NCBI GenBank assembly: GCA_038087875.1
Contig: CM075998.1
Location: forward strand, 1,612,084-1,676,000
Reading direction: 5' to 3'
Source of the DNA: Malacoraja senta
Taxonomy: Eukaryota
DNA: 63,917 bases
The notes beneath the pieces were generated by a model that saw only the letters and a list, made by a program, of their open reading frames with translations, had not been told where the DNA came from and ran no database searches. Positions within the stretch are counted from its first letter, which is position 1, and each line of letters opens with the position of its first letter. The translations under genes and the position numbers were made by a program. This document shows positions 1 to 63,917 of the stretch, piece after piece.

Positions 1-99
1 AGATCCTGGTCTTCAAATGAAACTTCCAATCTCAATGTTCTGGGTAGTTTGGGAAAATCTAATGAATGATTTCGCTTCAATTCATTATTGACCATAATA

Positions 100-2207
100 T
101 GATATATAAGTTTTCATCTACAATTTGAGAGGGAGATGGGAAAATCCGAAATATCAGTATTACAGTTGAACAAAGGGGACTATGGAGCCATGAGGGAGGA
201 GCTGGCCAAAGTTGACTGGAAAGATACCCTAACAGGGATGACAGTGGAACAACAATGGCAGGTATTTCTGGGAATAATACAGAAGGTGCATGATCAGTTC
301 ATTCCAAAAAGAAAGAAAGATTCCAAGGGGAGTAAGGAGCGACCGTGGCTGACAAGGGAAGTCAGGGACAGTATATAAAAATAAAAGAGAAGTATAACAT
401 AGCAAAGATGAGAAGAAGCCAGAGGATTGGGCAACATTTAAAGAGCAACAGAAGATAACTAAAAAGGCAATACGGAGAGAAAAGATGAGGTACGAAGGTA
501 AGCTAGCCAAGAATATAAAGGAGGATAGTAAAAGCTTCTTTAGTACGTGAAGAGGAAAAAATTAGTTAAGACCAAAGTTGGACCCTTGAAGACTGAAACA
601 CGTGAATTTATTATGGGGAACAAGGAAATGGCAGATGAGTTGAACAGGTACTTTGGATCCGTCTTCACTAAGGAAGACACAAACAATCTCCCTGATGTAC
701 TAGTGGCCAGAGGATCTAGGGTGACGGATTCACATTAGGCAGGAAATGGTGTTGGGTAGACTGATGGGACTGAAGTCTGATAAATCCCCAGGGCCTGATG
801 GTCTGCATCCCAGGGTATTTGAGGAAGTGGCTCTAGAAATCGTGGACGCATTGGTGATCATTTTCCAATGTTCTATAGATTCAGGATCAGTTCCTGTGGA
901 TTGGAAGGTAGCTAATGTTATCCCACTTTTTAAGAAAGGCGGGAGAAAACAGGGAATTATAGACCAGTTAGCCTGACATCGATGGTGGGGAAGATGCTGG
1001 AGTCAATTATAAAAGATGAAATAGCAGCACATTGGATAGCCGTAACAGGATCAGTCTGTGTCAGCGTGGATATACGAACAGGAAATCATGCTTGACTAAT
1101 CTTCTGAAATTTTTTGAGGATGTAGTTAGGAAAATGGACAAGGGAGAGCCAGCGGATGTAGTGTACCTGGACTGTCAGAAAGCATTTGATAAGGTCCCAC
1201 ATAGGATATTAATGGGCAAAACTAGAGCACATGGTACTGGGGGTAGGGTACTGGCATGGATAGAAAATTGGTTGGCAGACAGGCAAACGGGTCCCTTTCA
1301 GAATGGCAGGCAGTGACTAGTGGGGTACAACAAGGCTCGGTGCTATTTACAATATACATTAATGATTTAGATGAAGGGATTAAAAGTAACATTAGCAAAT
1401 TTGCAGATGACACAAAGCCGGGTGGCAGTGTGAACTGTGAGGAGGATACTATGAGGATGCTGGGTGACTTGGACAGGTTCGGTGAGTGGGCAGATGCAGT
1501 CTAATGTGGGGTTATCCACTTTGGTGGCAAGAACAGGAAGGCAGATTATTATCTGAATGGTGTCAAGTTAGGAAAAGGGGAAGTACAACGAGATCTGGGT
1601 GTCCTTGTTCATCAGTCACTGAAAGCATGCAGGTACAGCAGGCAGTGAAAAAAGCTAATGGCATGTTGGCCTTCATAAGAGCAGTTGAGTATAGGAGCAA
1701 AGAGGCCCTTCTGCAGTTGTACAGGGCCCTAGTGAAACCACACCTGGAGTATTGTGTGCAGTTTTGGTCTCCAAATTTGAGGAAGGACATTCTTGCTATT
1801 GAGGGAGTGCAGCGTGGGTTCACGAGGTTAATTCCCGGGATGGCGGGACTGTCATATGTTGAAAGAATGGAGCAACTGGGCTTGTATACACTGGAATTTA
1901 GAAGGATGAGAGGGAATCTTATTGAAACATAAGATTATTAAGGGATTGGACACGCCAGAGGCAGGAAACAGGTTCCCAATGTTGGGTGAGTTCAGAACCA
2001 GGGGCCACAGTTTAAGAATAAGGGGTTGGCCTATTCTCTGGATGCTTTCAAGAGAGTTAGATAGTTCTTAAAGATAGCAGAGTCAAGGGATATGGGGGAA
2101 AGGCCGGAATTGGGTATTGATTGTGGATGATCAGCCATGATGACAGTGAATGGCGGTGCTGGCTCGAAGGGCCGAATGGCCTACTCCTGCACCTATTGTT
2201 TATTGAT
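100..2207 (+). mobile_element. 5'-truncated, decayed CR1-clade LINE (HER1-like) ORF2 reverse transcriptase and 3' tail
   Basis: Broken ORFs carry CR1 RT motifs: KSPGPDGLHPRV, KSCLTNLLKFFEDV, VYLDCQKAFDKVPH, GVQQGSVL, YINDLD, KFADDTK, LYRALVKPHLEYCVQFWSP. The 3' end is gggccgaatggcctactcctgcacctattgtttattg. Many frameshifts and stops. Confidence 0.93.
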
Positions 2208-2469
2208 AACTGATTCAACAGCATTAGGATCTTTAAGGTTACTTGAGAAAGTAGACGAGGACTTGTGTTTACTCTATTCCAATAGGCATCACACATAAGC
2301 ACTGGAATATCAACCTAGATTCTTCCTTTCAAATTTCTGCAGTGGAGTTGAACTCACAACCTTCTTACTCAGAGGTTAGAGCGTTACCCACTAGATCATG
2401 GCTGATCATGTACACAATATGAATCACCAGAATGGAGATCCACATGGAGCTCCTGAGGTTCAGTTCTAA

Positions 2470-2615
2470 AACGTTCAAGACACTTGGACAGGTACATGAA
2501 TGGAAAGGTTAAGAGGGATGTGGGCCAAATGCAGGCAGATGGGACTAAAATACATGGGGCACCTTGGTCAGCATGAGCAAATTCGACCAAAGAGCCTGTT
2601 TCCATGCTGCACGAC
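2470..2615 (+). mobile_element. short CR1 LINE 3' fragment
   Basis: agacacttggacaggtacatg...gggccaaatgcaggcagatgggact...gagcctgtttccatgctg resembles CR1 3' tails seen elsewhere in the window. Confidence 0.6.
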
Positions 2616-5069
2616 TGAGTAAATGCAATATACCACACTGCATTAAGCTGCAGAGATTGAAGTACATTTCTTCTGGTTTGCATGGTTATTCATCAGTTGG
2701 CTGGTCATAACACGGCAACTAGCTGTTACTCCATAACCTATCATGGAGATGTGTCTCAGCCAGAATATATTAAACAGTTGAAAAGTTGACAAATAAATGC
2801 CAAATTCAGCTCTCAAAAACAGTGAAAATCATTCAGGTTGATCTGCAGTTTCGATTTCCCTTCTGAAGCCACTAACAAGAAATGCAATGATTTATGTTGG
2901 CACTCCCATATTTGCAGCCGCAGCATCATTTCACATTCATTTGTTTATAAAAGTTGCATTATTTTAGAAATGGTTATTATGGGGATAAGAAATGTGTATC
3001 ATTTCAATACACATTTAATAGGTGCAGCACCCTTTCTTATCAAATGTCTCATTTGAAGTGGTGGACTTAGCTTTGCCATCTGCTTTTACAGGTAACTCCT
3101 TCACTATTTAAGTCTCAACTTTAGTGAAACATTATTACTTTCAAGTTTTCAGGTCTACATCTGCAGTTAATTTTATGTTGCAACGCTTGAAACAAAAAAC
3201 TTGTTTTCTATAACAGTGTGGGCACTATAGTCCTCTACCTCGCACTGCTTTTTTAAAATAAAAACAGATAGCGTTTTAGCCTCTTTTGTGGGGAAAACTT
3301 GACAGGACTTGAAGGAATCAAATCATTTTCAGGAAACATTACTATCTATACAATAGGCAGACCTTAGTTCAACTGGTCTAATTGATCCCTTAGTGTCACC
3401 TGCTTATATAACAATCGATTGTAGATGTGGGGAAGAGCCATGAAGAGGGAGGTTGAGCTATGTCAGTTCTACTTTATCACAGCAGTTTACTCAACTGTTG
3501 ACCACATTGCAACAAATCCTTTCCTTGCTGTGCAATAGTTGGCATTGTAACTGGCTTCTCCTCACATACATGTCCCTTCACTTTCAAAACTAATGTCATC
3601 AACCACTTCTCAAAGGAGTCTGCATTTTTGAAAACAAATACCATCTCTATCTTCCCCATACAATTTTATGTTTGTTTCTGATGCAAATTTAGTACTCCCT
3701 CCAGAATGCCTATGCCATTCATATACCAATAAGGTCCAACCAGTTACTAACATTATGAATATCAGTGTATTGTTCTCCTCATCCTCTGCAATGCCTGTTA
3801 ATTAGTCTTAGGATTGAAATTGGGTAGGGCGAGCCAGAAAATGTTAAGCGTTGTTCACTTCAGAAAAGCAGTCCCCCCTTCAAAGTATTTCCAACATTAT
3901 TTTATTTCAGATTTCCAACATTGCAAAAGTTGGCTTTTAAATCATAGGATTCGCCTCGCTTAGTTCTATTCTCACCTACCCACGGTAAGAGCGTCTACAG
4001 AAGTAACTTTCCATCTTCTCAACATTTTGCAGCCTTAACATTCAATTCAACCAATCGTCTGGGCTTGTATGTTCTTCATCACAACATACAAGTTAATCCA
4101 TCTCTGCCTCTGAAACTTCCATATCATTTCCTGACTTCATTATTCATGGCTGATTTCCCATTCTCCATAGAAAGTAAATCAGCTTATCCAAACTCTATGG
4201 TCTTGATTCCTAATCAGCACTTTTTCTAATACACCCTCTAAATGCTTTATGAAATTTTTGAATGCCAATATATCATTAAAAGTTTTCGAGACGGATGGAT
4301 GGGTTTTACAATGTTGTATGGACTCCTGATGGTCAGTCTTTGTGATTAATTGGGGCATTGAGGGGTAGAATGGCAGTGGCAAAGCAAATCATTCAGATCA
4401 AAGAACTAAAGGTCATCAAGGAGGATGCAGAGATGGAGCGGGTCAGAAACATTTTATAAACAAGGACAGTGATCATAAATGAGAAAGGCCCAGCATAGAA
4501 GATAATGGAAGAGAACGCAAGCAACAATGTGCACGGTGGGCCAAAGAAAAAATGGAGGTCTAGAGGTAAAGTACAGATAGAGTGGAGAACAGGTATTATG
4601 GACAGATCTGAACTAAGTTGCACATGTGGAAGTATTAATATAGAACAGTTGAGCCTAGCTGAAGAATTCATATCTTGTTTGTATCTATATATATTTGTAC
4701 CTACATTTGCGCAAAAATGGTACATGATAGCGCGACAATTTTAGGCCCACCTTACTCACCATTGTCCTGGGATGCCCAGTAGCAATTTTCGTTCAGATTG
4801 ATGAATGAACGATTAATTTATTGGCCAAGTATGTTCACATACAACAAATTTGCCTTGTTATATTTTACGTTGTTGACATTTATTTTACAATTTATTGATA
4901 TTTAAAACGTAACTTAAAACAGCGCCCCCCCCCACTTGCCACCCGCAGCTGCGCAGTTGGGGGAGGGTTCCGTGCGCGTCACAATCAGCCACGCCAGCGC
5001 AGTTGGGCCCTTTTCGGATTTTCAGATCGCCATCTCTTTTCCCCCTTTCGCCTGTACTTGTCTGCCCTC

Positions 5070-6146
5070 ACAAGCAAGCAAGTTTATTTATATAGCACAT
5101 TTCATCAACAAGACAATTCAAAGTGCTTTACACGAAGCATTTAAAAAGCAATCATAAGCAATTAAGAACAATCATTAAAAAGAATAGAAAATAAAACAAG
5201 CTAAAATAGAATGAGACAAGTATAAAATACAAGAACAAAAGTTACAATGCAGTGTAAGAAATGAATAATTACTTAATTCAATTAAAAGCAGTGCCAAACA
5301 GAAAAGACTTCAGCCCCAATTTAAAAGAACTGAGAGTTGGAGCGGACCTGCATTTTTCTGGAAGTTTGTTCCATATATGTGGTGCATAAAAACTAAACGC
5401 TGCTTCTCCATGTTTAGTTCTGACTCTGGGGACAGAAAGCAGACCTGTCCCAGACAACTCGAGGTCTGGATGGTTTATAATGTACATCAGAAATATATTT
5501 TGGCCCTAGACCATTCAGTGCTTTATGGACCAACAGTAATATTTTGAAATCAATTATTTGGCAGAGTGGAAGCCAGTGTAAAGACCACAACACTGGAGTG
5601 ATATGATCCACTTTCTTGGTCTTAGAGAGGACTCGAGCAGCAGTGCTCTGAATCAGCTGCAGCTGTCTAATCGATTTTTTAGGGAGACCTGTGAAGACAG
5701 CATTACAGTAGTCAAGTCTACTGAAGATAAATGCATGGACAAGTTTTTTCCAAATCCTGCTAAACCATAAGTCCTTTAACCCTTGATATATTCTTAAGGT
5801 GATAGTAGGCTGACTTTGTAATTGTCTTAAAGTGGCTGTTGAAATTCAGGTCTGAGTCCATGAATACACCGAGTTCTGGCTTTGTCCATGGTTTTTAACA
5901 TTGCCAATTGAAGCCGAGCACTGACTTTTAATCGTTCCTCTTTGGCTCCAAAAACTACCTGTTTTGTCTTCATTAAATTGAAGAATGTTTTGGCACATCC
6001 AATCGTTGATTTGTTCAATGCACATACTCAGTATTCGTATTGGACCATAGCCCCCTGGTGATATGGTTATGTCAATTTGTGTGTCGTCTGCATAATTCTG
6101 GTAACTTATTTTGTTGTTTTCCATAATCTGACCCATCGGCTCCACG
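5070..6146 (-). mobile_element. 5'-truncated L2-clade LINE nested in the Helitron
   Basis: Minus-strand fragments YADDTQI, HITPVLWSLHWLP..IDFKILLLVHKALNGLGPKYI and GEAAFSFYAPHIWNKLP. The 3' end has AATAAA followed by a short (GCTT)n tail at ~5071-5090. Confidence 0.88.
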
Positions 6147-6326
6147 GGTAAGTTTTGTTCTATTTTACAAACGCCTCCATGGGTCCTCCCTTCACTTTAC
6201 TGATGTTAGCTTAAGTTCTGCCCCCCCCCCCCCCCCCCCGGGCCATGTGCTGGGGTTGGAGCCGGTGCAAGGATAATGGAGGGGAAGAGGGGGCTGAAGA
6301 GGGAGAGGCCGCACCGGAGACCCCAC

Positions 6327-6546
6327 GGCCTGGGAGCTGGGGCGCTGCTGCTCCGGGCCCACGGGGAGGGAGGAGTGGGACTCAGGGTAAGGACTAGGCT
6401 GCAGCCTTGGCCTCACCCTCCCCTTCCCCAGGCCGCTCTGCCCGTCCCCCCTTCCCACCTGACAGCCCCCGCCTCAGGTACAACTTCATCATCAACGTGC
6501 TGGAGAAAACGGGGCCGGTGGTGGTTTCCATCGAGATCCTGGGAAG
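6327..6546 (+). pseudogene. htra2: captured fragment of HTRA2/Omi serine protease first coding exon (frameshifted)
   Basis: Translates GLGAGALLL...QAALPVP / PPDSPRLRYNFIINVLEKTGPVVVSIEILGR, versus human HTRA2 LGAGGAVLLLL...[37 protein letters not shown] (from memory). Ends at AG|GCGAG, a donor-like site. No downstream protease exons seen. Confidence 0.8.
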
Positions 6547-6900
6547 GCGAGAAGAGGGTGGGGGGATTGAGGGAGTAGCGAGGGAGAGGGAGGGGAAAGT
6601 GGGGGAGGTGAGGAGGGAGAGTGGGGGGGGGGGGTGGGATAGCGGGGAGGTGAGTGGGGGGGGGGAGGGATTATGGAGGGATGGAGTTACTGAGGGTAGG
6701 GGAAAGGAGAGGGAGAGGTGAAGCAGGGAGTGGGGGAGGGCAGGAGAGGGGAAAGAAGAGGGAGGGTGAAGAGGAAGGGGAAGGAGTATGCGAGGTAATC
6801 GAGGAGGGGAGGGAGGGGGTGAGCGGAGGAAGCAGAGGAGGGTTGGTGGGGAGTGGGAGGATAATGGAGGGGAAGAGGGGGCTGAAGAGGGAGAGCGAGA
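6547..6900 (+). repeat. G/A-rich low-complexity tract with many G-runs (G-quadruplex potential)
   Basis: Near-pure purine sequence with runs of 3-12 G. Confidence 0.85.
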
Positions 6901-9540
6901 TGCATTCACATTGATCTTATATTTTACAAGTTATTGCCATTTTAAACTTTTAAAACGTCGCAGGCGCGCTCCCACTTGCCATCCGCGCCTGCAGTTGGGG
7001 AGGGTTGCCGTGACTCGCGTCACAGCAGGGATCTCTGAAGTCACAACGAGAACCTGTCAGCCGCGACTGTGCAGTTGGGAGCTATGGATGAGTGATGGAA
7101 TATTGCGTTGTACTTGCCTCCACGTGTAGGTTTTCTTCCATTTTACAAGCGCCTCCATGGGGCCTCTATTCACTTTAACTTAATTTCTGCCGTCAACAGC
7201 ACAACTTTGAACGCGGCAGTCATACCTGCGCAGTTGGGGGAGGCCAGTCAGCCGCGACACAATTGAAAATGGCGCTTGTAACGAGGCAGTGACGCAAAAT
7301 GGTGCCATCGCCCCTTCCGCAGGTGCGCTGTTGGGGAAGCCTTGCCGGGCCAGGATCGGCATTTTTACTGAACATTGTGTCGTCTATGGGCGAGTGGTGG
7401 AATATTGCGTTGGGGAACGGGGACCCAACGGGTCCGCGCTCCCATCTAGTATTAATAGACAATTTTGTGCTTTTTGGAATTTTTCTAACAAAATCAGAAA
7501 TACGTCTAACGGCATCTGATACCAGACATTTAACATTAGCTCTATGAAATGGATATGGTTAGGCAATTTTATTAATTGGACTAAAATAACTCAAACCAAT
7601 AAATAGGAAAATTAAATCAAACGAGGGTACTAAGATTAACTTCTCTTCAGAAAATATGTTAAAAAGGCCTTCTAAAGTTGATGAGAAAATAATGCCTTTT
7701 AGAGAAATGAATGTCAAACTGCTTTGGCCAATGTGGGACTCTAATCTAATGTCAATATGGAGTAAACTTAATGACAAAATTAACAGTTTTAAGTAGTTAC
7801 CTTTGATTCCTGCCCCATGGCAGGGAACAAATAATCTTTATTCAGACTATAGAAGGAAGTATGCCACAAGTATCAGTGCCAGGACCACCCATTCAAAATT
7901 CACACAAATAATATGGGATTTGGAAATCTGAATAACCTGTAGCTTTCACAGATAGGAATATGCTATACATACCCGATCTTCCCTATGCGACTCACTACCT
8001 TTAGCATGAGGTAGACAACATTGGAAAAAAAAAGCAGCTAAATGGCAATTGAACCTCTGGCATATTGAGGGAAAAGCAGAAGTGTCAGCTCATAGACAAG
8101 AAACTGAATGGGCAGAAGAGGAGACGGATACAGGTGATGAGATTGTTACAAGCAGCAACAGGACAGCAAAATAATTTTAAAATATTATCAATGCATTTTC
8201 TGGATTCAAAAGTAATGGTCAGGCACAGTTCTGAGCCTCAACTATAGAAAAAAAATTAAAATACCAATAAAAATGTACAATGTCAGTACCAGAAAATGGA
8301 AACTTTAAAATGGCACAACTATGCTCAATTTGGGCAGTGTAGATGTACAGCGAGCAAAAACCGCAAAGGCCATAAATAGAGTACATTTAGTTCAATACAG
8401 AAATATGGATCTCATGAGCACAGATATGGTTGAGAGAAATAGTTTATGTTTTTCCAAAAGGAAGTCAGAATATACTAGAGGCTTGAAAATTTGCTGAAAG
8501 ATTGAGATGGAATGAGAGTTGACCCACAAGGATAGGCCATAAACATTAGCTTAATCAATCATACCCAGCACCTAAAATAAAATTTACGACAGACCTGGCA
8601 CCCAATAAGTTAATGCGACTTAGATAACAGTATATATGAACTTGCGCCCAAGTGCTAAGAGGTTAAAAACTCTACCCAACTACCTTGCCAGATATTTATC
8701 AAGCAACATCCATACCTTAAGATATGTTGGAAAAATAAGACAAGCTGTCTTTTGATAAACCTGTCAGACAAGATTTCCAAATATACTTAAAACCATTTTA
8801 TCATGGAAAATTGTAAGAATTACCATAACTCCAGTTTCTAAATTGTAATTATCATGTTTGTTAAATATAAGCGATCACATTTGCTGCCAATTCCGCAAGT
8901 TCAGCTGTGATGCTTAGCTCCAAGTTTGTTAATCTTAGCAATGGTAAAAAAATTGCTGCCCAAATTGTGACTGCATCCCACCTCATGAGGAAAGACAAGA
9001 TTTCCACTCCTTCCCACGAAATTCCACTGGAAATGTAAATGTGGAGGACATGGATAAGATCATTATGTTGCGAATTGTTTGCACCAAATGACAGGAGGCA
9101 ATTTCAATAAAAATTAAGTCTTACTTTCCATATTCCAAATCAACCGGCACAACCTATATTTCAATAAACAGGACTCATCACACTCTTCCAGTTAAAAAAA
9201 AAAACAGTCCAATTCAACAACTCACCTGCTTTTATTCCATGCCTTTTCCAAGATATGCACTTCCTGAACATCTCCCCATGATTTCATTTTTTACTAAATC
9301 ATGGACACTTCCACAATTCCCAGCTGATGAATAGTACAAATTAACAGTTCCATCAAAAGGAGTTGTCTCTGCCCAATTTTCAGAACAATTTTTGGGAAGT
9401 TATTTGACTTTGGCCCAATTGAATTTATAATTTGTCTCAGAAGTGAAGTGTTTTCTCACTGCATCATCTGGTCCCCAAAAAGTCAATCTACTGAAGTTTT
9501 TACACAAGGAATATGAAACAATACACAAATGAAAATGTGT

Positions 9541-9546
9541 TTTATT
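9541..9546 (-). terminator. candidate distal polyadenylation signal of paralog A (proximal alternative at 12680-12685)
   Basis: AATAAA on - at the end of an AT-rich, UTR-like stretch with TGTA motifs. No transcript evidence. Confidence 0.3.
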
Positions 9547-12355
9547 GTTATACATTCAACAGACTTTCATAGAAATGAAGGTGAACACATTTCTTGTTTT
9601 AAAAGGTCTACAATGAAACAAGTACACTTAGTTTAGGACTGTATAGGTTATGTTGTCCTGGAGGTCTGCATCAGTCGAACGATTAACAATGGAGGGGAAA
9701 AAACACTACATGTAATCGCTTAGAAAAGCATTAACCATAGCAAAGAACTATGTAGTAATCAATATATACACATTATACAAGTACTGTACCATTAAACCTT
9801 TCCTGCACATAAGGTGAAACTATAGTTGGTTTCTCATTTTACAGGCATAACCAAATAGCAACCGAAGTGTTCATTACTCCATTTTAATAATCACTTTGCT
9901 GCAAAGTCCAATGTATGAAACAGTGTGTTTTGGTAGTACAGCAATAAATCAAAAACATCAAATCCTGAAAGAATTTTTTTTAAACCAATTACCAAGACCA
10001 GTAGAGGAAACCAGAATTCAAATTGACGGGAAAAAAATGCAGTTCAGATTACTAGCAGGTACAATGAGAACACTATTGCAATACTGCAAGATAGTCTCAT
10101 TTGTATGGAATATCAATAATTTCCAAATGCATAGACCTCTGTAGTTCCGCTGAACCCTTCACAATTCCCTCGCACATTGAAAAAAGTGTAGCCAATTATG
10201 ATTGGGTCAGTGTTAAGTCATAAAGAAACAATCTCACTATGGTACTACTCCAAGAATCAGGACTGCTTTGTTTTTTCCAAATCTTTTAAACTTCTTGTAG
10301 TGTACACATTTCTCACCTGGAAGTTTTAATCAGGAAAAAAGGGTATTGTTTGTGACATTCTGGTTCATTTTACTGGCAAGGGCCAACAATAATTGATGAC
10401 TACCAATAAAGTAGTAACTGCTCCTACCCTGCTCCCAGCGAACTGCAGCTTGTATATTTCCCAAAGATTTAGGTATGCAGGTTGGAGAAGAAAAAGTTAA
10501 CTGTTAAAATGCGGACCCAAGGTTTAATTTATAAAAAACTAAACTCATGTAGTAGTCAAATATCAGAACATAGGACAGATGAATGCCAGAATCCTAAACC
10601 ACTGATGCCAAATATGACTATAAATAGCATCAACATTTCAGTGCAAGGATTTAAAACAAAATAGCAAGTGATACTTCGTGCACTGTGATTTTAGGAACTG
10701 AAAGAGGCTGTACAATCAACTTGAAAGCAGATTCCTGTCAAAATATCCTGCTGCAGCAAATCATTACCGACTTGAATATAGTCTTTTTTGCAGGCTTGAC
10801 GAAGAGGAAAATTTATCTTGTCCACCTATTCCAAACAGGATTCCACTGTACACTGAACTATGATGCACCATTTACCAGTTATGTAATTAATATTTATGAA
10901 TTGCACTCCTGGATTAGAAGAAATAAATTCCAAAAGTATGTGGCAACTGCAATATTAGCTGCTTGATATCCATCAACACTAATACCTGGTGGTAGTATAC
11001 CAAATTGAATTTCACAATCCTATATCCCCTCAGCTTGAGAAGGCATGTAATGGGGATGGAAATGTGGACAAGGGAAATCCAAAGTACTGGGAGTTTGTCT
11101 GTCCACTATTCGCAGCTGAACCCATTGTAAGAAGACCAGTGCTTCTTCAAACAGGAAGAGTGAAGAGAATCAAGATAATTTTGCAGACTTCATTTTCTGC
11201 AATCAACTGCAGGTTGATCAGGAGTTTGACATTTGGAATCAAATTGTGCCCCCACCCAAAAGGAACAGTAGAGCAAAAAGATAAATTAGAAATTATGCAC
11301 AATGGCTGGAAAATTACTAAAAACAGGCAGGATTCTCTGTTCACCCGAGGCCAATGAAAACATGGCAACTAATATCTACACTCATTCAACTATTTTAAAT
11401 TTGAGATTTAAAGTAGAAAGCAGATCAAGAAAAGTAGCAGGAAAAAACGATGACGTGCCATGCAGTGGTCCTGGGTTCCCACAAATGCAAAACAAAAAGT
11501 TACAATACAGATTTCCAAAGACCAAAAGGCCCACCGACCCAACAATACCCACTATACACAGCATCAAAAATGTCTTGCTTCCTGTGGCTTTAGCAAAATT
11601 AAGTCAGCTGGCTGACAAATGGTCGACTTAGTTTTCACAAACCTCAGTCACATGGAGAACAGATACATGGAGGAGGCAGCTACGCATTCAATGAAATGAG
11701 TGTATTAATGGCTGTATTCCAGATTTAGATGGAAAATAAATCAGGTCAGAAAATTTTATCCAGAATTATAAAGCCTTCAACTCCCAAGACTATTGTAGTT
11801 TGCAATATATACCAAGGCATCTCACAATACAAACATACCCTGGAAAACTTTACAGTAGAGGTGGCTCAATTAGTGGCTAATTTTGCCACTTAATTCGCAT
11901 CCATTTCTGCCACTATGCTTTGCCAACGCCAAATCTAGCACATGTCTAAATCTTGCAACGCAGGTTTCCAGAGAAGTAAAATGTGCAAATCAGTGAGGTG
12001 TCAAGATACTCACAAATCTGTGCGCAATTGGCCGTAACCAAGTCCATGGACAGAGAATTTTCCAATGTCACTTAGAAACATCATACAGGATTAGAACTTC
12101 CTCCTGCATTTTAGTCAAATATTTTCACAATTCTCCCATTACTGTTTTTTTTTAATATCAGGAATATGGGTGGAGAAAACATTAAATTATTCTAAATGAC
12201 AAGTGTTCATAATCTTGAATCTACATATAATCAAGAAAAGCAGAATTTTTGATACTGTGCGCTTCACCAATGTTAGAAATGGAACAGCAACTTAATCATT
12301 CTCCCCTGTCCACCCTAAATTCCTTCCGCCCACACCACCATTTATAAATTCTAGA

Positions 12356-12573
12356 CAGTGGTACTATAAACCCTTGTTATAACGGACCATGGGGGGTGGG
12401 AAAGATGGTAGCAGCCGGGAAGACGGTGGGTTCTGGCGCCGGAAGCCCAGCCTGGAAGCAGCCACGGGTAATGTTGGCAGCCTAGCCTGGCAATAAAGGT
12501 CAGTAGGTCCGTCCACTATAACCGAAATCAGTTATAAAAAAAGTCCATAAAAACAAGGGATTATTGTACTGTA
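12356..12573. mobile_element. degenerate Tc1/mariner (Tigger-like) MITE
   Basis: Imperfect inverted ends: cagtggtactataaacccttgttataacggac versus gtccataaaaacaagggattattgtactgta. Confidence 0.5.
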
Positions 12574-12756
12574 AAACTACCTTCTATCAATTGGGCCTGG
12601 GGCCTTATCGGTCAATTTGCATCTGTAAAGCAGAGTCCCAGCACAACCTCCTCAGATCTGACAAACTACATAGCTTTCTTTTATTAGTATACTGAAATGA
12701 TAAAACAAATATTTAAAGGAGCTGAGTCGCACCTCTCTCAGGTGATCAACTCCATG

Positions 12757-13446
12757 TTACAGGGTGGTGAATCTCCCAGCTGTTGCAGTGGGTGTGGGGG
12801 TCATAGCTGTCATTGAGGTCATGGAGGTCATGGGGGTCATGGGAGTCATCATTCCCATCTTCACTCGGTTGCGGAGATTTGCATTCTGCTCCAGTAGGAG
12901 GTCATTGGTAGCCATCAGGTTTGACACCTGTTTTTGGAGATCCTCAACGCGCTTTTGGAGCATGAGATTCTCTGCCTTCAGAAACCGGTAGTCAGGTGCG
13001 CCTGGACTCGGCATTCCGTAGTCGTATACTTCAAACTGAATGCCCTCCTTCCTCCGCCTCTTCATGTGCGCGTCGTAGCCATCGTAATGGTCAGTGTCAT
13101 AACCTCTGGTGTAGAGGTCATCAAAGCGATCATATCTGTGTGCCAAGGGGGAAAACACTTGGCTGTGCGCCATACCTTGGTTTTCAAAACCATACTCGTC
13201 GCGCTTTACGTGCTGGAATTTACATTTGGGCCCTCTTTGACAGTCACCCTTTTGATAGTCGTGGCAGATCGGAATCTCACCTTTATTAACGGGTAGATCG
13301 GAAGATAAAAGGCCAAGGGTGGACATCTCATTAGCGTCTGGGTGGCGGAACTTGCAGCGCTTACCGCGGTTGCAGACGTTGCGCAGGAAGTCACGGCAAA
13401 TATCATCTGTACTGGGGCCAGCCTCCTCGGTGCCGTTATCTGGCAT
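12757..13446 (-). CDS. ZC3H10-like paralog A, 229 aa: two CCCH fingers, basic NLS-like KRRRK, coiled coil, no C-terminal low-complexity tail
   Basis: Intact single-exon ORF with CRDFLRNVCNRGKRCKFRH, CHDYQKGDCQRGPKCKFQH and ENLMLQKRVEDLQKQVSNLMATNDLLLEQNANLR, collinear with the 55161-56351 protein. Good start context AAAATGC. Acceptor TTTTCTTTTGCAG| at 13495. Confidence 0.9.
   Translation of the reverse strand: MPDNGTEEAGPSTDDICRDFLRNVCNRGKRCKFRHPDANEMSTLGLLSSDLPVNKGEIPICHDYQKGDCQRGPKCKFQHVKRDEYGFENQGMAHSQVFSPLAHRYDRFDDLYTRGYDTDHYDGYDAHMKRRRKEGIQFEVYDYGMPSPGAPDYRFLKAENLMLQKRVEDLQKQVSNLMATNDLLLEQNANLRNRVKMGMMTPMTPMTSMTSMTAMTPTPTATAGRFTTL
12796..12849 (-). repeat. coding 9-bp tandem repeat x6 (ATGACNNCN; MTP/MTS/MTA)
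   Basis: ATGACTCCC ATGACCCCC ATGACCTCC ATGACCTCA ATGACAGCT ATGACCCCC. Confidence 0.9.
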
Positions 13447-14897
13447 TTTTATAGATTATTTCTGCGCTGTTTAGCCAAGGCACTACGCAAGCAACTGCAA
13501 AAGAAAAAAAAGGCAGGTCTTTACAGAGAAAGAGCGATCGCTTACAAACTAACTGCTGCGCATTCTATAAAACACTGGAATTAGTGGCCGGGGTAGCAAG
13601 ATTAAGTGGCAGTTAGCAGGGAGGTCTGTGCAATATCTTTGCTTGCACAAGGAAAAAAAGTCACTGGTGAATGTTAAATCCACAAGTGATGTGCGCGCAA
13701 AAGTTATCTGCATTTTCAGGTTTATAAAGTTTTCCAACTCCAGAACAGATCACATCCTGATGTGCCATCAGAACTTCTTTAAAAAATGTGCACAAAATGT
13801 GTACTGATATTTATGGAAAAAAATTCAGTATCATGATCTCCAAACAGTGCCAGCCTAACTCATATGGCAGTGTTCCACACGCATTATCAGCTTTAGCCTA
13901 GAAAGCACACAACTTCACTGAAAAAAAATTTGAAGCCCCTTGTCCATACTTCCACAGGTAGCAGACAATTTATTGGAAACAACACCAACAAGCCCATTCC
14001 CAACATTTTTTCCCCTTTAAAGTACTTACACAGCAGAACAATATATATTGTACAACTAGCCTTGTTAAACCAGTACTCATTTCAATTACAAAGGAAAGAT
14101 TTCATCTGCACAAAACCTCTCCAATCAGGGGCTCACTACAGAGTTGCCCTGAAATAACTGGCACCATGGAAATCAGCAGGTGGTGTGAACATAAGTCTGT
14201 GACTTCAAATGTGAAGACAAGCTCAAGCAAGTTACTCCAGGTAGCTCCATGCAAATTACAGTATGCCAAACCACTTTTGTTTCAATTTTTGCACACTTGG
14301 CTTTCCTTTCATTTAACTTTGCACACTATTTTCTTCCATAAGGCAGGGCATTATTAATTACTAACAATGCAAAAATAAGAAATTGTACTTGTACAAAGTA
14401 TGTGACCACTTCTGTACTTGCCATCCGAGTTATAGAAATTTAACACTTCCTGGATTGCACGCATCCAATAACTACCACGTTTTCAATGCTACCAGAACAC
14501 TAGGCCTCTACTTTCTTCGTCAAGAAACACCTCAAACCACGTGAACACAAAATCCAAGTCCTCATTCAGAAAGTGTAAACTGTAATAATCAGACCTAGTC
14601 AAACGGCCAAAATAAAGAGGCAGAGCCATTTAGAATACTCTCCACTGCCTTCGACGTGCACGAATATCCAGACGCACGTACCCTCCTGGCACTCCAACTG
14701 CAGTAACTGATCACAAAGAGTAGCAATTCTTGCCCTTCGTGCAAGACTAAACATATCCAAAAACATTTTTGAAAACTATTTAAGTACAAACATTAAAAAA
14801 AAACGTTTTCGCTACCCCTCCCCCACATAACGGCTTGTTGTACCGTACATACCACGCAACGAGATAACGGGCAGTATTTGTAGGTGGTTTTCATCTT

Positions 14898-15595
14898 TTA
14901 TCGTCGATCTATATATCTAAGCATGTGCTTTGATGAACACAGACTCGGTCGCTCCAGATTGTAGCTGTGAGAAGCAGCAGGAACCTCACTATCGCCTTGC
15001 TTGGATTTAAGGCCGCAATGGCGCCTTTAGGCCTCGACTTCCTGTTACAATTAAAACGCCTCCCGGCCGCAGACAAATGCGGACTCTCTCCGCACAACGT
15101 TTGCACATTCAAATCGAGAATGCCACGGGTACATTAAAGTGCATGAAAACTCACAAACCAGGGCTGGGATACCTATACAGTTCGGCTCGGCTTCTTCCCT
15201 CACAGCTCCGACACAAAGAGGCTCTACGCAGGTCCTCCCAGTAAAGGGTAACTTCGTGACTGGTCCTCCGAGCCAAGAGGAAACCCCGGTCCCCTGCCGC
15301 CCGCCGGCTGAAGGCAACACCAACACCTTTGACGGCAGACACAGTGAAAAAGCCTGGCATTGCCTGGCAATACCAAAGAAATGATAAACAGCAAACCTTA
15401 ATGAAGTTTGGATCGGTCATTTAAAAATGCATCGTTTGAGAAAAATGCATTATTTTCTATGTGGCCTTCCAATAACATTTTAAATCAGTGAACCCCCTTT
15501 AGATTAAATCTAGAGTGCAGATGTATTCTAACCATAACCAATCCTTCCACATTTTAAACAGGAAAATGCAAGCACTGAAGTTTATTTAAACATCG
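14898..15595 (-). repeat. copy 1 of duplicated CpG-rich block containing a probable non-coding 5' exon (donor GTGAGG at 15203)
   Basis: Identical to 29714-30345 over 632 bp. Minus strand CTGGGAGGACCTGCGTAGAGCCTCTTTGTGTCGGAGCT|GTGAGG aligns to zc3h10 exon-1 end CTGGGAGGACCTGTGTGGTACTCGTTGTGTTTGGAGGA|GTGAGT. Confidence 0.85.
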
Positions 15596-15689
15596 TTTTC
15601 AACAGCCCAAGTTAAAATGGGCGAGTGTTTCAATTGGAATCAATATTACCAACAATCCGTCGTGGACCAACCACAATGAGCCAATAGCC

Positions 15690-16090
15690 AAGAAGCCACA
15701 CCAACTTCATCAGGAGACCGAGAAAATTCAGTACATCACCAATGTCTCTTACAAACTTCTACAGATGCACCATAGAACGCATACTGTCAGGTCGCATCAC
15801 AATTTGGTTTGGGAACAACTCTGTCCACGACCGCAAGAGTTGTGGATGTAGCCCAGTTCATCACAAGCGATCCAACATTATCACAGACTTGTCCCACCTT
15901 GGTCATTCCTTCTCCCTGCTCCCGTCGGGCAGAAGATAGAGAAGCTTGAAAATGTGCAACACCAGACTCGGGAACAGATTCTACCCTTCTGTTATCAGGC
16001 TTCTGAATGGTCCTTCCATAAGCTGGGGTACAATTCACCACTACCCCATGGCAGACACTGGACTTTGTCTATGGAACTGCACTACAATGT
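15690..16090 (+). mobile_element. Rex1/Babar-type LINE 3' fragment
   Basis: LTNFYRCTIERILSGRITIWFGN, LLPSGRR and RLGNRFYPSVIRLLN are typical of the RT C-terminal region of this clade. Confidence 0.75.
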
Positions 16091-16378
16091 TAAGAACTAC
16101 AGAAACAAAATCCTTTGGTACCCCAGTCTTCCAAATGTACGTCAACTATGTATTCATTCCATTTAGTCATTCCATCCTTTCACCATCTTCAAAATACAGA
16201 ATTACGTCTTAAATGTATATTCACCTTCTTATCTAAGCATACAATTTTCTACCCTCTAAGTTTTATGACATACTGCATCCTAATCAGCACCACCTAGTGT
16301 CGCTGTGTGCAATGGATCCCAGATTAGCAACATCTTTACCATATATTTATAATTTGTGTTTTCAAATTCCTCCATAGA

Positions 16379-16430
16379 CTCCCCTCCCCTCCCCTCCCCT
16401 CCCCTCCCCTCCCCTCCCCTCCCCTCCCCT
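16379..16430 (+). repeat. (CCCCT)n microsatellite, ~10 units
   Basis: Direct reading. Confidence 0.95.
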
Positions 16431-16723
16431 CTCTCTGTATCAGTCCCAAACCCTCAGGTTTTTGAACACTTCTCACTTTGGTCTCCTGCTTTCCCTAGAA
16501 TTTAATTGGTCAACCAAATGCAGCCATGCTTACCTTCAATCACTGAGGTCCCATGCTTTGGAAGTTCCCCAAAATTTTCAATCCACCAAACTTGTAGTTC
16601 TGACAAAATTTTACAGTATTTATTTTAATATCCTCCCAGTTGGCCTGGCATCAATTCTTATAAACTGTCTCATGAGCCAGCAATCTCAATTTCATCTCAG
16701 GGAAGCAATCCAAAATATAATTC

Positions 16724-17300
16724 TCTGGATAGAAGGAATGGGTGACATTTCGGGTCGAGACCCTCCTTCAGACTGAGCAAGTCTGAAGGAGGGTCTCGAC
16801 CCAAAATGTCACCCATTCCTTCTACCCAAAGATGCTGCCTGTCCCGCTGAGTTACTCCACATTTAGTGTCTTATCTTCGGTTTAAACCAGCATCTGCAGT
16901 TCCTTCCTACAAGGAAATGCAGATGCTGGTTCACAAAAAAACAACACAAAGTAACTCAGGGGGTCAGGCAGCATCTGTGGAGAACGTGGATAGGTGATGT
17001 TTCGTGACCCTTCTTCAGACAAAGGAAGGGTCTGAGGAAGGGTCCCAACCAGAAACGTCTGTTCATGTTCTCCAGAGATGCTGCCTGACCTATTGAATTA
17101 CTCCAGCACTTTATTTCACAGAGAATACCCATGATTATTCACAGGTTGACATCAAATTATGAAATAGTCATAATGGCCATTTGAAGTGTTTGGCACCAAT
17201 ATCTCTATCCATTTTCTCAAGATGCTGCCCGAACCACTGAGTTATTACAGCACGATGTCCTTTTTTGTAAGCCAACATCTGCAGTTCCTTGTTTCTACTC
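16724..17300. mobile_element. cluster of Penelope-derived palindromic short elements
   Basis: Inverted arms ...gacatttcgggtcgagaccctccttcagact / agtctgaaggagggtctcgacccaaaatgtc..., with gatgctgcctgtcccgctgagttactcca and ccagcatctgcagttcct. Confidence 0.8.
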
Positions 17301-17787
17301 TCTTATCATAATGCCGTGCCTTATTACAATCGAATATAATACGGGTATGTCTGCTACAATACTCAGACCTCATTATCCACTGATTTGCTATTGATGACCT
17401 TTCATCAACCAAAACCATTTACTTGATGTTTATTTAAGACTGGCAGCATTTGCAGATTTTGATTTACTTGTTTCATTAAAAGGATTGGAAAAGGGTAGGG
17501 ATAATTCAGACATCAGAAAAGCTGATACAAACAGAATACCGGAAGAACTCAGCATCTGTGGAGGCAAAAGATTTAAATCGACATTTCAGATTGAGACCTT
17601 GCATCAGGACTGAGGGAAAACTGGAAATATTGTCAATATAGGGGGGGGGGGGGGGTGATGATAGAGGCTAGTGGGTGATAAGTGGAACCAGACTGGGAAT
17701 GAATGGGGCAGGTGGCACCAGATGGGATAGAGGCTTGATAGGTGATTGATTAAGTCAGATGGGGACTGGGTGAGGAATGGTCAAGAT

Positions 17788-18078
17788 TATAAATACAATC
17801 TCCTTACTTCTCTTTTCTTTTTCTTCTCTTTTCTTCTTTTACTCTTTTTCTTCTATTTTCTATTTCTTAACTTTCTTCTTTCACTCTCTATTTTTCTTTT
17901 TCACACACCATATATCTCACATTTTTCTATTCTTCATTATCTAATTTCTTTTTCTTTTTCTTCTTTATTACAAAATTAAAAAAATAAGAAGCTGTACATA
18001 AAATGTATTATGAAAATATGATTGTATACAATTGTACTTACTTCTAATAAAAATAAATAATAATAAAATTTAAAAAAA
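17788..18078 (+). mobile_element. 5'-truncated poly(A)-tailed retroposon insertion (L1-type 3' end) with 8-bp TSD
   Basis: GTCAAGAT at 17780-17787 and 18079-18086 flanks a T-rich tract ending in AATAAA and an A-rich tail. Confidence 0.7.
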
Positions 18079-18460
18079 GTCAAGATGGGGAAGGGAACGA
18101 TGGAACCAGGGAGGGATAAACACTGCTTGCTTTTCTTTAAAACTCCTTTCCAACACAACTTACTCGTTGAAAAAACTTAAATATCCCATTCTGGGTGGGC
18201 ATACGTCGTTAATTTTGCGAGAGAGGATGAAATCAAGATTCCAGCATCTGCAGCTTCTTGTATCTCCATTGAGTACTCTGAACCTCGTCTCAATAAAAAA
18301 AAACTCCAGGTCTGTGGCACCCAGGATGGAGGAGCGCACAAATCGTGAAGCGAGGAGTAACACGGCGAGGACAAGAGCTGAAGCACCTTCGATTTTTGGA
18401 AGCTGCGGTGTTCAGAGCGCATACAATTTACAGCGCCAGGGAAAGACAACGGCTCTGGAT

Positions 18461-18700
18461 CTTACTTCCAAGCAGCCTCCACTAGTGCGCAAATTAATCG
18501 TGCTTTGAAAACAATTGATAAAATGAACTCGGGGCCTCATCAATACCAAGGTCTGGAGGAGAGAGGAATATTTTAAGGAAGGCTAATTTATCCGCCGATT
18601 AGGCGCAATACCTTCAGGCGCCATTTTGTAACTAAGGCGCAGAAAAATGCGGCTCGAAAAGCCGGATTTAAAATGGCGCCCCCGCGTTACCCCCCCTCCT
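18461..18700 (-). promoter_or_regulatory. CpG-rich promoter-like region with two inverted YY1-type motifs and a candidate non-coding first exon (donor GAA|GTAAGA at 18465)
   Basis: GGCGCCATTTT at 18617-18627 and AAAATGGCGCC at 18670-18680. Pyrimidine tract TTCCTCTCTCCTCC on - at ~18555-18568. Confidence 0.5.
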
Positions 18701-18944
18701 CCCTCAATTAAACAAGGAATTAGACCGTGCGACGCTGGAAAGAATGGGACGTGAACGACTCAAAGGAAATGACAAGATGACCAGCTTTCCCCATTCGCGA
18801 TCGAGCGTGTCTTCCAAATAACTCGATATAACGAACTGAAATCATAAAACTCTGAAACTGAACTATTACAGGAATACTATACTGAATACCAAAGCAAAGC
18901 AAAAGTAGTAGAGTCAGAGCCAAAGGCATTATTTCAGCAAACAT

Positions 18945-19560
18945 GAAGGTAGACAAAAAATGCTGGAAAAACTCAGCGTGTGAGGCAGCATTTAGGAATA
19001 GGAGACGTTTCGGGTCGAGACCCCAGGTGAAGAAGGGTCTCTGCCCTTTAAGAATAAGGAGTAAGCCATTTAGAACGGAGATGAGGAAACACTTTTGCTC
19101 ACAGAGTGGCGAGTCTGGAATTCTCTACCTCAGAGGGTGGTGGAGGCCGGTTCTCTGGATGCTTTCAAGAGAGAGCTAGATAGGGCTCTTAAAAATAGCG
19201 GAGTCAGATGATATGGGGAGAAGGCAGGAACGGGGTACTGATTGTGGATGATCAGCCATGATCACAGTGAATGGCGGTGCTGGCATGAAGGGCCGAATGG
19301 CCTACTCCTGCACCTGTTGTCTATTGACCCGAAACGTTGCCTATTCCTTCTGTCCACAGCTGCTGCCTCACCCGCTGAGTTTTTCCAGCATTTTTTGCCC
19401 ACCTTCGATTTTTCCAGCATCTACAGTTCTTTCCAAAACATTTCAGCAAACACCCTACTTTTTAAAAGTCTGAAGAAGGGTCTCGACCTGAAACGTCACC
19501 CATTCCTTCTCTCCAGAGATGCTGCCTGACCTGCTGAGTTACTCCAGTATTTTGTGTCTA
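18945..19560. mobile_element. Penelope-derived palindromic elements interrupted by a CR1 3' fragment (19046-19326, +)
   Basis: Arms tgctggaaaaactcagc...gacgtttcgggtcgagac and gacccgaaacgtt...gctgagtttttccagca flank a CR1 tail matching 2010-2207. A further arm at 19468-19560 has core CTGAAGAAGGGTCTCGACCTGAAACGTC. Confidence 0.8.
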
Positions 19561-21304
19561 TATACTTTTTAAATAGTTGGCCAAGCATCTGATGGACAGT
19601 GACTTAATATATTTGAGAATTTAAATCAAACTGAAAATTTTTCTCAGTTTAATTGCTATTTGATGGATTATAGAAAGGATCATTTTCAAAGGTCATATTC
19701 CACTGAAATCAAAGGAAGTGATGTGGTCAAAACTAAGGCGTGAATATTATTAAACCACCCATATATGCCACTTGAAATGTGCTGATATCTGACGATACAG
19801 TGCAGGGTTTCTTCAAACAGATTCATGGAAAGTGCTTTCAAATAATTACAAGTTTAACAAAGCCGATGTGTATTTCACATTGGCTAGTGTATAAATAACA
19901 TGCACTTAATTGCAAGGAGCTTTTAATATATTAATATCCTAAAACACTCAGGAGTGTTGACATGTGACAGCCAAGGTCCAGTGGAAGGATATTTGGAATG
20001 AATTAAAATCATGCCGATGAAGTAGTTGAGGGTGGGAAGTCGAGTTTGAGACAACGTAGCTAGAAGTTCTAAAGCAATATGGCCAAAAAGCAGGCAAATG
20101 TGAGCAGCTTGGCATGGGCAAGTTGCGCCAAAGGGCCCGTCTCCATGCTGTATGACCCTATGATTTAAGGGGCCATTCTTTGGAAAGTGAACCAAATTTC
20201 ACTCACATGACCAGAAGTAATCACATAAAGTAATACATTAAAAAATTATTGTAAGAGATTAATCTTATTCATTGCTATTTTCCTACCTACAGAACTATAA
20301 TGCATATCTGCTAAATTTATGAACATTCTAGCTTTTAAAATTCAGAGTTTATAAGATAAAACTGAGTAATGAAAAAAATGCTTCCGTGTGAGCACACACG
20401 TGACCAGTCATATTTGACCTCTGACCCTAAACAAACATCGTCAGCATAACATAAAGATTTCTCTTAATAAACCAAAAAAAAATATGGATCATATATGCAG
20501 TACAAAATACACCGGTAATGCTTTCAGAATTAGAAGAGATGTATGCCACAATTTTTCATATTTTTGGTCACACGTCAATTAGTCCCGTGTGTGACCAAAA
20601 ATATGAAAAATTGTGGAATACATCTCTAGTGGAGCAAAGAAAATCAGGGATCAGGACCAGAACTGAAGGAATGCAGAGAATTGAGAGGGCTGCAAGAGGT
20701 TAGAGCTAAGGAAGAGCATGACAATAAAAAAATGTAAATAAAACAATGAAAATTTCAAAGCCGAGATGTTGCCTGACCAAACCAATGCAAGTTAACAGGC
20801 ACGGGAGGAATATGTAATTAGAATGATGTGAGGTAGGTTTTGATAAAGGGAAAGCAACAGCTATTGAAGGAATGTTATGTCCCAAATGCAAGAGGTGCAG
20901 ATTTCTAGGTACGTTTTGTTTGTTTAATTAATTGTTTACACCCCCCAAAACACCCAAATTTGCCGCTGAATTAACCAGAATTGTAAATAAAGGAAAATGG
21001 AATAAGCTTAGATAACTTACAAGAGCAAAGGTAGGCAAAAATGCTGGAGAAACTCAGCGGGTGAGGCAGCATCTATGGAGCGAAGGTTTCGGGTCGAAGA
21101 GCAATATGGAATTTCATGATTCTGAGACTTTTGCGTGGTTTAACAGGATGAGATTCCTCAAAAGATGGATAGTAATAATTTGCAAATACATTTCCACTGA
21201 GCAAAGGGATGCATTTGTTTATTGTTCATAAATGGTGCATCTATTTGTGTATTACTGCATGACTTTTTATGTCGTCATTGAACTACATGTAGTTTGCTGA
21301 ACAG

Positions 21305-21370
21305 GGTAGTCACGGTGGTGCAGCGGTAGAGATCTTACAACGAATGCTGCGCTGGAGATCCGGGTTGAGT
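21305..21370 (+). mobile_element. tRNA-derived SINE head fragment
   Basis: gtcacggtggtgcagcggtagag...gagatccgggttgag has A-box/B-box-like motifs and resembles the SINE at 26870. Confidence 0.5.
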
Positions 21371-22449
21371 TGGAAAGAAAAAAAATCAGTTGCATTGAGA
21401 ATTAATAATTATCAAATAATTAATAATTATCAAATCCATGTAGCAAGGTGGTTTATAAACATTAAATCTATATGTTCAGCCTCACATTAGCAGGAACATG
21501 ATAGATTGCAACAGTAACATCCCAATCTGATCTCCACAAGAAACATTTCCTAAATAGCTGCAATATGCACATTGATATTCAAGCTATGTTTTTGCCCCCC
21601 TAAATATAATTTCTAGGTATAACTGAAAATAATATAGCCCCTATTTAAGCAACAGACAGATTCCAAAATTTCAGAATGATTTAAGAAACGAAATCCACAA
21701 AAAGATTGATAATGCTTACTGGGTTCAGAAAACAAGGCAGAAAATAAAGGGATTTGAAGAAAAGTACAATATGTTTGGGGAACAGATTACAGGATGTCTC
21801 AGGAAAAGCAGATCCATTGCTGCGAATGGCGAGTAAATAATTTGTACCTGATAGTGGATAACGCAGAACTCAATGAAAACATGTCCTACAGAACAGCAAC
21901 CAGAAAAATATATTTGATAGCCAACTAATGCTACAAGCTATTAAAAAAAGGTGTTTGGCAGTTCTCTGGGAGCGCAATTAATGCAGGGAGCAGAGTTTAG
22001 AGCAGTTGCTTTACAATATATTCCAATATGTTACCACTCATGTTGTTAAACAAATCAACTGAAGTTTGGCAGACAAAAGCTATTTTATAGTGACCGTATA
22101 GTAGTAAATCATATTACAATCACAATGAGCTTCACATAAACACCCTTCCATACAATGAATTGTACAGGGATACCTGCTGAGGTAAAAAATAAAACTGGGG
22201 TCTATTTACTCGATGTAACAAAGTATAATAAAAAAGGCTGGGTCTCAATCATATTCTCAGAGTAGCATTATCCACCGTCACTGGGAGAAGTGTATTCCAC
22301 TTGTTTCCTACAATGTGGAGGCAAACAATCCCACTGCCAGTTAGCAGATGCGTGCATTTTGCTCCAGGTTTGACACATGTGTGTTGTTCCCAATTGCAAT
22401 TTCACAGCATAAGGTTTTTGTGAAAGTATGAGGAATCGACTGGATACGA

Positions 22450-22828
22450 TCTGAGGATACATCATTCCCATCTTGATGATGCGGATCACTTTGCGGATGT
22501 CTCGATAGACATCTACTCAAGGAAAAAGCACAGGAAAATGGTACATGCTTTCCACATTGTAATTTTCACAGTACCTATATGGTTCTATCAGCAATTTGCA
22601 CCTGATCACTGGAGTCCAACCTTCTGTCAGTCAGGGCAGACTGGTATCCAGCATTTAATACGTAGGTCATCAGAAAAAAAGCCAAGCACAAAAACCTTAT
22701 TTGCCTTTGGGTGGTAGAACTTGCAGCGCTTGGCGCAGATGCAGAAGTTGCACGAGTTCTCAGCAAATATCAATGCTATTGGCAGTCATGTTGTTGCCAG
22801 TGTTGACTACATGATCTGTACCTGACAT
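22450..22828 (-). pseudogene. decayed ZC3H10-like pseudogene of the two-finger (paralog A) type
   Basis: From ATG 22828: MSGTDHVVNTGNNMTANSIDIC* / CAKRCKFYHPKANKVFVLGFFSDDLRIKCWIPVCPD*QK ... KMGMM. Acceptor TTTTCTTTTGCAG| at 22874 is homologous to the other three copies. Multiple stops and frameshifts. Confidence 0.85.
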
Positions 22829-23694
22829 TTTAGTTTAATTCAGCGCTGTTCATTCAAGATGCTCAGCAAGGAACTGCAAAAGAAAAACAAGTTATATCTT
22901 TACAAAGACAAAGGGAATTAACTGCAAATTTACCAATTCACCCATATCAGTGCTTAAATTTCCATCAATTTAATGGAAGAAGTACTTACAATAATAAACA
23001 ATAGAATATCAACAATCTACTCTGTCTCACATTTCTTCTTTCCACTCATGAAGACAACATAGGTGTATTAGATTTAGGGGTTTTCTTGTTCCTCACCCAG
23101 CTTTGCCCTACACGTGGGCCCCAAAACATCAACTATTAGGAAGCTATTCTCATGCAGGGACATCAAAGCTAAACATGCTCACACATGCAGTGCCAGAAGA
23201 GACCACTGGATTGTGATCTGGAACAAGACTCATTCAATTTTCACTCCCTGTTGGAGAACTCACCCAAAGATAACGTGACATTCCATACCACCAAGCTAGC
23301 TGTGATTAGATAACTCACAACAAGAGATAAGACTTGGGACTTATGGGCTTCATAGCTCAACTGGTCACCTTAAACTGAGTCGTCTGGGAATGTCTAATTA
23401 ATAAACAAGAGAAAAATAAAAGTCCATCCACGTACAATTTAGATTTGGAGGAAAGCTTAATTTTTTTTAAATCAGAAAATTTTGCCCATTTCTTTCTACT
23501 TACCTTATAAATTATACCTCCCAGGAGGACAACGTCACTCGTCTCATACTACCACTTTACTTGCCCCGTATTCCAGCAACTTCTCCTCACTTATTAACTT
23601 CCCTTTGATTCTCTTTGCCACTTACTTATAATTAGGGGGTGATTTAGAGTAGATAATTAACCTACCAAAAATACTTTAGGAAAATAAGAAGAAA

Positions 23695-23790
23695 TTGAAG
23701 AAGGGTCCCGACCCGAAAAGTCACCCATTTCCTTCGCTCCATAGATGCTGCCTCACCCGCTGAGTTTCTCCAGCATTTTTGTCTACCGTG
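23695..23790 (+). mobile_element. Penelope-derived short element arm
   Basis: tgaagaagggtcccgacccgaaaagtcacccatttccttcgctccatagatgctgcctcacccgctgagtttctccagca. Confidence 0.75.
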
Positions 23791-26700
23791 GGAAAATAAG
23801 AGATAATCTGAAAACAGCTATGAGCCCAGGTGCTTGGAGTAAGGCAGCAGCTGCCAACCACTGCGCAGCCCCATAAACTACCCCACACCTATTCTGACAT
23901 AGGTTTGATAAAGCAAAGCAAGCTGAGGATTAAACCTGAAATCTCACTAGTTACTGGGTTCAATAATTCAAAAAATATATAAAAGATCATTTTAACATTA
24001 AAAATTGTAGACCAGGGTGAATGGCACACTGCAAGGCGAGCCGGGGAATTATCACAACTTGCCCACTGAAGTAGAGCAATAAAGCAAAACCTGCAGTATG
24101 TTAGCCCGACAGCTCACTACCACCAGCGTTGACCCTGTCCATGAGCTATCCTACAAGCATAGCAACAATCAGATAAATGCTCCATATTAAAATGGGAGAA
24201 TAGGTACCCTATCACATTAAATCTCATCAAAATTTACCATTTTAGCACCCATTCCAAACAATTCTAGTAAAACCCTTCAAAAAGGAATATAATTCAAAGA
24301 TTGCATTTGTAAAGTGTACAACAAGACAGTTGAATCGTGGGCCAGTTTACAAAACTCAAGATGAAATATTACCCCTTCTTTATTACAAAGATAATAAAGC
24401 AGGGGGAAAAAAAATCCAATGACCCAAGAACAACTTGTTCTTCCCCTGTAACATAGGAACATTATGATGAATCACTGTTATGGGTGAATGGAAATCAAGA
24501 GATTTAAGGCTTTAAATATTAGCAGCCTCAATAAACCATTTTAAATTCGTTTTAAATGAACACAAAATATATGCATGTCTGAAAATAGTGGTATTTGCAT
24601 AAAAACAGCAAGAACAGCGGGAGAAACCTATGCAGTTTTGTTAATGCTTGCAGAAAGCAGGCTGCCATATTTAGGACCTGTTGAATATGTTGCAAAAACT
24701 AAATCTTGTTTAGTTCAATTGATCAGTATTTTATGCGCCTTTATGCATTGTGACGGATAGAAATAAACAGAAATACAACTTATTTTGCAAATTGCCGCAT
24801 TCTTAAAATATTTATAGACAGGCAAATGCCAGCTGCTTTGAGGAATTTCAAGTGACCATGGAAGAAAGTCAATTGAACATAAGGTCATTGTAAATAAGTA
24901 GCACCGATACAGTAGTGATCAAACCCGACGTACCTGTTGGCATAGCAATTTGGGATTACCATGGTCATTGTAAATAGTTTCACTTCCAACTTCATATTTT
25001 GCCAAATTTCATTAAAACTAACATAATTTCGCTCATATCCAATATTAAATTTCCATTGCAAACAATTCAAGACAGAAATCTGTTTCAAATAATAAAATCT
25101 TGCACAGCTGAAAACCAGAGGGTATTTCATTTTGTAGGTATCAATGAAAGACATTGTACAAAAGAAAAAAACATTTCAGAAATGCAGTTATCACCTACCT
25201 GCATGTGACATCCAACAGAAACACATTCAGGCGAATCATGGAGGGAACATGCTTGCAATCCATTCTCCATCCTAAATTACCCCACAATCTTTTGTCGCAT
25301 TGTTACTAATATATGAAAGAAACCAATACAGCAACTCACAACAGCCATAGCCCAACCTATACAAATAACCATGACAAATGATCGCAGATCATGGCGTGGA
25401 AGCGACTCATTTTATCAAACAGCAGATTTCCTATGGTGCTGCTCAGTCTGAATTCTTTTTAAACGGATATTCGAGTGGAAGCGATTCCAATTTCCACTGA
25501 AAAGAATGCCAACAAGTAAACCATTTAAAGCAACTAAGAAGCGATTTTTGATTGGTTCCCCTACAAGCAACACAAAAGGGAAGCAGGTGGTACAAAGGAA
25601 AAGAAAGCAGGAAGCACAGGAAAGAGCCTCTTAAAACTCATTCCATACCATCACCCTCCGTACCCAAACACCCCACTTCTCCCAACCAAAGATTACGTGA
25701 CTTATTTTTGTTTGCCTGTTATAATGTTTTAACAGAATGAGCATAGGGGGCAATGCGTTGAATTACTAGCAATTTAGCTTGAAGTCCAGTGGACAAGATC
25801 CCCTGAGCTGTACACTTGGAATAAAGACCAAGCCAAAATTATCTGTAGCGGAGATATCTAGATTTTGAATGGATTTGGCACTGAAGTAAAATCTTCATAA
25901 TGAAGGCAATAGAAAGATAGAAAAGATGATTGACTAGGTATCATCGTACAATTACATCTTTGAATTGAATTTATAATTTAGTTGACACCTCAGCACAGAT
26001 AGTAGGTTGGCTACTCAGTGCAGTACCAAGGTGCTTAAATTAATGTTGCAACCTCTCATATCTTAAACCAAGGACCTAACTGGTCTCAGGAGAGCATAAA
26101 ATATCCTGTTACTATAATCAAGAAACTATGAATTCTTCCAGTATCCAGACAGCGTCTTCGTCTAAATCGACATAATCAAAAACAGATCTTGTGGCCTTTT
26201 GCTTCTTATGCCATGGATCTGTGAATGCTCCCACATTTTCTGGTATGTAGCCAAATCAAATGCACCAGTAGCAATACCATTAAGGAAAAAAACTCATGGT
26301 GCTTCAGTTTTGTTGTTATTGCCACTGGTTTCCTGCCATTCTCCTCCACTACGCACCGACGGAACGCCCTTCTGTGTGCCACATTGGTAATTCCTATTTG
26401 GACTTTTTCATGGTGTGCAATATTGGCACATTGCCAAATTTAATAGGAAATTTACAATCCTAAAGCTGGGAGTTAATAGAGATGATGGAGAGCCTACCCA
26501 AGATTAGCAATTACAATTTTTTAATTAAAATTATATAACAGCTTTGTCATGGCAGATCATGGACATAATGCAAAAAATAAAAATGTTATTAATCTTTCCT
26601 ACATAGTTTATGTTCAAAATGCCTTCAATATTTTCCATTTTGTTGTTCTACACGTCTGAATAGGCCAACTTAATTTCACATTAATTCAGAGAGAAATTAC

Positions 26701-26869
26701 TGATGCGAAGATATCAACCCAAAATGTTGCTGCCTGATCGACAGAGCATTTCCAACATTGCTCTTTTACTTATTACCCATGGTTTGACCTATCTCAAATA
26801 TGCACTACAATTATATTATTAAAACTACAATTCCTACTATGCGATAGATTCTGGAACTTGCTTTTAGAG

Positions 26870-27170
26870 TGCAGTCGGGCAGCGGTAGAGTTGCTGCCTC
26901 ACAGCGCCAGAGACTCAGGTTCGAGCCTGACTACGGGTGCTTGTCTGCAACGGAGTTTGTATGTCCCCTCCGTGACCTGTGTGGGTTTTCTCCAGGATCT
27001 CCGATTTCCTTCCACACCCCAGACGTACAGGTTTGTAGGTTAATTGGCTTGGTATAATTGTAAATTGTCCCAGTGTGTGTAGGATAGGGTTAGTGTGCGG
27101 GGATCACTGGTCGGCGCAGACTCGGTGGGCCAAGGAGCCTATTTCCGCGCTGTATCTCGAAACTGAACTA
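26870..27170 (+). mobile_element. tRNA-derived V-SINE (HE1-like) with CR1-type tail
   Basis: tRNA-like head gcagcggtagagttgctgcctcacagcgccagagactcaggttcgagcct, V-domain-like core ggagtttgtatgt...tgggttttctcc...tttccttccacac, and tail gggccaaggagcctatttccgcgctgtatctc. Confidence 0.85.
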
Positions 27171-27962
27171 ATGAGCGTTGGTGGATTAGCCAGTGTTTCT
27201 AAGCCCCGATCCTCCCTTATCACCATTCTTGTAAAATGACAGAAAATCTCTGAAAAACATATACCACTGCAAACTCCTGTCCCATAAGCACACAAGATGC
27301 TGTGATTGCAACCAGACATTGGCATCTTTGCTATCCCCGTGTTTCATGTTTTACAAATTTTAATCGTCGCCTGGGAGAAAAATCAATTTGTGCTAGCTGA
27401 TCAACTTTTTTTATTCAGCAAGATATAGATGCAGCCAAAAATAAAGTTGTCTGGAGAGCAAACAATAATCTACCTGCTGGAAGAACTCAGCAGGTCAGGC
27501 AGCATTGTTTGAGGGGAATGGACAGGTGTTCAGGGTCAGAACTCTTCTTCAGACTGAAAAATGACTGCTTTGACTTTGCTTCAGTTTTTACACTTCAATC
27601 TACTTCCTTTGTTATTAAATCTCATTCGGCAAGCAAAGAGTGATTTTCTGAAAAGAGTAGGGTTACTTAATGTTACAGATATTTTGAACTAAAACAGCAT
27701 TAATAATAGATACTTAAATGTGGTTAAATATGCCAGAAAATGGATCTAATAAGCCTTTAAAGAATATAATTGCGCCACAAAAGTTTTCATTTTACGTGAA
27801 GACTCACAAACAGATGCAATTGGTAGAAAATTATTTTGGTATTTTCCCACTGTGATTTTTCTACACTAGCATAAAAGATTGCAGATTTTAAATTTGCAGT
27901 GTAGAAATCCATTCTCAATTATGGCATGAGTGATCGATTTGCTCACAAACGTTAACCCCAAT

Positions 27963-29008
27963 TAGGCTGTGGGCCGAGGAGCTTTATTCCAGTGTTTCGT
28001 GACCCAAGTCACCAAACTACATTAAATTTTCACATATTGTGTAAAAAAATCATATAAATCACCCCTGAAACTCGTCATGAACAAGACTTGCACATTTTCA
28101 TTAAATTAGAGAAAAAACGGAACATTTTCGGGTATTTTTAGTCCAATCAAAGCACGTTTAACATGGAGTTGTATGCCAGATGGCCAATCACGCGCTTTGT
28201 TTCAGGCTAGCTAGGCAGGGAGCACTGAGAGGGCTTCACAGATGCCTGTTTTACTGGAGATTCCGATGAAGATTTTTTTCTAGTTCTGTGGAATACATGT
28301 CGTGGAAACTAGCAGCAGGGTAATTGAATTTAGTGAGAAAAGCATGAAGAAGTCTGAAAAATGTGCAGCTACATGGAAGAAAGTCTTGAAAGCAATGTCC
28401 CTGCCTGAGGTGCTGCTGTCAAATTTTGTGAATCAACTGGAACTGAAAAGGTAAGATCTAAAGTCTGAATTTATGAAAATTAATCTGTATGCACTTTAAT
28501 TATTTTAATTGCACCTTTATAATGTGAAAAAATGAGATTTGGAGGCTGTACATTCACTCATTCATTCACATTCATTCACTTTCATACAGTCACCTGTTGC
28601 TAGCTGCCTCCACCTTCAGTCCGGTATCTTTTTGTTTTTTTGTTGTTTTTGTTATGTTTGAAGAGCGTTTTTTGTGTTTAAAAAAAAAATGTTTTTATGT
28701 GGGGGAAGAGGGTACGATAAGGGGGATACCGTCCTTCAGTCGCTTCCTTGAGAGGATGCGACTATTATTCGAGGGAAATAGGTTGCCCATGCTGTAATAT
28801 GGGCATTGGCCACTAGATGGTGCTTACTTTCCCGATCTTATTTTCTAATTAGTTTAATTAATTAATGTGCAGCTTTTGGCAATGACGAGTTATGACATCC
28901 TTCTCACTTATATTTCATCTAAATCTGTGGAAAATGTCATGTAGTTTGGTGACTTGGGTCACGAAAACTGGATTCTAGACACATTTTTGATGCTCGGCCC
29001 ACAGCCTA
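27963..29008. mobile_element. non-autonomous DNA transposon (~1.05 kb) with terminal and subterminal inverted repeats
   Basis: TAGGCTGTGGGCCGAG (27963-27978) / CTCGGCCCACAGCCTA (28993-29008). Subterminal TTTCGTGACCCAAGTCACCAAACTACAT is inverted at ~28938-28965. Possible TA target duplication. Superfamily not assigned. Confidence 0.85.
28807..28825 (+). promoter_or_regulatory. CTCF-like motif
   Basis: TGGCCACTAGATGGTGCTT versus consensus TGGCCACCAGRKGGCRCTA. Confidence 0.5.
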
Positions 29009-29713
29009 CAATGTCTTTCAATTTATTTACCTCAGTCACCAAAGTTACCAGAGATAAAATAGTGGAACCATAGTAAATGGCCAAATACACTGCCAGGATA
29101 GAGAGCAAAGGCTACAGAAACTAGTGTATTTTTTAAACATTTACTTCCAAACTTGGGAAGAGAAGTTGAATTCAGAGTTACACAGCAAAGGTCATAACAA
29201 CAATTGAAGACGAGGGAATTACGTAATAAAGGTGCAAGGTATTTTTTACTAATACCACAAATAATTAAACCCCTAATCCCAAGCAACAAAAGGATTGTAC
29301 GTTAACAGGCAAAAACAATACAAGATGTGGCACACGGAGAAAAAGGAGGCAATAGAGTGGAAGGCGGAGAGGAGCAGACAGGGAAAGAAACAGACTCAGT
29401 TGCAATTTTTCTTTAAATGAGCAACGCCAGAGGAGATCACCTGCGAATCATAGAAACCAATAAAATGTTCCCATTCTAAATATTACGACGACAGGTTAAT
29501 GAAGCCTTTACGTTCATGCTCAGATGATCCAAGTATCGCATACTTCCTTCCCTCCATCACCAAACGGGTATCCCCTCCCGGCGAAGATCCATTTGCCCAT
29601 TACATGGAGACCACATTGGAAGTGGTCTCTCACAAAATAAAATGCATTCGAAAAAAAGGGGGTTACAGTATCAGGAGTACAATCAAAATAGGAGCTATTG
29701 TCACTCTTAATTG

Positions 29714-30420
29714 TTATCGTCGATCTATATATCTAAGCATGTGCTTTGATGAACACAGACTCGGTCGCTCCAGATTGTAGCTGTGAGAAGCAGCAGGAAC
29801 CTCACTATCGCCTTGCTTGGATTTAAGGCCGCAATGGCGCCTTTAGGCCTCGACTTCCTGTTACAATTAAAACGCCTCCCGGCCGCAGACAAATGCGGAC
29901 TCTCTCCGCACAACGTTTGCACATTCAAATCGAGAATGCCACGGGTACATTAAAGTGCATGAAAACTCACAAACCAGGGCTGGGATACCTATACAGTTCG
30001 GCTCGGCTTCTTCCCTCACAGCTCCGACACAAAGAGGCTCTACGCAGGTCCTCCCAGTAAAGGGTAACTTCGTGACTGGTCCTCCGAGCCAAGAGGAAAC
30101 CCCGGTCCCCTGCCGCCCGCCGGCTGAAGGCAACACCAACACCTTTGACGGCAGACACAGTGAAAAAGCCTGGCATTGCCTGGCAATACCAAAGAAATGA
30201 TAAACAGCAAACCTTAATGAAGTTTGGATCGGTCATTTAAAAATGCATCGTTTGAGAAAAATGCATTATTTTCTATGTGGCCTTCCAATAACATTTTAAA
30301 TCAGTGAACCCCCTTTAGATTAAATCTAGAGTGCAGATGTATTCTCTGCAATATAACCATAACCAATCCTTCCACATTTTAAACAGGAAAATGCAAGCAT
30401 TGAAGTTTATTTAAACATCG
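29714..30420 (-). repeat. copy 2 of duplicated CpG-rich block / probable 5' exon of the 22.8-kb pseudogene
   Basis: Identical to 14898-15529 at offset 14816, then a 9-nt indel and one mismatch up to 30420. Confidence 0.85.
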
Positions 30421-31939
30421 ATTTGACTGCCCGTGTTAAAATAACAAAAGCAAACCCAATTGGAACGTGCCTTCCCCCTTTTTCCAACTGCTCTATGTTG
30501 TAATATAAACTTTGATGCACAAAACAGAAATGCTAGGCACTTTTGAAATCATGACAGTTTACGAACTGTTAATGTTTAAAGGAGCCGTTCTTGTATTCAT
30601 GATAAGAAATAGAACTCTCGGAATAAGGGGTAGTCATTTAGTACCAAGATGAGAAATTACTCCATTCTGAGGATATTGGGGTCTCAGTCATTGTGTTCAT
30701 TCAAAATGATCAATAGATTTCTGGATAATAAGAGAATTATGGATTTCTACAGCAAAACCAATAACCTGCGATCCAACCATTCTTGATGATTCGGCTTCTG
30801 GTCCACCAAATAATATTTGTCACACTACGCTTTCATTCACTGGGGCCCTGATTCCTGCTCTCGTCTTCATTTACCCAAGCCCCAGATTCCATCCTCTCTC
30901 CCACTCATTAAGGTCCCCTTTCCCCTTATACTCACCTGGGCCCCAGTTCCCACACTCCCTTCCACTTTACCTGATTCACTAGAACGTTTATCATACTGTA
31001 TAAGATTTAAAAAGTGAATGGAAAGAATGTTGAAGTAATTAATATCAATAACATCCAGTAGTCTGGAAATTCTGCCAGTTCAGCACCATCAAAACAATGA
31101 ATAAGCCGAATTGTCGAAATTTTACTGAATATAACTCAGGGAAATGGAGACAAAATGCAAAATTAACAAAGATCTTGATGAATGATAGAACAAAGCCAAA
31201 GCATCAATTGGCCTATTCCTGTTTCTTGTTGCTTTGATTTTATGAGTTTCAAAACTAAGAATATTTAAGTAAAAATATAAAACTAGATATATAATTGAAT
31301 AAAAATTATTACTGAACCAAACATAATTTTTTTTAAATTACTCACCTTCCCTTTTCCAGTGGTGTCCCAGATTCTGAGCTGCAGAATTTGAAAGGTGATT
31401 TCAGTTTAAATTGTGATAAATCTCAGCAGCGAGGAACCCCACCATCGGATTGTGTGTGGCTGTGTTCAGCCCTAACAAAATATATACTAAGTGCAGACAG
31501 CACTGTTCGTAGTAATAAAAATAATCAAGGAAGAAAAGTTAGTGCAGGCAAGTTGTGGTGCAGTAGTAGCTTTGGGAAGGTACCAGGGGCCCGTGCAGGC
31601 ATAATGTAGCAGCTATCCAACAATTGGAAGTGCATCAGGAAAAAAAAATCATGATCATGTTAGGAATTGGAGGGAATGGTAGTCAAACAGACTAATGCTC
31701 AAGGAATGTTTCCACAACTTTGAATTTTTGTATAAACTACCAACTGAATCTTGACTCATGACAGCAAGATAGATACAGTAGCCATGAAGAAATGTGGAGA
31801 AAACAAGGGCCAGATTAAACAGTGAAAAGTCAAAGTAGCTGCTCTTTCAGTATCTAATCCAAAGGGAGAGTAGGACTAATCTAACAATGAGAATGCTGCC
31901 ACTTGCTGAGCCCCAATCCTTGTAACAACACTTCCTCCT

Positions 31940-32905
31940 CAATAGCCACTCGTACAAGGGAAACTCAAGGCTGTGAGATCAGTTCCCTGCTCTATACCCA
32001 TGATTGTGTAGCCAAATCCATTTCCAACTCCATCTTTAACTTCGCTGATGTTAGACGAATTACGGGTAATAATGAGTCAGAGTATAGGAGGGAGATCGAT
32101 CGTCGGATTGCATGGTTGCAGAACAACAACCTTGCTCTCAACATTAGTAAAACCAAGGAACTGATTGTTGACCTTAGAAGAGGATGGCCAAGGATCCACA
32201 AACCTATCTCCATCAACGGGTCGGTGGTGGAGAGAGTTGACAACCTCAAGTTCCTGGGCGTGCATATCTCTGAAGATTCGATCTGGACCCAGCACATTGA
32301 TGCAATCATAAAGAAACCCTATCAATGCCTCTACTTCCTTGGAAGATTGAAGAGACTCGGTATGTCGACGAATACTCTTAAACTTCTACAAGTGTATGGT
32401 ACTGGTTGTATCATGGTTCAGCAACTCAAACCCTCAGGAACGAAGATTACAAAAAAGTGGTGGACACCACTCAGACCATCATGGGTATTGACCACCCCAC
32501 CGTCGAAGCGATCTATAGGAGGCGCTGCCTCAGAAATGCAGCCAGCATCATCAAGGACCTACACATCCCTGACCACACTCTGATTTCACTCATGCCATCA
32601 GGAAGGTGGTATAGGAATCTGAAAACTCTAATTCCAGGTTAAGGAACAAAATTTTCCCAACAATCATCAGGTTATGAACATTACAAACACCAAGTCCGTA
32701 ATGCAACCAAGACTACAAACTATCTTGGTTGCACTCGGGTCTTTGGGCTTTTGCTTTGTTTTGCACTTTAGTGACTTTTCCCCCCCATTTATTTAATTAT
32801 TTTTCATTTATTATATTATTTATCGAGTACTGCATTTACAAACCCGTTGCAAACCCAAGCAAGAATTTCCTTGTTCTCTCACATATGACAATTAAACACT
32901 CTTGA
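31940..32905 (+). mobile_element. decayed Rex1/Babar-type LINE RT fragment
   Basis: QGC..SSLLYTHDC, FNFAD, NNLALNISKTKELIVD, KFLGVHISED, LYFLGRLK, LMPSGRWYR. 3' end caattaaacactcttgact. Confidence 0.85.
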
Positions 32906-33419
32906 CTCAAGGCAACCTACAATGACAGCTCAGGTCATTTGTTGGATAGAATAGTGAGATAGCACCTCCCCTGTACTGCCATCTGCAGGGCATTTCTAGT
33001 AAGGAAGACACTGCTAAAAATTGGGACTGAATCTTATGTAGATTGCTATATACCAATTTATCAAAACTTTTCATAAAGTAGTGTATCGAAACATTGTACA
33101 ATCAATGCCGTTGATTATTTTCCACAATCTTACACCGTGGAAAAGGCATGTGACCAAAGTCCTAAACAAAAATTGGAAATTCACTGGTTGCACAGAACAC
33201 TTGGGCGAGTTCTCTTCATTATATAAATGCCATATACATCAATAGCATTATTTTTTAAAGGACAAAAGGGATTATCTTCTAAACACTGGAGTAGGTCGTA
33301 TATGCAACAGTGGAAGTCTAAAATCATTTAGCAATAGGTTAAGTACTTAAATCAATAAAATCAGCCAGTATGTTAGGACATAACCGGGAGATCAGGTAGG
33401 TTAAGGCAGACTGAGTGGA

Positions 33420-33805
33420 CTCCGCTCCCATTCCCAATCTGACCTTTCTGTCCTGGGCCTCCTCCATTGTCAGAGTGAAGGCCCAGCGTAAATTGGAAGA
33501 ACAGCACCTCATATTTCGCTTGGGTAGCTTGTTCGTACCCAGCGGTATGAACATGGACTTCTCTAAATTCAAATAGCCCTTGCTTTCCCTCTCTCCATCC
33601 CCTCCCCTTCCCAGTTCTCCCACCAGTCTTACTGTCTCCGACTACATTCTATCTCTGTCCCGCGCACTCCGACATTAGTCGGAAGGGTCTCGACCCGAAA
33701 CGTCACCCATTCCTTCTCTCCAGAGATACTGACTGTCCCACTGAGTTACTCCAGCATTTTGTGTCTACCTTTGATTTAAACCAGCATCTGCAATTCTTTC
33801 CTACA
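33420..33805 (+). mobile_element. Penelope-like element 3' fragment: GIY-YIG endonuclease C-terminus plus terminal repeat
   Basis: DLSVLGLLHCQSE / QRKLEEQHLIFRLGSL / PSGMNMDFSKFK* (stop 33574-33576), followed by the same gggtctcgacccgaaacgtcacccattccttctctccagaga arm found in the palindromic elements. Confidence 0.85.
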
Positions 33806-34531
33806 ACCTTTATCATGAAGTACTCCCTTAGCACTGCGCTGAAGCTTTAATCCAGGACATTTCCACTCAGGTTAGAATGAGCCACAAATGGCCTGACAGC
33901 TTGGGGAAAGAAAAAAAAATTAAAAATTGGCAGCTGATTTACTTTTGCTTATTTTGTGTTAGCGCCCCAAATAAATTTATACCGTACATACCAGACCACA
34001 GGCTTGAACTGTGGTATTTTTACTCACCTGAAATTCCTTGAGAAGTTAATATACCTTCATGTTCTTGCTGCCACTGCATCCAGTTTCCATTAGCTTTAAA
34101 TATGTATATGCTTTCTTTTTCACCTTTATTTTGTGTGGATCCTTGTATTGTTTTGCAGCTTCCAATTTAAGCACCTAGTTCAGGAGTGCAAATTATCCTT
34201 CTCCTGCATTCATATTTATATGACGATTCGGACCTCTAAATATATTGTCACATCCATTGCAAATGCCAGTACTTATACGTAGGCCTGCACTTCCTGTGAA
34301 CTGAATGAAGGCCTTGAGTCAAAGTACCCAGGGATTGTAGTCTCTTGGAGCACAACCATCTCATTTATTTTTGGATTACATTGCAGGAATCTCAATGAAA
34401 TGTGTCAATTAAAATTATTAACAACAGTCACACTAGACACTTATATGACAGGCATAATGATCAAATATTTATTTGTCGAGATCCATCAACAGAAATGAGG
34501 GGGAAATAAACAAATTGTTCTTGATTTCTAT

Positions 34532-34610
34532 ACCTGTTGGCATCTTTCAGTTTTAAAATCTATTTTTTTTCAGGAAAAATAGATTTTAAAACTGAAAGAT
34601 GCCAACAGGT
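34532..34610. repeat. perfect 36-bp inverted repeat with 7-nt loop
   Basis: acctgttggcatctttcagttttaaaatctattttt - tttcagg - aaaaatagattttaaaactgaaagatgccaacaggt. Confidence 0.95.
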
Positions 34611-35277
34611 TTTCAGGAAAAAAATCCAGTAAGATTTTTAGGAAAATTAAAAAATCTAAAAATTACTACATTTATTAGTACAAATTGTTAGTTTTGCCCT
34701 AATTTTCAGATGGTCTAACTTTGTGCAAGCTCACAGTTCTTGATTAATAGCAGTAGCTTTTGTCAATTTAATCACATCAATATTTGAGCAAATTAACAAT
34801 GGGAAACTTGGCTGATGAAACGCATTTGACAATATTTTATTCTTTAAAAAATACTTATTCCATGGTATGTACAGTGACTGAATAAATCAAATTCAATCTT
34901 CATTGCATGATATTGCATGACGTACTAAGATTTGGGGAAATGCAATAAAAACTTTGTTATTTTCACATTTCTATAATGATCAAATATTTTTGTATATATT
35001 CTTTAACCCTGATATTTGATTTTAATCCTCAGATCTATTTAAAATTTGAAGAGCTGCAGCAAGATGGTTAACAAAATGTAACAGGATGCAATAGGTGCCT
35101 GTTGTTTAAGAATGGTAGGATTATTGGGGTCCAGGGATATTCGAATCAACAGGGTTTATTCCCCCAGAGTTTGGCTGCAGTGTCAGCTGAGATTGTGCAC
35201 TTAAATCTTAAAAGTTGAACTTTAATTCTTACCCAATTCATGAACATGAAGTACACACAACATACAAGAAGTAAACA

Positions 35278-35445
35278 TAAGGAACTGCAGATACTGGTGT
35301 ACAAAATAAAGACACAAAGTGTTGGAATAACTCAGTGGAACAGACAGCAACTCTTCAGAAGGGTCCCGACTTCAAACATCACCTATCCGTGTTCTCCAGA
35401 GATGCTGCCTGACCTGCTGAGTTACTCGAGTACTTTGTCTTTTAT
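35278..35445. mobile_element. Penelope-derived palindromic short element
   Basis: aaggaactgcagatactgg...taactcag / ...gatgctgcctgacctgctgagttact. Confidence 0.75.
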
Positions 35446-36006
35446 TCTACATATCAGAATATTTTAAAAAGAAAAGGGGACACCTGACAACTTGTACAGC
35501 ATCCTCCAGCATTCTCTTTCCTGGTAACATTGGAGCAATGCTTTATTTTTGTACACCAGCAATACTCCAATGTGCAAAGACAAAAAGCAAAGAATAAATG
35601 TTGCAAATTCCAATCATTTGACATCTTCCAGCTCCTTTTGTAGTGGATTTACTTTATTCTAAACTGAAGTTGTTAATTGCACAGATGTTGACGTGGTGTA
35701 TTATTAAATTTGCAGTGAATAACAAATTTGATATTTGCTTTGACTTTTACCTGGCCATTTGCTAAGATTTTGGTGGGGATTGATTTGAATTCTATTCAAA
35801 AACAAAGCAAAGATTATGAACAAGAGCAAGGTTAGGTAAAACTGGTAAAATGTTCTTCACTGCAACAACCACATTATGCTATCCTCCTATCCGGTGGAGT
35901 ACATCTAGCTACAGCTCAAAGCACAATGCAAGCAACAAGAGGAATCATTATCAAACAATAAGGGGACACAGCTATCATTTTAGGCCAGACTATAGATGGA
36001 GTCATG

Positions 36007-36200
36007 TGTAGGGAGGAACTGCAAATGCTGGTTTATACTGAAGATGGACACAAAAAGCTGGAGTAACTCAGCAGGACAGGCAGCATCCCTGGAGAAAAGG
36101 AATGTGTGACGTTTGGGGTCTCAACCCGAAATGTCACCTATTCCTTCGCTCCAGAGATGCTGCCTGTCCCGCTGAGTTACTCCAGCTTTTTGTGTCTATT
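36007..36200. mobile_element. Penelope-derived palindromic short element
   Basis: gacacaaaaagctggagtaactcagcaggacaggcagcatc / gatgctgcctgtcccgctgagttactccagctttttgtgtc. Confidence 0.8.
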
Positions 36201-39200
36201 AATTGAGTCATCTCCCTGACCCCGTCTTATGCAATGATTCAAGTTTATTCCAGAAGAATCAGTATAAATATGTTAATACAAACAAGTGGATTTCATATGC
36301 AGAGTAGAAAACCAAAAAGGCATCTCAGAACATTGGTAAATGGAATTAATTATTTACAACAATACTTTGAAATCTAGTGAATCAATTTCATGAGAATGGT
36401 GTGATTAAAAACGGAAACACACGCACACCAGCATCCAACAGAAGTACAATTTTTTTCTCCATTTGTTTAGCGAGAAACTGATTTTTCTATAAAAGGTCTT
36501 GTGCATTACAGCATCTATAGATTAAAAAGTGAATGTCCTGCACCCGACGTTTACTTATACTGTGCTGAAACTGGTGCTGGCACACAGAACATCTTGGAGA
36601 CATATCCTTCCGATGACCCCGTATAATTTCACTGTGAGGAAGCATTTGATCGCTGTCCAGTTCCTTCTCTCAGTTTTATGGCTTATACGAGGGGGGGGGG
36701 GCAAGACTGCATGTACAGGTTTCTTTCTCTATACGGATTTAGTTGTTTTCCCCCCCAATTTACACCTTCCATGATTGTGTCCGTATATAGCATGTGGACA
36801 TTGAACCGTTGAATCTGTCAGTTAGCGGGTTTTCTCAAGATCAAAATCAAAGCGTACTTGCGAAACCGCCCAGATATTTTTTCTGAATGCTTCATGCGAA
36901 AATACCCTTCATGAATTGAAATAATTACCAATGTCAGGGGCTAAAAATAAATTAACTGACAACATGTGTACTCGTTATACTCTCTGGAAATAGTGCTTTT
37001 TAAATGTTATCATAATGTGCTTAAATACATTTACAATTTACACATATCAAGATACAAAAGAAAACTGTGAGCTTCAGTTGTACTTGAAGTTCATTCAAAA
37101 ATAACATCATGTGTACCCCAATGGAGAAACACAATTAAAACATGTCTTCCAAGTCCAGTTGAATCCTTCAAAAAGAATGTAAACTCACCACTTCTGGTCC
37201 TGAATCTGTTTTAATCCAAACAATAACTGACAACACCACTGTACATTCACTTTAATACATAGTTTATAGTATTTACACATAGTGTTCACCAATTGCAGGG
37301 TACCAACAGTAAACATCTGCAAGTTCTCAATAAATCATAACTTTTCATGAACATCAGGCATCATTGACAATAAGTATTTACAATAGCAATGCATCAGTTC
37401 AAAAACGGACAAAATGGGTTTACTGGGCTTTTAAAACATATCTTGAATTGTTGTAGTTTTGGATTTTTTGGCCGCAGTTAATTAATCTTGGACGTTAGTT
37501 GCTGTGTTGTAAAATCTCAGTGATTCTCAATATAGTAAAGTGGTAGCTATTTTAAAATCATGGTTTACAGAAGCACATGTGCCAAATATCTCACTGTTGG
37601 TGTTGGCCTTTGAATCCCTCCCCACAAAGTATATTTTCAATATCACTGACTGACTGGCAGAAATACCATCACATATAAATTCCCATGCACATTGTGGTAA
37701 GTTAGAAATCTATTGTCTTCCAAGTCAAAAATATTGATTAAAAGTTTTAAATTAACATTATGACAGTAATATGCAGGAATAGGTTCATCATTAGAATATC
37801 ACTAACTCTTACCTCCTCTTTACAACTTACTCATTGGTATATTTTGTTTGAGCAAGGAAAAATTAAATGGGCACAATTATGCACTACTCATGCAAATCAG
37901 TCATAAATGAACACATAAACTGAGAACCAGTCAGGACATTATAGTAAATGCCAAGTTATTTTCTGCATTCTACTTTTCTAATCTGTGCTTCATTACAGGA
38001 CTTCCCCTTTTTCCTCTGGCAATTTTCTACTATCATATTTCTCATTCAAAAGGTACAGACACAATGTGGTCAAGCTATTTAAATTCATGAGCCCAGGTAG
38101 CATATTTTGCAGAGTCAGATTCTATCCTCACCATCCGCAAGCATTTTCAACAGGAATAGTCAGATAATAACCGTTGATGCATGTTTATACTGTCCATGAC
38201 TAAAATATATTTTAGTCAAATCACATATATACACGTTTACATATACTATATAGCATCTATATAGTGAGTTTTTGTATGAATGTGTATTTATTTTTTCTCA
38301 TTGGTTTTGCAACTTAATTGTTACAATACCGAATGCAGGAAACAGCAGACACCCCCCGAATCCTGACTGACAATGAGCTAGTACAATGAGGCATCTGACA
38401 GAGAGCATCCCAGCCAGATGAGAAAACGGAATGGCAATTTACATGTGCTGAGCATCAACTTTCCAATAATACATCAAATATAAGAAACCAGCAATTGTTT
38501 TCTCCACATCTTCTGCTGCTTTTCTGGTCCTGCTTATTTATTGACCAACACCCAGTCTCCACATTCCAGACACCAAACCAAATCTGTATGTATTACATTT
38601 ACATATAACTCTGCTTTAGAAGCTTGCACCCCAATTATTCTTGCTTCACTTTAATATCCTTGGTGGCCTCAGTGACTGTTTATGGTGAACATGTACTCAT
38701 TTTATTTCTAAAAATGCTTTTTGTAGCCCAATCTACAGAGGACTTGCACAGCTTTGAAAGAAAAATATAGTCAAGGTGTGAGTAATAAATGCAATGATTA
38801 GAGAAAAACTATTTGCAAAAAATATAACATGTTAATTGAAGACTTGAGAAGCACAGGGTGTGTTTAATTAGGAAAACACTAAACGCACATGACTTTCTTG
38901 AAAAAACGTTTCCACACACGTTTACTGAGAAATGGGCTGGTTACAAAAATGTTTGAAAAGATCAGAATACTTTTACTTAGTAAATTAGGGGATATTACTA
39001 TTTTGTTCCCAGTAATAATCCCAAATGTAATTTCAGATTAAAAAGGGAAATGACATTTGTGGCATAGGATCAGTTTAAAAATGTTTTAAAATACATCAGT
39101 AATCAACCAAAAAAAAGAATCTTACAATGTTAAGAGGATGGGAAAGTTTATTCACTATCACTTTGAATTGAGCCCATCACTCCATTACTGTTCTTTTTGC

Positions 39201-40327
39201 AGATTTCTATATTTAACAGACGTATAGGAAGTCTTGCCATCAGTATACCTTGTAGAAGATAGTTGTTGGTTTTTTGCTTGATATAAATCATTAATACAAT
39301 TTGTAGTTTAGAGTGCTCTAATTTGAGAAATTTTGGAGCAAGACAGCTTAAAAGAACTTGATGATCATCAGTAGCTGCTCTTATTAACCCAAAGTGCTTT
39401 AGGGATCTACTTCCAATGCCCTCAATGTAAATTAGCCCCAAGTGGTTGCCTGGTTCATTGCTACATTTAAACAAAGAGCGCCATTATATTATAGTTTTGC
39501 ATTCCCTCCATCTGTGGGTAAAACTGTCATACTTATTGCATTTATGCTGCAAGCTAGTTCTCCAACAAGAGGGAGAAAAGGGAGCCATGGTGTCATTTTC
39601 TGCATTCTTTAATTTCTGCTCTGACCACAATCAAAGCAGCAGAGCATTTTATTTTTGGTTGGGTGGTATGAAGGAGTGAATGAGGGTAATTTTTTTGTAG
39701 TTTTATAATATTTCTTGCCTTTAAAAAAAGCGATAAAAAAAGTTGTAAAGGCACAATGTTCTTTAAGCGCATGTACAAGTGTTTTTAGAAAGCTGATGTT
39801 TTGATGTTGATTAAAACCAATTTTACATGAGCAAAAGAAAGCAGCCATATTTGCAGACAAAACCTTATCCCACTGCTGCTGCTGCAGTTGGAAAGCTTGA
39901 GTTGGTGTGGGCATTGCAATGCGCTGTCAAAGACTTTGCTTTCATTTGCACCAGAGCTTACAACATGAGCAAATTAAAAAAAGGTTTCAAAGAATTCAAA
40001 AACTTGAGTTCAATTCAATCTTTCTTCCCCCCACCAAAAGAAATTTGCGACATATATGGTTTGCAAATTGAAGCACATTTCAACTTCCATTTGCTACTAC
40101 TGCTGAGGTACAATTCTGCGCAACCTGTTCTCCAGACGAGTTCAACAGCAACAAATGAGACAGAAAAACACAAATTCTCATCATTTCATTTTTGACTTTG
40201 CAAAAGGGTTGGTGATGGTGAGACTCCCTCTTTAACAATCATACTTGACTCACTTTTTGCAATTGCCCTGGGAACCAATAAGAAATAGAAATCTCTTGTA
40301 AAGCTTCAAATGAAATGCCTTCTAATC

Positions 40328-41974
40328 TCAACTATCCTCTGCACGATAGAGGAACTTCATATTCTGTGATGCATTTGGATAACTGACCATTTGAGTCATG
40401 GTATAATTCATGGCAATTCCTGGGAGCGATTGCGTCACTGCCAATGGTGCAACTGAGATGGCAATTGTGCGATTGAAACTGGTGAAGCCACCCCTTGGGC
40501 ATAAGATGTCGAGAGAGCAGCACTAAGACAGGGTGGACTTTGGGATGTAGCTTCAGAACATAAAGCATTATGAGCTCTAGCTTGCGCTATCAATTCTTGA
40601 TGAGAAATAGACTGTGATCTCACGACCTGGTTGCTCAGGGTGGTGTGAGTCTCCACTATACTATGATTATAATTGGTAACAGCATGCATAGCTGGTGATT
40701 GTGTTGGGTCAGTCCCTGTGGTCAGGATCCCCAGTTTCACTTGCTTGCGTAAATCAGCATTTTGCTCCAGAAGTACCTCATTTGTAATCTTTAGGCTTGA
40801 CACCTGCTTCTTAAGCTCCTCATTGCGCATTCTGAGCATATGGTTTTCCTCCTCCAAAAAATTCATTTCAACTGGACGCAGACTGGGGATGCTGTAATCA
40901 AATACTTCAAACCGTAGACCCTCCGTTCTTTTCCTTTTTGGAGTTTGGTCAACATCACATTTCTCTGTCTCATACAGGTCATCCAAACGGTCATATCTAC
41001 AGATCTCAGGAGAAGCTTCTTTATTTTGTGACACATTTTCTATACTTGTCTTATCATTGTCATCACGTTTCAAGTGCTGGAATTTACACTTGGATCCTCT
41101 TCGACATTTGCCTTTTAGAAAGTCACGGCAGAATGGGACTTCCTTTGTAATAAGAGGCAAATTAGAGGGCGAGAGCCCAAATGTCACAGCCACTGTCTTT
41201 TGTAAGTGGGCAGGAAGCTTTCCTGTTTTATTGTAATAATTCTCTTCACCCTTTGTCCCGTGAATGAACGTGCAGTTCTCACGCGTACATTTGCTATTTT
41301 GAAAGTACTGACAAAAGATAGACTCATGCCGCATATCACCTACATCATAGGCTTCAACATTGTCCGGGTGAAAGTACCTGCAATTCTTACCACGGGTGCA
41401 GACATTGCGCAGAAAGTCACGACAAACATTCCGTTTGCTCTTGCTCGCATCAAATTTGCTATTATTCACGAAATTATCAGCGTCATCACTTAGGTCAACA
41501 TGGTTGGATACCTCAATATCATCTGGGTGAAAATATCTACAATTCTTACCACGATTGCAGAGATTGCGCAAAAAGTCTCGGCAAATATTCAGATTGCTTT
41601 TGTCAGCCTCATCATTGCCAAAGTTGACTAAATTATCAATGTCGTTCCTTACGTCAGCGAGGACAGAGGGCTCAATATCATCTGGATGGAAATACCTGCA
41701 ATTCTTACCACGGTTGCAGGTATTGCGCAGAAAGTCTCGGCAAATGTTCGATTTTGTTTTTGCCAGCTTCGTCATTAGTAATGATGACAAAATTATCAGT
41801 GTCGTTCCTTATGTCGGCAAGGTCGGAGGCCTCAACATTGTCAGGGTGGAAGTACCTGCAATTCTTACCACGAGTGCAGACATTGCGCAGAAAGTCTCGG
41901 CAAACATTCCGTTTGCTCTTGCCAGGCTCATATTTGCCGCTGTTGACTAAATTATCAGTGTCGTTCTCGGACAT
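40328..41974 (-). pseudogene. ZC3H10-like paralog B with six CCCH fingers (finger 1 x4); two 1-nt frameshifts in this sequence (young pseudogene or assembly indels)
   Basis: ORFs 41705-41974 and 40435-41790 join after removing one A at 41752-41761. The ZC3H10-like tail (QSLPGIAMNYTMTQMVSYPNASQNMK) continues in another frame after ~40467 to TGA at 40328. Acceptor TTTTTCTTTTACAG| at 42023. Coiled coil EEENHMLRMRNEELKKQVSSLKITNEVLLEQNADLR intact. Confidence 0.8.
41340..41974 (-). repeat. four coding tandem repeats of 159 bp (53 aa), each with a CCCH finger
   Basis: First Cys codons at 41902, 41742, 41583 and 41424 (spacing 160, 159, 159). Confidence 0.93.
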
Positions 41975-42504
41975 GCTTCCAGAATATTTCTGCGCTACTC
42001 AGCCAAGGCTCTCAATAAACAACTGTAAAAGAAAAAGAAGCCAGGTCTTTTACAATAAATAAGAGATTCATCTACAAAGTAATTTAGCTTAATCCCTTTC
42101 TCACAAAATATTGTAGCTGCTCCTACATCGTTAATTCAATAGAAAATACTTACAGCAAGTTACCAGTGGAACATCAAGGTATATATTAAAATTTAAAAAG
42201 AGATAAGCAGTATTAAGTCGGTAGTTTTGCTTTTAATATCGCAAATACCAATGCTTTGAGTTTTCCTGAAAAAGACACCGGCATAACAAAGTAAACATGT
42301 CTTCTTGATTATTGCACTCCAGATAGTACATGCATAGAAAAAATTTAATTCATACTGCAAGTGATTTTTTTAGTAATTTGTAAATGCAGGACATTAGAAT
42401 CAGTACTGGAAACAAATTCCTGAAGCAACATGTTAAAGAAGATTATGAAGAAGTAGTGCTGATTTAACTCACCAGAGTCAGCTGACCTCATTAAAAGCAT
42501 TGGA

Positions 42505-42716
42505 AGGAACTGCAGATGCTGGTTTAAATCGTAAACACAAAAACCTGGAGTAACTCAGTGGCTCAGACAGAATCTCTGGAGAAAAGGAATAGGTGACGTT
42601 TCGGGTCGAGACCCTAAGGATCTTCTGAAGAAGGGTCTCGACCCAAAATGGCACCTAATCCTTTTCTCCAAAGATACTGTCTGACTCGCTGAGTTACTGC
42701 AGCTTTTTATGTCTAT
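42505..42716. mobile_element. Penelope-derived palindromic short element
   Basis: gtgacgtttcgggtcgagaccct ... ctgaagaagggtctcgacccaaaat with flanking inverted arms. Confidence 0.8.
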
Positions 42717-43899
42717 CACGCTAAAAAGGTACCATTGCCACTTGAAAAGCTGATCTTTGTTTTCACATAGAATTCCACAACAGATGTAATTACCGTAACT
42801 ACAATGGACATTTTCTGCAATGCAGCAGAATTAAAAAAATAATCCTTTCAGAATTGGTCACTTAAATTCTACTTCATACACACATTTTGATCTGCCATCT
42901 GTGTGCAAGTACAATACCAGAGATGCTAAGGTAAATATCGACTTTAACAAATTAAAAATGGCAGGTATGTTTTGAACAGTAAATGAATATCTTTAAATGT
43001 ACAAATTAGCATGTTACAGGCAAATCAAGACATACTGCTGAAATATATATGCACAAAGGAGTATTCTTGAAGTGAAGACCCTGAAAAAGGTTAACATTTA
43101 TATTTGTAAAAGCCAATTTAAGCAAAATATACACTTTTAATAGAAACAATGTCAAGATAACTTTAAAGTAGCAATCTTGTATGATGATTTATAAAACAGT
43201 CAACAAAAAAAGTTCTCTTCAACATATATTGTCAGCTTCATTGCAAGCTGCATCGTTTTCAGGACTAAAGGCCATGGGTTCTCATGCTGTAATCCACATT
43301 CCTTTTCTATTGCAATGTCCGATATATTACTCCCTCCTTTATCATCGTTTATCAATGATAGCTCCCTATTCTTAATTTTTTTTAAATCTTCCATATTACC
43401 TGATCTTAAACTATGCCTACCACCCCGCACAAATAGCAAGGCTATTCGTAAAACATTGCGCCCCTCTTCCCTCCTTATTAGCTCTTAACTCTTTATTAAC
43501 ATCATGTGTATCAAACAACTTTTGAGTGCAGATCCCATTTCAAAAGGAAGGTAGTAGTTGGTTCTCCTTGCAGCTTTCCAGATATGATGCAAGAAAAAGT
43601 TTGCTGTTTGTCAATTCTCTTAACCACTCATTTTCTTTTTCTTTTAATAAAAGCAAAATTTACATTGATATAGTCAGTAGTCTTGTGAAATTTTTTCTTG
43701 TTCCTCCAAGACTCCTGCATCCTCACTTGGAGAAATCAAAACTGATTGCGCTGCTTCTTACTGTAATTCTATCTCAGGACCTCAAAATCAAAGAAATTAC
43801 TTCACCTTCTCTGATCGTATCGCATTCAAAGGGATTGATGTGCAGGAACAGGTTGGGTCAAGTCATTGGAGTTTTAAAGAACAAGAGACAATCTTATTG

Positions 43900-44250
43900 A
43901 AATATCCAAAGGTCTTGGGAACCTTGATGGACTAAATGCTGTGAAGACACCCCCTCATGGCAGGGTCTAGGACCAGCAGACAGAGTCTTAGATAAAGGAC
44001 TGCCCATTTAAGATAGAGATGAGGAAGAATCTCTTCTCCCAAAAGATTGGGAATTTTTCACCTAAAAAAGCCGTTGAGGCCGAATTGTTGAATGATGAGA
44101 GATGGATTTTTAATCAATACGTGAAACAAGGGTTGTAAGGAGACAGATTGGGGGGGGGGGGGGGGTGTTGAGAGGACTTGATAACAGTTGTACGAGTCAT
44201 GAGTGGTGGAGCAGGCTCAAATAACTGAATTACCTTCTCCTGTGCCTATG
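43900..44250 (+). mobile_element. old CR1 3' fragment
   Basis: tctaggaccag...ccatttaagatagagatgaggaagaatctcttctccca...ggtggagcaggctcaa resembles the CR1 3' end. Confidence 0.6.
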
Positions 44251-44787
44251 GTGTCTTTCAGACAATGAGCACCAGATCACCACTGATTAAATGATTTTTT
44301 TTCTTAATTTCCATCTATCCTTTCACCAATTAACTTAAATCTATGCCTCAAGTTATTGGTCTCCAATGGAAATTCTCCAGTCACATTCTTTTTTTGTGTT
44401 TACTCTCGCTCTTTCTAGGTCTCTCATAAGATTAATATTTCAATTGCCTCTTTTCTTTGGATCGTGTCAGCATATAGTTTCTTGCTCGACTTGTTATGTG
44501 AGACTTTATCAAACACCACTCCAAAATCCATTTGTAGTGCATCAAATGCTCTGCCCTATCAACACTCTTAACAATCTCCTCAAAAAAAGCAACTAAGTTT
44601 GCAAGTCATATGTTTTCCATGCAAAGTGTCTGTGATTAACTTGGTGCAGACATATGCAAATTTCCAATAACTTCACCTGACATTTAAGCTGACCGACCCG
44701 TGGATGTCAGTATATGCCTTTTACTCTTTAAAAAAAATCAGTACCACAGTAACAATCTTCCAGTCCTCAAAGCACTGGAAAATTATG

Positions 44788-45535
44788 GTGTAGGAAGGAA
44801 CTACAGATGCTGGTTTAAACCGAATATAGACACAAAATGCTGGAGTAACTCAGCAGGACAGGCAGCATCTCTGGAGAGAAGGAACGGGTGACGTTTCGGG
44901 TCGAGACCCTTCTTCAGTGGGTCTCGACTTGAAACATCACCCATTCCTTCTCTCCAGAGATGCTGCCTGTCCCGCTGAGTTACTCCAGCATTTTGTGTCT
45001 ATCTTCACTAGAAAATTATAGTCAGAGCCTGATTGATGTCGGCTGCTGCAATTTTTTTTTTAAAGGGCTTGAAATAAATTTTATCCTGATCAACCAATTT
45101 ATCCACTTTTGCCAGACCTTTTTAATACATCCTCTACTTCTTTATGTTCAATGTTTCCAATACCACATTCTTCTATCTCAATGTCAATGCCCATATAACA
45201 CCAGTTTTCCTTGAACAGCTGCAAGTTATTCTTATGCAACTTTGCATATCTCAGATAGACACAAAAAGCTGGAGTAACTCAGTGGGACAGGCAACATCTC
45301 TGGAGAGAAGGAATAGGTAACGTTTCGGGTCGAGACACTTCTTCAGACTGCTCATCTCATATATCTCAGGCTGTTAATTGGTCTCTAATAAGACCTATTC
45401 TTTCCTGAAGAACGGTCTCGACCCGAAACGTTACCCATTCCTTCTCTCCAGAGATGCTGCCTGCCCCGCTGATTTACTCCAGCATTTTGTGTCTACCTTC
45501 GATTGAAACCAGCATCTGCAGTTCTTTCCTACACA
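44788..45535. mobile_element. two Penelope-derived palindromic elements; intact minimal hammerhead core on - at 44889-44917
   Basis: Minus strand CTGAAGA-A-GGGT-CTCG-ACCC-GAAA-C-GTC-A. A second pair of arms lies at 45255-45350 and 45405-45535. Confidence 0.8.
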
Positions 45536-47229
45536 TACCTATTCTTTCCTCTTTGATTATCTTGCACTAGTTCTATTTGCATTCAGGAGGATGTCTGATA
45601 ACACCATATCTGAGAGGAATACACAACTCTACTTCCTTCTAAGAGGTCTGTTACTGTCTGAATGATAAAGCATGAAAGCTGAATTGACTGAAATAAAATA
45701 TATAAATTATTGGTCTATTTTCTCAAAGATGGACAGAACATAATAATTATCTGACAAACTAATTCAAGTTTCACTCAACCTTCCAAGAACAGTATACTTA
45801 GCTTTTTTTTCTCCAAAATAACATTGACATATTGGATGGTGCAATTTTATTTTGTGTTGTGCTTTTGCGAGTTTTAAATTTTCAGTATTTGGGTCAATAA
45901 TCCTAACTAGTGTCTAATCTAATTTGTGATTCTGAACTCACAGCAGGCAAGGGAGGATCATTTTCTCACCTTATAAATACAGATGGCACAGTATGTTATA
46001 CTACTGTACTTGCCTGTGACTTGTTTTTACAATAGTGTAGCAATACAGCCTGATCAAAAACACAAAAGCCACATTTATACAGATGTATTCTTGGCATGTT
46101 CTGGCAGGACAAGGGTACTCAAAGGGCCCGGAATAGTCCAGGTTCATCCACAAACATTTGTTACTAAACTAACTACATCTGCAACAGAGCAATTACCTTT
46201 GTGAGATGGATGATAGCTATATTCTCAACAACATTTTTGTATGGCGAATTGTCCATGGGGTCACAACCAGCTGATGTCCATAACCCCACAACAAGGACAA
46301 TTGCAAATACAATATGAAGATGGTGGGCACCAGCAATTTGGAAATAGCCACAAACAGTCACGATCTCAAGAGGTCAACTGTTGAAAAGGGCAATGGAAGA
46401 AGCAAAGAGCAGCATAAGACCATAGACATATGAGCAGAATGAGGCCATTCTGCCATTCGATCATGGCTGATCTATTTTTCCCTCTCAACCCCAAGCAGCA
46501 AGTCCAGTTAGTTATGAGATCAGAGAAAGCAGAGATGAGCAAATTTGCATCTTCTCAGCGCACTACCTTCACCTACAGCAAGTGTCGAAGAGATATTCAG
46601 ACTTTAGTGGGTTCCTGTGTCGCACCAAGCAATGCATAATGAGGTACTGACCATCAAAGTATAATATCTCATCTGCTCAGGCAAAAGGCTGTCTCACATA
46701 TGGGCACCGGCAAAGGCAGGATTAACCCTGGCTGTGCGCCTCTGTAGCAATCAATATGTGCACCTAGTTTAACATGATCGCTTGGGTAACTCCTATGTGA
46801 ATGGCTATACCTCACAATTCATCACATTTAGGAGCGTTAAGGAGCCAAACCAAGCAGGACAAAGAGGGAGGAAGAATAGAATTGTAAAAGTATTCACATC
46901 GTGAAATGTTAATGTTAATCGCTAAATGGAAATGGTAACAAAATACAAATCTGTTATTGCCTCAAAGAATAGCAAAGAGAAAAGAAAATCTGATAATTTT
47001 CCATCCCTCATACCTTCAAGTGGCCAAGTGAACCTTGCTGATTATTCCTCTTGAGAGACAGAAGATGCAGTGACCTAAGGAGGAAGACGGTAAATAATGT
47101 CAAAGTGGCGATCATTGGGAAGTGAGTTTTTAAAATCCAGTAGCCAATGTTCTTTTTAAAAAGTCAACTGGTTAAACATTTATTGTTCAATCACATGTAC
47201 AGAACATAGTTTGAGTCCCATTGATTAAG

Positions 47230-48140
47230 TGGTTAAAAACAACCGGAGAAAGTACTGCACGACATGGAATGGGAAGGAAGGGCTCAACTTCACTCGCCAA
47301 ACACTGCTGAATTACACCATGGCAGGCCGCAAAATATTCACTATCATTTTAACAACGCATTTTGCATCTGACGTAACAGCGGTGATCTTCTTTTGCCCCA
47401 AACTCAGCGACATTCCCAAACGGGCACCGAATGCTGCACAACCACTCGGTTGAAGATGGGCAGCACCATCGGTCCATGATATCAAAAGGAAGTCGGCGCC
47501 TGGAGCAAACGGCTTCAATTAGTTTAAAAACGGACATATTTTTAATACGGATTTATAAATTCTGTGGGAATCCCGTGATTGGCAAACTACACTCATCTTG
47601 GACACTTTGTAATGGTTCATTCATTGGACTTTCATTCTGTGTCCGGATTTCACTATTACATTTTTTCCAAGACGGCCATAGGTTTTAACCTAACCACTAG
47701 ACGTGACTTGTCTTCCTTAAACAACCCTTGTTCTTAGGCTACCGCCATGAGGAAACCTGGATGTTGACAGTTTTGGTGGGGTTGCGACGGAAAGTTCTCG
47801 AACTTGGCGCGAGGCTTCAACTGCGCTCCTAGGCCTCAAGTGATTCACACGGACCGATATTAATTCCAGCGCACAGATGGAAACTAAACATTGTTCTATT
47901 TCTCAAAGATATATATTAATAATAACAGTTTACCAATATTGGAATAAACTCGATCAATAACAAATGGAGAAAGGACAACGCATTCACTTACACTATTTAA
48001 CCTCCCCCCCCCTCTCTCCTCTCTTGGTCCTCCAAACACGACGAGCTTCCATTCTGGTCCTCCGAGGCAAGAGCGACGGCAGAAGACGCTGTTGGGAGTG
48101 TCGCTGCAGGCAGCCGCCGGCAACGTCAATGTGCGGTGGG
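47230..48140. promoter_or_regulatory. CpG-enriched promoter region of zc3h10, possibly shared with the divergently oriented paralog B
   Basis: Local CpG enrichment in an AT-rich background. CRE-like TGACGTAA at 47369. Pyrimidine-rich initiator-like tract at ~48000-48025. Head-to-head gene arrangement. Confidence 0.55.
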
Positions 48141-48331
48141 ACTGTATTCCAGTACAATATGCTCAGGCGTTTACTTTGAAAAAATATCTTGAGGATATTC
48201 AATTGAACAACTTTAACTTGAAATACATCATCCCATTGTGAGAAATTAAGCATTCCAGCCAAGTGCAGCTATTTGACTCTAAGTCGCTCTTGTCTGGGAG
48301 GACCTGTGTGGTACTCGTTGTGTTTGGAGGA
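48000..48331 (+). other. zc3h10: probable non-coding first exon of zc3h10 (5' end uncertain)
   Basis: Donor GGA|GTGAGT at 48332. The 3' end is homologous to the duplicated blocks upstream of the paralogs. The intron would run to the acceptor at 55113. Confidence 0.6.
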
Positions 48332-48989
48332 GTGAGTAAAAGGAGCTTAATCGTGTCTAAATATGTCCCTGTTTTCTGTCAATTTTGTAATTGTTCCAAT
48401 CCACTCTGTTAATCACGCCTATAATTTAAATAATTTTAGTCAGGATTTATTTCTGCTTGCGTATGGAGTTGCTCCATGTAATAGAATGCTGAGGCCTAGA
48501 AATCCCATAACAGCCTTCGAAACCTTAGCAAGTTTGTTACTCTATGTGGTTTGATTCACAGTAACAAACTTAATAAACATTGTTTAAAGAATTCTTGGAT
48601 TGCCCCTGAGTCACAAAATATTCGATATTTGCTATTAATAGTTGGAGTAAGACTGCGGTAAAAATGCTTTATTTTTTGTTAGTACATTAATTCGTATTTA
48701 TGTCAAACCTTTTTAATATAATAAAATGTCCCAATAAACTTTATAGAGAGGAGATAGACACAAACTGCTGGAGTAACTCAGCGGGTCACGCACTTATCTC
48801 TGGAGAGAAGGAACAGGTGATGTTTTGGGTCGAGACCTTTCACCAGACTAGTCTATAGAGAGGAGGACTGGTCTCTGGAGAGTTAAATGAGGTGTCTCAA
48901 AGTGTGATTTGAAGTCAAGTTTTGAGAGTTTTTGGAACTGGGAGAAGAGGTAGTACGGTGAAATCGATTTCAGAATAGAATCTACAAAC

Positions 48990-49575
48990 ATGGATACATA
49001 GACAATAGGTGCAGGAGTAGGCCATTCGGCCCTTTGACCATTCAATGTGATCATGGCTGATCATCCCTAATTAATACCCCATTCCTGCCTTCTCCCCATA
49101 TCCCTTGATTCCGCTCGCCCTAAGAGCTCTATCTAATTCTTTTGAATGCATCCAGTGATTCTCTGAGGCAGAGAATTCCACAAATTCACAACTGTGTGAA
49201 AAAGTTTTTCCTCATCTCAGTTCTAAATGGCTTACCCCTTATTCTTAAACTGTGGTCCCTGGTTCTGGACTCCCCCCAACATCGGGAACATGTTTCCTGC
49301 CTCTAGCGTGTCCAATCCCTTAATTTTATATGTTTATATAAGATAACCTATCATCCTTCTAAATTCTAGTGAATACAAGCCCAGTCGCTCCATTCTTTGA
49401 TCGAACATAGAACAATACAGCACAGAAATGGGCCTTTTAGCCCACAATGTCCATACCAAACATGATGCCAAGAACAGCTGCTTGCAAAAGATCCATATCC
49501 CTCCATTCCCAGCATATACATATTCCCATCTAAAAACCTCTTAAATGCTACTATCATATCTGCCTCTACCAACAT
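48990..49575 (-). mobile_element. CR1 LINE 3' fragments (two adjacent)
   Basis: 48995-49400 is the reverse complement of the CR1 tail at 1870-2207. A second CR1 tail lies at 49400-49575. Confidence 0.85.
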
Positions 49576-52429
49576 GGGTATTTATAGTTATGGATTTCAC
49601 TATTGGGATGTGTCTATGAAAAGTATCTGTGATGTAAAAGTATGCTAAGCTCAAAGGAGCAGAATGTATGAAAGCAAAAGGTAAAATTAAGAAAAAAAAT
49701 TAAACTGCAGATGTTGGAAATATGCTGGAGCCACTCAGCAAGTCAGTTATTGGCTGTGGAAGGAGAAATGAAATTAATGTTTCAAGTTGTAGACACTTCA
49801 TAGCCGACAAAGCATTGCAGCATTTTCTGTTTTTATTTTGGACTTTGAGAAATTTTGGCAGTGAGGCAGGTAATAACCATTTATTTTAGGCATTTGAGAT
49901 GAACAAATCCATATAATTTCTCTGTTACATAAATGAATTCATAATCTCTGTGCATCACCTTGATAGAATAGCTCTAAAACAGATTAGATGCTTGTGAAAA
50001 AAGAGATGAATCCTTAATTTACATCGTGAAATTAATAATGGAATAATATCATAACCATGATACATATTTGTAATGTTTTTTAACAACTTATTATCTTGAA
50101 TCTATGTCACCTGGTTATTATTCTTGCAAAGAAAATTGGTCCTTCCTGTCTGGGCTTTGCTGGTTATACATCTTGACGCTTCCTCTGTCCAAAGAGGTCA
50201 ATCCCATCCTTGACAATCTCTTCCCAAAACTATCCTTTTATGTCAACCCTATCCTGAAAACAGTAACTTATCTGGATATACTGTTCCATAGGTGCGGGAA
50301 ACTTCAGTGTCCCAACAAAGGAGACTTTCTTCATGGGTGAGTTGAGCAGTTCATAGCATTAGGGTTTTTGTCTGTGAACAATATTAGTCAAACCTGCACA
50401 TTTCTAACAGTCCAGCCAAGTAATATTCAGGGATAGGAAGGTGGATGTATAATGCCTCCATTCTGGAGATGCTACTACCCATTATAGTATTAGACTTTAA
50501 ACCTGCAACATTACTGTCTGTGTCTTATATCTTATAGTGAGAGACATTTTCCTTTTTGCTTAAAGTTGGCAACTAAAATTCAGTTTAGGGAAAGCTGCAG
50601 TTCCTGTGTGAAATGCTCTGCTCATTCCTGTCCTTTGTTTCTTGCTACTAAAATGGTGGCTTGATCTTTGTGAGGAATCTTATGGAAAAATGTAGATTTC
50701 AGCAGTGGAAATGCATATTCAAAGTATATGTTAAATTAGATACTTGTATTCAAAAATACTATAAACACCCAAACCATGGCGGATCCTATGATGCAACCAT
50801 TGCCAGGAGGAATGTGCTAGTGGTTTATTTTCTGTTTTCTTTTGTTCACCTCTCCAATCTGAGAAGACTCTGGTTTTTGCTTGGTAAGAGATCCGAAACT
50901 TGACTTATGGAGCATTTGCTGGAGTGAATCTACATTCAGTAGTTCTACATGTTAGTACTCTGTCAATCAGTAATTGATTTCACCGGGTTTTCTGAGGCCA
51001 ATTATACTACAGTTGCTGTTTCCCTGTTCGTGGACAAATAACTTGGCAGAGACTGGGGATCAATCCCGAGTCTTGATGGGCCCATATGACTCTCTTAATC
51101 AATGGATTCAAACCCATTGGAGGAGCCCTTTGTCTTCAGACCTCTCCTGTTTATCCAGAATGTCAGACCAGTTTTCTTGCTAGAAATGTATATTTTGTTA
51201 TGTGGCATTTCAGAATATAGTAAGTCATTTGATAAATAGTTACTTAGCATGGTGTTATTCCATATTTCTGAATTATGATATTTTATCGTAAAAGCCATGT
51301 GGAAGTTTGGATACTAGACAAAGGTTGCAAATTCACTACCCTACCTTGGGCAGAGAGGCTGGTTTGCTCAGGTCATGTTTATGGTGGGTGATGTCTTAAT
51401 TAATGATATGCACTTTTTAGAAATCACTTTTGATGGGATGTAGTTGAACCTGATTGAGGAGGTTTTGTTCTCTGAAGTGCAAAATTTAGGACAATTATTG
51501 TCAGGTTTATGTATTTCATTTGTTCATGGGGAAAGCTTAATTTTAAAGACTTCTTTTGGATCTTTCGCGGATTGTGAACCATAAGGATGATGATAAGGTC
51601 ACACCTGATTTAACACAAGACATCAAATATTAATTTGGATTTTCTTTCTCGCTTCGCTCCTCCCAAATATGCATGTATTAACACTTTAGAGCAGATAAGT
51701 GCATGATATCAAGTTGGTTCCCAGTCTCAAGATAGTGTTACCAATACAACTTGTCTTTAACAAACTACAAGAGTTTTTAAATTTATGGGGATTGCAGTTC
51801 ATCAAGTTGAAAGCTGACACCCTCTATTTCTGGGGGAATGAGGGCGCAGAATTGGAGGCCTGAATATGTTGGTCTCTCTTCAGCGATTGCACTCCAATGT
51901 TGAACTCTTTGTGAAATCCAGTAGCAGAGCCCAGAATTGTTGTAATAATGTTGATTAATTAATTCACCAGCATGGGGCTATGAGAGACAGAGGCAGTAAA
52001 AGCTAACGTGTACTTTTTTTTTTAATTAATCAAGTTTGTTAAGTGTTTTGATATTCAAATATGGTTTCATTTTATTTTTCTAGCTCTTGAATGTCTCTGA
52101 ATGTTAGTGACATTCAAGAGATTTTGGTTCTTCACAGATTTGACAGTCAGCTAAGCCTGGATGTGTGGTTTAGCCAGCTGCTGCCTTTCTTCATTGATCA
52201 ATGGCTCCAAATTCTGAAAGAATGCTTATATGTATTGTGCGCGAAGGCTACCTGTAATGTACAGTATTTAGACAATAGAACAAGCAAGGAAGGCAGATCA
52301 GCCCATATTGCCATCATGACACCATTACCTAGTGCACTGTCCTGCTGCTAAGGGCCTTGACATTTTGGAGTTTTGGGCAACACCTTATAAACCCATGACC
52401 TATATCACCAAAATGGAAAAGGTTTTAAA

Positions 52430-52925
52430 ATTTAAGATTTATTTATTGTCATTCGATAAAAACATGCTTCCACATGAATCATGAACGAAATTTGTACTCG
52501 GGTCCGAGCAGCGTAATAGTGCAGTAAGACATCAATAAAGTGCAGTAACGACATCAATAAATTCTAACTTATATAAAAACCTTCCACTTATTCTAACATA
52601 TAAAAAAATGTCCATAGCAGCAGCAGTAGCAGCAGACAGTTCACTGAGATAGTGAGGGTTCAGTCAGTGAGGTAGGGAGTTTAAAAGTCTCACGGCCTCG
52701 GGAAAGAAGCTGGCTTTAAGCCTTGTTGTCCTGGCCTTTATGCTGCGCAGCCTTCTCCCTGAGGGGAGGGGGGCAAAGAGTCCATTTGCCAGGTGGGTGG
52801 GGTCCTTCATGATGTTTGAGGCTCTGCTCTTGCACCTGCTGATGTAAATGTCCTCAATGGCAGGGAGGCAGTTATTTGTGATTTTTGGGGGCAGATTTGA
52901 CCACCCTCTGCAACGCCCCCTGCAA
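52430..52925 (-). mobile_element. Rex1/Babar-type LINE 3' fragment
   Basis: LPAIEDIYISRCKSRASNIMKDPTHLANGLFAPLPSGRRLRSIKARTTRLKASFFPEAVRLLN. Confidence 0.8.
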
Positions 52926-54696
52926 AAGGACAGCAGACTTATGAGAACATCATAGTTTGCAGGTTCCTTCCAGTCATCCGCCATCCTGACTTGGTAATAT
53001 ATTGCAGTTCCTTCAAAGTAATTAGGTCTAAACCTTGGAACTCTCTACCCTAAATATTGTGGGCTTGTATCCACTGGAAGGACTGTAGAAGTTAAGAAGG
53101 TGACTTGCCTCCACCTGGTTGAGGTTTATTAAGGATGGGTAGTAAATGTTCGTCTTGCCAGTGGGTGACAAGTTGCCAGTGGCAAATCCAGAAGTGGTAA
53201 GTTTAAACTTGCCATAGAAGTCAGCAGTGTGCACAGGCAGTTTGTCACTGACAAGTTGTGCTTTTCAAGCAACTGCTTTTAATTGCCATTGTTTTTGATG
53301 TTGTATGCTCTTGTACTGTTTATTTGTACAGAAATGAATGCAGAGTTCTGCAGCAACTTCTCAATTATTTCTGAAAATAATGTAAGTCTTAATGACTGAT
53401 CTGTGTCCGGATCCGATGTAGCAGGCTTGTTCATCAGAAAGGGAACAGCAGCAAAGACTTCTGGGAAGGTTCCTTGCAATTCGTTTGGACAGAAGTACAG
53501 ATAAGGGATGTAGATCTTGCTCAACGTTTTATAGAAATCCACACTTCCAGCCACTTCAGAACATCTCGCCCCCTCTTGAGTGAACACAAGGGTTTCAACT
53601 CCACATCTCAAACTTTTCAACCCTTGATAATTGTGCAAATAATTTCTGAAATAAGTCCTTTTTATCAATTTGTCTATCTTCTTTAAATAAAAAAGGAGAC
53701 TTGGGAAGATAGCCTTCTGATAGAATATAGGACAAAGGACAACCTTGGAGGTCTTCAGAATCATGGGGGATTACGATTAAGCTAAAATATGATTACTGCT
53801 CAGCGAGATGACAATGAGAGCATAAATAAACAATCATGAAATACAATTTTACATAGGGCATGATTATGATGTGAAATTTTCTGCCAAGATCTATTGGTAA
53901 ATCAGAGACCACAGATTACTTTAAATAGGGACCCTTAAACAATATTGGAAAGCAATCAGACTGCTTGCTCCCTGCATCTCTTGCTGTCTTGGCAGACTGC
54001 AGTGATCTTGAGGCATGGTAGTAAAGGCCTAATGTTGACATCTAATGATGCTGTACTCCACATCTTGCTGTGTTGGAGTCGACTGGATGGAAAGAGCTCC
54101 CAGAAAAGAGAAAGAGGGAATGTCCCGATACTGCTTCCACTTGCCTGTTGGTTGGGTGCCAAAGTCCTCTTCCAAGTTGTGTTATCTATTGTCAGGCATT
54201 GTAATTCTTAGCAATTGTAATTAATATTTATCAATTAACCTGTCTCGCTATAATAAATTATCTGGTCATTATCAAATTGTGATTTAAGCAAGCTTGCTCT
54301 GCGCTCTATTGGCTATTTTGTTTTGATTGGCTTCTGGAGTCATGTGAAATTTCAAGTATTAAAATGGAAATAATGTAATGGAAAATAGTTTCAGTGTACA
54401 GTTGTGTATTTCCCAGCAGAAATAACTGAGTTGAAATCAGAAAGGGGAACTCCAGCAATGTTTCCCCTTTACTTTGGGCTAAGAACAACTGCAAATAAAG
54501 TCAGTACAAGTTGGCCTCATCTTTAATTAATTATGTAAGCTTAGCATCATATTTATCCCTGCGACCATAACGGCAGGAAATATTTGCTGGCTGAAGATGC
54601 AAACATTTTCTCGTAAAACTCTTATCAAGGCAGTATGTGGGAGCGTTGGGGACACGGGCACCCACAAGGTGGGGGGAGGGGGGACGCACAGGCGCG

Positions 54697-54721
54697 CACA
54701 CACACACACACACACACACAC
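54697..54721 (+). repeat. (CA)n microsatellite
   Basis: Direct reading, ~12 units. Confidence 0.95.
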
Positions 54722-55160
54722 CTTTTTTTAGTTGTGTTGTTCAAAATGAAATAAGTGTGGCAAATTTTAAACAAAATCTTAATGGGCATAAGTAGCTGCA
54801 AAAATAAAATCTATAATTTACTAAAATAAATTAACCAATTATTGGGGAAGTAAATTGTGTCACTGATACAATGGGACCTGTTTACCCGAAGATCTAGAGT
54901 AGACAAATCGAAGGGAAGCTTATTTAATTTCTACAACTAATTTTGTAATAATATTTGATGCTGACACCAGACATACACAATTAGAAGCCTTTATTTTTCC
55001 CACGCAAACATCGTTCAGCTTGCTGAGCTCAAAATGCAGTGGTTCAAGTGACACTTGCTTTGTGGGTGACTTCCTCCTTCTCTGTAAAGACGTACCTTGA
55101 TTTTCTTTTTCAGATGTTTTTCTATACAGTTGCTGAGAAGCACAATAATAGTCTGTGAAG

Positions 55161-56351
55161 ATGCCGGATAAAGATAATTTATTTAACAGAGGTAATGACG
55201 AGGCTGGCCACAGCTCAGATGATATTTGCCGTGACTTCCTGCGCAATGTGTGCAAACGTGGCAAGCGCTGCAAGTTCTACCACCCCGACATTAATGAGGT
55301 GTCCGACTTGGGTGTTAAAAAAAATGAGTTTGTCTTTTGCCATGATTATCAGAACAAGGAGTGCACTCGTATCAACTGCAAGTTTATTCATGGGACAAAG
55401 GAAGATGAGGAACATTACAAAAAATCAGGAGAGCTTCCCCAACGTCTACGCGTTACGGTGGCCATGGGTCTTGGCCTTTCACCTTCTGACCTTTCTTTTA
55501 AAAAAGGCGAGGTTCCAATCTGCCGAGATTACCTGAAAGGGGACTGTCAACGAGGATCTAAATGTAAATTTCGACACTTAAAACGTGATGAATACGAGTA
55601 TGAAAATAGAACTTTGGAGAGATTGGCACGAGAACAAGTGCTCTCTCCTGTCGTGCGACGATACGACCCGTTTGATGACCTCTATGAGACTGATCGCTAT
55701 ATTGACTATGACCATATTCTAAAGAGGAGAAGAGTGGATGGCTTACGATTTGAAAGTTATGATTTTAGTCTCTCAAACTCACGTCCTGTGGACTATCGAT
55801 TTCTAGAAGAGGAGAATCTGATGCTCCGAAAGAGAGTTGAGGAACTGAAAAAGCAGATCTCGAATTTGATGGCAACTAATGAGGTGCTCTTGGAGCAAAA
55901 TGCACATTTCCGCAACCAAACCAAGTTGGTGACACTGACTTCCACTCCCACAGCGACAGAGCAAATACTGTCAGCACCAACTGTGGCTACGCTGACCAAC
56001 TACAACCATGGTATAGCACAGACTCACACCACATTGAGCAGCCAAGCACTTCAACCACGACCAGTCATCCAGCAAGATCTAGTGGCAACTGCTTCTGCTG
56101 CACCGCCTAACAATGCTGCACCAACAGCACAACATCTTAACCCTGAAATTGCTTCCCTCCCTGCTGCACTGGCCCAGACCATCGCTCAGGGAATGGCACC
56201 TCCAGTATCCACGGTGGCTGTTTCTGTTGCACCAGTGGCAGTATCAATTGCACAAGCACTGCCAGGAATCACCATAAGCCATGCCACCACTCCAATGGTT
56301 ACATATCCAATTGCGTCACAGAGTATGAGAATAACGGCAATTCCTCACTGA
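55161..56351 (+). CDS. zc3h10: zinc finger CCCH domain-containing protein 10, 396 aa, single coding exon
   Basis: True ATG at 55161 (the track start at 55155 is GTG). Three fingers: CRDFLRNVCKRGKRCKFYH, CHDYQNKECTRINCKFIH, CRDYLKGDCQRGSKCKFRH. Coiled coil LEEENLMLRKRVEELKKQISNLMATNEVLLEQNA. C-terminus TTPMVTYPIASQSMRITAIPH matches vertebrate ZC3H10. Confidence 0.97.
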   Translation: MPDKDNLFNRGNDEAGHSSDDICRDFLRNVCKRGKRCKFYHPDINEVSDLGVKKNEFVFCHDYQNKECTRINCKFIHGTKEDEEHYKKSGELPQRLRVTVAMGLGLSPSDLSFKKGEVPICRDYLKGDCQRGSKCKFRHLKRDEYEYENRTLERLAREQVLSPVVRRYDPFDDLYETDRYIDYDHILKRRRVDGLRFESYDFSLSNSRPVDYRFLEEENLMLRKRVEELKKQISNLMATNEVLLEQNAHFRNQTKLVTLTSTPTATEQILSAPTVATLTNYNHGIAQTHTTLSSQALQPRPVIQQDLVATASAAPPNNAAPTAQHLNPEIASLPAALAQTIAQGMAPPVSTVAVSVAPVAVSIAQALPGITISHATTPMVTYPIASQSMRITAIPH

Positions 56352-56648
56352 AAAGCATTGATAGAAAGAAATATAAAGAGAAGAAATTCAGCGTTCCCAT
56401 GTTGCTTCCTGTGACGTGTGTTATATAAATATGCACGGCAAAGCCAAATAGGATTCTGACCCAGCCTTTAGTTCTTTTTGTGTCTATAAACGATTCCTCT
56501 CCAATTCATTGTATATTCTGACCATTTGTTTTATCCCCTCCTATTTTTATGCTTAGCTCATCAACTCTTGTTAATTCCTTGCTAATTTAACTTAAAATGA
56601 GTGCAAATGACACAAAAGCTTTTTTATGTATAAAGGTTTATGTGTTGG

Positions 56649-56654
56649 AATAAA
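56649..56654 (+). terminator. candidate proximal poly(A) signal of zc3h10
   Basis: AATAAA ~300 nt after the stop. Confidence 0.35.
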
Positions 56655-57337
56655 CAAATCACTGGGCTGCGATGCTGCGCAAATATTCCGATCTACCTTT
56701 CTCCTTTGTCTCCCACACTCGACCGTTTGCTTTCTTGACGCAAAGCTGAAATTTAGTAGCACATGAAATTGTAAATTTCTCTAGCAACAACGAGCAAAAA
56801 AGGATTACTTTGAAACATTTTTGTGGATGTTGCTGGCGCTGAATGAATTTCTGTGTTTTCCCAGCTAGTAGCCATTGCACTTCGGAAAGTAATTCTTTGT
56901 GTGAAACGTTTTGAAGATGAGATGGCCCTTGATGAATACAACTTTTAAAACTTTAATATCCACATATTACAATTTAATCCTCACAACATGAGAAAAATAC
57001 ATTGCACTACCAAAGTGTCTAACTTGGAAGCCATTGCAAAGATTTTATTTCTGACTGAACCTAAAGTGTACTTTCAGCTTTGTCATTCTTGTCGCACTGG
57101 ATGCTCAGTGTATGAAAGAATCTGTTCAAATCCACAACAATGGGCTCTTTGCCATCTACAGGAATGATATGAGGTAAAGAAATTTGAACTCTTTTTACTG
57201 ATGGATAGCAGTGTCCAACACAAAAGTCCACAGGTTGGCATTTTTACTGGACTCAGTTTAATAGAAGTGGATGGGGGACACCCACATTCAGGAAGGATGC
57301 CCTTCTGTGCATGAGGTCAAGCAAACATAATGCATAT

Positions 57338-57492
57338 GAAGGAACTGCAGATGCTGGTTTAAACCAAAAGATAGACACAAAATGCTGGAGTAACTAAGCA
57401 GGATAAGCAGCATCTCTGGAGAGAAGGAGCCATTCCTTCTCTCCAGAGATGCTGCCTGTCCCGCTGAGATACTCCAGCATTTTGTGTCTATA
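57338..57492. mobile_element. Penelope-derived palindrome downstream of zc3h10 stop (possible 3' UTR hairpin)
   Basis: atagacacaaaatgctggagta...gcagcatctctggagagaagga / tccttctctccagagatgctgc...tactccagcattttgtgtctat. Confidence 0.8.
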
Positions 57493-58957
57493 TTTGGTCA
57501 AGAAAACACAGATTGAATGTGACTCTGCATCTAGCCTGCAGCTGTTTGATGCCATGGTGTCCCTTCTCTTGAGCTGTGAATTCACCCCAGCTTCAGCAAA
57601 GCACATTTCTTCATGTTTACTTGATGGTGACAGAAAAGGCAATAAGGGAAATGAGGATTGAATTGGATAAAGGTAGTGGAGTAAAGTCATTAAAAAAAAC
57701 AACTGTCAAAACGGTTCCTCTGCATGCAGCTTGGGTCAGCAATGCAAGAAATGCAAACTTTTTTCAGACCCTTGTGTGAAAATGGACATTCTATTTCAAC
57801 AAAATACTGTAATTTGTATGCAAGTTCAAGAAATGTATCAATTGCCTGATAAACTGTGGGGAACATTTTAATCTAAAACAGCTTTAGATGTTGTCCCATT
57901 TGGGACCGGAATGGATGTGTTTGCACATTATCTTTGACATTTGCTGAGCCAAGCTGTTAAAGGTAGGGTACATGCACATTCACATTGAAAATCCTTTCTC
58001 CTTTTCTAAAGCAAGCTTGTAACCAGCTCCACTGAGAACAGCACTAGCCTTTCCTGGCTAGTTTGGCTTCAAATAACATAAGAACCTTAAAGCCATTTTG
58101 AACATTTAGATTAACTGCTGGAAATCCGTAGATTAAGATAGAATTTTGTGTTCAATGTTCTGACTCGCGTGACCAGATGATTCATTTTCCTGAACCGTGC
58201 CAAAATTATCTACCAATTAGTTAACAGTGTATATGGCTTTTAGTTATTCACTGTTGACACTCCTGATGTGACTGCAGCAGTTCAATTTCAGTGGTTCAGG
58301 TGCTTATTTTTCAAGGAGTAGCTGTGACATTGAACCCAAAGGTTAGTTACATTGTTGTTTCATCAGCTAGTTATTGGGGGGATTTATCCTCAATTGTTGC
58401 TTTTCAGTTAACCTTGTCTCCAACTTGTATATAGTAGCTGTCATTTCAAATGATGCTTGTCACGTTCTTGAGGTCTGGAAATTAGAACCAATGAACTAAT
58501 CTTACACAATTGAAAGACACTTAAATGATCAAATGTGTTATTTGCAGTGTTTCCATTGTTATGCTACTAGATATTTGTAATAGCTCTTCAGCTGCTGTGC
58601 TACAATTTACATTTTAGGTAATGAATGGAGTGGTGGAGTGGAGGGAAACTCTGGGCAACCTTCCGCAACATTTCCCTATGCTGCCATTGCAAACCTCCAG
58701 GATTCCCTTGACTGAAATTAGCTCAAGTACAATATTGTCTATATAGTTGGAAAACATTCAAAACCAAGAGGCTGACCCAGTTTGTTTCATTTAAGCATAA
58801 GGTGGACTTTACTGTAAACTAATAATATCACCAAGTAATGGTAACAGCAACAGTTAAAATAGTGCAAATGCTAGATGATGCACTATTTTTAAGGAATTTT
58901 CAAACTAGTCTGTGGATTCAGATATATGAATGACATATATGAGGAAATAAAATTATT

Positions 58958-59425
58958 AGAACATAGACAGAACAGCAACAGGCCCCATGGGACACGTTGT
59001 CTGTGCCAAATTAAACTAATCCTCCCTCCATTCTCAGCAAATTCATGTGCCTATCTAAAAGCCATTTAAAAAGCCACTATTGTTTCTGCTTCCACTAACA
59101 CCCCTGGCAGTGCACCCCACACAAAAACTTACCCCACACATCTCCTTTAAACTTTCCCCCCTCTGACCTTGTAGCTAAGCCCCCAGTATTTGACATTTTC
59201 ACCCTGGAGGGAGAAAAGGTTCTGACGGTCTCTCCTAAGTTTATATATTATGAGATCTCCCCTCAGCCTCTGACGTTCCAGAGAAAATAATCTAGTTTTG
59301 TCCAACCTCTCCTTACAGCTAATATCCTCTAATTCATGTAGAATCCTGGTAAACCTCTTCTACACCCTTTCCAAAGCCTCCACATCCTTCCTGTAACTGC
59401 ACGCCATATTCCAAATGTGGCCATT
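58958..59425 (-). mobile_element. old CR1 3' fragment
   Basis: agaacatagacagaacagca..., agatctcccctcagcctctgacgttccagagaaaa, atcctggtaaacctcttctacaccctttccaaagcc. Confidence 0.65.
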
Positions 59426-60649
59426 CATAGAGCTACAAAAATATTCAATGTACCATGGATGTCTGTTGGATATAATGGGTTTGAATATGACATATTTGCA
59501 TGAAACAGGAATCGCTATACCAGTACTGATAAATTGTCAGAAAATTGTACAGTCAGGAAAAACTGAAATTTAAAACCATTTGCTTAGATTAAGAGTTTTC
59601 TTATTATGTATCATATTTGTAAATTTGATTTTTTGATTCCTGGCAGGTTGAATTCTGTCCAATTTTTTTTCTCTAATTATTTGTTTAATTTAATATTCTG
59701 TCTATGAAAAACAATTGAGCTACATTTTTATAAAATAATTTTTGTCTCCAATGGTGACAACTTTGTTTTGTCCTTCGTAAATGCCTGCTTGGGACAAGAA
59801 TTAATAACGGCTGATATTTGTATAATTATTGAAACTTACCTTTACATGAGGTTCACTGATAATTTGGCAAAGGTTGATGCACTGAATATAAATGTGATTT
59901 ATCACATTAAAAAAAAATTCAGTATTGCCTATTAAGCTAATTTGTTGTTAAAACTATTTACTTGGTTGCTCGAAGGATTTATTTATTCCTGTGTGTAAAA
60001 TGAAAGAATTATTTTTCTAAATGGTCATTATGAACCAACCATTTCCTGACCAAGACAACGCTGGAATAAAAAGACCAACGACATAAATATTTCTGAGTAA
60101 TTGATATACAATTTGAAGCAAAATAACCTTGCATGGCAACGAAAACCGCAGCTCTCATGGTAATGTTGAAAATGAATATCAGTCAGATGAAAGAATGTCT
60201 TTCAAAATCTACGGTGCGTCACATACACTTAACTTGCAATTCTATTAATGCTTTCCCTTCATATCTGCTCATGAAATACTCAACTTTACTCCCTTGATAG
60301 TAACAATATTTATAACAAAGGTTTCTAATTGCTGTACTTAAGCACCTGAGCCAAGGCGAAGGTGTTTAATATTACAGAACAAATTACAGTAAAAATTCAC
60401 TTGAGATTTTCAAATTAATGTCATGCTTTTTTCACAAGATTTGCTTTACAAATTTCTGCAGAAGGTGTGATATACTGCAGCTTTGGTGAACGGTGCTCTA
60501 GTGTTGGCACCTGCAGTCGTTCATCCGATAACTTAATCTCAAAAGACCTCCTCACTATTGTGATCCTCAATGTTTAAAAAGAAGACCTGGATAGCTTTTT
60601 GGTAATCGATTCACTTCCTTGGTCAGTGACTGCAATCTTCTTCCACCCC

Positions 60650-62400
60650 CACTTTCCTCTTTCTGGCTGAATTTTCCACATTTCTTCCAAATAGTTACCA
60701 GGAGAGTCCACATGGATTCTCATTGTGCCAGATTTTTTTATTATCACCCAATTAATGTTCTTCCATTCATACTCTGCTCCGATCTTTCTGTATTTTGTTT
60801 CCTGTTCCTACCTATATTACAGAAATTAATCAATCAATAAATTTGCTTTTAACCTTCACATGCTGCTTACTTTAATACACTTCATCCTTGATGCATCTGT
60901 ATCTCAAATCTGGTGAATGATTGTCAGTTGATTACTGTAAGCCTAGTGACTCCCAAAGCTACCTCAATTTTATACTTCATCCTATCTTTCTTTCTTTTTC
61001 AGTTGTCTCCACCCTGATGATGCCAGAGCTTCTGAAATATCTACCTGGTTTTCTCTTCCAGAGACTGCATTCTGTTGTTATATACAGAACCTTGTAAACC
61101 AAATCCATCCTACTTCCTGCACTTACTCCACTTATCTATCTCAAAAGTTACCTTGCACCCCATCACCATTTGACAGAACAATCTCTGCCACTTCCAACAT
61201 GACATGCCTTCTATCTCCCCAACACCAAAAAATATTTTCCACCCCTTGCTGTCACAATTTTGAAGGGACAATTTCCTTGTGACACCTTAAACCACAGCTC
61301 TTCCATCCATAAACTTTGTTCATCTTTACATTCAAGTCTATGAATGTTTCCATTCTATTGTACACAGTTCCAAACAGATAAACAGTTCCAAACAGGTTCC
61401 AGGTAAGACAGTTTGTCTTTACTCTTTTTGCTTCCACAATGGATGGGGGTCTGCATTTGGAAGTCTTGATTTGGGTGATCTCTTTATTAAATGCATCCTT
61501 TATGTCTGGTCCTACGGGTTCCAGTTATTTTTGCTCTTGAAACCTCCATATTATTCCTACTTCAATCTCTATTCACTTGGCCTCTTGTGTTGCTCCAGTG
61601 GAAGTTCATGAAACAGCATCTCATCTTTCTACTTCATGCTTTTCAGCCCTATTGGGTTAACACTAGTCTTTTAACTTCAAAACATAAGACCGCTTTGATT
61701 TTCTCCCAAGATAGTAGAGGTAATTCAGAATAGATGCACTGGCATTTCTGATAACAAGGATGGTTCTGACCAAGTGCTTGAAAGGAGAATCCACCTGTAC
61801 GTACAGAACCGCCTTAACCTTGGTGTCTAGCTGCCTTTGTCTTTCGTGTGGGCCCTCTTCTATTTATCTCTCCCTCGCCACAACTCTGCTTTTATCTTTC
61901 ACACATATCTGGGTCTATTATTTTTCTGTAGAAATGAGGATCTGCAGATGCTGGATTACAAAAAACTCAGCAAGTTAGGCAGCATCTCTGGAGAACGTGG
62001 ATAGAGTCTGAAGAAGGGTCCTGATCCGAAATATCACCTATCCATGTTCTCCAGAGATGCTGCCTGACCCACTGAGTTACACCAGCGCTTTGTCCTCTCT
62101 TGTTTCTCTATTTTTTGTTGTTTTCTCTTATCATCTCACACAGTGAGTTTTCTTTTGCCCTTTAATTTACTCTTGGTCTCCAACTCATCAGTGTACAAGT
62201 TATCTTCCTTGTGTGCATGGACATTTCTTTTTCACCCCATTTCCTATTCCCTGGCTCTGTTCCTCTTCAGGAGCTTTTGTTCTGTAATGTCTTTTAGATT
62301 CTGATGAAAAGTCAGAGATCTAAAACATTAACCCTACTTCCCTTTCTCCACAGATGCTGCCTGACCTGCTGAGTGTTTCCAACATTTTTTGTTTTTAGTT
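60650..62400 (+). mobile_element. heavily decayed Penelope-like element with terminal palindromic arms
   Basis: FQVRQ-like (~61397) and KQHLIFLLHAFQP (~61612) echo the EEQHLIFRLGSL motif at 33496. Arms at 61928-62095 and 62300-62395. Confidence 0.55.
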
Positions 62401-62698
62401 CAAGTTCCTGCTGTCAGTTGGGCCATACTCAGGAGGTTCCACTGCTGAAACTAGATACCTCCTCTTGGACACAAGTCATCACATTAACATTATTCCAAAG
62501 CATACACCCTAATGTCCAAAACTCAGAATGTTCATTGGCAATTATTTTCCTACCACTTCCATAGAGCTTATTTGCAAATGTAAGAACCAAACCACAGACG
62601 ATTTTGATGTTCTTATACTTCGCTCTATTTAAGGATATTAAAATGAACAACCAGTGCTGCAAACAGCATCATCTTATAAATTGATAGGATTAATATTA

Positions 62699-62870
62699 TG
62701 TACATATTGTACATATTGTTTGCTATGCTGTGTTTGACAGGTTTTTAAAACATGTATTTACCTTTAGAAAATTCTTCTAAACAGTAGGTTAATGTTTCAA
62801 TTGATGCTGGGTTCCAGCGCGGTAGATCTTAATACAGTCCAAGTAAACGCTTTGTTTAAAAGGAAATAAA
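62699..62870 (+). terminator. candidate distal 3' end of zc3h10: tandem Pumilio-type elements and AATAAA
   Basis: TGTACATA at 62699 and 62708; AATAAA at 62865-62870. Confidence 0.35.
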
Positions 62871-63917
62871 AGTATTTGCACTTATTTGTATGAAATGCTG
62901 TCAAATGAAGAACAATAAAGGACATTTTAATTTTAGCTTGTACCATCTATTGACCTCTCATTTATTTTCAATTCCACATAAAAATAATTGGTGGGTAAAA
63001 TGTTTTAAAATTCGCACCTTTGAGAATTTAAGAAGCATCACTGTTTTGTTGAAGGATCAGTTGACTATGGGTAATGTTTCTGAACAGTTAATTCTGACAT
63101 AGTACTAGAATTGAGGGGGAAATTCTCCACTAGTTTGAATCATCCCAACGAAGGAAGATAGTTATTGTTGTTGGCAGTGAATTATCTCAGCTTCACTTCA
63201 TCGCTGCAGGTGATGCTCTGTGTAGTTTTCTCAGCCCAACGATCTTCAGCTTCTGTCCATTACAAGGTTGGAAGTGGGGATATATGAATTACACCAATGT
63301 TTAATTCCATTTAAAAACCCTATGATAAAGCATGATCTAGACAGAGTTCAGATATGCACTATTAAGTGGCAATTTTTTGTTCCCACCGCACAATCAGGCA
63401 ATGACTCTCCCCAACAAAGTTGGGAAGTCACTTGCCATAGAATTCAGTGTCTAACCCACTCTTGTGGCCTTGGGGTCGACAATGCCTCACCTACACTAGT
63501 GCCCACAGTATCTTGAGGCGGCAGGCCCATTTATGTTTGTGGCCGATGGTGAACCCTATTTTCATCCTACGGTTCACAAACTTAAATGGGCCTGCTACGC
63601 CAAATTACCCTGAGCACTAGAGTGGGTCGGGCACTGTGAATCTCACGGCAAGTGGCTCCCCAGACCTTTCCACAATTTAGAAGGTGTGTCAAGAAAGTGC
63701 TGACTAAAAACTAGGTTGAGCTTGGTCAGCTTTGTTTCACTTAAGATCCCACCACAACATCTCAAAACTGACAAATATATATGAATCCCTTTAATGTTGA
63801 CTCAAATTGAGGTACCAGAGCTAAGCAGAGCAATGTTGTAAATGAGTGCCATGTGATTTTTTTACTTCAGCAAGGTGTTGGAGCTATGGATGCTTTTGGT
63901 GCATGGTAGGGGGACTG

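What the first reader, a model, noticed from the sequence alone, without database searches (positions are those of the whole stretch)
12757..56351. Local expansion of normally single-copy ZC3H10 into a four-member cluster with 2, 2 (dead), 6 and 3 CCCH fingers
Seen: a canonical zc3h10 on + and three inverted, diverged copies. All four have a homologous intron acceptor ~45-50 nt before the ATG, so they arose by DNA-level duplication and not retroposition. The RNA/DNA-binding module was remodelled in opposite directions (finger 2 deleted in A, finger 1 amplified x4 in B), while the coiled coil and basic KR patch are retained. Known: mammalian ZC3H10 is to my knowledge single-copy, binds RNA (GCAGCG-type motif, pri-miRNA processing) and regulates mitochondrial/thermogenic genes. 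Inference: a lineage-specific family whose members could combine through the shared coiled coil with different nucleic-acid specificity or avidity. I know of no description of this.
Basis: partly seen in the sequence, partly recalled or inferred. Interest (0 to 1): 0.75.

Follow-up and report, generated by a model that had tools for sequence, protein, structure and literature searches.

The report
Ancient ZC3H10 paralog cluster in skate
This skate window holds the normal ZC3H10 gene, two expressed, selection-constrained paralogs with remodelled zinc fingers and one dead relic, but the cluster is about as old as cartilaginous fishes and is already auto-annotated in many sharks and rays, so it is not a recent local expansion.

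Summary
The window carries canonical ZC3H10 (+, 3 CCCH fingers), paralog A (-, 2 fingers, finger 2 deleted), paralog B (-, finger 1 x4 plus fingers 2 and 3) and a roughly 300-bp dead relic D. All four share a 5'-UTR intron acceptor 45-50 nt before the ATG.

A has a syntenic ortholog in the chimaera Callorhinchus and is 97-99% identical between sharks and rays. B, with the same four repeats, occurs in sharks and rays. RefSeq already calls these proteins "ZC3H10-like". A fifth conserved member (F, about 280 aa) probably lies just beyond the window start, and an unlinked 2-finger family (E) also exists.

Spliced transcripts of a close relative confirm the introns of A and B. dN/dS is 0.2-0.28 for A and B against 0.055 for the canonical gene.

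B looks frameshifted here, but contigs of a public sequencing run of the same organism lack that base, which sits in a homopolymer, so it is probably an assembly error. A second frameshift that cuts off B's conserved tail is real and shared with related skates.

A fold model supports an in-register zipper pairing of A with the canonical protein. I found no paper on this family. The scan holds no earlier ZC3H10 finding apart from a note on this same stretch.

The parts
55161..56351 (+). Canonical ZC3H10 (C) coding sequence: 396 aa with 3 CCCH fingers, a basic patch plus leucine zipper (residues 187-255) and the conserved C-terminal tail. Exon 2 starts at about 55114, after the acceptor.
   Evidence: (93% identity to shark and skate ZC3H10-like). 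It groups with the chondrichthyan canonical clade in the tree. Synteny with MIP/aqp0 comes and note s1-195567.
40435..41974 (-). Paralog B coding sequence as assembled. ATG at 41974, four finger-1 repeats, finger 2, finger 3, zipper, and a stop at 40435 after the real tail frameshift near 40467. The extra T at 41752 is a probable assembly indel.
   Evidence: P0201: 512 aa, 98% identical, reads through repeat 2 and has the same ...HHWQ stop; the same-organism contig lacks the base at 41752.
41320..41968 (-). Array of four 159-nt (53-aa) repeats in B, each holding one finger-1 copy. Repeats R1 and R4 are most alike, as are R2 and R3.
   Evidence: spacings of 159 and 160, the 160 containing the extra base; repeats cluster by position across six B sequences from five species (two of them are the window and a close relative). 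One search gives the coordinates.
40331..40467 (-). Former C-terminal tail of B, now out of frame and untranslated in this skate lineage. It is still recognisable: ...VTQSLPGIAM...MVSYPNASQNMKF...
   Evidence: The frameshift is also present in X1, X25 and P0201. X25 carries 5- and 7-nt deletions inside this stretch.
47014..47161 (-). B exon 1 (non-coding) with donor AAG|GTATGA. The intron runs 47013-42025 and exon 2 starts at 42024.
   Evidence: The X25 contig has a loose end exactly at 42024.
39531..42024 (-). B exon 2, covering the 50-nt 5' UTR, the coding sequence and about 0.9 kb of 3' UTR.
   Evidence: Contigs L004-L010 of a close relative align to it at 97-98% identity.
12757..13446 (-). 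Paralog A coding sequence: 229 aa with fingers 1 and 3, basic patch plus zipper (residues 128-196), and a short Met/Thr/Pro-rich end ...AGRFTTL. It lacks finger 2 and the ZC3H10 tail.
   Evidence: dN/dS is 0.18-0.25.
9524..13494 (-). A exon 2, covering the 48-nt 5' UTR, the coding sequence and about 3.2 kb of 3' UTR.
   Evidence: Contigs L013-L017, which encode P0228 (227 of 229 residues identical to A), align to it at 95.6%.
15152..15300 (-). A exon 1 (non-coding) with donor TAG|GTATCC. It lies inside a CpG-rich block. The intron runs 15151-13495.
   Evidence: L013 nt 1-149 align at 97.3%. The donor sequence is shown and CpG observed/expected of 0.8-1.0.
22617..22916 (-). Relic D. It keeps the acceptor (CAG ending at 22874), the ATG at 22828, decayed fingers 1 and 3 with stops and a frame change, and the A-type finger-2 deletion (a single LG). 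Nothing homologous follows.
   Evidence: (65.6% identity to A over 311 nt).
29714..30442 (-). Second copy of A's exon-1 and promoter block (the first is 14898-15618). It lies 7 kb upstream of D, is 714/720 identical, and contains a 631-bp exact run.
47400..48200 (.). CpG-rich stretch between B exon 1 and the canonical gene. It is a candidate shared, divergent promoter for B and C. This is an inference only: exon 1 of C was not located.
   Evidence: CpG observed/expected is 0.87-0.95. The stretch is conserved with the Narcine region upstream of B.

Best explanation
The window covers most of an old, conserved tandem cluster of ZC3H10 paralogs that is typical of cartilaginous fishes.

Shown:
- The canonical gene (C) sits head-to-head with B, D and A.
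- A and B are single-coding-exon genes with a spliced 5'-UTR intron. They are expressed in a close relative and are under purifying selection.
- A (fingers 1 and 3, zipper, no tail) predates the chimaera/elasmobranch split. B (finger 1 x4, fingers 2 and 3, zipper) predates the shark/ray split.
- D is a decayed duplicate of the A lineage.
- B's apparent frameshift after repeat 1 is probably an assembly indel. B's tail has truly been lost in this skate lineage.

Inferred:
- The cluster arose by tandem DNA duplication, followed by a microhomology-flanked deletion of finger 2 in A and unequal crossing-over that amplified finger 1 in B.
- The paralogs dimerise through the nearly identical leucine zipper. 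The family would then supply partners that differ in RNA-binding valency (0, 1 or 4 finger-1 plus finger-2 units) and in whether they carry the C-terminal tail.
- The short A would act as a tail-less, RNA-blind modulator of the canonical factor. B would act as a multivalent RNA binder.
For: Loci and fingers.

Shared acceptor.

Splicing and expression in relatives:
- B contigs L005-L009 join 47161-47014 to 42024, and X25 has a loose end at 42024.
- A contig L013 joins 15300-15152 to 13494. P0228, the protein it encodes, is assembled in 62 blocks of the contig collection.

Orthologs:
- B in Heptranchias, Pristiophorus, Chiloscyllium and Narcine.
- A in 11 elasmobranch species at 90% identity or more, and 97-99% between sharks and rays.
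- Callorhinchus A lies 19 kb from canonical ZC3H10, in the same divergent orientation, with MIP beside it.

Other evidence:
- Trees. Repeat tree.
- dN/dS: A 0.18-0.25, B 0.20-0.28, C 0.055.
- Assembly indel: the same-organism contig X1 has 0 substitutions over 3 kb but lacks one base at 41752, 40060 and 40164, all in homopolymers. The repeat spacing is 159 and 160.
- Zipper: a and d positions are nearly identical in A, B and C.
- The complex model gives 0.66 against a best control of 0.01, with at least 89% of contacts shared between runs and partner pLDDT of at least 71. In the tool's calibration this mark was reached by 51 of 78 solved complexes and 2 of 108 mismatched pairs.
- Published domain roles: fingers 1 and 2 bind RNA, and the basic-zipper region binds DNA (PMC6911170).
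Against: - No RNA data from the window's own species were obtained. The only raw-read RNA run (X39) laid no reads at 6% sampling.
- Expression evidence comes from Logan contigs, which give neither tissue nor level.
- X1 may come from the same individual as the assembly, so a heterozygous frameshift cannot be ruled out.
- The base of the gnathostome part of the tree is unresolved. The A/B/F clade may therefore predate the split from bony vertebrates rather than being a chondrichthyan invention.
- No B-type gene was seen within the 40 kb read around the Callorhinchus cluster.
- Coiled coils score high easily, and the tool warns that close relatives of a true partner also pass. The model therefore does not show that A pairs with C in cells.
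- The functional roles of A and B are inference only.
Confidence: 0.8

Rival explanations
1. A recent, species- or lineage-local expansion of a gene that is otherwise single-copy.
For: Mammals and most bony vertebrates show one ZC3H10. The copies are clustered within 44 kb.
Against: - Orthologs of A occur in the chimaera in conserved synteny.
- A, B and F are on the same chromosome in Narcine, and the cluster tables place several members on shared contigs in Heptranchias, Rhinoraja, Hypanus and Chiloscyllium.
- Paralogs within the window are only 61-68% identical at the nucleotide level.
- B's repeats group by position across species.
Confidence: 0.03
2. A and/or B are unexpressed or decaying pseudogenes in this genome, with B broken by two frameshifts.
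For: As assembled, B has a frameshift after repeat 1 and a premature stop that removes the conserved tail. A has evolved faster in skates than in other elasmobranchs: 92% against 97-99% identity.
Against: - The first frameshift is absent from the same-organism contig and from relatives.
- The tail-less B of related skates is spliced and assembled from about 21 contigs.
- dN/dS is 0.24-0.28 even on the short skate branches.
- All CCCH ligands are intact in A and B.
Confidence: 0.05
3. The A/B/F lineage is an ancient gnathostome (or 2R-era) paralog that bony vertebrates lost, rather than a duplication specific to cartilaginous fishes.
For: In the first tree the A/B/F clade falls outside a clade of all canonical ZC3H10 plus E (support 93/72). 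E is sister to the chondrichthyan canonical gene, which shows that duplicates arose at different times.
Against: - With more sequences the basal node collapses to a trichotomy.
- Fast-evolving paralogs are prone to long-branch attraction toward the root.
- The tandem position next to the canonical gene fits local duplication.
- No bony-vertebrate member of this clade appeared in three protein searches.
Confidence: 0.25
4. The extra copies arose by retroposition of ZC3H10 mRNA, given the intronless coding sequence.
For: The whole coding sequence is one exon in every copy.
Against: - The canonical gene itself has a single coding exon.
- All copies keep the 5'-UTR intron acceptor at the same place, and A and B are spliced there.
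- The copies are tandem and collinear with Narcine, including their introns and upstream regions.
Confidence: 0.02

Closest known systems
Mammalian ZC3H10 (Zc3h10): RNA-binding CCCH protein and DNA-binding activator of thermogenic and mitochondrial genes
   Same: The window's copy C is its ortholog. It has three CCCH fingers, a KRRR patch, a leucine-zipper heptad run and a conserved tail. It is 65-66% identical to mammalian proteins and lies next to MIP/aqp0. A and B keep the basic patch and zipper, the region reported to bind DNA (PMC6911170).
   Different: A lacks finger 2 and the tail. Finger 2, together with finger 1, is reported as required for RNA binding. B carries four finger-1 copies and, in this skate lineage, has lost the tail. 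Neither architecture is described for mammalian ZC3H10.
RefSeq and UniProt automatic models named 'zinc finger CCCH domain-containing protein 10-like' in sharks, rays and chimaera
   Same: These are the orthologs of A (215-229 aa), B (545-557 aa), F (279-282 aa) and E (298-329 aa).
   Different: They are unnamed and uncharacterised predictions. Nothing in the searched literature groups them, dates them or notes their domain pattern. No NCBI-named model of skate B turned up in the searches: the near-identical B cluster holds only Logan contigs.
Truncated zipper partners in bZIP families, such as C/EBP-beta LIP, ICER and small MAFs (recalled from my own knowledge, not tested here)
   Same: A and F keep the dimerisation and basic region but lack the long C-terminal part of the canonical protein. 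This is the layout of natural dominant-negative or specificity-switching partners.
   Different: This is a functional analogy only. Pfam bZIP_1 does not reach its cut-off, and the basic patch is about 25 residues from the zipper rather than contiguous with it.
Multi-CCCH RNA binders such as Unkempt (6 fingers), ZC3H14/Nab2 (5-7) and MBNL (4) (recalled from my own knowledge)
   Same: B has six tandem CCCH fingers. This would allow multivalent recognition of longer or repeated RNA motifs.
   Different: The only link is the generic CCCH fold. B's array is four copies of one finger, made by amplification of a 159-nt unit.

Membership tests
ZC3H10 orthology group (canonical gene) | Three tandem CCCH fingers (C-x8-C-x5-C-x3-H type, with finger 2 as C-x7-C-x4-C-x3-H) | tested here: met
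   C has 3 intact fingers. By the same test A has 2, B has 6 and D has none intact, so A, B and D are family relatives and not orthologs.
ZC3H10 orthology group (canonical gene) | Groups with the canonical clade in a tree and keeps conserved synteny | tested here: met
   C groups with shark, skate and chimaera canonical ZC3H10 (support 96/87). MIP lies beside Callorhinchus ZC3H10, and aqp0 is noted 10 kb beyond this window. A, B and F form a separate clade (97/91).
ZC3H10 family in the wide sense | KR-rich basic patch followed by a leucine-zipper heptad run (L-x6-L, five to six times, with Asn at 'a' positions) | tested here: met
   It is present and nearly identical at the a and d positions in A, B and C. 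It is absent from D.
ZC3H10 family in the wide sense | Conserved C-terminal tail ending ...MV(T/S)YP.ASQ.MR... | tested here: not met
   Only C has it. A ends ...AGRFTTL. B's tail is out of frame here and in related skates, but is intact in Narcine and in sharks.
ZC3H10 family in the wide sense | One coding exon preceded by a 5'-UTR intron whose acceptor lies 45-50 nt before the ATG | tested here: met
   Spliced contigs show it for A and B. For C and D it rests on sequence homology of the acceptor only.
bZIP transcription factors (Pfam PF00170) | Profile match above the curated cut-off, with the basic region contiguous with the zipper | tested here: not met
   bZIP_1 scores 16 bits against a cut-off of 27.6 for C and B. 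The basic patch sits about 25 residues upstream of the zipper. PMC6911170 calls the region bZIP on functional grounds.
Processed retrogene | Loss of the parental introns | tested here: not met
   The 5'-UTR intron is kept and spliced in A and B.
Pseudogene | Disrupted frame, relaxed constraint, no orthologs | tested here: not met
   This row applies to A and B, which fail the test: dN/dS 0.18-0.28, orthologs across Chondrichthyes, spliced transcripts in relatives, and B's first frameshift absent from same-organism contigs. D does fit the definition, with stops, a frame change and truncation.

The most novel reading that the evidence does not exclude
Cartilaginous fishes keep a ZC3H10 family of at least five members that covers every combination of domains: finger 2 present or absent, tail present or absent, plus a version with finger 1 amplified four times.
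- C: finger 2 and tail.
- E: no finger 2, tail.
- F: finger 2, no tail.
- A: neither.
- B: finger 1 x4.

All members share one zipper and would form a combinatorial dimer network linking RNA binding to promoter binding. The near-invariance of A (97-99% between sharks and rays) would then mark an essential regulator that bony vertebrates lack, and which nobody has studied.
Probability: 0.3. Interest if true: 0.55.

Novelty: new variant of a known kind. Interest (0 to 1): 0.42.

Why it matters
ZC3H10 is studied in mammals as a single gene with two roles, binding RNA through its fingers and binding DNA through its basic-zipper region. Cartilaginous fishes have split and recombined these modules into separate, strongly conserved genes.

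This gives natural separation-of-function variants, such as a finger-2-less, tail-less form and a form with four finger-1 copies. These could help show which domain does what.

For genome annotation, three points matter:
- The "single-copy" assumption fails outside bony vertebrates.
- The apparent frameshift in B is best read as a homopolymer error of this assembly.
- Skates have truly lost B's conserved tail.

Tried and rejected
- **Exitron or cDNA-mediated loss of finger 2.** I checked the canonical DNA at the deletion boundaries. There is a weak GT at the 5' side but no AG at the 3' side, and there is an LG/LG microhomology instead, so a slippage-type deletion is more likely. The E family lost finger 2 with slightly different boundaries (LGLG kept, against LG in A and D). 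This points to independent losses.
- **Exact-sequence look-ups** of the window's own C and A proteins found no record.
- **The raw-read RNA run X39** laid no reads at 6% sampling, which is no test. X2 laid nothing.
- **Exon 1 of the canonical gene** could not be located. No transcript was available, and blastn with B's exon 1 found no paralogous exon 1 elsewhere in the window.
- **No B-type gene** appeared in the roughly 40 kb read around the Callorhinchus cluster. Whether the chimaera lacks B or keeps it elsewhere is open.
- **Whether the Callorhinchus 248-aa gene corresponds to D, to B or to a chimaera-specific copy** was not resolved. It groups with A at 97/93 but on a long branch.
- **The first look-up of sequencing runs attempts for B** failed because the server was busy.

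Full report
**1. What is in the window**

A six-frame ORF list and tblastn of the three long ORFs against the window give four ZC3H10-related loci.

- **C (canonical).** The coding sequence runs 55161-56351 on the plus strand and gives 396 aa from the ATG. The ORF tool starts it at an upstream GTG.
- **A.** The coding sequence runs 13446-12757 on the minus strand and gives 229 aa.
- **B.** It lies on the minus strand, with its ATG at 41974 and a stop at 40435.
- **D.** This is a weak match at about 22617-22916 on the minus strand.

Pfam finds CCCH fingers in A, B and C and nothing in D. C has three fingers. A has fingers 1 and 3.

Codon-level comparison shows that A lacks 54 codons, which hold finger 2 and its helical linker. 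The gap lies between two Leu-Gly codon pairs, so it is a microhomology-flanked deletion.

B has four 159-nt repeats, each encoding one finger-1 copy with its leader, followed by fingers 2 and 3.

D keeps the acceptor, an ATG at 22828 and a finger-1 remnant whose Arg codon has become TGA. It also has a frame change and a finger-3 remnant with two stops. D shows the same single-LG junction as A, and nothing homologous follows. D is therefore a truncated, dead copy of the A lineage.

The 200 nt upstream of all four ATGs align across a polypyrimidine tract and a CAG acceptor 45-50 nt before the ATG.

**2. Two frame problems in B**

Read from its ATG, B leaves frame after repeat 1, and its conserved tail is out of frame.

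I laid contigs of four public runs on 39400-42400. The contig from the same organism (X1) matches with no substitution over 3 kb. It lacks one base at 41752, 40060 and 40164, and all three sites are homopolymer runs.

The related organism (X25) and the 512-aa protein P0201 of a close relative also lack the base at 41752, and P0201 reads repeat 2 in frame. The repeat spacing in the window is 159 and then 160, and the 160 holds the extra base. A heterozygous variant cannot be excluded.

The second change is a 1-bp loss near 40467. It is present in X1, X25 and P0201, all of which end ...HHWQ. X25 has further 5- and 7-nt deletions inside the former tail. The loss of B's tail is therefore real and shared by these skates. 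Narcine and the sharks keep the tail.

**3. Gene structure and expression**

Seven Logan contigs (assemblies of public sequencing runs) encode P0201. Five of them map with their first 30-145 nt at window 47161-47014 and the rest from 42024 downward at 97-98% identity. The donor is AAG|GTATGA. The X25 contig has a loose end exactly at 42024. B therefore has a non-coding exon 1, a 4.99-kb intron and an exon 2 with about 0.9 kb of 3' UTR.

For A, the protein P0228 (227 of 229 residues identical) is found in 62 blocks of the contig collection. Its longest contig maps nt 1-149 to 15300-15152 and the rest to 13494-9526. The donor is TAG|GTATCC. A therefore has a non-coding exon 1 in a CpG-rich block, a 1.66-kb intron and about 3.2 kb of 3' UTR.

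This shows that both genes are transcribed and spliced in close relatives. It also shows that the shared acceptor is a real intron boundary, which rules out retroposition. I obtained no RNA evidence from the window's own species.

**4. Age and spread**

The canonical protein is 93% identical to ZC3H10-like proteins of Chiloscyllium and Rhinoraja.

Orthologs of B are 545-557 aa long, with the same four repeats. They occur in Heptranchias, Pristiophorus, Chiloscyllium and Narcine. A tree of the 24 repeat units groups them by position (R1 with R4, R2 with R3) and not by species, so the amplification predates the shark/ray split.

The 90%-identity cluster of A holds RefSeq proteins from these species:
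- Cetorhinus and Rhincodon
- Mobula and Hypanus
- two Chiloscyllium species
- two Scyliorhinus species
- Heptranchias, Rhinoraja and Narcine

Between sharks and rays A is 97-99% identical, which is higher than for the canonical gene. The skate sequences have diverged faster, at 92-95%.

Callorhinchus has a 215-aa ortholog of A at 68% identity. On scaffold MU249857.1 the order is as follows:
- canonical ZC3H10 on the minus strand at 860.2-861.4 kb, with MIP beside it
- a 248-aa two-finger gene on the plus strand at 871.6 kb
- the A ortholog on the plus strand at 880.2 kb

This is the same divergent layout as in the window.

**5. More members than four**

The cluster look-up revealed a further paralog, F. 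It is 279-282 aa long, has three fingers and a short GRF-type end like A, and is present in 20 named elasmobranch species.

In Narcine the three genes lie on one strand of chromosome CM072953.1:
- B at 54,624,315
- A at 54,679,005
- F at 54,706,625

Window 2241-4131 aligns to the Narcine DNA 7.4-9.6 kb upstream of F. This places F about 5 kb beyond the window start. That position is an inference, because I cannot read outside the window.

An unlinked family, E (298-329 aa), has two fingers and a full tail. It occurs in sharks, rays and chimaera.

The family thus shows every combination:

| Member | Finger 2 | Tail |
|---|---|---|
| C | yes | yes |
| E | no | yes |
| F | yes | no |
| A | no | no |
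| B | yes, with finger 1 x4 | yes (lost in this skate lineage) |

**6. Phylogeny and selection**

Maximum-likelihood trees recover each group with high support. A joins the Callorhinchus genes (97/93), B joins F (90/85), and A, B and F form one clade (97/91). E is sister to the chondrichthyan canonical genes (98/91).

The position of the A/B/F clade relative to bony-vertebrate ZC3H10 is unresolved: it was 93/72 in the first tree and a trichotomy in the second. I therefore cannot say whether the clade arose in the chondrichthyan stem or earlier.

Pairwise dN/dS is 0.18-0.25 for A, 0.20-0.28 for B and 0.055 for C. This is purifying selection that is weaker than on the canonical gene.

**7. How it probably works**

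Published work on mouse Zc3h10 assigns RNA binding to fingers 1 and 2. It assigns DNA binding (5'-TYCCNG-3') to a basic-zipper region that works without the fingers (PMC6911170).

In A, B and C the KRRR-type patch and six heptads are retained. The a and d positions are almost identical, including three to four Asn residues at 'a' positions.

A complex model of C 187-255 with A 128-196 gives a parallel, in-register zipper. Details:
- score 0.66, best control 0.01
- at least 89% of contacts shared between runs
- partner pLDDT of at least 71
- the mark was reached by 51 of 78 solved complexes and 2 of 108 mismatched pairs in the tool's calibration

This supports binding but does not show it. Coiled coils and close relatives of a true partner pass this test easily.

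My inference is that the members dimerise with one another:
- A, and probably F, act as tail-less partners. A also lacks the finger-1/finger-2 RNA-binding unit.
- B offers four finger-1 copies for multivalent RNA contact.

None of this was tested.

**8. Known or new**

Full-text searches found 191 papers naming ZC3H10. Of the three that also mention sharks, none, by title and abstract, is about cartilaginous fishes. The proteins exist only as automatic "ZC3H10-like" models. The scan's index holds no other ZC3H10 finding.

I rate this a new variant of a known kind. The gene family is real, old and undescribed, but it is not the young local expansion that was proposed, and its function is still conjecture.

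**9. Side observation**

The block holding A's exon 1 (14898-15618) is repeated at 29714-30442, 7 kb upstream of D. The two copies match at 714 of 720 positions and share a 631-bp exact run, although the coding parts of A and D are only 65.6% identical. Gene conversion, a recent segmental copy or an assembly duplication all remain possible.

Noticed in passing
window 14898-15618 and 29714-30442: This direct repeat matches at 714 of 720 positions and holds a 631-bp exact run. It contains A's exon 1 and its CpG-rich promoter. The second copy lies 7 kb upstream of relic D, whose coding part is only 65.6% identical to A. Gene conversion, a recent copy or an assembly duplication are all possible. 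Transcripts cannot tell the two exon-1 copies apart.
   Followed up: partly
window 40060, 40164, 41752: The assembly has three single extra bases, all in homopolymer runs, compared with short-read-type contigs of the same organism that otherwise match with no substitution over 3 kb. This points to homopolymer indel errors in the assembly, which could create false frameshifts elsewhere.
   Followed up: yes
window 55114-55160: Exon 2 of the canonical gene begins with an upstream ATG directly after the acceptor (cag|ATGTTTTTC...). It opens a short uORF of about 14 codons that ends just before the main ATG.
   Followed up: no
window 12757-13446 compared with orthologs: Paralog A is 97-99% identical between whale shark, sevengill shark, catshark, stingray and electric ray. 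It is only 92-95% identical in skates (this window and Rhinoraja), so A has evolved faster in the skate lineage.
   Followed up: partly
L002:16042-16230 (Callorhinchus MU249857.1, about 886.3 kb): There is a weak extra match to the zipper region of ZC3H10 (33% identity, E 1e-5) about 6 kb downstream of the chimaera A ortholog. It may be another relic copy.
   Followed up: no
Rhinoraja longicauda proteins P0002 and P0003: Two near-identical canonical ZC3H10-like proteins of 397 aa lie on the same 11.5-Mb contig. This is either a recent tandem copy or an assembly duplicate in that skate.
   Followed up: no
window 31903-32583 (+): This 226-aa ORF looks like the C-terminal part of a LINE reverse transcriptase, sitting between D and B. 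That is judged by eye and was not searched.
   Followed up: no
window 16722-17117, 33682-33805, 36006-36199, 42502-42717, 44788-45534, 57340-57495: A dispersed family of short elements with palindromic (MITE-like) structure, 70-92% identical to one another, lies in the introns and spacers of the cluster. Similar pieces occur in the Callorhinchus locus L002 at about 5050-5143.
   Followed up: no
Ambystoma proteins P0144 and P0203: The axolotl carries diverged 'ZC3H10-like' proteins (325 and 382 aa) that group with amphibian ZC3H10. So ZC3H10 is not strictly single-copy in every bony vertebrate either.
   Followed up: no
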